A DNA stretch of 33,779 nucleotides from Macrostomum lignano (Eukaryota): NCBI GenBank assembly GCA_002269645.1, contig NIVC01001951.1, positions 1 through 33,779 of the forward strand, read 5' to 3'. The notes below the pieces were generated by a model. The model made no database searches and was not told where the DNA came from. It saw only the letters and a list, made by a program, of their open reading frames with translations. Made by a program: the position numbers and the translations under genes. This document shows positions 1 to 33,779 of the stretch, piece after piece (positions within the stretch are counted from its first letter, which is position 1; each line of letters begins with the position of its first letter).

Positions 1-173
1 CCTTGAACGTAAAACTTGTTATCGTTTTTAAGATCAGTTTCTGAGAATAGACCAATGTCAATATCATCACTGTGCAACCACATGATAATCTCATGCATTT
101 TATTGCTTAGTTTGTTACAGTTCAGGTGTCCTATATTAAGAGCACTATTGGGAGATTTGTTATCGAAAGCCAT
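1..173 (-). CDS. LINE A ORF2 N-terminus (APE endonuclease), truncated by the window
   Basis: Manual translation from ATG at 173: MAFDNKSPNSALNIGHLNCNKLSNKMHEIIMWLHSDDIDIGLFSETDLKN. HLNC and FSET match the APE WNxxG and xQET motifs. Confidence 0.8.
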   Translation of the reverse strand, partial: MAFDNKSPNSALNIGHLNCNKLSNKMHEIIMWLHSDDIDIGLFSETDLKNDNKFYVQ

Positions 174-237
174 AACGTAGTAATAAATTTTACTTCAGGG
201 CTCAGATCTGCCTCCGCACACCGAAGTGGCTTTGGCT

Positions 238-1951
238 TCACCTGCCCTGACAGCGCGGCACTCTTCCCGGATTCATGAAGGTCGTCAGGACCTCCGTCAC
301 TACCCGAATAGCAAGCTGGCTTGCTTCCCAGGCAGTGAGCAGACGTCCCGGCTCGATCTCCATGATCCGGTTGAGTGCCCCGAGAACTACCTCGAGCACG
401 TCCCCCTGAGTGAAGCCCCTCTCACCGTTTCCAGCAGAAGTGGCGGCATTATCAGAGTTAGTTGGATCAGCCTTGCTTGGATTGATCGTGGAAGCTGAGG
501 TATCAAGCGGCGCTGTTGGTTGGGCGGCAGCGGCAGCAGCAGCAGCAGTTGGCAATGCTGATTGGACAGAAGCGGCAGCAACAGCTGTAGGCGGCACTGC
601 TGATTGGACGGCGGCAGTGGCGGCAGCGGCTTTGGACGCTTTGTTCTCATACGCGATTGGTCCTAGAGTTGGCGCCTTATTGACAGCCTCCGCATATGAT
701 GTGGGGCCAGGCATGCCAAAAGTCTGTCTCAACTAATGTCTGGGTATGTTCTACTTTTCTAGACTGTTCTAGTTTTAATTTTAGAGTTTGAACCCTGTGG
801 TGCTCTCTCTCAGTTGCCCTCTCATTAGCGTGCTGTACCGCTGGGCATTTGTAGGAGAAGGCCGGGTGTTCACCTCCACAATTCGCACACTTGAAACCCG
901 TGTCCTTCGGGCAGTCACCGGAATAGTGCGCCCCGGCACATTTGTTGCAAACGAAGCCGGCGTTGCACCTGCTTTCAGTGTGCCCGAGGCCTTGGCACCT
1001 TTGGCACTGGATCTCCTTAACCGGTGGAAGATTGTGCGATTCTTCGCACCGGAATTTTAGCGCCCCCAGCCTAATGCCGTTCTCCAGGCAGGTGTCATAC
1101 GTAGCCCTAGATTTCGTGAACATTCTAATTAGCTGTGTCGGTTGGCCTGAGGCCTTAGAAATAATGCGTGCCGCACATCAAATTGTAGATGTGCTTGGTT
1201 CTCGTCTAGGTATTGAAGCAGTTCCTCAGCTTCCACGGCTGGAGGAACGCCTTTGACGATGAAGGAACGGACCTGCGGCGACTTGAGAGGCTTTCGCAGC
1301 CGATCATCACCTTGGTGCAGTGGCCTATTCGACGGCAGGCGCCTAGTGACAGAGTGCCGTTTATTTCAGTGACTTTTAATGTAGATATTAGTAAGCTGTT
1401 ATGTCGCTTGGTGAGTTAGTGAATACATAGTATCCAGAGCTATGGTACAGCTCTTTTACCGACACGATGCGAGTGTTCGGAAAGTTGGCTTTTAAAAAAC
1501 TTTCAAATTTAATTGGATTTTTGGCCTCAACAGGCATTTCAAATACTACAGGCGAGATTTTGGTTAATTGTTAATGGTTAATAATGGTTAATAATTAATA
1601 ATGGTTAATTAACCAAATGGTTAATTTGGTTAAGTATCTAATTTTGCAGTTGCTAAGTGGATAGCTAGTTTTGTTATCAGTGAGATCTGGACTTGGTAGA
1701 CTAAATTGCATTCTTGTCGTTTTCCCTGTGTCTGCTAATTCACTACTCATTACAGGCTGGTTTTCACCGACGTTGACCACCTGAGGTTCTTCGGTCACTG
1801 TTTGCACACAAGTCGTCGCATTACTGGAGGACACAGGTCAGGACCTTTGGTCTGGACCGGAAGAAGACCGGTTGTTAGCCTTTTTGTTGCAGACCGGAGG
1901 TGAATCGGTGTCCCTTGACGCGCTTCTTTTGCTGTTGGCTTCTACTTCCAT
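238..1951 (-). pseudogene. LINE A ORF1 (gag-like, three CCHC zinc knuckles), disrupted
   Basis: ATG at 1951 (MEVEANSKRSASRDTDSP), then PVVFEMP, FIVKGVPPAVE, and CQRCQGLGHTESRC / CNKCAGAHYSGDC / CANCGGEHPAFSYKC, with an Ala-rich C-terminus (238-732). Contains an in-frame stop, frameshifts and a 66-bp insertion. Confidence 0.8.
1559..1633. repeat. 66-bp scrambled TGGTTAA/TTAACCA insertion in ORF1
   Basis: TTTGGTTAA occurs at 1559-1567 and 1625-1633, with direct and inverted copies of the same motif between them. Removal restores RYLTK|ISPVVF. Confidence 0.7.
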
Positions 1952-2372
1952 TGAAATTAATTGCTATTACTAAAAATTACAAAAAAGCCTTGAAACAGTA
2001 GGCTATTAAAACTATTATTTTAAAACTAATAAAACTGAATTAATAGTATGAAGCAAATAGGCCTACTAATAGTAGTGGATAGCTACCAAAATACAAGAAA
2101 AGACCCTAAGTGATTACTACACACTAAATTCTATAACTCGGGGGAGCCTGGCGCTGAGCTGCAGACCTGCGCGAGGTGCCTGGCGCCGCCGCCGCCGCCG
2201 CCCAGCCGCGCCGCCGACGCCGCAGCCGCCGCAGACAAGCAGGAACCGCCGCCGCACCCACCGAGCACCAGACCGCCGAAGCCGCTGAAGCCGCCGAAGT
2301 CGCGCCGAAGTCGCCGCAGAGAGCCGACGCAGAAGCCGATGCCAACGCCAGGTAAGTCGCCACCCCACATTT

Positions 2373-2532
2373 TGCTTTCCAAAGAGCCCGACTGCTCTGT
2401 AGTTCTAAAGGAACCCCAATTTTAGCTACTTACCCCACTCTAATTATTTCCCCGGGTTGAAACTACTGATAGTAGGCAAAAAGCATATTTGAACCCGCAT
2501 TAATTCCCGTTCCTAAAAACTGCCCTATTACA
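2373..2532 (-). mobile_element. 3' LTR of the Gypsy element (homologous block; distal end unresolved)
   Basis: Begins TGTAATAGGGCA immediately after a polypurine tract. About 80% identical by eye to 25249-25409 of solo LTR A. Confidence 0.75.
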
Positions 2533-2542
2533 CCTCCCCCTC
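2533..2542 (-). promoter_or_regulatory. Polypurine tract (PPT) of the Gypsy element
   Basis: Minus-strand GAGGGGGAGG directly abuts the LTR TGT. Confidence 0.8.
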
Positions 2543-3052
2543 GCTAAACAAATGTGCAAAACCCCTTTTGTACATTGATATTATATTTATTTAACGAAAT
2601 TAATAAGTAATATTGCTTTATCAGCGATATAAGCTACTGTAATAAGAATACACGTATATCAAGTGGGAAGTTACTGGTATGCCGAGTCGTAAAAGTAATG
2701 GGATTAAAAGTTGAAATATGCGGTTGATTAATGGCATGCAGAACTGTATTATTACGACCTGGATTAAATGTTGAACATGTTAATTATGATATGCACCGTT
2801 AACATGAACAATTGCACTATTAAATGGCTGAATATGATAAATTGAGTTTATAGCAAATTGAACTAAAAGGACAAAAATGATTGGCAAGTGTATACAACAA
2901 AGAAAAGAAAAGAAAATGCAGTGCAAAAAGCGGTAAAATAATTTGGCAAGTTTACTCCGATTCTACTCCAAAAGATGGTAAAATAAAAGATGTCATCGAT
3001 TATGTGTAATTGAGCTTAAAGAGTCATTAGTTGGCTAAGTTCTCTATCTTAC

Positions 3053-3751
3053 CTAATTGATTGGCCGGAGATTTTGGGTGTTTTGAGTAGATAGATACAG
3101 TAATCCGTTTATCGGGATCATCTGGTGAGTAGGGTCGAATTGTCTGGCGAAAAACTCCAGCTGCTCAGTAGTCGCTCTCATATTGGTCGGTCCCCGCGCT
3201 CTCCCTTCGGCGTACTGTAAACAGTATGAGCAGGCAATCTCGAAGCATCGGACTGCTTCCTCTGGGGTCGCCGTGGCCAAGAACTGGACGCACGCGTCCG
3301 GTAGCTGCGCCTCGAATCGTCCTGTTTTCCCTGTAGCCAGGATAGCCCGTTTCAAGGCGCGATGGCATTCGCGGAATTTCCGCGCCTGCGTTCCGGGACT
3401 ATCCGGCCGTTCGGCGTTGGTCTCTTCAGGAGCCGGCGTATCACCCAGATCTGCCCTGAGCAATGTAGCGTAATCGATGAGCGTAGACTCAGGCTGGCCT
3501 TGCCCTGCCTGGCATTGCTCGGATGGACACTGCTCCGGCTGGTGATTTGGTTCTTCCGCGGCCGCCTCTTCCTGCTCATCAATGGGTTCCACCCCTTCTT
3601 CCTGTTGCCGTATTTCTTCCATGAATTGCGCCATCTCGTCCCTAAATTCTTCCTCCTTCCGTCTAGTCGCCCTTTCCAGTTCTTCCAATTCTACGTTCAC
3701 GATAACTTTCCTTCGCTCTCGTTCGGCTGCTCTAATTTCCGCCTCTTGCAT
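3053..3751 (-). CDS. Additional ORF between pol and the PPT (acidic coiled-coil N-half, Cys-containing helical C-half); function unknown
   Basis: 232-aa open frame lying between the pol stop (3869) and the AT-rich 3' UTR. No signal peptide or transmembrane segment is evident. It may start about 100 nt further upstream via a frameshift. Confidence 0.55.
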   Translation of the reverse strand: MQEAEIRAAERERRKVIVNVELEELERATRRKEEEFRDEMAQFMEEIRQQEEGVEPIDEQEEAAAEEPNHQPEQCPSEQCQAGQGQPESTLIDYATLLRADLGDTPAPEETNAERPDSPGTQARKFRECHRALKRAILATGKTGRFEAQLPDACVQFLATATPEEAVRCFEIACSYCLQYAEGRARGPTNMRATTEQLEFFARQFDPTHQMIPINGLLYLSTQNTQNLRPIN

Positions 3752-4116
3752 TCGCCTTGTTCTGCCAATTGTATGGCCCTAATCCTTGGGGGCTCATTTT
3801 CTGCCTGTCTTCTTCGTTGGCCATAAATCGTTTTTCCGGATAAACGCGGATTGGGGTATCGGCCATAGCTATTGAGAATTGGGCTGCAAGAGGTTAAATG
3901 GGTTAAACAACTCCGCTATCCTCTGCACATAACTTTTCTGATTTGGCCTGACTGTTAATCTATCTGGAGCATGACGCTCTCTCGCTGGCCTAGTTTCTAA
4001 AATAATCCCTAGATTATTATTGTTATTTAATTGTACTGGCATAACTCCTTGTACACCTACTAAATTATTTTGATTATTATTTTGATGCTGCACTTGTTGA
4101 TTTGGCACTAACTGCA

Positions 4117-4247
4117 CATTATTTTGATTTTGCACTGGCATAAGCTGCTCATTATTTTGATGTTGCACTGGCATAAACTGCTCATTATTTTGATGGTGCA
4201 CTGGCATAAACTGCTCATTATTTTGATGTTGGACTGGCATAAACTGC
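4117..4247 (-). repeat. 33-bp tandem repeat x4 encoding (QFMPVQHQNNE)n at the pol C-terminus
   Basis: CATTATTTTGA recurs at 4117, 4150, 4183 and 4216. Confidence 0.9.
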
Positions 4248-7066
4248 ACTGCGTCTTCGTACTCGTCTTCACTTTCTGAGTCATTGTACACATTCGGCTG
4301 ACTATTGGCTATCTGTTCCTTATTGTACTGCTTCTTATGTTCTTTTGGCTTAGTACTAGCTTCTTCTTCCTGATAATCTGCTTGCGGTACTTTCATTAAA
4401 TTGTCTCTATGCATAATAAGTTCTTCCTTCCTTGCCTTCTTATTTTGTGTAACTGGCCTAATCCTAAAGACTACTTCTGATAATTGTTCTACAATTTCGT
4501 AAACTGCCCTTTGTTTTTGTGAAATTTGTTAGCCTCTGTGTTAGCAATTACTGGATTATTGATAAATACTAAGCTTCCTACAGGCAATATTTTCGGCTTA
4601 GGCTTATTATAGTACTCCTGCTCACGGTTTTGCTGCACTAATTTTAATCTCTTTCTTGCTAGTTCTTGGCCTTCCTGCAGATTCTGCTGGTGTTCCTGGA
4701 CATAAGATGGCAAATCCTGAAACTGTTTCGGCTCGTTCAGCTCATTGTCACAGGGCATTCTAGCCTCTCGTCCAAAGACTAAATAGTGCGGACTAAATCC
4801 TGTGGCAGTGTGCGTGCTGGTTCTCAGAGCTGTTATGCAACCTGGCAACAGAACGTCCCTGTTGGAATGCTCCTTCTCCAGTAAACAGGTGAGAATTGAT
4901 TTAATCTGCTTATTAAGGTTTTCTACTAAGCCATTGCTCTGCGGATGATAACTAGTGGTTCGAGTGTGTCTAATGCCATAGAGGTCTAAAAATTTCTTAA
5001 AGGCCCTACCAGTGAACTGTGTTCCCTGGTCTGTGTGAATCCATTGTGGAATCCCAAAATCAGCGAAAACTCGTTCTTGTAGAATTTTTATAACTGTTTT
5101 AGCCTTCTGATTCCTAATTGCGAATGCGAATGGAAATTTGCTAGTGCTGTCTATGACTGAAAGTACATATTTGTTTCCTGATTTGCTAGTTTGGCCAATA
5201 GGTTCATCAGATCTATGTGTAATCTACCGAACGGTTCGACTACAGGATAGTTCTGAATCGGTGCCCTAATTCTTCGTCTAGTCTTACTTTCTAGGCATGA
5301 TTTACATTTGGCTACGTAGCGTTCAACTGCTGTTGCTAATCCTGGCCTCCAAAATTGAATTTTAATTCTCTGATAAGTTTTATCTCGACCTAGGTGTCCC
5401 GCTAACGGTGAATCATGGAATTGGTGAAAGACTTCACTATCCAGAGACTTGGGCAACACTACCTTTGGATCAGTCTGCCCCATAGATAAGTCTACCTTGA
5501 GTACACCGTCCTCAATTCTGAGCAACTCGTAGTAACCTATGAGGTTCCTACAGTCGTGGGTTAACTCTAGTCGTTCTTGAAATGTCGGTTTAGGCGAGTC
5601 ATTCTCAATTAAATTTCTAACAAAGCCTACCGCCGGATCGGCTAACTGTGCTGCGATCAATTGGTCACGGCGAACTGTGCTACGGAGATAGTCACTGAGC
5701 AGGGCATTGGATGCAGGCGGATTTCCGGTTTTAGGCTCCTGTCCCTGTCTATTGTCTAGCCTACTGCTACTAAAGATCGGAGTATTGTGTCGGTTCGTGA
5801 CAGTGTCTTGTGACGAACAGCATGACGGAACTCCACTGCTCGAGCTACAGGTTTCAGCGAACGCGGAATTGCCTGAGCTGACAGTAAAAGCTGATATCTG
5901 TATTCACAGTTGCCCTACAGCTTAGCGACCTGGCATGTGGGGACATCTCTTCCGGTTGAGGATCAGGGATCCTGGATAGAGCGTCAGCATTCACAAGTTT
6001 AGGGCCACTTCTATGTTCTATCTCAAAATCAAATTCGGAAAGTCTTTCAATCCAACGACCTAAAATGCCTGTCTGTTCGGTTTGGCGAAGCAACCAGGTT
6101 AGGGCATTGTGATCAGTCCTACGAGGTAAAATCTAAAGTACTTCAGCGAGTCAACAATCGCTAGAAGCTCCTTCCTCGTAATCGGATATCTAGTTTCTGA
6201 CTGCCTCATCTTCCGACTATAATACGCGATCGGCCTTTCTATGCCGTCGCTCTGAACTTGATTCAAGACCGCCCCAATTCTGACATCTGATGCATCAGTG
6301 TCTAACACAAAATAAACTTGGGGGTCTGTATTAAACTCTGGGTAAGCAAGCACTTCTTCGGAACACATCCGTTCCTTCAACAGCTCGAAGCATTCATCAT
6401 GAATCCTGGTCCATTTGTCCTGGATACATTTGATGTTCTTCTTGGTCAACTCACAGAGTGGTGCTGCTACCTCGGCAAAATCTCTAACGAATTTTCTATA
6501 GTAATTACAGAGTCCAAGAAAACTCCGAAGCTCTGTCACAGATTTAGGTTTCGGCCAGTTCCTAATTGCTTCTAGTTTCGACGCATCTCTTTTAATTCCT
6601 GTTTTGCCTATGACGTGTCCTAGATATTGTAGCTCTGATTTGAAAAGGTGACATTTCTTAGCCTTTAGTTTCATGTTAGCTTGGATTAGTCTCTTGAGCA
6701 CTTCTTTCAGGTGTTCTAGATGGGCTTCGAAATCTGTACTATAAACTATTACATCATCTAAGTAAGCTATGGCGAACTTCTGTGCAATGTCCTTAAGAAC
6801 TAAGTTCATGCACCTTTGAAAAGTTCCTGGAGCTCCTTGCAATCCCATTGGTAATACTTCGTACTCAAACGAGCCTCGATGTAAAGTTGGAAAGCTAGTC
6901 TTGCACTTATCTTCTTCCCTAAGAGCTATCTGATAATATCCCGAAAATAGATCTAACGTAGAAAATTGACTGGCTCCATGGAGACATGAGAATGTTTCAT
7001 TGATATTAGTTATTGAATACGGAAAGTACTCCGATTTGTTATTTAGTGCTCGATAGTCGTTAACTA

Positions 7067-7428
7067 TTTTTTTTTTATTAGAGGCAAGGGGGTTGTGTGC
7101 ACCCTGGCGCACTTTAGGCGACATAGACACACGACCGGCGAGAGGCATTGCTGCCCATTCCGCCGACTCCCCTGAGCAGGCATACAAGCGCGCGGATACG
7201 TTACGCAGGCACACACTCACACAGGAGTGTACAGCGGCCCTAACTTTATCAATTGTTAGGCATGTACACTTCACTGCGCCTTGGGGGTTGGCTCTCAAGG
7301 CCGTTAATTGCACAAGCGAGCCAAGCCGAAATTCCAATTCAGCCCCAAATTAATGTGGCTGCACTTGGAATCGAGCCTGGGTCGCTGGCACACCAGAGCA
7401 GCTGCGCTACCGCTGGGCTACGGCCCCC
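7067..7428 (-). mobile_element. tRNA-derived SINE (362 bp) inserted in the Gypsy RT
   Basis: 13-bp TSD TAGTCGTTAACTA at 7054-7066 and 7429-7441. The 5' head GGGGGCCGTAGCCCAGCGG...GGCTCGATTCC carries Pol III boxes A and B, and there is a 3' A-rich tail. Removal restores RLVNDYRAL. Confidence 0.9.
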
Positions 7429-8327
7429 TAGTCGTTAACTAATCTCAGCGAACCGTCTTTCTTAGGTACTATGACTAATGGAGTCGAGTACTGCGAGTAA
7501 CTAGGCCTAATGATGCCTCTAGCCAACATGAGATCTAACTGCTCATCTACCTCCTTGATCCAATGAGGTGGAATCTTCCTAGCTGGTATCTGAACTGGGT
7601 TGTTGTCCTTCAAGATAATCTCGTGAGTGACTAAATGCGTTCTGCCTAAGTCTAACTCGTGCTGCGAGAAAGCTGCTGAATGTTCCTTGACGACCTCGAT
7701 CACCTTTTGTCTCTGTTCCTGAGTCAGTTCAGTTCCTATGTTAATCTCACTAATCCAGTCTTCTGACTTGCCCTGTACCTGACTGATCTTTTCTCTGCTT
7801 CCGCAAGACTGCGTGTTCCCATTCTGCTCTTCTTCTGGCTGTTCCTTGAGATAGTTAAGCTCGCTAGTTAAAAGCGGTTTAGCCATCTCTACTAATGCTG
7901 ATGCTGGTACTCTAGCTTCCTGTGAACTGGTGTTGATCACTTCTAAATAAGCTTCCCCTTGTCTTAGAGTTAATAAACTTGGCACTACCGTTACCTTCTC
8001 TGCTCTAGTCTTTAATCCTGATCTGAGTGGCTCAACAACTGATGGCACTCCGAAATTATTTTCACTACCTGCTGCTAATCTGACTTTGACTAATCCTGAA
8101 CTATTGGCTGGAACTGTCGTCTTTTCTGCGACATAGATTCTCCTAACCTGAGGCTTAGCTCTGGTTGATCGAAGCGGAATTCTAGTTCCTTGTTTCATGG
8201 TTAGCAATCCTGCATCGAAGTCGATAGTAGTACAATATTTTTGGACAAACGTCACACCTATTACATTGTCTACATCTGCGTCACATAATAGAAACTCAAC
8301 TTCTTCGAAATCGCCAAATGTTGCCTT

Positions 8328-8458
8328 CGGGTAGTGTAGCTCGCTTGGCTAGTAAAAGGAAAATGAATCCGAAAATCCTGAGTGCGAAACGCGTCGTTAC
8401 TCACACAATGTTGATTTTCGGATTCATTAGTTTGTGAATCCGTACACAAACTACGAAA
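8328..8458 (+). mobile_element. 131-bp structured mini-insertion with a degenerate minimal-hammerhead-like core
   Basis: 5-bp TSD GCCTT at 8323-8327 and 8459-8463; removal restores VIKATFGDF. A perfect 16-bp inverted repeat flanks CTGAGTGCGAAACGCGTC, and there is a second 9-bp hairpin. Orientation is inferred only from the core. Confidence 0.7.
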
Positions 8459-9530
8459 GCCTTAATAACTACGAAACCGTTAATTGGAATAGGCTCTTCC
8501 ATAAAAGAAGTAATTCTATTGTCCCAATGCTTAATTAGATGCCTATTCTTGCCAGTGAAAAGCTGCTTCCAGGTTTCGCGTGCTAAGATATTTCTATTAC
8601 TGCCAGTGTCTAATAGATAAACTATTTCCTTATTTAAAATGCTGCCAGTGATGTACAAATCGTAACTTTGCTTTTTAGTTTGTTCAATTAGTTTTGGTTG
8701 TTTTAGCTGCTGCTTGCCAGAATAAGGTTCCTGTTGTGGTGCGTTTGAAAAGTGCTGAGAGTAAATGTTTGGCTGATTAAATGATTGATTAAATGTTTGC
8801 GCATGCCTACTGTTATACACTGAAGAATTCAATTCACTATTTACAGAAAAAGTATCGCTGCTATTTACAGGTTGTGAGGCTACAGACTGTGAGGGATTGT
8901 AGAAAAAATACTTAACTAAAGACTACAGACTATTTAATTGGAGTTAAATTGAAGGAGCAGGAGGAGCAGTAAGTGGGCGCAGGGCCCAAACCGATATATT
9001 TATAGAACATTTAACTTTGGGGGGTTGAGCCCAGAATAATAAAAAGAGGGGGTGGAGTGCGCGACTGAGGAAAGAGGCGAGAACGGAGAGCCAATCAGAA
9101 CGCAGCAAGGGAGAGAGAGATAAGAATAACAAGATTGAGCTAGACAGAGAGAGAGAAAACGGAGTAAACAGAGACAAGTGAAGGTGAACTAAGAAATGAA
9201 TAGGAAAGTCGCGACACTCCCCCCAAAAATGGAACATTTTTTGAATTTTCGAGTACCAATAGAATTATGAATTAGAGTTCAAGAAACAACTTTAAAGCAA
9301 ATTTAACAATGGTGTACGAGCTACAAACACGACTAAGAACTTCAATGCAAAAACTGTGGAGACTAGAGTGAATGCAAATTGACCAAGAAATTTCACGTGT
9401 GCGATTTTAATGAATAAATTGTTACGAGTATAACCAATGAAAAAACTGACTGCATCTACCCTCCCCCCTAAAAAATTAATTTAATTTTTTACATTGTGAA
9501 AGAAAAAATTGAATGACGAATTAACAAGGC

Positions 9531-10064
9531 GATCCGGCAGGCGAGCCCCGCGGCGCCCCGGCCGAGAATTTGAAACCGAGAGAGACCGAGGACACCGCAG
9601 GACGCACCCCCGGCAGACGATGAGTGAAGAGAGTCGAGACGATCCGGCAGGCGAGCCCCGCGGCGCCCCGGCCGAGAATTTGAAACCGAGAGAGACCGAG
9701 GACACCGCAGGACGCACCCCCAGGAGACGATGAGTGAAGAGAGTCGAGACGATCCGGCAGGCGAGCCCCGCGGCGCCCCGGCCGAGAATTTGAAACCGAG
9801 AGAGACCGAGGACACCGCAGGACGCACCCCCGGCAGACGATGAGTGAAGAGAGTCGAGACGATCCGGCAGGCGAGCCCCGCGGCGCCCCGGCCGAGAATT
9901 TGAAACCGAGAGAGACCGAGGACACCGCAGGACGCACCCCCAGGAGACGATGAGTGAAGAGAGTCGAGACGATCCGGCAGGCGAGCCCCGCGGCGCCCCG
10001 GCCGAGAATTTGAAACCGAGAGAGACCGAGGACACCGCAGGACGCACCCCCGGCAGACGATGAG
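9531..10064. repeat. 110-bp GC-rich tandem array (about 4.9 units) in TRIM internal region 1
   Basis: GATCCGGCAG at 9531, 9641, 9751, 9861 and 9971. Units alternate CGGCAGACG and CAGGAGACG. Confidence 0.95.
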
Positions 10065-10909
10065 CGACGACTACATGTAGATGAAGGAGCACCGGCAGAC
10101 AGTCGAGACGAGATGAGATGGGATGAGACTGCTCCGGCCGACAGTTGACGAGATGGGAGGGCGCAGTCGACGAACGATGAGACGAGGAGACTGGTGGAGG
10201 GCTACGACGATGGCATGGCCTTTGCCAGCCTTACTGAATTGACTTATAAGGACTAAATTATTTTACATTGGGTGCCATACTAGAAAAAATACTTAACTAA
10301 AGACTACAGACTATTTAATTGGAGTTAAATTGAAGGAGCAGGAGGAGCAGTAAGTGGGCGCAGGGCCCAAACCGATATATTTATAGAACATTTAACTTTG
10401 GGGGGTTGAGCCCAGAATAATAAAAAGAGGGGGTGGAGTGCGCGACTGAGGAAAGAGGCGAGAACGGAGAGCCAATCAGAACGCAGCAAGGGAGAGAGAG
10501 ATAAGAATAACAAGATTGAGCTAGACAGAGAGAGAGAAAACGGAGTAAACAGAGACAAGTGAAGGTGAACTAAGAAATGAATAGGAAAGTCGCGACACTC
10601 CCCCAAAAATGGAACATTTTTTGAATTTTCGAGTACCAATAGAATTATGAATTAGAGTTCAAGAAACAACTTTAAAGCAAATTTAACAATGGTGTACGAG
10701 CTACAAACACGACTAAGAACTTCAATGCAAAAACTGTGGAGACTAGAGTGAATGCAAATTGACCAAGAAATTTCACGTGTGCGATTTTAATGAATAAATT
10801 GTTACGAGTATAACCAATGAAAAAACTGACTGCATCTACCCTCCCCCTAAAAAATTAATTTAATTTTTTACATTGTGAAAGAAAAAATTGAATGACGAAT
10901 TAACAAGGC

Positions 10910-11443
10910 GATCCGGCAGGCGAGCCCCGCGGCGCCCCGGCCGAGAATTTGAAACCGAGAGAGACCGAGGACACCGCAGGACGCACCCCCGGCAGACGAT
11001 GAGTGAAGAGAGTCGAGACGATCCGGCAGGCGAGCCCCGCGGCGCCCCGGCCGAGAATTTGAAACCGAGAGAGACCGAGGACACCGCAGGACGCACCCCC
11101 AGGAGACGATGAGTGAAGAGAGTCGAGACGATCCGGCAGGCGAGCCCCGCGGCGCCCCGGCCGAGAATTTGAAACCGAGAGAGACCGAGGACACCGCAGG
11201 ACGCACCCCCGGCAGACGATGAGTGAAGAGAGTCGAGACGATCCGGCAGGCGAGCCCCGCGGCGCCCCGGCCGAGAATTTGAAACCGAGAGAGACCGAGG
11301 ACACCGCAGGACGCACCCCCAGGAGACGATGAGTGAAGAGAGTCGAGACGATCCGGCAGGCGAGCCCCGCGGCGCCCCGGCCGAGAATTTGAAACCGAGA
11401 GAGACCGAGGACACCGCAGGACGCACCCCCGGCAGACGATGAG
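10910..11443. repeat. 110-bp tandem array in TRIM internal region 2
   Basis: Copy of the 9531-10064 array at offset 1379. Confidence 0.95.
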
Positions 11444-11981
11444 CGACGACTACATGTAGATGAAGGAGCACCGGCAGACAGTCGAGACGAGATGAGATGG
11501 GATGAGACTGCTCCGGCCGACAGTTGACGAGATGGGAGGGCGCAGTCGACGAACGATGAGACGAGGAGACTGGTGGAGGGCTACGACGATGGCATGGCCT
11601 TTGCCAGCCTTACTGAATTGACTTATAAGGACTAAATTATTTTACATTGGGTGCCATACTAGAAAAAATACTTAACTAAAGACTACAGACTATTTAATTG
11701 GAGTTAAATTGAAGGAGCAGGAGGAGCAGTAAGTGGGCGCAGGGCCCAAACCGATATATTTATAGAACATTTAACTTTGGGGGGTTGAGCCCAGAATAAT
11801 AAAAAGAGGGGGTGGAGTGCGCGACTGAGGAAAGAGGCGAGAACGGAGAGCCAATCAGAACGCAGCAAGGGAGAGAGAGATAAGAATAACAAGATTGAGC
11901 TAGACAGAGAGAGAGAAAACGGAGTAAACAGAGACAAGTGAAGGTGAACTAAGAAATGAATAGGAAAGTCGCGACAGGGAT

Positions 11982-12956
11982 CTACTGCTGGAAAGCGTTG
12001 CCTCCGACGCTTCCGTCTACTCCGTTTCCCGAATTCTGCTGCTGAGGGTAATGCGGCTGCGGCTGCATTTGCTTGCTGTGGGTACATCGGCTGCTGATAC
12101 TGCGGCTGCTAATACTGCATCTGCTGCTGAGCCGGGTACCTAAGCTGGTTCTGAGGATATGGCTGTCTGCAATTCTTATCTATGTGACCTAGCTTGCCAC
12201 ACCGGTTGCACTTAACTGGGGTACGCCTCTGCTGATTCTGGCCTTGCTGCGGCTGACCTGACGGCTGCTGCTGCTTTACCTTTTGCTCAACACTCTGGTA
12301 GTGTCGGAGTAACTTCCGAAGCACCTTCTGCTGGTTTTCTAGCGCCTCACCCTGTTTGCGGACTAATTCCTTCAAGCTATTCTTAGCTTCTTCTCCTCCA
12401 GTTGCCTTACACTGCTGCGGGTCTCTACCTCGGCGAGACATGGCGTACGCCATTTCGATACGTCGCAAGACTCGACGTGTCTCTTAAAGCGAGTTCGCCT
12501 GAGCTAGCAGTAACTTCTCTCTAGTCTCTGGGGCGACCCTAACACCTCTAATAAATTGTTCCACCACCTCTTCCTGTCTCTGATCGTTAGTTAGATGGGG
12601 AAACGCCCTGCATGCTAGCTCTGTCAGCTTTTCAGCGTAGTCATCAGTGCTTTCGGTTTTACACTGGAACCTACTACGGAACTCTTTCCTAGCTTCTTGA
12701 GCACTACCTACATGCGTGAATCGCTCAATCAGTCTATCCTTAAATTCTGCGTATGGAAGATTAGGGTCTAAATTTAGCCTTGTCACGATAGCGAACGCTG
12801 ACTGACCCCATCTAGGTTAGACAGTAGCTCATTCTTCCATTCAGCTGTTGGTATCTCATCTGCGATACACCTCTGCTCAAAAGCCTGAATCCATACGCCT
12901 ATATCCTGATTAGGCGTGTACTTTTGGATCTTAATGTGTCCATCATTAGCTTCCAT
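11982..12956 (-). pseudogene. gag: Gypsy gag, disrupted
   Basis: ATG at 12956 (MEANDGHIKIQKYTPNQD), a capsid-like segment (FKDRLIERF...Q...ESTDDYAEKL), CNRCGKLGHIDKNC and a Q/P-rich tail. Contains a premature TAG at 12109 and frameshifts. Confidence 0.88.
12024..12030 (-). promoter_or_regulatory. -1 ribosomal frameshift slippery heptamer G_GGA_AAC (gag-pol)
   Basis: The gag-like frame reads ...QQQNSGNGVDGSVGGNAFQQ* (TAG at 11982-11984). The -1 frame GGG AAA CGG stays open into the protease once the TRIM is removed. A stem-loop follows 9 nt downstream. Confidence 0.75.
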
Positions 12957-13384
12957 ATGAGTTTAATTTAGGTTGGATTTTGGAATTAACGCTTCTGGTT
13001 TAATAATTTCTGTCAGTAAATTGGCAAGACTCCAAATTTAGCTGCTAATTTGCCTTATGGTAAGACTTTAGTTAATAAAACAGCAGTGAATCTAGTTTTA
13101 TTACTTCCGCCTTACTTCTGGTCTAAATTGAGAGCTTACTAATCTTCTAGTGAAGAAACTAAGTTAAAATTCCTTTCAGGAGCGTTAATCCGTTCCTAAT
13201 CCGTTAATCCGTTAATCTAAGATTAGACTATCTTAGACCAACTGACCAAGTGCATTAAATATCTAATTTAGAACCTAATTAGTAAATTTGTGTTAGTTTT
13301 AGAGTTAATCCGTTAATCCTTTACTAATCCACTAATCCTTTCTCCATTCTAATGTATGCGCTTCTCGGGTATTCTAATCCTCTA

Positions 13385-13395
13385 CACTGCCACCA
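13385..13395 (-). promoter_or_regulatory. Primer-binding-site-like motif (tRNA-Leu type), copy 2
   Basis: TGGTGGCAGTG, compared with the recalled tRNA-Leu PBS TGGTGGCAGCGG. Confidence 0.55.
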
Positions 13396-13483
13396 ATTGG
13401 ACAAGCGTGGTACCTGCAGTCTAGGCTTACTGCTTTTGTCTACTTTAGAACTTACTGGATTTTCGGGGTATATTGGTAGATTT

Positions 13484-13494
13484 CGCTGCCACCA
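13484..13494 (-). promoter_or_regulatory. Primer-binding-site-like motif (tRNA-Leu type), copy 1
   Basis: TGGTGGCAGCG, 6 nt after ...GGAAAGCA. Confidence 0.65.
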
Positions 13495-13500
13495 GGATCC

Positions 13501-13605
13501 TGCTTTCCCTAATTCCTGTATTTAGAGTTGAAGAATTGAGTCAGGATACCAATGAGATTTCTAGTAACACAAGTTTTGTTTTAACGTACAAAACAGTTGG
13601 TTACA
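13501..13605 (-). mobile_element. Candidate short LTR-like segment between a PPT-like tract and the PBS
   Basis: Minus strand reads AAGGGGAATTAA|TGTAACC...GGGAAAGCA followed by the PBS. The termini resemble 2373-2532 but the interior does not. Confidence 0.35.
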
Positions 13606-14609
13606 TTAATTCCCCTTAATTCATATTTCCATTAATTGTGCTTGGGCAAGACTCCCGGTAATTCAGAGGCAAGACTCCTCTTGTGCAATTCCTATTTAGT
13701 TTCCCCTTTATTGCCCTTTTTCTTACCGAATTCCTTGTTGTTGTTGTTAAACGACGGTGCTAAGAAGGGGCACCTCGGTTCAGCCCGAGCTCGGGCTCTG
13801 CCGATGCATTATTGTTTTAAAATTATGAGTATGGGTATACGAAGTTAAAAATTCGATATATATTGATATTTACAATTTGAGGATTAAAATATTTTGCACT
13901 ATAAAATAGAGGGAATTCTAATAGAGAGGGGGGTCCTCACAAAGTTCTGGACCGTACGGTAAGGGGAATAGTGCAGACATTATTTGAGATACTAAGAGTT
14001 AAAACTGTTTGGCATTGATTGTGAATGAAAGATAAAAGGTATTTGAAAAATGTAAAAGACGCTACTAAAAGTAGCAGCCATTCGAGAAAATAATTTAGTA
14101 GGTACGCTCGTATAAGACGACATAAGACGAGTAAAAGCTATTATTTTTGGTGTATAAAAGTGGCAAAAGCCGGATAAAAGAAACGCATTGGGCCCGGATG
14201 TAGAGAAGCACGCGTGTATATTTTGGATTATGGAAATAAAACAGCAGTACTAAATATAAAAAGAAAAGCAATACGGCGGTGCGGCACAATTTAAAAGAAG
14301 GTGATCACAGGTAAGAGGTTCAAACCCCCAATTGGCAGCTGGTTTATAGGTCCCTCCCAAACCAGCCAAGCATTTGTCCGATTTTTTATATTTAGCAGCA
14401 AGTTTTGGGTATAAGTTTTATCTGCGCTGACACACGGCTATCAAAAAGGAGACAGGGGGAAGAAGGCAAGGAAGTAAAGCAAGCATTTTTTGTGGCTTTT
14501 TGAATATTGAAGATTGGGGAAAGACGAAGAGGACTTGGACATCAGAGAGGGGGGAAAGCCGATGGCTTAGCATGCGCAACCTAGTTTGGAGCCTACATAG
14601 GGGTCAGCT

Positions 14610-17476
14610 TTAGGGCGGGTTGTTGGCAATGCGGGCCGCCGCATTTGCTGCCGCTAACCTATTGGCATGCCTCCGTTTTAGGCTGTCCCACAAGAGGTTC
14701 AGCACTGGAAGACGATTTCAAGCCGCTCTAGGAAGCTCCGGCTCGATATGAAAGTCGTGGTGCCCAGCGGCCTTCACCTTGGACAGCCATCCTACGCGAA
14801 GGGCCCGGATCCTATCGGCCAGCATGGGGACAGCCGCAATCTCATGAAGGTAGGCCACCTGCGTGTAACTGGGGGCACCGTAGCATATCCTAAGGGCTAG
14901 GTTTTGGATTTTTGCAACTTGTTGAGGTTGCTAGGGGCGATGATGTTGAGTACGGGGGCGCCGTATGTCAGCACGCTCTCCACGTAGGCCCTATATAGCA
15001 TCTTTAGGGTATTGCTGCTTAGCCGGGTTAGCTTGGCAATGCGGTTAATCGACAAGGCAAGCGCCCGGCCATGGCTGACAACTCTTTCAATATGAGAATT
15101 CAGGGTCAGCCTGTAGTCCAGGTTCATACCGAGGAACCGGACTTCATCTTTGTATTCAAGGCTTGTGCCACCAAGGTTCAACTTGGGGCGCAGATCAAGC
15201 CGCCGGGTTGGCTTATAGTTGAACGCAATCGCCTGACTCTTGCCGGCATTGATCTTGATCCCCTGCCCCCACACCAGTTCCAAACCTGGTCAAGGTAGGG
15301 TTGCAGGAGCGTTTTGAGGCCAGCAAAAGAGTCCGCCGAGGACCAGATGGCCATATCGTCGGCGAATTGGCTGCGTTTAAGATTTGAATGTTGCGGCCGT
15401 GGCATGGTGCTGATAAAGAGCAGGTAGAGGAAGGGGCTCAGAATGCCGCCCTGCGGGACGCCCGCCTGCAACTCGTACGGCTGGCTGAGCGCCCCGTTGA
15501 CCTTCACCTGCATTAGCCTATCTGCTATGTAGTCAGAGCAGATCCTGACGAGGGCGTCCGGCGTGTCGACTTCATGCATCCTGAACCTTAGGAAGTCATA
15601 CCACACAGAGTCGAACGCCGCTTGTACGTCAAGGAGAATGGCCAGCAATCTTTTGAGTTTGGCTTTGCCCACCTGGACGTCCTGGACGAGGCGGACGAGG
15701 TTGTCATACGTCGAATGGAACCTTCCTGTAGGCGCACTGATCCGCACCGAGGATATCTTGGCCCTCAAGATGCTTCATCAGCCTCCTCACCAATAGCTTC
15801 TCGAAAACCTTGCCAAGGCAGGAGGTCAGGCTGATGGGCCGATAGGAACCCGGGGATTCAGGCGGTTTGTCCGGTTTGGGAATCATGGTGACCACTGCTT
15901 TCTTCCATTTCGATGGGAAGATGCCTGTCCGGTAACAGTCATTAAAGAGCTTGGTTATGCGAGTAACCGCAATGGGCTCCAGGCCATATTTCAGGACGCA
16001 GTTTGGCACCTTGTCCAGGCCCGGAGCGCTGTCTACCTTTAGATGGTCGAGCTCCAAGAGGTATCTGTAAAAGAGATAGTAGCCTCCAGGGGGTGGCCCA
16101 TGTGCGGTTCCGCGCTGGGTGGGACAGGTCTGAAGAGTGGGAGCTTCATAGTCTGCTCAACCTTCTTATTCAGCTCGTCATCCGTAGACGGGATCGGGCG
16201 CATTTTGGCATCTAAGGCTCTCGCAAGCATATCAGCCTTGTCAGAGTCTGTGTGTGCGAGGGTGGCGCCATCATTATTCAGGGACGGAATAGTGGTGCCC
16301 TTTTTGCGCCCCATTAATTTTTTTGTGTCCTGCCTGAAGTCCTTGACATTCCGACACTGACTTTTCTCAACTATTTTCTCGCACAATTGGGTAAATTGGC
16401 CCTGCTCAAACGAATGAATGGCGCTTTTTATTTCCTTCGCCTTCCTATTCGCGAGGAGCCTGAAGTTGTCGTCCCTGGTGCTATGGTACAGACGCCGGAG
16501 CTTTCTTCTCTCCTTGATCATAGCAATGATCCTCTGGGGAGGGCTCTACGGCTATTTCTGACCGGGACGTTTTCTTCAATAGTTTCCTGGATCGCGCCGG
16601 TGATGAAGTCGACCTCCGCATCAATTTGCTGCCTGGTTCTAAGGTCTGGAGGCCATGCGTCGATCATCTTTTCCATAAGGCTATTTTGGAACTCCTCCCA
16701 GTTGGCTTTAGCAAAATTTCGAGCCTTCTCTGGCCCTTGCCAGTCTGTGGAGTTGCTTGCCAAGGTAAGAATAATTGGAAGGTGGTCGCTATTCAGGTCG
16801 TCACCCACTTTGAAGTCCTGGATGTAGGGGAAAAGGTCACTGGAGGCCAGACCTAGGTCCAGCACATTCCGGGAGACCGTTCTTTGTCGATGGGCTATTC
16901 TGGTGAACTGACCTGGTTGGTTTAGAACGGTGGGACGATTTGCAGGGTCGCCGCAGAGCCAGTCATGAAGCTGTTGGCCAGCCATTTTATTGCGACTCTC
17001 GCCCCCCAAGAAATTGTGCCTGGCGTTGAGGTCACCCATAACAAGAGAGTATTTGGCCGAGGACAGCTGAGTCAAAAGACCGACATCAAGGTGGGGCTAT
17101 GGAGACCGATAGATCAAGGCCAGTTTGAAAGCAGGGCAAGCGCCGTCAAGAGGGGTGACTGTGCAGGTAAGAACCTCGTGGTTAATGTTGTCGTACTAGA
17201 GCTGGACATCAGCTACCTTAACCCGTGGGGTGTGTACGAGGAGGAGTCCGCGCTTCGTACTTGAAAGGTCAAACCGCACTGCAGCATAGCCCGGAAATGT
17301 GCATACTTAGGTATTTTTCAGGATGGTCTCAGAGAACAACGCAATATCTAATTTCTGGTCTGAGACCCAGAGCCTGAGTTCTTTTAATTTCGTATTATCC
17401 CCCTGCAGTTCAGGTGGGCGATCTTGAGCCCTGAGGCAGTGGGGTTAGAACTATCGTGCCCGTTATTACCGAACAT
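14610..17476 (-). pseudogene. LINE C ORF2 (APE endonuclease plus RT, no RNase H seen), multiple frameshifts
   Basis: KIAHLNCRG...LFSET, MGDLNA, SDHLPI, SAPGLD, YRPISL, LDVQAAFDSV, GVPQGGILSP and QFADD. Confidence 0.9.
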
Positions 17477-18022
17477 TATTAATTTATTTCATTCTAGGTC
17501 TGGCCATCCACCTGTCGCCGGGGGCGCCAAGCAGCTGACCGAGACCTTTGTGACCTTCCGACCCTCCTGCAAGGGCCCGGGCCAGAACCCTACCTACTAC
17601 ATCCTGCAGCGTTTGACCGGTGCCTTCAGTAGCAGGCGGCCGTTCGGCCTGGCTCGGCAAGAAGATCGTAAGCACCTCTACGAGCGCTTGAACTAGCTTA
17701 GGAAGGAGCCCACTCACCATTGCTTCCATGGCAGCGAGCATGTTAGGCAGCACGTCATTACTTGGCGGCGGATCACTTGGCAACTGCGTCTGGGTCACGG
17801 AGTCAACCGAGTCGCGCACAGGGCGCTTTCGACTAGGGAGGCCGGGGCCGGTTAGCCAGGACGAGTCGTCGTCGGTGCCCCCCGTTGCCGTTGACGCCCG
17901 TGCAGCGGTCTCGAATGGTCTAGGCGCAGTCACCGGAGCTGGTCGCGGTGCGGGGGGCGGGTGGCGCTGCTGCTGCTGCTGTTGTTGTTGTTGTTGTTTT
18001 GGTGGTACGCGCCCAGGCAGAG

Positions 18023-21000
18023 CTAAGGGCAGTGTCTGGCCAGCGCTATCAACCCGAGGGGGTCGGCGGAAATGCTGCTGATGTCTGTCGTGGGTCCTCC
18101 AAGAAGGCGGAGCCTGGTGCCGGCGAGAGCTGGGCAGTCAAGCCAGTGTTCCAGGTCATCGCAGGGATGGCCGCAGCGGTGACATGCTGGGTCGACGGCC
18201 GGGTCGACAATGCTGCGATACGCGTTGAAAAGAGTGCAGTGACCTGAGCGTAAGCGCGCAAGAAGCACCGCATCGGCACGGTTGGTGATGGAGTCCTCTT
18301 CCAATTGACGGTTGAGAAGCCGGTACGCGTGCCGGGTGCGCTCGTGGCGTATCGGGGGATCGAGGACGGATCTTCTGATGACGTTTTTGGCGCTGTGGAT
18401 GCTGATCTGACTAGCGGGAGACACGAGCGTGGTGGCCTCTTTGGCTGCTTGGTCGGCCAGCTCGTTGCCAGGAATATTCTGGTGGCCCGGAACCCACTGC
18501 CAGGTGATTTCGGCAGATGCAGTAGGTAGTGCAGATCTGATTCTGGGGTTGCCGCTGGCCAGAGCGCGGAGCATAGATTGGCTGTCTGAGCAGATGTTGG
18601 TAGCCGCGGTGAGAGCAGCTTGGTTGATCCAGCCGATGGCGAGAGAGGCGGCGCGAAGCTCCTCTTCGAACGAGGATGTGGAGGGCGCGCCGCGCTGTTG
18701 AAGAGTCGCCAGGATGATAGGGTGGGCTGGGTCACCGGTCGTGACGATGGCTGAGGCGCCGCCATTGGTCGTGCCGCCTGATGCCGAGCCGTCGCAGTAG
18801 ATGGTGATCAGGCCTGGGAGGTGGCGGATAGTGTCGATGGCCGTGGCAGTGCGCGCGGGACCGGGTTCCGGCAACGCCATGTCGACACGCACGTCGGTAG
18901 AGAAAGGGTCCCAAGGCGGCGGACGAGCAGTGCAGATCATGGCGCGCGGCGTGACCGAGCTAGCAATGAGTGGCAGCAGGTCGGTGACGTGGTTCCGCCA
19001 ACTGTTCCTGCGTAGCCTGTGCGCTGTGTTTCCAGTGGCGGCAATGCGGCACGGGTGAGAATCCGGGAGGCGCTGAGCTCTTTCGAAGGCCGTCAGGCAT
19101 ATAACATTGCTACCAGTGCGGACGGAGCAGATGCCAGCTTCCAGCCTAAGGGCCTCAACCGGAGTCGTGCGGTGTTGTCCTGTGACAATACGAAGGGCTG
19201 CGTTCTGCGCTCTCTCCAGCTGTTGAAACGCGGATTCAGAGAGCCAAGGGTGCCAGGCCGGCGCAGCGAAGTTAATGATGCTAAGTTGCATGGCACGGTA
19301 AATGCGGAGCAGGAGTTTTTTGGACCATCCCCATTCCTTGGAGGCCAGGCAGGCGAGGAGACGGCATCGGGAAGTGGTCCGATTGCACACGTGCTCCAGA
19401 TGACTGCGGAAACTCAGAGTGCGGTCCAGTGTGAGGCCCAGCAGCCGAGGCGTTGGATTGTGCCGCAGGTTCCGGCCTTCGATAGAGATAGCCGGGGACC
19501 AGGCGGCTTCGCTGGTGTCCGTGGAGAAAAAGGCGGCCTCGCTTTTGTCTGGGTTTAGGACCATTTTGTGCTCATTGCTCCAGCGGGCCACGTTGTCGAG
19601 TGCTCTTTGCACAGCGCGTTGAGCCTCGAGCTTGTTGCGGTGGCGGGCGCGGAGGGCGATGTCGTCGGCATACATGGAGATCTCTGCCGGCGGGTTGACC
19701 ACGTCATTGACCGTGTCAATGAAAATAAGGAAGAGAAACGGAGCGATGACCGATCCTTGCGGGAGGCCCTGGCGCATGATAACCGGTGAGCTGCGAGCAC
19801 CGTGGAGTTGCACGCGGGCAATGCGATGGCGCAAAAAGGCCGCAGTCCATTTGATAAAGACAAGAGGGACGCGTTTGCGTGCCATAACGGTGATGAGGCG
19901 CTCACGCCACACTTTGTCAAAGGCTTTACAAAAATCAAGCAGAGCAATGATCGTGCGTTCAGATGGTTTGAGGTTCATCCCGTCGCTGATGTCTTGGGTG
20001 ACTCTCAGGAGCTGATCCTCGCAGGAGTAGTTGGCCCGAAACCCCGCCTGGTTCGAGGAGATCCAGCCGTGGCGCTCAGCCAGGTGGTGCAATCTAGTGA
20101 CCAGGATGCGCTCGAGCAGCTTGACAATGCAGGATGTGAGGCTGATGGGGCGAAAGGCCGCGATGTCCCGAGCTGACTTTCCAGCCTTGAGCAGGGGAAT
20201 AATAATCGCGGTGCGCCAGGATTGAGCGACGGCCGCGTGCTGGAAGGACCAGTTGAAGAGACTAAGCAGCTCTGCGCGGGCGAGCGGGCCAAGGGCCTTA
20301 ATGAACCGAGGCGTGACCTCGTCGGCGCCAGCAGCGCCGTTAGCACGCTGGTGTTGGATGGCGGAGTCCAGTTCCTGCTCGGTGATGGCGGCGTAACCGT
20401 CGTGGGTCGAACCTGGGAGCGGAAGGGGAAGCCGAAGGATAGCTTTGGCTTCTCGGATAGTAGCGCGATCCGAATGGGAAATGTGGTACCTGCTGACAGA
20501 GGCGTACTGCTTGGCAAAGGCGTTGGCTTTGTCTCTAGGGTCTGTTAACACTTTGTTGCCGACCTGGAGGGCCTCATTAGGGCAGTTGGAGTCCGGAGTG
20601 CCGTTAAGGCTGCGGATGAACTTCCACGCCTTGTTCGAGTTGGGCTCTTTCTCAAGATCGGTTATCGTGTCACGCCAAGCAGCCTCTTTCGTTGCCCTGG
20701 CAATTTTGTGAACGTTGGCGCAGGCGCTGAGCCAATCTTCTCTATTCTCGCCAACGGAGCGCCTGAGGCGGTTACGGAGCTTAATCGCCGCTTTGAGTTC
20801 AGGGGTGAGCCAGGGACGCGGTCTGTGCGAGGTACGGACTTTGCCGATGCAAAGGTTTGCCGCTTGCATGACTATATCATTAAAGCGTTTGGCTCTGGCG
20901 TCAAAGGTAAGATGCTCTTTGTGAAGGGCTTTAAATTTGTCCTCGACGACCGTTTGGAAAGCATTCCAGTCGACCCCTTGTTTGCGCCATATGAGACGGC

Positions 21001-22411
21001 TTTGGGCCTTAGGCAAGGTCCTAACCTTGAGGTCAAGGCGGATCACAATCGGCGTGTGATCACTGCCGAGGTCATCGGAGACTTGCCAGGTGCATTTGCT
21101 AGCCAGCTTTGAGGAGGCGAAGGACACATCCGGTGAGCTTTCGCCACCTGTGGCTTTATTGACTCTGGTGGGCGAGCCGTCGTTAAGGATTTCCAGTTGC
21201 GTGTCGATGGACCAGTCCAGGAGCGTGGAGCCTCGTTCGTCCTGGGGCTGTATAGGGTCCCAGGCCGGAGAGTGGCTGTTGAAGTCTCCTAGGATGATGC
21301 CCTGAGACGGAGTGCCCAGGTGATTCCAGTCCGGAAGCTGTCGATCCTCGACGCAGGTGCGGACAGGTGGAGCATAGACGTTGGTGATGGTAATCCAGTT
21401 AGCGGTAGATATCTGGATGTCGACCGTCTGGATTTCCATGTCCGCTGTGGCCGTGGGTTGCGGGGACGAGCGGAAGGCCAGCTTGTCTCTGATGAGAAGC
21501 AGCAGACCTCCACCGCTGCCGTCGCCGCGGTCTTTGCGCACGGCGATGTACCCGTTGATCTTTGGCAGCTGCGTGCGGTTGGAGAGCTTCGTTTCTTGGA
21601 CAGCTGCAATGTCGATATCGCTGTCGGAGAGGCGTTCGGCCAGCTCGGGCAGTTTGGAGGCGATTCCGTCGGCGTTCCACTGGAGAAGACGGAGGCTGTC
21701 GGCAAATTTAGTGTCGCGGGCGACCTTGTCCTGCAGGGGGACGCGCGACGTAGCTGCCGAAGGGGCGGGAGCTCCTTGGGTGCGCGCTGTGCAAACTGGG
21801 CAGTCCCAAGGGCTGCGAGCCGCGGCATCCGCGGCGTTGCGATTAAGGCCGGTGCAGCACTTGTGGTAAGCGGCGCTGCAGGAGTTGCACTTGACAAACG
21901 CGACGCCGCGGCGAATGGCGGTCGAGCATTTAGCACAGTAGCGGCGCTGGGCGTCGCTTGGATCGTTCAGATCTCTGTCGGTAGTGGGATCAGCTTGTCT
22001 GCGGGTAAGAGCAGGGCGGCGGAAGATGGAGTGTGCGCCTGGAAGTTGGACCGCCTGCTGCCGATGCAGAGGGCAGAGCCAGCTGGGGGCGCCACGATAC
22101 CGCGAGATGTGGCTGCAGTTGCTGGAGCGGTGGCAGGCCAGAGCGCAACCTTTGGCAGCGCAAGTGAGCGGAGTAGTGCCAGTGCGGATGGGCCCTGAGC
22201 AGCTGTGACAGCGCGTTGGCTGAGACATGCGGGGCTCGGGTGCCGGGAGGTCACGCAGGTGCGCAGCGGATGCCGAGTCGAATTCAAGGGGGCGGTGCAC
22301 AGAGCAGCGCCACGGAGATCGGACAATCTCGGCGCGGTGCATACCGCTGCATTTCTTCTGACAGTGACAGCGCTCGGAACATTCTGGGACCTCACATGGC
22401 AGGCTGTGCAT
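18023..22411 (-). CDS. Polyprotein: PHD-like fingers, APE, RT (YADD), RNase H and C-terminal Zn knuckle
   Basis: 1462-aa uninterrupted ORF with LQWNADG, VQETK, GDFN, SDH, GLPQGS, YADD, YCDGS, CSDSQS, WVPGH, GNELAD and CHRC...HWLDC. The frame is also open upstream to 22690, without ATG. Confidence 0.95.
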   Translation of the reverse strand: MHSLPCEVPECSERCHCQKKCSGMHRAEIVRSPWRCSVHRPLEFDSASAAHLRDLPAPEPRMSQPTRCHSCSGPIRTGTTPLTCAAKGCALACHRSSNCSHISRYRGAPSWLCPLHRQQAVQLPGAHSIFRRPALTRRQADPTTDRDLNDPSDAQRRYCAKCSTAIRRGVAFVKCNSCSAAYHKCCTGLNRNAADAAARSPWDCPVCTARTQGAPAPSAATSRVPLQDKVARDTKFADSLRLLQWNADGIASKLPELAERLSDSDIDIAAVQETKLSNRTQLPKINGYIAVRKDRGDGSGGGLLLLIRDKLAFRSSPQPTATADMEIQTVDIQISTANWITITNVYAPPVRTCVEDRQLPDWNHLGTPSQGIILGDFNSHSPAWDPIQPQDERGSTLLDWSIDTQLEILNDGSPTRVNKATGGESSPDVSFASSKLASKCTWQVSDDLGSDHTPIVIRLDLKVRTLPKAQSRLIWRKQGVDWNAFQTVVEDKFKALHKEHLTFDARAKRFNDIVMQAANLCIGKVRTSHRPRPWLTPELKAAIKLRNRLRRSVGENREDWLSACANVHKIARATKEAAWRDTITDLEKEPNSNKAWKFIRSLNGTPDSNCPNEALQVGNKVLTDPRDKANAFAKQYASVSRYHISHSDRATIREAKAILRLPLPLPGSTHDGYAAITEQELDSAIQHQRANGAAGADEVTPRFIKALGPLARAELLSLFNWSFQHAAVAQSWRTAIIIPLLKAGKSARDIAAFRPISLTSCIVKLLERILVTRLHHLAERHGWISSNQAGFRANYSCEDQLLRVTQDISDGMNLKPSERTIIALLDFCKAFDKVWRERLITVMARKRVPLVFIKWTAAFLRHRIARVQLHGARSSPVIMRQGLPQGSVIAPFLFLIFIDTVNDVVNPPAEISMYADDIALRARHRNKLEAQRAVQRALDNVARWSNEHKMVLNPDKSEAAFFSTDTSEAAWSPAISIEGRNLRHNPTPRLLGLTLDRTLSFRSHLEHVCNRTTSRCRLLACLASKEWGWSKKLLLRIYRAMQLSIINFAAPAWHPWLSESAFQQLERAQNAALRIVTGQHRTTPVEALRLEAGICSVRTGSNVICLTAFERAQRLPDSHPCRIAATGNTAHRLRRNSWRNHVTDLLPLIASSVTPRAMICTARPPPWDPFSTDVRVDMALPEPGPARTATAIDTIRHLPGLITIYCDGSASGGTTNGGASAIVTTGDPAHPIILATLQQRGAPSTSSFEEELRAASLAIGWINQAALTAATNICSDSQSMLRALASGNPRIRSALPTASAEITWQWVPGHQNIPGNELADQAAKEATTLVSPASQISIHSAKNVIRRSVLDPPIRHERTRHAYRLLNRQLEEDSITNRADAVLLARLRSGHCTLFNAYRSIVDPAVDPACHRCGHPCDDLEHWLDCPALAGTRLRLLGGPTTDISSISADPLGLIALARHCP

Positions 22412-22447
22412 GCCCGTGCGGATTGGGCCGTTGCATGAGTTGCAGGC

Positions 22448-22471
22448 TGGGCCGGGATTAGTTTCGATGTC
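22448..22471 (-). other. 2A ribosome-skipping motif DIETNPGP
   Basis: In frame with the polyprotein: RLVLFALALTTLAGDIETNPG|P. Exact match to the D[VI]ExNPGP consensus. Confidence 0.85.
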
Positions 22472-22600
22472 CCCGGCGAGCGTAGTGAGGGCGAGCGCAA
22501 AGAGGACGAGGCGGGACAGATAGACAGCAGCAAAACAACCGGTCTCCCTGCCAGCCGTGCCGAAGGCACGCGAGGGCAGATGGGTTGAAGACCACGACTT

Positions 22601-22674
22601 AGGAGCTTTGGTGTTAAAACCGGGTCGCCGCGATGAGGCAGCTCCTTTGACCGCACCAGAAGGTGCACCAACCC
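22601..22674 (-). ncRNA. HDV-like self-cleaving ribozyme (predicted)
   Basis: P1 GGGTT/GACCC, J1/2 hairpin GCACC-TTCT-GGTGC, P2 AGGAGCT/AGCTCCT, P3 GCC/GGC, L3 TCATCGC, GG, short P4 and J4/2 ACCAA. Confidence 0.65.
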
Positions 22675-23227
22675 TATGGGGCTGATCGGGCTGCTGCTGC
22701 TGCTGCCGACACCGTCGCTATTGTTGGTGCAGCTCGCTCAGTCGCTGCTGCTGCGAAAACTGGTGGCAGAGTTGCTGCTTGCACTGCTGCCGCGGCTTCC
22801 CTGGCGCCGGCTTGGTAGGCTGCAGCACGCCGGGCCACCTGGCTGTGCTTTTCAGCAGCTACAGGGCAGTTCCTGTAATTGGCTCGATGGGCCTCGCCGC
22901 AGTTCGCACATTTGGCCGCGTCCGGATTCGGGCACTCCTGCCAGCGGTGCGCCGCCGCACAGATGTTGCAGCGCGGAGCAGCACGACACCGATTCGCGCT
23001 GTGGCCGAAACGCTGGCACTTATGGCACTGGAGCGCCCTAGCCGGAGCAGCCGTCTTGCTTGGTTCGCAGGCATACCTCGTGAACTGCGATACGATACCT
23101 GTCGCCAGGCAAGCATCCGCAGTGGCTTTATTTGGTAGGAATAGGCGGACGAGGTGAGTCGGCTCGTTGCGCGCTCGTGACGTGATGCGGCTCGCGGAGA
23201 CAATCTTTAAGCCCACGTCCTCCCGCA

Positions 23228-24410
23228 TGTGATAAAAAGCAATTAGATAAATAGCATGCATGGTAAGCAATTATTTAGACCCTAGACAAACCTATTTTTG
23301 GAGCGTCAGAGATTTTAAAGCGATTGACCCTAATTGCCTATCGCCGGTCGGTTAGTCCTACCAGTCTTTCTCCAATAGCCGCAGGTACAGTACAAGATAA
23401 GAAAGAACACGAGGGAACACGAACCGAATAGATTTAGAGAGAGAGTGATAGTCCTAATGAGAATAGCTAAATCTTATTGACGGTTTAATTTGATCAGTAA
23501 AGTTACAAGATTCTCAATACGATTCACGGCGCAGATAAATTGACACTGATGATAACGAGTAATAACGATACAACGATTAGCGATAATAAATTAATAACGC
23601 AACTGGCAAGCGGATCTCAGCTGAAGAAGAAAAAGAAGAAGAACCGAGCACGACCACAGAGAAGACTCCTAACCCCAGGCCTAAACCAGAACCTACACTC
23701 AACGAGAGCCCTGCCGAATTGACCGTTCAACGGAGCACTGACTAAATTCTATCAGTCTGCCCTTCAGTGTGACACTGAGGCCCTCAGGATCGAGGCCACG
23801 TACTTGGTCAAATCCGACAGTCTCTATCTAACCGCGCTTGATAGCGACGACTTCAGACAAATTTGCCGTAGACGTTACGCTACAAGGCTGAAGCGGTCGG
23901 GCGGGGACAAAAATATGCACCGGGGTGATGAACTCAAGCGCCTCAAAGCGCGAACCAAACAATCGGACAAGTGGCCGAGAAGCTGGACAAAACCAAGAAC
24001 CGGGGAAAGAAGGCAAGATCCGATTGCCAAACACACTTTCATATATGGTCAGAGTCAAACCCTCAAACCCCCCCCCCTCAAGCCGGGTGGTGGTCGTCTG
24101 GCCGGCCGCCCGCTAAGCTGATTTGCACTGTGCCCGCGGCGCCGGGTAGAATTGGAACTTGCCGCGTGCCAGGGTCCAGGCCAGTTCTGATTGGCTGGCC
24201 GCGCAAAGCTTGGGTTCGCAGAAAAAAAACTCAACCCTCCGCTGAGTCACAGAATTAGCGTCTGACTTCTAACCTGTTTACAAATTTAGATTTTAACTAA
24301 CAAGAAAAAAAGTACATTAGACCGCGTGACTAAATTGAAGCAAAATAATAATTCAATAACAATAATGCAAAACCTAACTAATAGAATACGCAAAAGATGC
24401 TCACACTACA
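23228..24410. mobile_element. Solo LTR B (1183 bp)
   Basis: TGT...ACA termini and 4-bp TSD CGCA at 23224-23227 and 24411-24414. Removal restores HLREDV. Confidence 0.85.
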
Positions 24411-25140
24411 CGCAGGTGCTGAATGAACGCCGGCATCTCAATCTCGACCGGCACTCCCCGGACTACTACAGAGTGCACCGATTGGACTGGAGGTGGCCGG
24501 TGAGCTGGTCTGTTATACGTTAGTCTGGCATTAGGCAGTCTACGGTTAACTGGTACACCATTTATGTTCGGCTCCCTCAGCGGCCCTCGGAGGAAGATCT
24601 GATGATCTCTGGGCGTCGCTAGGAAGACAAGGTAGCCGTTCTTAGAATTGACTGGCCTGGTGAGCGTAGCTCGGGCGTTGCCCTGGAAGTTTGAAGCCAA
24701 CCATTTGAGGAAGCTAATTTGGCTGAAGCTACTGTCGCCGGTGTCGCCGTCGAAGGTAAAGACGACTGGCACTAAATTCTGCCGGCCTGGTGCAGCATTA
24801 TTATTATTATTCCTAATTTGATTATTAATATTCTGACCCGCAGCTGACGCATATGAGCGCCCTTGGATGTTAGACCGTTGAGCTGCGCCACCGCGCCCCG
24901 CACCAACGTTGCCGCTACGGTCTTGGACTTGGTTGCGGGAACTGCCAAGCGCAGCAGGGCCGGGCGCTGGCCGCCCCACTGCTGCCTGGTTGCCCGGTCG
25001 CCACGCTCGTCCGGGGGCCCGACCTAGCAGAATTGGAGTCCGCCCGCCTCTGCCAGGCCCATCCCCGACGGGTGCTGCTGCCGCTGTCGCGCCTCCGTGC
25101 CCCGGTGTGCCGACGCCAGGTGGATGGGTTACCCTAAAGG

Positions 25141-25409
25141 TGAGTGAGATGCGTACACCCTCCTGGACGCCGACTCCTGGGACACTGTGCTTACATCTTC
25201 GCTGGCAGGCTTGTTAGTCCTTGTTATTCGCAAGACGCGCAAGCAGGATGCTTTTCCAAGAGCCCAACTGCTCTGTAGTTCTAAAGGATCCCGAAAACTA
25301 GCGATTTACCCCTGCTCTAATTATTTCCCCGGGTTAAAACTACTGATTGTAGGCAAAAAAGCGTATTTCCCCGCAACTAGTCCCGTTCCTAAAATAATGC
25401 CCTACTACA
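25141..25409 (-). mobile_element. Solo LTR A (269 bp), related to the Gypsy 3' LTR
   Basis: TG...CA termini and 4-bp TSD AAGG at 25137-25140 and 25410-25413. Homologous to 2373-2532, and removal restores the frame. Confidence 0.85.
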
Positions 25410-25555
25410 AAGGCAATTGCTATGCTTACTCGTTTCAATCGTTTTACACCAGTCGGGCACATCCTACCGACACCCCGGCACCGGTAGCACCAGATGGTGG
25501 CCAACCGGCCGGTATTCAAGTCGAAATCGCCCCCGCGGCGGTTGCTGCCTTCGCC

Positions 25556-26050
25556 ACCGTAGCCTCCGCCGTAGTTTCTCTCTCCGCCGTAGCCTCTCTC
25601 TCCGCCGTAGCCTCTCTCCGACGTAACCTCTCTCTGACCTAGCATCTCTCTCCGACCTAGCCTCTCTCTCCGACGTAGCTTCTCTCTCCGCCGTAGCCTC
25701 TCTCTCCGCCGTAGCCTCTCTCCGACGTAACCTTTCTCCGACCTAGCATCTCTCTCCGACGTAGCCTCTCTCCCCGACGTAGCTTCTCTCTCCGCCGTAG
25801 CCTCTCTCTCCGACGTAGCTTCTCTCTCCGCCGTAGCCTCTCTCTCCGACGTAGCCTCTCTCTCCGCCGTAGCCTCTCTCCGACGTAACCTCTCTCCGAC
25901 CTAGCATCTCTCTCCGACGTAGCCTCTCTCTCCGACGTAGCTTCTCTCTCCGCCGTAGCCTCTCTCTCCGACGTAGCCTCTCTCTCCGACGTAGCCTCTC
26001 TTTCCGACGTAGCCTCTTTCTCCGACGAAGCTTCTCTCTCCGACGTAGCC
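25556..26050 (-). repeat. 16/18-bp minisatellite, consensus GGAGAGAGAGGCTACG(GC/TC), read as (GERGY[G/V])n
   Basis: About 28 imperfect units; variation in GA-dinucleotide number shifts the frame. Confidence 0.9.
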
Positions 26051-26290
26051 GAGGTAAAAATTAAAAGTTGACATTGCGCTGTAAGTTTCATAAAGGATGC
26101 GTATAAACAGAGATTCATTAAAATGTTCAACGTTGTATATACAAATGTGACTTAATACATATAAGGTAACGGATGTTATATCTCAGTTGCAAACCTTACT
26201 GCATGCACTACCTTGAACATATAGTCCCACAATTTATAATAATTAAAAGAATATATAAAAGAAGATATATATTCTTCTATATATATAAAT

Positions 26291-26473
26291 CTATAAAATT
26301 AATATATATAAAAGAAAAGAAAGAAGAAGAAAGAAAAGAGTAACAGTAATAGCCCTACGAAAGTGTATATATAGTCGAATAGTGGAATAATAGTAAATCA
26401 AGTCATTAATTACATTTGCGTCGTTCCAATTCTGTTGCCAATATTTAGAGACAAGAGTTTTAACATGTTGCAC
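26291..26473 (-). pseudogene. Possible LINE ORF2 C-terminal remnant followed by an AT-rich 3' UTR
   Basis: KTLVSKYWQQNWND resembles the WQxxW motif of I/Jockey-type ORF2 C-termini. This is weak evidence. Confidence 0.3.
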
Positions 26474-27053
26474 AGAACATAAAAACTATTCTAGACTCTT
26501 GACTTCTAAAGAACGGCGTAACACCCGCAGGCTCGTGAAGCCATTGGATACGACTTTGCAGTAAACAGATAATCACTTTGCCTGCCTAGATAAGTCAAGG
26601 CAACTTTGCGTGATAAGTCCATAATTAGACAGTTGTAATCATAAATCAAAGATTTCTTCTTAAAGCAGCTATGTTAAATATTTCTCAAAAAAGACTGTCC
26701 AAAACTCAAAACGTCGTGCATCGAATAGGCAGTAAAAGATAATACTTTACCTCAAACATTTCAATAATATAATAGCTTTTTTGTTTGAAAGGCAAACTAT
26801 TCTTTCTTTAAGCAATATCAAAGCAAGGCGGTAAAATGTATGTTCTTACCGTCGTACTTAGAGTAGTATCATTGCTGATTGCTGATGGTTGCCTTTCGTG
26901 TAATCTACATCCGACAAGAAGTGAGCAGGGTATTTATGTCCCTCATTTTGTTCACTTAAAGGAAAATAAGTTTCGAGCTTGTGAAAGCGTAAGTGCTTTC
27001 AATGAATGCTTTAGATGTATTGCTTTTAAAATGCCTACAAAAAGAGCATTTAA

Positions 27054-28280
27054 CTAAAAATAAGAAAAGTAACCAACCAACAAGCAGATTAAACAGAAAA
27101 CGTGTGACCTGACCTGAAGAGTCCTGTAACCTGAAGCGTATGGCAGGCCGTTGCCATAGGTATACCCCGGCCCAAACCATACTACCTTACGCTTTTCTGG
27201 GCGCCCGTTGGTTTGGTGGTGAAACGCAACAGGGTGAATCTCATTCATGATGATTTTCTTGAGATCGTTTTCAGTTTTAGCTAGGGCTTGAGGTAAGTAC
27301 CTGAGCTGGCCAAAGTTGTGACCCAGATTGATTACTTGTTTAGCAGTCATGTCTACTTGAACCGTTTTAGTACCAGTGCCAGAGCCTGACCCCGGGGAAA
27401 CCTCACCTGGAGTCGAGCAGTCGTCGGATGGCAGAGGATGGTTTGCAGCTATGGACAACCTGGATTTGGCCGAGGCGACCGTTGATGCTGTTTCTGACGC
27501 AGTCGTAGTCGTCTTTAGGCTCGCAAATGTTTGCTGAGACTCTGAGGCTCTTTGGTGAGTGCTGGTGGGAATCCGGGAGCTCATTGAGGCCCTGACATTA
27601 GGCTTTTTGGAGCTAGGTTAGGGGATTCGGTATCAGCAGCAGAGCGCTTTGGGTTTTCTCGGTCAACTTCCATGGGACTACTTAGTAAAACTATAAGATA
27701 AATTAAAACTATAAAAAAAACTATTGCAAAATGCTAGATGGGCTACTATGAGTAGGCGGAAGTCACCAAACTACAAAAATGTCCCTACAGAGCCTGACGG
27801 ATAGCAGACTATAGCCGGGAGCCTGGCGCTAGGAAGCCGCTGTCTCGCGCGAGCCTGACGACGCCGCAGACCGCCGCCGCCACCGCCCCGACGTTGGACC
27901 AGCACGAAGTAGGCAATACGCCTAAGTAGGCAATAAGCGCACAGGCAACTAAGGAGAGAAAGGAGAGAACACGGCAGGTGGATGGCGCGCTATACCGTAG
28001 GGGAAGGAGGAAGGAGGAAAATAACAGCCGAAACACAGACGACGGAGGCGCAAAACAAAGAAGAGAGATGCAACAATCAAAAGGTGCGAGCCAAAGAACA
28101 GAGAAAAAGCAAAAACAGTAGTAAGATGGCCCAGAGCCCGTCGCAGATGGGTTAGGAAAAATGACACAGTACATTAGAGAAGCAAAGAGGAAGGCAAAAT
28201 GAAAAAGGAAGAAAGAGGACAGACACCAAGCACGCGCCACACCTATGGCAGCATAGACCAGAAGCAGCATAGGCAGAAGA
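27054..28280 (-). mobile_element. LINE E 5' end: 5' UTR plus ORF1 N-terminus, homologous to LINE A
   Basis: Shares the UTR motif AGCGCCAGGCTCCC..TATAG and an AT-rich leader with LINE A. ATG at 27673 gives MEVDRENPKRSAADTESP versus MEVEANSKRSASRDTDSP in LINE A. Confidence 0.6.
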
Positions 28281-28282
28281 CC

Positions 28283-29843
28283 AATCATTGACGAAAGGGA
28301 CCTCGGCGGCGTCAGCAAGGCCTCTCTCTGCCATCAATTGTGGTGTTCAGATTTTCCTTCCAATGTAAATTAATTTCATCCATATCATTAAAAGCAATTA
28401 AAGATTTGTCTAATTTGAATTTGTTAGCAAACTTAGGTTGATTCGCGATCTGGCTGATTAGAGAGTCGCTACAATTGATAAGGTTGTTCAATTTCCTGTT
28501 CTTAAAATTAGGTATATCAGTAGTGAAAGAGTTAATGCCCAGACCTCTGTCACGAACCCTTGCATGAATTATAGGAGACGGAGTATTTTTGGGAAGTCTG
28601 AGCACATTGATTACCCACTTTCTGACCGTGGTATCCGCTTCTAGCAGAGTTTTTTATGTATTCTACCGTTAGTAAGAATGTAATTAACCTTAGGAATAAT
28701 ATTGGTAGAGAGGAAAAGTACATACGTTGCTGAGGCCTAAGAGGGGCCTCTTTAAGTTTAGCAAGCATGTCTTTCAGTGCTTTTAATCCCGATTGCACTT
28801 GCCCTTTGGCATTAAGTTCGATACCCAAATAACTATTTTGAAGGCCGATACTAGGTAGTTCCTGATTGTAAATTTTCAATTTAATATTTTGATTATTAAG
28901 CCATCTTTTATTCTTCCCGTCCCTCACGATCGAGATGGTAGCACTCTTGTTGATGCTAACCTCCAGCCCCGTTGAAGCAAGGGCCTCTTCAAAAGTTTTC
29001 AGACGGTTTTTAAGACCGGCTTCAGTCGACGCGCAGATAGCCATATCGTCCGCAAAGGCTGCGGAGTTAACTCTCTCTTGAGCAATTGGAAAGGCTATGT
29101 GCGGGTCGAGTGAGCCTAGGACTGCGTCGATAACAAAATTAAATAGAATCGGTGATAAAGGGTCACCTTGTTTGACACCCCTACCTAGCTTGGTAGTGGC
29201 CCCAAAAATGTCAGTGTTTGTATATAGATTGTCTAGATAGTTAATTAATAGTTCCGGAATACCAACTCTTCTTGCTGCTCTAAATTAAGTAGGGTGGTTG
29301 ACCGAATCAAAAGCTTTTTTAGGTCTAGGAAGGCCAAGAACAGAGGTGAATTACCAGCTCTGGCCTCCGCTAGAAGGTTTTCGATTAAAAAATGATTCGC
29401 GCCAAGCCCATCTAAACCTAGTTTAAAGCCTCTCTGAACACTAATAATACTGTCCTCTGCAGCTAGTCGCCGTGCTAAGATCTTATGGTACGTTCTACAT
29501 GTAAGGTTTCCTATAGATAACGGTCTGAATTCAGCTGGTGACGCTGGCTTGTCAACTTTCGGAATAAGAATTGTTCTAGAGTGTTTAAAAGAGGCTGTGT
29601 TATACCACATGCCATAATGCCATTAAATAAATAAGTTAAGACGTTGATGTCTACTTGCTTAATAGTTTCAACCCCAAGACCATCTGGACCCGCAGCTGTC
29701 TTGCCAAAGTCCTTAACAGCCCAATGTACTTCCTCCAGCTTAATCGGATTAGCTAAACTAGTAATAGGATCGCAGATAGGTTTAGTAGGCCTCTCATCTG
29801 TACCCGAAAGATTCGAGATTAAATCACCCCAGAATTTAGTATA
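28283..29843 (-). pseudogene. R2-like (RLE-type) non-LTR RT fragment
   Basis: AAGPDG, TILIPK..PAEFRPLSI, QRGF, GVKQGDPLSP, AFADD, YLGI, PLRPQQR, RLPKNTP..IHA...GLG and DG/RGL..VP.VNDW. Frameshifted; no RLE domain and no rDNA flank seen. Confidence 0.8.
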
Positions 29844-32800
29844 TTCTTCTTCTTCTTCTTCTTCTTCCACCTTTTTTTCGCCTCCCGGCGTAGGTGGCAC
29901 CCTGTGTCTCGGACGTTTCCTCTTCTTCTGTTACTCGCCGCATGCACTCTCTCGTGCCGTGCCATGTTGGTTGCTGACAGCCATCTCTTACAGTATCGAC
30001 ATTCTGCTCTCTTCCTTTTGTGGATCCTTGCTATCATTCTCGCCGCTTCGTCGTTCGTCTTCGGTCCTTCCATTGCATGGGGCTCCTCCGCGCACTTCTT
30101 CCTGTGTCTTGCGTAGTTAGTCTTACTGATCCACGTTTTACAGTCGTTACACTCTCTTCTTGTGCCTTCCGTCCTGCCTCCCGTGCACCATTTCTCGTGA
30201 TTCTTTCTTGTCGCTTCCGTTCTGAACTCGCTGTTGCATCTCTCGCATCTCATTCTTATGCCCGTATCGGTCTTGTGCATTCTTTTCTGGTGGATGGCTA
30301 AGCCTCCTCTCGATCTGCATACTTTTCCGCAGTTCTTTTCCCAACACCTGAAACCTGTCAGTTCGTTTTCATCCATTTGAGTGCTGTTGAGCTGGTTTTG
30401 TTCCTCTCGTCCTTCGTCGTCTCTTTCTGCACCTTTGCATCTCAGCCGTTCGATCTTTTCCCACTCGACGTCTCTTTTCCTGATGATCTCTTTCCACTTG
30501 ATCTTGTCGTTCGCGTATTGTCCTACCTTGAGTGGGTCGAGTTTTGTTTTCCGGACCAGCTTTTTCCAGTAGGTGATAATTGTAGTTCTTCTCTTCTTCG
30601 GTCTTCTTATTTTCTCTATCCTTTTATTCCATCCCATCACGCAGATCTTTGTGAGGCTGGTATCCGGTAGTCTTAGGACGTGACCCATTCGTCTCCAGTG
30701 TGCGATCTCAATTTTTCTCTGGATACTTTTAATTCCAAGAGATCGTCTTACGTCCCACATGTTCACTTGCTTTTCTTCCATTTCACGTAGAGGTTCCTTG
30801 GTTTTACTGCTCCAGATAAAGCGGTAGCATTTGTCTATTGTTCTTTGCAGTTGATTTACTTCGCCTTGCTTGAACGGTCTCGCCCCTGCGTTGAACGTCA
30901 TCGTGCTTTCCACACATGCCTCTATCACTCTCGCCTGGGTTCGTTTACTCAATCTTGTTCTCCTGAGTCTTTTCTTGACTTTAGCCTATGCGTTTGTTGC
31001 TCTTTGCAGTCTCTGGTGGATGTCTTCTTTGCTGCCAAGCCATACACCCAACATCCGGATCTTATTACTTTCCTCTGTTCCCAAAATTGCTGTCTCTTCT
31101 TTCTCATCGTTCGTTCTCTCTTCCAACCATCCCATGACTTCCTTCACCGTCTTTGTACCTTCCTCGATCTCCTTCTTCTCGCCTATCACTGTGGTGTCGT
31201 CTGCGAAAAGTGACCAGGTGATCCGTGTGGTGATTGATTCTTCCGTGAACTGGTAGTTTCTCTGTGGGGGCAGGTCATTGCGTGGTAGGTATGTCCATTC
31301 GATACCTATTTCCAGACCCTCGCTTGCTGCTTTGATTTTTCTTTCGGTCTCGGCTGCTCGCATGACCGCCTGGTGGTAGATATTGAAAAGCACTGGCGAG
31401 GTCGCACATCCTTCTCGCAGTCCTCTCTGGGGAAAGAATGTCTGGCTGTTCTCGTCCTCGGTGTGTATCTTGTAGGCGGTGTTTTCGTGCAGGTCTTTAA
31501 GTTTATCAATCATCTTCTCTGGCATCCCGTGGTGTGCCAACAGTTTCCATAATGCTGGCTTATTCACTCTTGGGTAGGCTTTTTCAGGTTTTTCCTCGTT
31601 GTTTTCGTCGTTTTCTTCACTTTCCTCGTTCTCCGTGTTTGCTCGTGCTTCCCTCATCAGTGTTGCGTCTTCTTGGAGTCTCAGGATAATCTGGGTGGCG
31701 TCCATTGTCGATCTGTTACGCCTGAAGCCTGCTTGATTTTCGTCTAGGCACTCGGTTTCCTCCGCCGACTTGTTAATTCGGGTTGCGATTATTCTCGCCA
31801 GTATTCTGCTTGTGATTGGAAGTAGGCATACTCCTCGGTAATTGTTCAGATTCTTTTTGTCACCCTTCTTATGCAGAGGGATTATTAGACCAAGTTTTTG
31901 GCTCTCTCTCCACTTCTTTGCTGGTTCTTCCCAGAGTCTCGTAATCTCGGTGAAACATTCTTCTTTTACGGTTTCGTTTGCCGCCCTGGTGTAGATTTGT
32001 CTAACTTCATCCTCTCCGGGTGCTCCATTCTTCATCTTGTTCAACTCTCTCTCGAATTCTGTCTTAGTGATGGGTTCGATCAGGGCTGTGTTTGCTATCC
32101 TTCGCACTTCTTCGGTCACTTGAGGCTTTTCAAGCGCGTCAATCCTGGTCATCATGGTCGTTGGGTCGTTCTCGAAGCGATCTTTCTGCACTAATTCGAG
32201 GTGTTCTTTGAAATCGCTTGCACTGAACAGATCTTTCCCCCTGCTTTGGTTTTGGTTTCCCATCTCCGTTATACCCATTTCTTTGAGGTTTTCGTACATC
32301 CCTGCGATATTTCCTTTCTCGCAATTTTCTTTGCACTTTTGAGCAAGTCTGTCCCACCAGTCCTCCTCCCACTGCGTAAGTTTCTCGTTCTTCTTCCTTT
32401 TCTCACGGAGTTCTTGCTTCTTTGTTTCCAGGTTTCTTCTGTCTTCTTCGCTTCGCGTTTCTAGCCATCTGCGGTTTGCTTCGTTTCTCTCCTTCAGTGC
32501 GTCTTTGATGCCTAAGTTAAGTACCCTTAGTTCACCTTCCTTCCCGGCAAGCCATGGGTTTGTTTGTCTTTTCTTGATTCCGCATACGGCCTCTGCTGTC
32601 TTCACTAGGTTTGCCTCCATTGTTTCCCATTGGTTCTCTCTTGTTTTCTGGTACGTTTCTTTTGCGAATCTTTCTCGTATTTCAACTTCTCTGAGTTTTT
32701 CCCATTCGATCCTCTTCCTCTTTTGCTTCTTTATCGCTGTCGCCTTGTTCTTCTTGATGATCTTCTTGATTTGTTTCGTCAAGTTCGGGTGTATCCAAAG

Positions 32801-33779
32801 GACCTTCGGTAGGTGATCTGATAGCTTCGGGCTGTGGTCCGTGTACACTTTTCTCACGGTCTTGTGCCTCTGGTCTTTTCTTACCAGGAAACCGTCCAGT
32901 TCGTACCATCTCTTCGTTTTTGGGTGTTTCCAAGTGCCCCCTTCTTTTGCTTGAAAAAGGAGCTTGTCCATACCAGGTTCCACTCTTCCATCCATAGCAT
33001 TAAATCTATTCCTTGTTCGTTAGCCGTTTGCATGTTACATTTTCCTATGCAGCTGAACGGGGTACCAGATTTCGGGTTCATTCTTGTGTTGTTGCTTCCT
33101 ACTGATGCATTGAAGTCGCCCCCGATGAAAATGGCTTTCTTTTGTCTTACCGTTGTCATGAGTCTTTCGAGTTCATTCCGTATTTCTGAGGTTGTCTTGT
33201 CGTAGCCTTCGACGCCTTTGACTGGTTGGTATACCGAGATTAGTATGCAGTCACCTAATTCAATTGCCAGGCTTCTTTCTTGTGGATGCATCTTCCTTCC
33301 TTCTTTTAACCACAATAGCCATGCTGGTTCTGATAGTAGGATTCCTACTCTTCCGGAGTGAATTAAGTGGCTTGTTCCTTTGTTAGTCCTATACTCCCTG
33401 ATTCCCACTTTGGTTTCTTGGGTTTCCGTGATTAAGGTAATTTGCCATTTATAGGCTGTCTTACGATTTCGCCAAACCTTGCCGATCCGATGTTGGCTCG
33501 CTGTACATTCCAGGTTGCAATCTTTATCCTTGCTTCTTTCCATTCCGATTCTGCTTCTTCGGTTTTCTGTTTTATTTGTTTTTCTTTTCTTTTCTTTCTT
33601 CTTAGTGTTCTCCTCTTATTTCTTGCTCTTCTTTGATCTGCGTTCCTAGGTCCTGGATTATTCTCAATGGTGCACAGGTCCTTCTCAATCCTTGTCTTAA
33701 CGATCTCTCCGATTCTTTTCCTAGTTCTCCTTCCTCTTCCTCGTCCGAGTTGGCACTAGGGTGCCTCACTTTTTTGTTG
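29844..33779 (-). mobile_element. RTE-like LINE with (GAA)8 tail, inserted in the R2-like ORF; 5' end off-window
   Basis: APE (IATWNVQR, ITE, GGDFNA, LDGF, SDH), RT (NYRGVCLL, QAGFR, GLREG, LFADD) and C-terminal C2H2-like fingers; tail at 29844-29867. Contains an in-frame TAG at 30986 and frameshifts. Confidence 0.85.
33648..33680 (-). other. 2A-like motif DLCTIENNPGP upstream of the RTE endonuclease
   Basis: In frame with KIATWNVQR. Thr replaces the consensus Asp. Confidence 0.5.

What the first reader, a model, noticed from the sequence alone, without database searches (positions are those of the whole stretch)
1..33779. All 10 orientable retroelements are co-oriented in a multi-layer nest: candidate uni-strand piRNA cluster or TE trap
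Seen: LINE A, Gypsy, SINE, TRIM, LINE C, the Ingi-like LINE, solo LTR A, LINE E, the R2-like fragment and the RTE all read on the minus strand, across unrelated superfamilies and at least two nesting levels. If insertions were independent, the two-sided chance is 2 x 0.5^10, about 0.002. Known: flamenco-type uni-strand piRNA clusters accumulate TEs antisense to one long transcript. Inference: a plus-strand precursor here would silence LINE, SINE, LTR and TRIM families at once. An alternative is selection against one orientation inside a large intron.
Basis: partly seen in the sequence, partly recalled or inferred. Interest (0 to 1): 0.75.

Follow-up and report, generated by a model that had tools for sequence, protein, structure and literature searches.

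The report
Co-oriented retrotransposon pile in a flatworm contig
This 34-kb flatworm (Macrostomum lignano) contig consists almost entirely of retrotransposons that all point the same way, which is real but only modestly unlikely by chance, is partly forced by how these elements insert into each other, and cannot be shown from sequence to be a small-RNA (piRNA) source.

Summary
The window is the whole contig NIVC01001951.1 of the Macrostomum lignano assembly Mlig_3_7, so it has no flanks. The core observation holds. Every retroelement that can be oriented lies on the minus strand: all Pfam TE domains are minus and none plus, and tblastn gave 531 minus hits and 0 plus.

The list of ten needs correcting:
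- 'LINE E' and the 'Ingi-like LINE' are one element, split by a 1,183-bp LTR-like insert.
- That insert cannot be oriented.
- The 'R2-like' zinc fingers belong to the upstream RTE-like LINE.
- One further LINE 5' fragment, also minus, was not listed.

That gives nine oriented elements.

At two LINE-LINE junctions a microsatellite tail abuts the next LINE with no spacer. Orientation there is mechanically coupled, leaving about seven independent events (two-sided p about 0.016, not 0.002). A 764-Mb, more than half repetitive genome should hold tens to a few hundred such windows by chance.

My best reading (about 0.6) is an ordinary retrotransposon pile-up whose co-orientation comes from insertion mechanics plus chance. 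A uni-strand piRNA cluster stays possible (about 0.15). It needs small-RNA mapping, which these tools cannot do. The make-up, six LINEs and one Gypsy, is unlike flamenco.

The parts
29844..33779 (-). RTE-like LINE. It has a 2A-like TIENNPGP, an EEP endonuclease, an RT and four C-terminal C2H2 zinc fingers, and ends in (GAA)8 at 29867-29844. It is nearly intact: one in-frame stop and one frameshift.
   Evidence: Pfam RVT_1 and Exo_endo_phos_2. Homologues P0018, P0024 and P0028 align colinearly over 29939-32971 and have the same C-terminal fingers. Tail read.
28319..29843 (-). It is an RT fragment whose 5' end starts directly after the (GAA)8 tract and which is 3'-truncated after the thumb. No endonuclease domain is present.
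   Evidence: Pfam RVT_1, 3.8e-18; junction sequences; minus-strand tblastn hits over 28652-29610.
27054..28318 (-). It comprises a 5'UTR and the ORF1 start (ATG at 27673). Both boundaries are approximate.
   Evidence: 60% identity over 484 aligned columns with LINE A 2250->1816 in the same orientation; MEVDRENPKRSAADTESP versus MEVEANSKRSASRDTDSP.
25564..26050 (.). 18-bp tandem array, about 27 copies. On the minus strand it reads as a GERGY/RGG-like repeat followed by a degenerate CCHC-like knuckle. Its family is unassigned.
   Evidence: TRF and repeat finder; translation; sequence.
24411..25440 (-). It holds the 5'UTR, whose 160-nt block is shared with LINE A, and the N-terminal RRM-like part of ORF1. 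The 5' boundary is approximate.
   Evidence: Direct repeat 25249-25409 versus 2373-2532 at 84%; ORF1 colinearity with LINE A across the insert.
23228..24410 (.). It runs TGTAG...ATCACA and is flanked by a 4-bp TSD TGCG (24414-24411 and 23227-23224). It splits ORF1 of the I-like LINE. Its orientation cannot be determined.
   Evidence: Sequence and flanks; no similarity elsewhere in the window; no coding signal.
17982..23227 (-). It holds the ORF1 CCHC part (22674-23227), a 2A-like DIETNPGP, three PHD-like fingers, and an intact 1462-aa ORF2 with EEP, RT and RNase H (18023-22411). The tail is A4(CAA)5 at 18000-17982. About 60% GC.
   Evidence: Pfam; protein on record only on this contig; tail; composition.
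13735..17981 (-). LINE C. It is 5'-truncated inside ORF1 at a (CAG)5 tract that directly abuts the I-like tail. It has frameshifted EEP and RT domains, a degenerate C-terminal Cys motif, and a (CAA)4 tail at 13746-13735.
   Evidence: Pfam Exo_endo_phos_2 and RVT_1; sequences.
3053..13734 (-). Ty3/Gypsy element, internal region. Order on the minus strand: leader; gag (12109-12965); PR (about 8401-8832); RT/RNase H (8255-7428 and 7066-6099); integrase (5660-4489); and extra C-terminal ORFs (4414-3053). There are several frameshifts and no recognisable LTR pair. The 2560-3052 stretch beyond it is unassigned.
   Evidence: Pfam Retrotrans_gag, RVT_1, RT_RNaseH(_2), Integrase_H2C2 and rve. No LTR similarity in repeat search, blastn or Smith-Waterman.
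8898..11976 (-). TRIM-like non-autonomous LTR element nested in the Gypsy between gag and PR. It has three 317-319-bp LTRs and two roughly 1,063-bp internal regions, each carrying a 110-bp x 4.9 tandem repeat. The two units are 99.7% identical. TSD ATCCC.
   Evidence: Repeat families D2-D4; TRF; PPT, PBS and TSD read on the minus strand.
7067..7428 (-). tRNA-derived SINE nested in the Gypsy RT. It has an A box TAGCCCAGCGG, a B box GGCTCGATTCC and an AATA10 tail. The perfect 13-bp TSD lies at 7441-7429 and 7066-7054.
   Evidence: Sequence. The Gypsy motif LRLVND|YRALN is restored when the insert and one TSD copy are removed. ARAGORN and Rfam do not call it.
1..2560 (-). LINE A. It has a 5'UTR, an ORF1 (start at 1951) with RRM-like and three CCHC knuckles, and the first roughly 60 aa of the ORF2 endonuclease. 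It runs off the contig end. The 5' boundary is approximate.
   Evidence: ORF1 is 35% identical and colinear with the I-like ORF1; reciprocal tblastn 842-1204 versus 22827-23195; sequence.

Best explanation
This is an ordinary retrotransposon pile-up in a repeat-only contig of the Macrostomum lignano genome. No dedicated function can be demonstrated.

Shown: nine retroelements lie on one strand. They are six LINEs or LINE fragments, one Gypsy, one TRIM-like element and one SINE.

Inferred: part of the co-orientation comes from how LINEs integrate. They insert by target-primed reverse transcription, in which the nicked target strand must pair with the 3' tail of the LINE RNA. A LINE with a microsatellite tail that lands in a matching tract of another LINE must therefore take that LINE's orientation. 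A reverse transcriptase that switches from one LINE RNA to another at such a tract gives the same result.

Two of the three LINE 3' ends visible here show this kind of junction. A4(CAA)5 of the young I-like LINE is fused directly to (CAG)5 inside ORF1 of the old LINE C. The (GAA)8 end of the RTE-like LINE is fused directly to the truncated LINE b.

The remaining roughly seven independent orientations agree by chance, or through a weak regional bias such as transcription or replication direction. In a genome this large and repetitive, that is expected many times.
For: - All-TE content, all on the minus strand.
- The contig is a whole 33.8-kb record of Mlig_3_7. That assembly is 764 Mb with N50 215 kb and is more than half repetitive (PMC5730564), giving about 22,600 windows of this size.
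- Zero-spacer tail-to-body junctions: for (CAA)5|(CAG)5, and for (GAA)8|LINE b. LINE C itself ends in (CAA)4, so the two neighbouring LINEs share the tail motif.
- Precedent for tract-directed, strand-determined LINE integration: Zorro3 always integrates at poly-A tracts through pairing of a poly-T flap with its RNA tail (PMC1965478).
- piRNA clusters cover only 0.63% of the M. lignano genome (PMC4604429).
- There is no strand asymmetry in polyadenylation signals: 15 versus 14 AATAAA and 25 versus 23 ATTAAA.
Against: - Seven to nine agreeing orientations remain nominally significant (p 0.004-0.016).
- The SINE and the TRIM-like element have clean TSDs and are independent insertions. Tail coupling cannot explain them, yet they agree with the rest.
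- I could not establish which mechanism made each tail junction: tract targeting, nested insertion with the other half displaced, or template switching. No TSDs were found around the I-like LINE or LINE C.
- The (GAA)8 tract could belong to LINE b's coding sequence rather than to the RTE-like tail.
- No genome-wide baseline could be computed.
- TE strand bias has correctly predicted unistrand piRNA clusters in Drosophila (PMC10643416).
Confidence: 0.6

Rival explanations
1. Uni-strand (flamenco-type) piRNA cluster or TE trap. A plus-strand Pol II transcript runs antisense through all the elements and is processed into antisense piRNAs. Insertions in the antisense orientation are kept because they silence their families.
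For: - Complete strand bias over nine elements from LINE, SINE and LTR classes.
- Several inserts are recent, as expected of an active trap: TRIM-like units 99.7% identical, perfect SINE and TRIM TSDs, and an intact 1462-aa ORF2.
- M. lignano has 436 piRNA clusters, including unidirectional ones, with a median size of 9.7 kb and a maximum of 93.7 kb. Macpiwi1 piRNAs are mostly antisense to TEs (PMC4604429).
- A strand-bias search found genuine unistrand clusters in Drosophila (PMC10643416).
Against: - No small-RNA, transcript or promoter evidence is available.
- Clusters cover only 0.63% of the genome, so the prior is low compared with chance co-orientation.
- The effective number of independent events is about 7.
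- Content is LINE-dominated, whereas strand bias in flam-like clusters is driven only by Gypsy elements and those clusters span 227 kb to 1 Mb.
- Polyadenylation signals are not depleted on the proposed precursor strand.
Confidence: 0.15
2. The contig lies inside a long intron or other transcription unit of a host gene. Selection against TE splice and polyadenylation signals in the sense orientation has left only elements antisense to that gene.
For: Orientation bias of LINE and LTR elements within introns is well established in animals (general knowledge; not tested here). The contig contains no exon or non-TE sequence, so it could be wholly intronic.
Against: - No host exon, splice signal or gene is visible, and the contig has no flanks.
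- Intronic biases are usually moderate (roughly 60-70%), not 9 of 9.
- Repeat-only short contigs more often come from gene-poor heterochromatin.
Confidence: 0.1
3. Regional insertion bias. The region is replicated or transcribed in one direction, and target-primed insertions (LINEs and the SINE) favour one template strand, which skews all TPRT-derived elements the same way.
For: Seven of the nine oriented elements (six LINEs and the SINE) integrate by target-primed reverse transcription. A preference of L1 for the lagging-strand template is known from mammalian cell studies (general knowledge; not tested here).
Against: Reported biases are small. They do not apply to the integrase-mediated Gypsy and TRIM-like insertions, which also agree in orientation. 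Nothing about replication in M. lignano is known from these data.
Confidence: 0.07

Closest known systems
flamenco and flam-like unistrand piRNA clusters of Drosophila (PMC10643416)
   Same: A TE-dense, gene-free stretch with essentially all annotated TEs on one strand, including recent insertions.
   Different: - flam-like loci span 227 kb to 1 Mb, and their strand bias is driven exclusively by Gypsy/ERV elements.
- They are defined by one-strand piRNAs, a conserved promoter and somatic expression.
- Here there are 34 kb, six LINEs, one SINE, one Gypsy and one TRIM-like element, with no RNA evidence.
Unidirectional piRNA clusters of Macrostomum lignano (Zhou et al. 2015, PMC4604429)
   Same: Same species. 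The size is within the reported range (median 9.7 kb, maximum 93.7 kb) and the sequence is TE-rich.
   Different: Those clusters were defined by uniquely mapping 28-32-nt reads on the older ML2 draft. Their coordinates cannot be transferred to this contig with the tools at hand, and their TE orientation was not reported.
Tract- or tail-directed LINE integration and head-to-tail LINE chains. Examples are Zorro3 at poly-A tracts (PMC1965478), and, from general knowledge, microsatellite-specific LINEs, HeT-A/TART telomeric arrays and chimeric template-switch retrocopies.
   Same: The 3' microsatellite tail of one LINE is fused without spacer to a similar tract in the next LINE: (CAA)5|(CAG)5 and (GAA)8|LINE b. 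Neighbouring LINEs share a (CAA)n tail. Co-orientation follows from the mechanism.
   Different: Only two junctions are seen. No TSDs or empty sites are available. Target preference at the family level is untested, and the downstream partners belong to different LINE families rather than the same one.
Nested retrotransposon 'graveyards' in repeat-rich or heterochromatic DNA
   Same: - Elements are inserted into elements with clean TSDs (SINE and TRIM-like in the Gypsy; LTR-like insert in a LINE).
- Truncated fragments abut each other.
- An LTR element lacks its LTRs.
- The contig is far shorter than the assembly N50.
   Different: Such regions usually show mixed orientations. Here all nine oriented pieces agree.

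Membership tests
Uni-strand (flamenco-type) piRNA cluster | TE-dense locus with a strong strand bias of TE insertions | tested here: met
   9 of 9 orientable elements are on the minus strand. Pfam found no plus-strand domain, and tblastn gave 531 minus and 0 plus hits.
Uni-strand (flamenco-type) piRNA cluster | Abundant 24-32-nt, 1U-biased small RNAs mapping to one strand, antisense to the TEs | not testable with these tools
   No small-RNA data can be accessed. The supplements of PMC4604429 held as text give no usable cluster coordinates.
Uni-strand (flamenco-type) piRNA cluster | A single upstream promoter and a long continuous precursor transcript | not testable with these tools
   The window is a complete contig with no flanks. 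No RNA data are available. Polyadenylation signals are not depleted on the plus strand, which is only weakly informative.
Uni-strand (flamenco-type) piRNA cluster | Content and strand bias dominated by Gypsy/ERV-type LTR elements (flam-like definition, PMC10643416) | tested here: not met
   There is one Gypsy and one TRIM-like element against six LINEs or LINE fragments and one SINE.
Ty3/Gypsy LTR retrotransposon (element at 3053-13734) | Domain order gag, PR, RT, RNase H, integrase on one strand | tested here: met
   Retrotrans_gag, RVT_1, RT_RNaseH_2, Integrase_H2C2 and rve occur in that order on the minus strand. PR is inferred from the DTGS motif in ORF 8401-8832.
Ty3/Gypsy LTR retrotransposon (element at 3053-13734) | Pair of long terminal repeats flanking the internal region | tested here: not met
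   No direct repeat joins 12960-13760 to 2500-3100 in the repeat finder, in blastn at word sizes 7-9, or in Smith-Waterman (score 23 versus shuffled 22.6 +/- 2.4).
TRIM (terminal-repeat retrotransposon in miniature) | Short LTRs with TG..CA ends, PBS and PPT, a TSD, and no coding capacity | tested here: met
   317-319-bp LTRs start with TG, and the terminal copy ends in CA. PPT GGGGGGAG, a TGGCACCC primer-binding site and a 5-bp TSD ATCCC are present. No Pfam domain was found in the part scanned; the internal 110-bp-repeat ORF sets (M13, M14) were not scanned.
TRIM (terminal-repeat retrotransposon in miniature) | Miniature size (usually under about 1 kb for LTR-internal-LTR) | tested here: inconclusive
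   One LTR-int-LTR unit is about 1.7 kb, and the copy here is a 3.08-kb three-LTR tandem. It is better called a small non-autonomous LTR element.
tRNA-derived SINE | Internal Pol III A and B boxes in a tRNA-like head, an A-rich tail, and a TSD | tested here: met
   A box TAGCCCAGCGG, B box GGCTCGATTCC, A10 tail and a 13-bp perfect TSD. The tRNA-like head is too diverged for ARAGORN or Rfam.
   The C2H2 fingers are the C-terminus of the upstream RTE-like ORF. Homologues P0018, P0024 and P0028 have EEP, RT and four C2H2 fingers and align colinearly over 29939-32971. No endonuclease domain follows the RT fragment.
I/Ingi-type LINE (18023-25440) | APE endonuclease, RT and RNase H in ORF2; ORF1 with CCHC knuckles | tested here: met
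   Exo_endo_phos, RVT_1 and RNase_H are present. ORF1 has three CCHC knuckles. Assignment to a clade (I, Ingi or Nimb) was not tested phylogenetically.

The most novel reading that the evidence does not exclude
The contig is part of a flatworm uni-strand piRNA cluster that, unlike flamenco, is built mainly from LINEs and SINEs. A plus-strand precursor would yield antisense piRNAs against at least six retroelement families at once. A second, less far-reaching novel reading is that M. lignano LINEs with (CAA)n or (GAA)n tails home into matching codon-repeat tracts inside other LINEs and so build co-oriented LINE chains.
Probability: 0.15. Interest if true: 0.5.

Novelty: already known. Interest (0 to 1): 0.25.

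Why it matters
If the locus produced one-strand piRNAs, it would show a flamenco-like architecture outside arthropods, and one dominated by LINEs. That would support using TE orientation alone to find piRNA sources in poorly studied genomes.

As things stand, the main value is cautionary. Orientation counts overstate significance in three ways:
- fragments of one element are counted twice;
- LINEs are joined through their tails;
- many windows are scanned.

The annotated map of this contig may be useful for TE annotation in M. lignano. It includes an intact GC-rich LINE with a 2A-like peptide, an RTE-like LINE with C-terminal zinc fingers, a SINE and a very young TRIM-like tandem.

Tried and rejected
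1. Genome-wide or flank baseline. The window is the whole contig. The three protein searches (I-like ORF2, RTE-like ORF, Gypsy RT-RH) returned no close M. lignano paralogues with contigs, and the RTE-like ORF is not on record. No other M. lignano loci could be sampled.
2. LTRs for the Gypsy. None were found by four methods. The idea that the missing LTR halves lie beyond the flanking LINEs found no support.
3. The idea that LINE D (5' fragment) and LINE C (3' part) are one LINE split by the I-like LINE. I rejected it as unproven. The expected CCHC region is absent upstream of the I-like 5' end, and no TSD was found.
4. Orienting the 1,183-bp LTR-like insert. It has no internal homology, coding signal or asymmetric feature.
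5. tRNA and Rfam scans for the SINE head. There were no calls, so the SINE was identified by eye from its boxes, tail and TSD.
6. Polyadenylation-signal asymmetry as a proxy for a plus-strand precursor. The counts were symmetric and uninformative.
7. Supplementary tables of the M. lignano piRNA paper. They contain no usable cluster list or orientation information.
8. Plus-strand coding remnants in the unannotated stretches (2540-3060, 12960-14300, 23228-24410, 26040-27060, 27880-28330). Nothing scored below E of about 0.005.

Full report
**Origin.** The 1462-aa ORF at 18023-22411 (minus) is on record on a single contig, NIVC01001951.1 of GCA_002269645.1, whose length equals the window (33,779 bp). 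That accession is the Mlig_3_7 assembly of the free-living flatworm Macrostomum lignano (PMC5730564). The assembly is 764 Mb in 5,980 contigs with N50 215 kb, and more than half of it is repetitive. The window is therefore a complete, short, repeat-only contig. No flanks exist into which the orientation count could be extended.

**Orientation check.** I translated all stop-to-stop ORFs of 50 aa or more on both strands and scanned them against Pfam. On the minus strand the hits were as follows.
- EEP and RVT_1 at 30989-33778.
- RVT_1 at about 28.3-29.8 kb.
- EEP, RVT_1 and RNase H in the intact ORF 18023-22411.
- EEP and RVT_1 at 14.25-17.1 kb.
- A Gypsy set between 3.0 and 12.8 kb: Retrotrans_gag, RVT_1, RT_RNaseH_2, Integrase_H2C2 and rve.

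The plus-strand ORFs gave no family at all. From that scan I excluded only frames antisense to the intact ORF2 and the 110-bp repeat blocks. tblastn of the window's own TE proteins plus the retrieved LINE homologues gave 531 minus-strand and 0 plus-strand hits. A relaxed search of the unannotated stretches found no plus-strand coding remnant.

**Non-coding elements.** Two non-coding elements can also be oriented, and both read minus.
- *SINE.* At 7428->7067 a tRNA-derived SINE interrupts the Gypsy RT between LRLVND and YRALN. It has an A box TAGCCCAGCGG, a B box GGCTCGATTCC, an A10 tail and a perfect 13-bp TSD TAGTTAACGACTA. ARAGORN and Rfam do not call it.
- *TRIM-like element.* At 11976->8898 a non-autonomous LTR element sits between Gypsy gag and PR. 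It has three LTRs of 317-319 bp and two internal regions, each with a 110-bp x 4.9 tandem repeat. The two units are 99.7% identical. A polypurine tract GGGGGGAG precedes the LTRs and a TGG primer-binding site follows them on the minus strand. The TSD is ATCCC.

- *One element counted twice.* The ORF at 24401-24979 ('LINE E') and the CCHC ORF at 22674-23270 (ORF1 of the 'Ingi-like LINE') align end to end with the single ORF1 of LINE A. Identity is 35%, and the alignment is colinear across the join. They are one LINE, split by a 1,183-bp insert (24410->23228) with TG..CA ends and a 4-bp TSD TGCG.
- *An element that cannot be oriented.* That insert, 'solo LTR A', has no asymmetric feature I could use and no homology elsewhere in the window.
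- *A wrong label.* The four C2H2 fingers upstream of the 28.3-29.8-kb RT are not an R2 N-terminus. Homologues of the RTE-like ORF (P0018, P0024, P0028) have EEP, RT and four C-terminal C2H2 fingers, and they align colinearly from 32971 down to 29939. The RT fragment ('LINE b') is simply truncated at both ends.
- *An unlisted element.* The stretch 27922->27521 aligns with LINE A 2250->1816 at 60% identity over 484 columns, in the same orientation and including the ORF1 start codon. This adds a further minus-strand LINE 5' fragment ('LINE D').

The corrected tally is nine oriented elements, all minus. Nesting is proven for one level only.

**Junctions.** Three LINE 3' ends are visible.
- The I-like LINE ends in A4(CAA)5 at 18000-17982. 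This is followed without any spacer by (CAG)5, which is in frame with the ORF1 C-terminus of the frameshifted LINE C.
- LINE C itself ends in (CAA)4 at 13746-13735.
- The RTE-like LINE runs into (GAA)8 at 29867-29844, followed directly by the 5'-truncated LINE b.

A zero-spacer fusion of a microsatellite tail to a similar tract cannot be positional coincidence. It implies one of three things: insertion of one LINE at a tract matching its RNA tail, insertion into the neighbour's tail, or a template switch at microhomology. In each case the strand of the tract fixes the orientation, so the pair does not count as two independent trials. Tract-directed, strand-determined LINE integration has experimental precedent in Zorro3, which always integrates at poly-A tracts through pairing of a poly-T flap with the RNA tail (PMC1965478). 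I could not decide among the three mechanisms. No TSDs flank the I-like LINE or LINE C, and the (GAA)8 tract might be LINE b coding sequence.

**Statistics and priors.** Nine independent elements would give a two-sided p of 0.004. With two coupled pairs, about seven events are independent and p is about 0.016. The genome holds about 22,600 windows of this length and more than half of it is repetitive, so tens to a few hundred windows like this are expected by chance. piRNA clusters defined by unique 28-32-nt reads cover 0.63% of the genome: 436 clusters, both unidirectional and bidirectional, with a median of 9.7 kb (PMC4604429). That is roughly 140 window-equivalents, only some of them unidirectional. 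Co-orientation alone therefore leaves the cluster reading a minority possibility, which I put at about 0.15.

**Comparison with known unistrand clusters.**
- In Drosophila, a search for LTR-rich 100-kb windows with strong strand bias did find genuine unistrand clusters.
- Those loci span 227 kb to 1 Mb, and their bias is driven exclusively by Gypsy elements.
- Here six of nine elements are LINEs.
- Polyadenylation signals are equally frequent on both strands, so there is no sign of selection for an uninterrupted plus-strand transcript.
- The intron alternative cannot be assessed, because the contig contains no non-TE sequence.

**Verdict.** The piRNA-cluster interpretation is neither supported nor excluded. 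The most economical reading is a retrotransposon pile-up in repeat-rich DNA. Its uniform orientation owes something to LINE integration mechanics and the rest to chance or a weak regional bias. Mapping the existing small-RNA and RNA-seq data to this contig would settle the question.

Noticed in passing
window 22411-22717 (minus), just upstream of the first Met of the 1462-aa ORF2: The open frame upstream of ORF2 encodes a canonical 2A-like 'ribosome skipping' motif, LAGDIETNPGP, 13 residues before the first Met. Three PHD-like Cys/His fingers follow it. A weaker TIENNPGP precedes the endonuclease of the RTE-like LINE at about 33.6 kb. 2A-like peptides are known in some LINE clades (from memory; not checked in the literature here).
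   Followed up: no
window 18023-23270: The I-like LINE is about 60% GC, whereas most of the contig is 35-50% GC. Its ORF2 is fully intact. Its closest relatives in a 5.8-billion-protein collection are only 41% identical, and no second copy is on record. This is odd for an apparently young element: it could be a low-copy or recently arrived family, or an effect of sparse gene calling for this assembly.
   Followed up: partly
window 29939-30400 (minus): The RTE-like LINE carries four C2H2 zinc fingers at the C-terminus of its EEP-RT ORF. Dozens of homologues from other, unnamed eukaryotic assemblies share this architecture (Pfam zf-C2H2 in P0018, P0024, P0028 and others). I did not assign a clade.
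   Followed up: partly
window 8898-11976: The TRIM-like element is present as LTR-int-LTR-int-LTR, with units 99.7% identical and all three 317-bp LTR cores identical. This implies a very recent unequal exchange or tandem integration. Each internal region is mostly a 110-bp x 4.9 GC-rich tandem repeat with long minus-strand ORFs that have no known domain.
   Followed up: partly
window 25440-26100: An 18-bp tandem array of about 27 copies translates on the minus strand as GERGY/RGG-like repeats and runs into a degenerate CCHC-like knuckle (CYRCRGVGRMC). It may be the remnant of a gag-like protein of an unidentified element, lying immediately upstream of the I-like LINE 5' end.
   Followed up: no
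window 3053-4414 and 4103-4247: Downstream of its integrase the Gypsy has two further ORFs of 181 and 232 aa. The first contains a 33-bp x 4.4 repeat encoding (FMPVQHQNNEQ)n. Neither matches a Pfam family, so it is unclear whether they are an env-like or accessory gene.
   Followed up: no
window 2373-2532 and 25249-25409: A 160-nt block is 84% identical between the 5'UTRs of LINE A and the I-like LINE, although their proteins are only about 35% identical. It may be a conserved internal promoter or regulatory module shared between LINE families.
   Followed up: no
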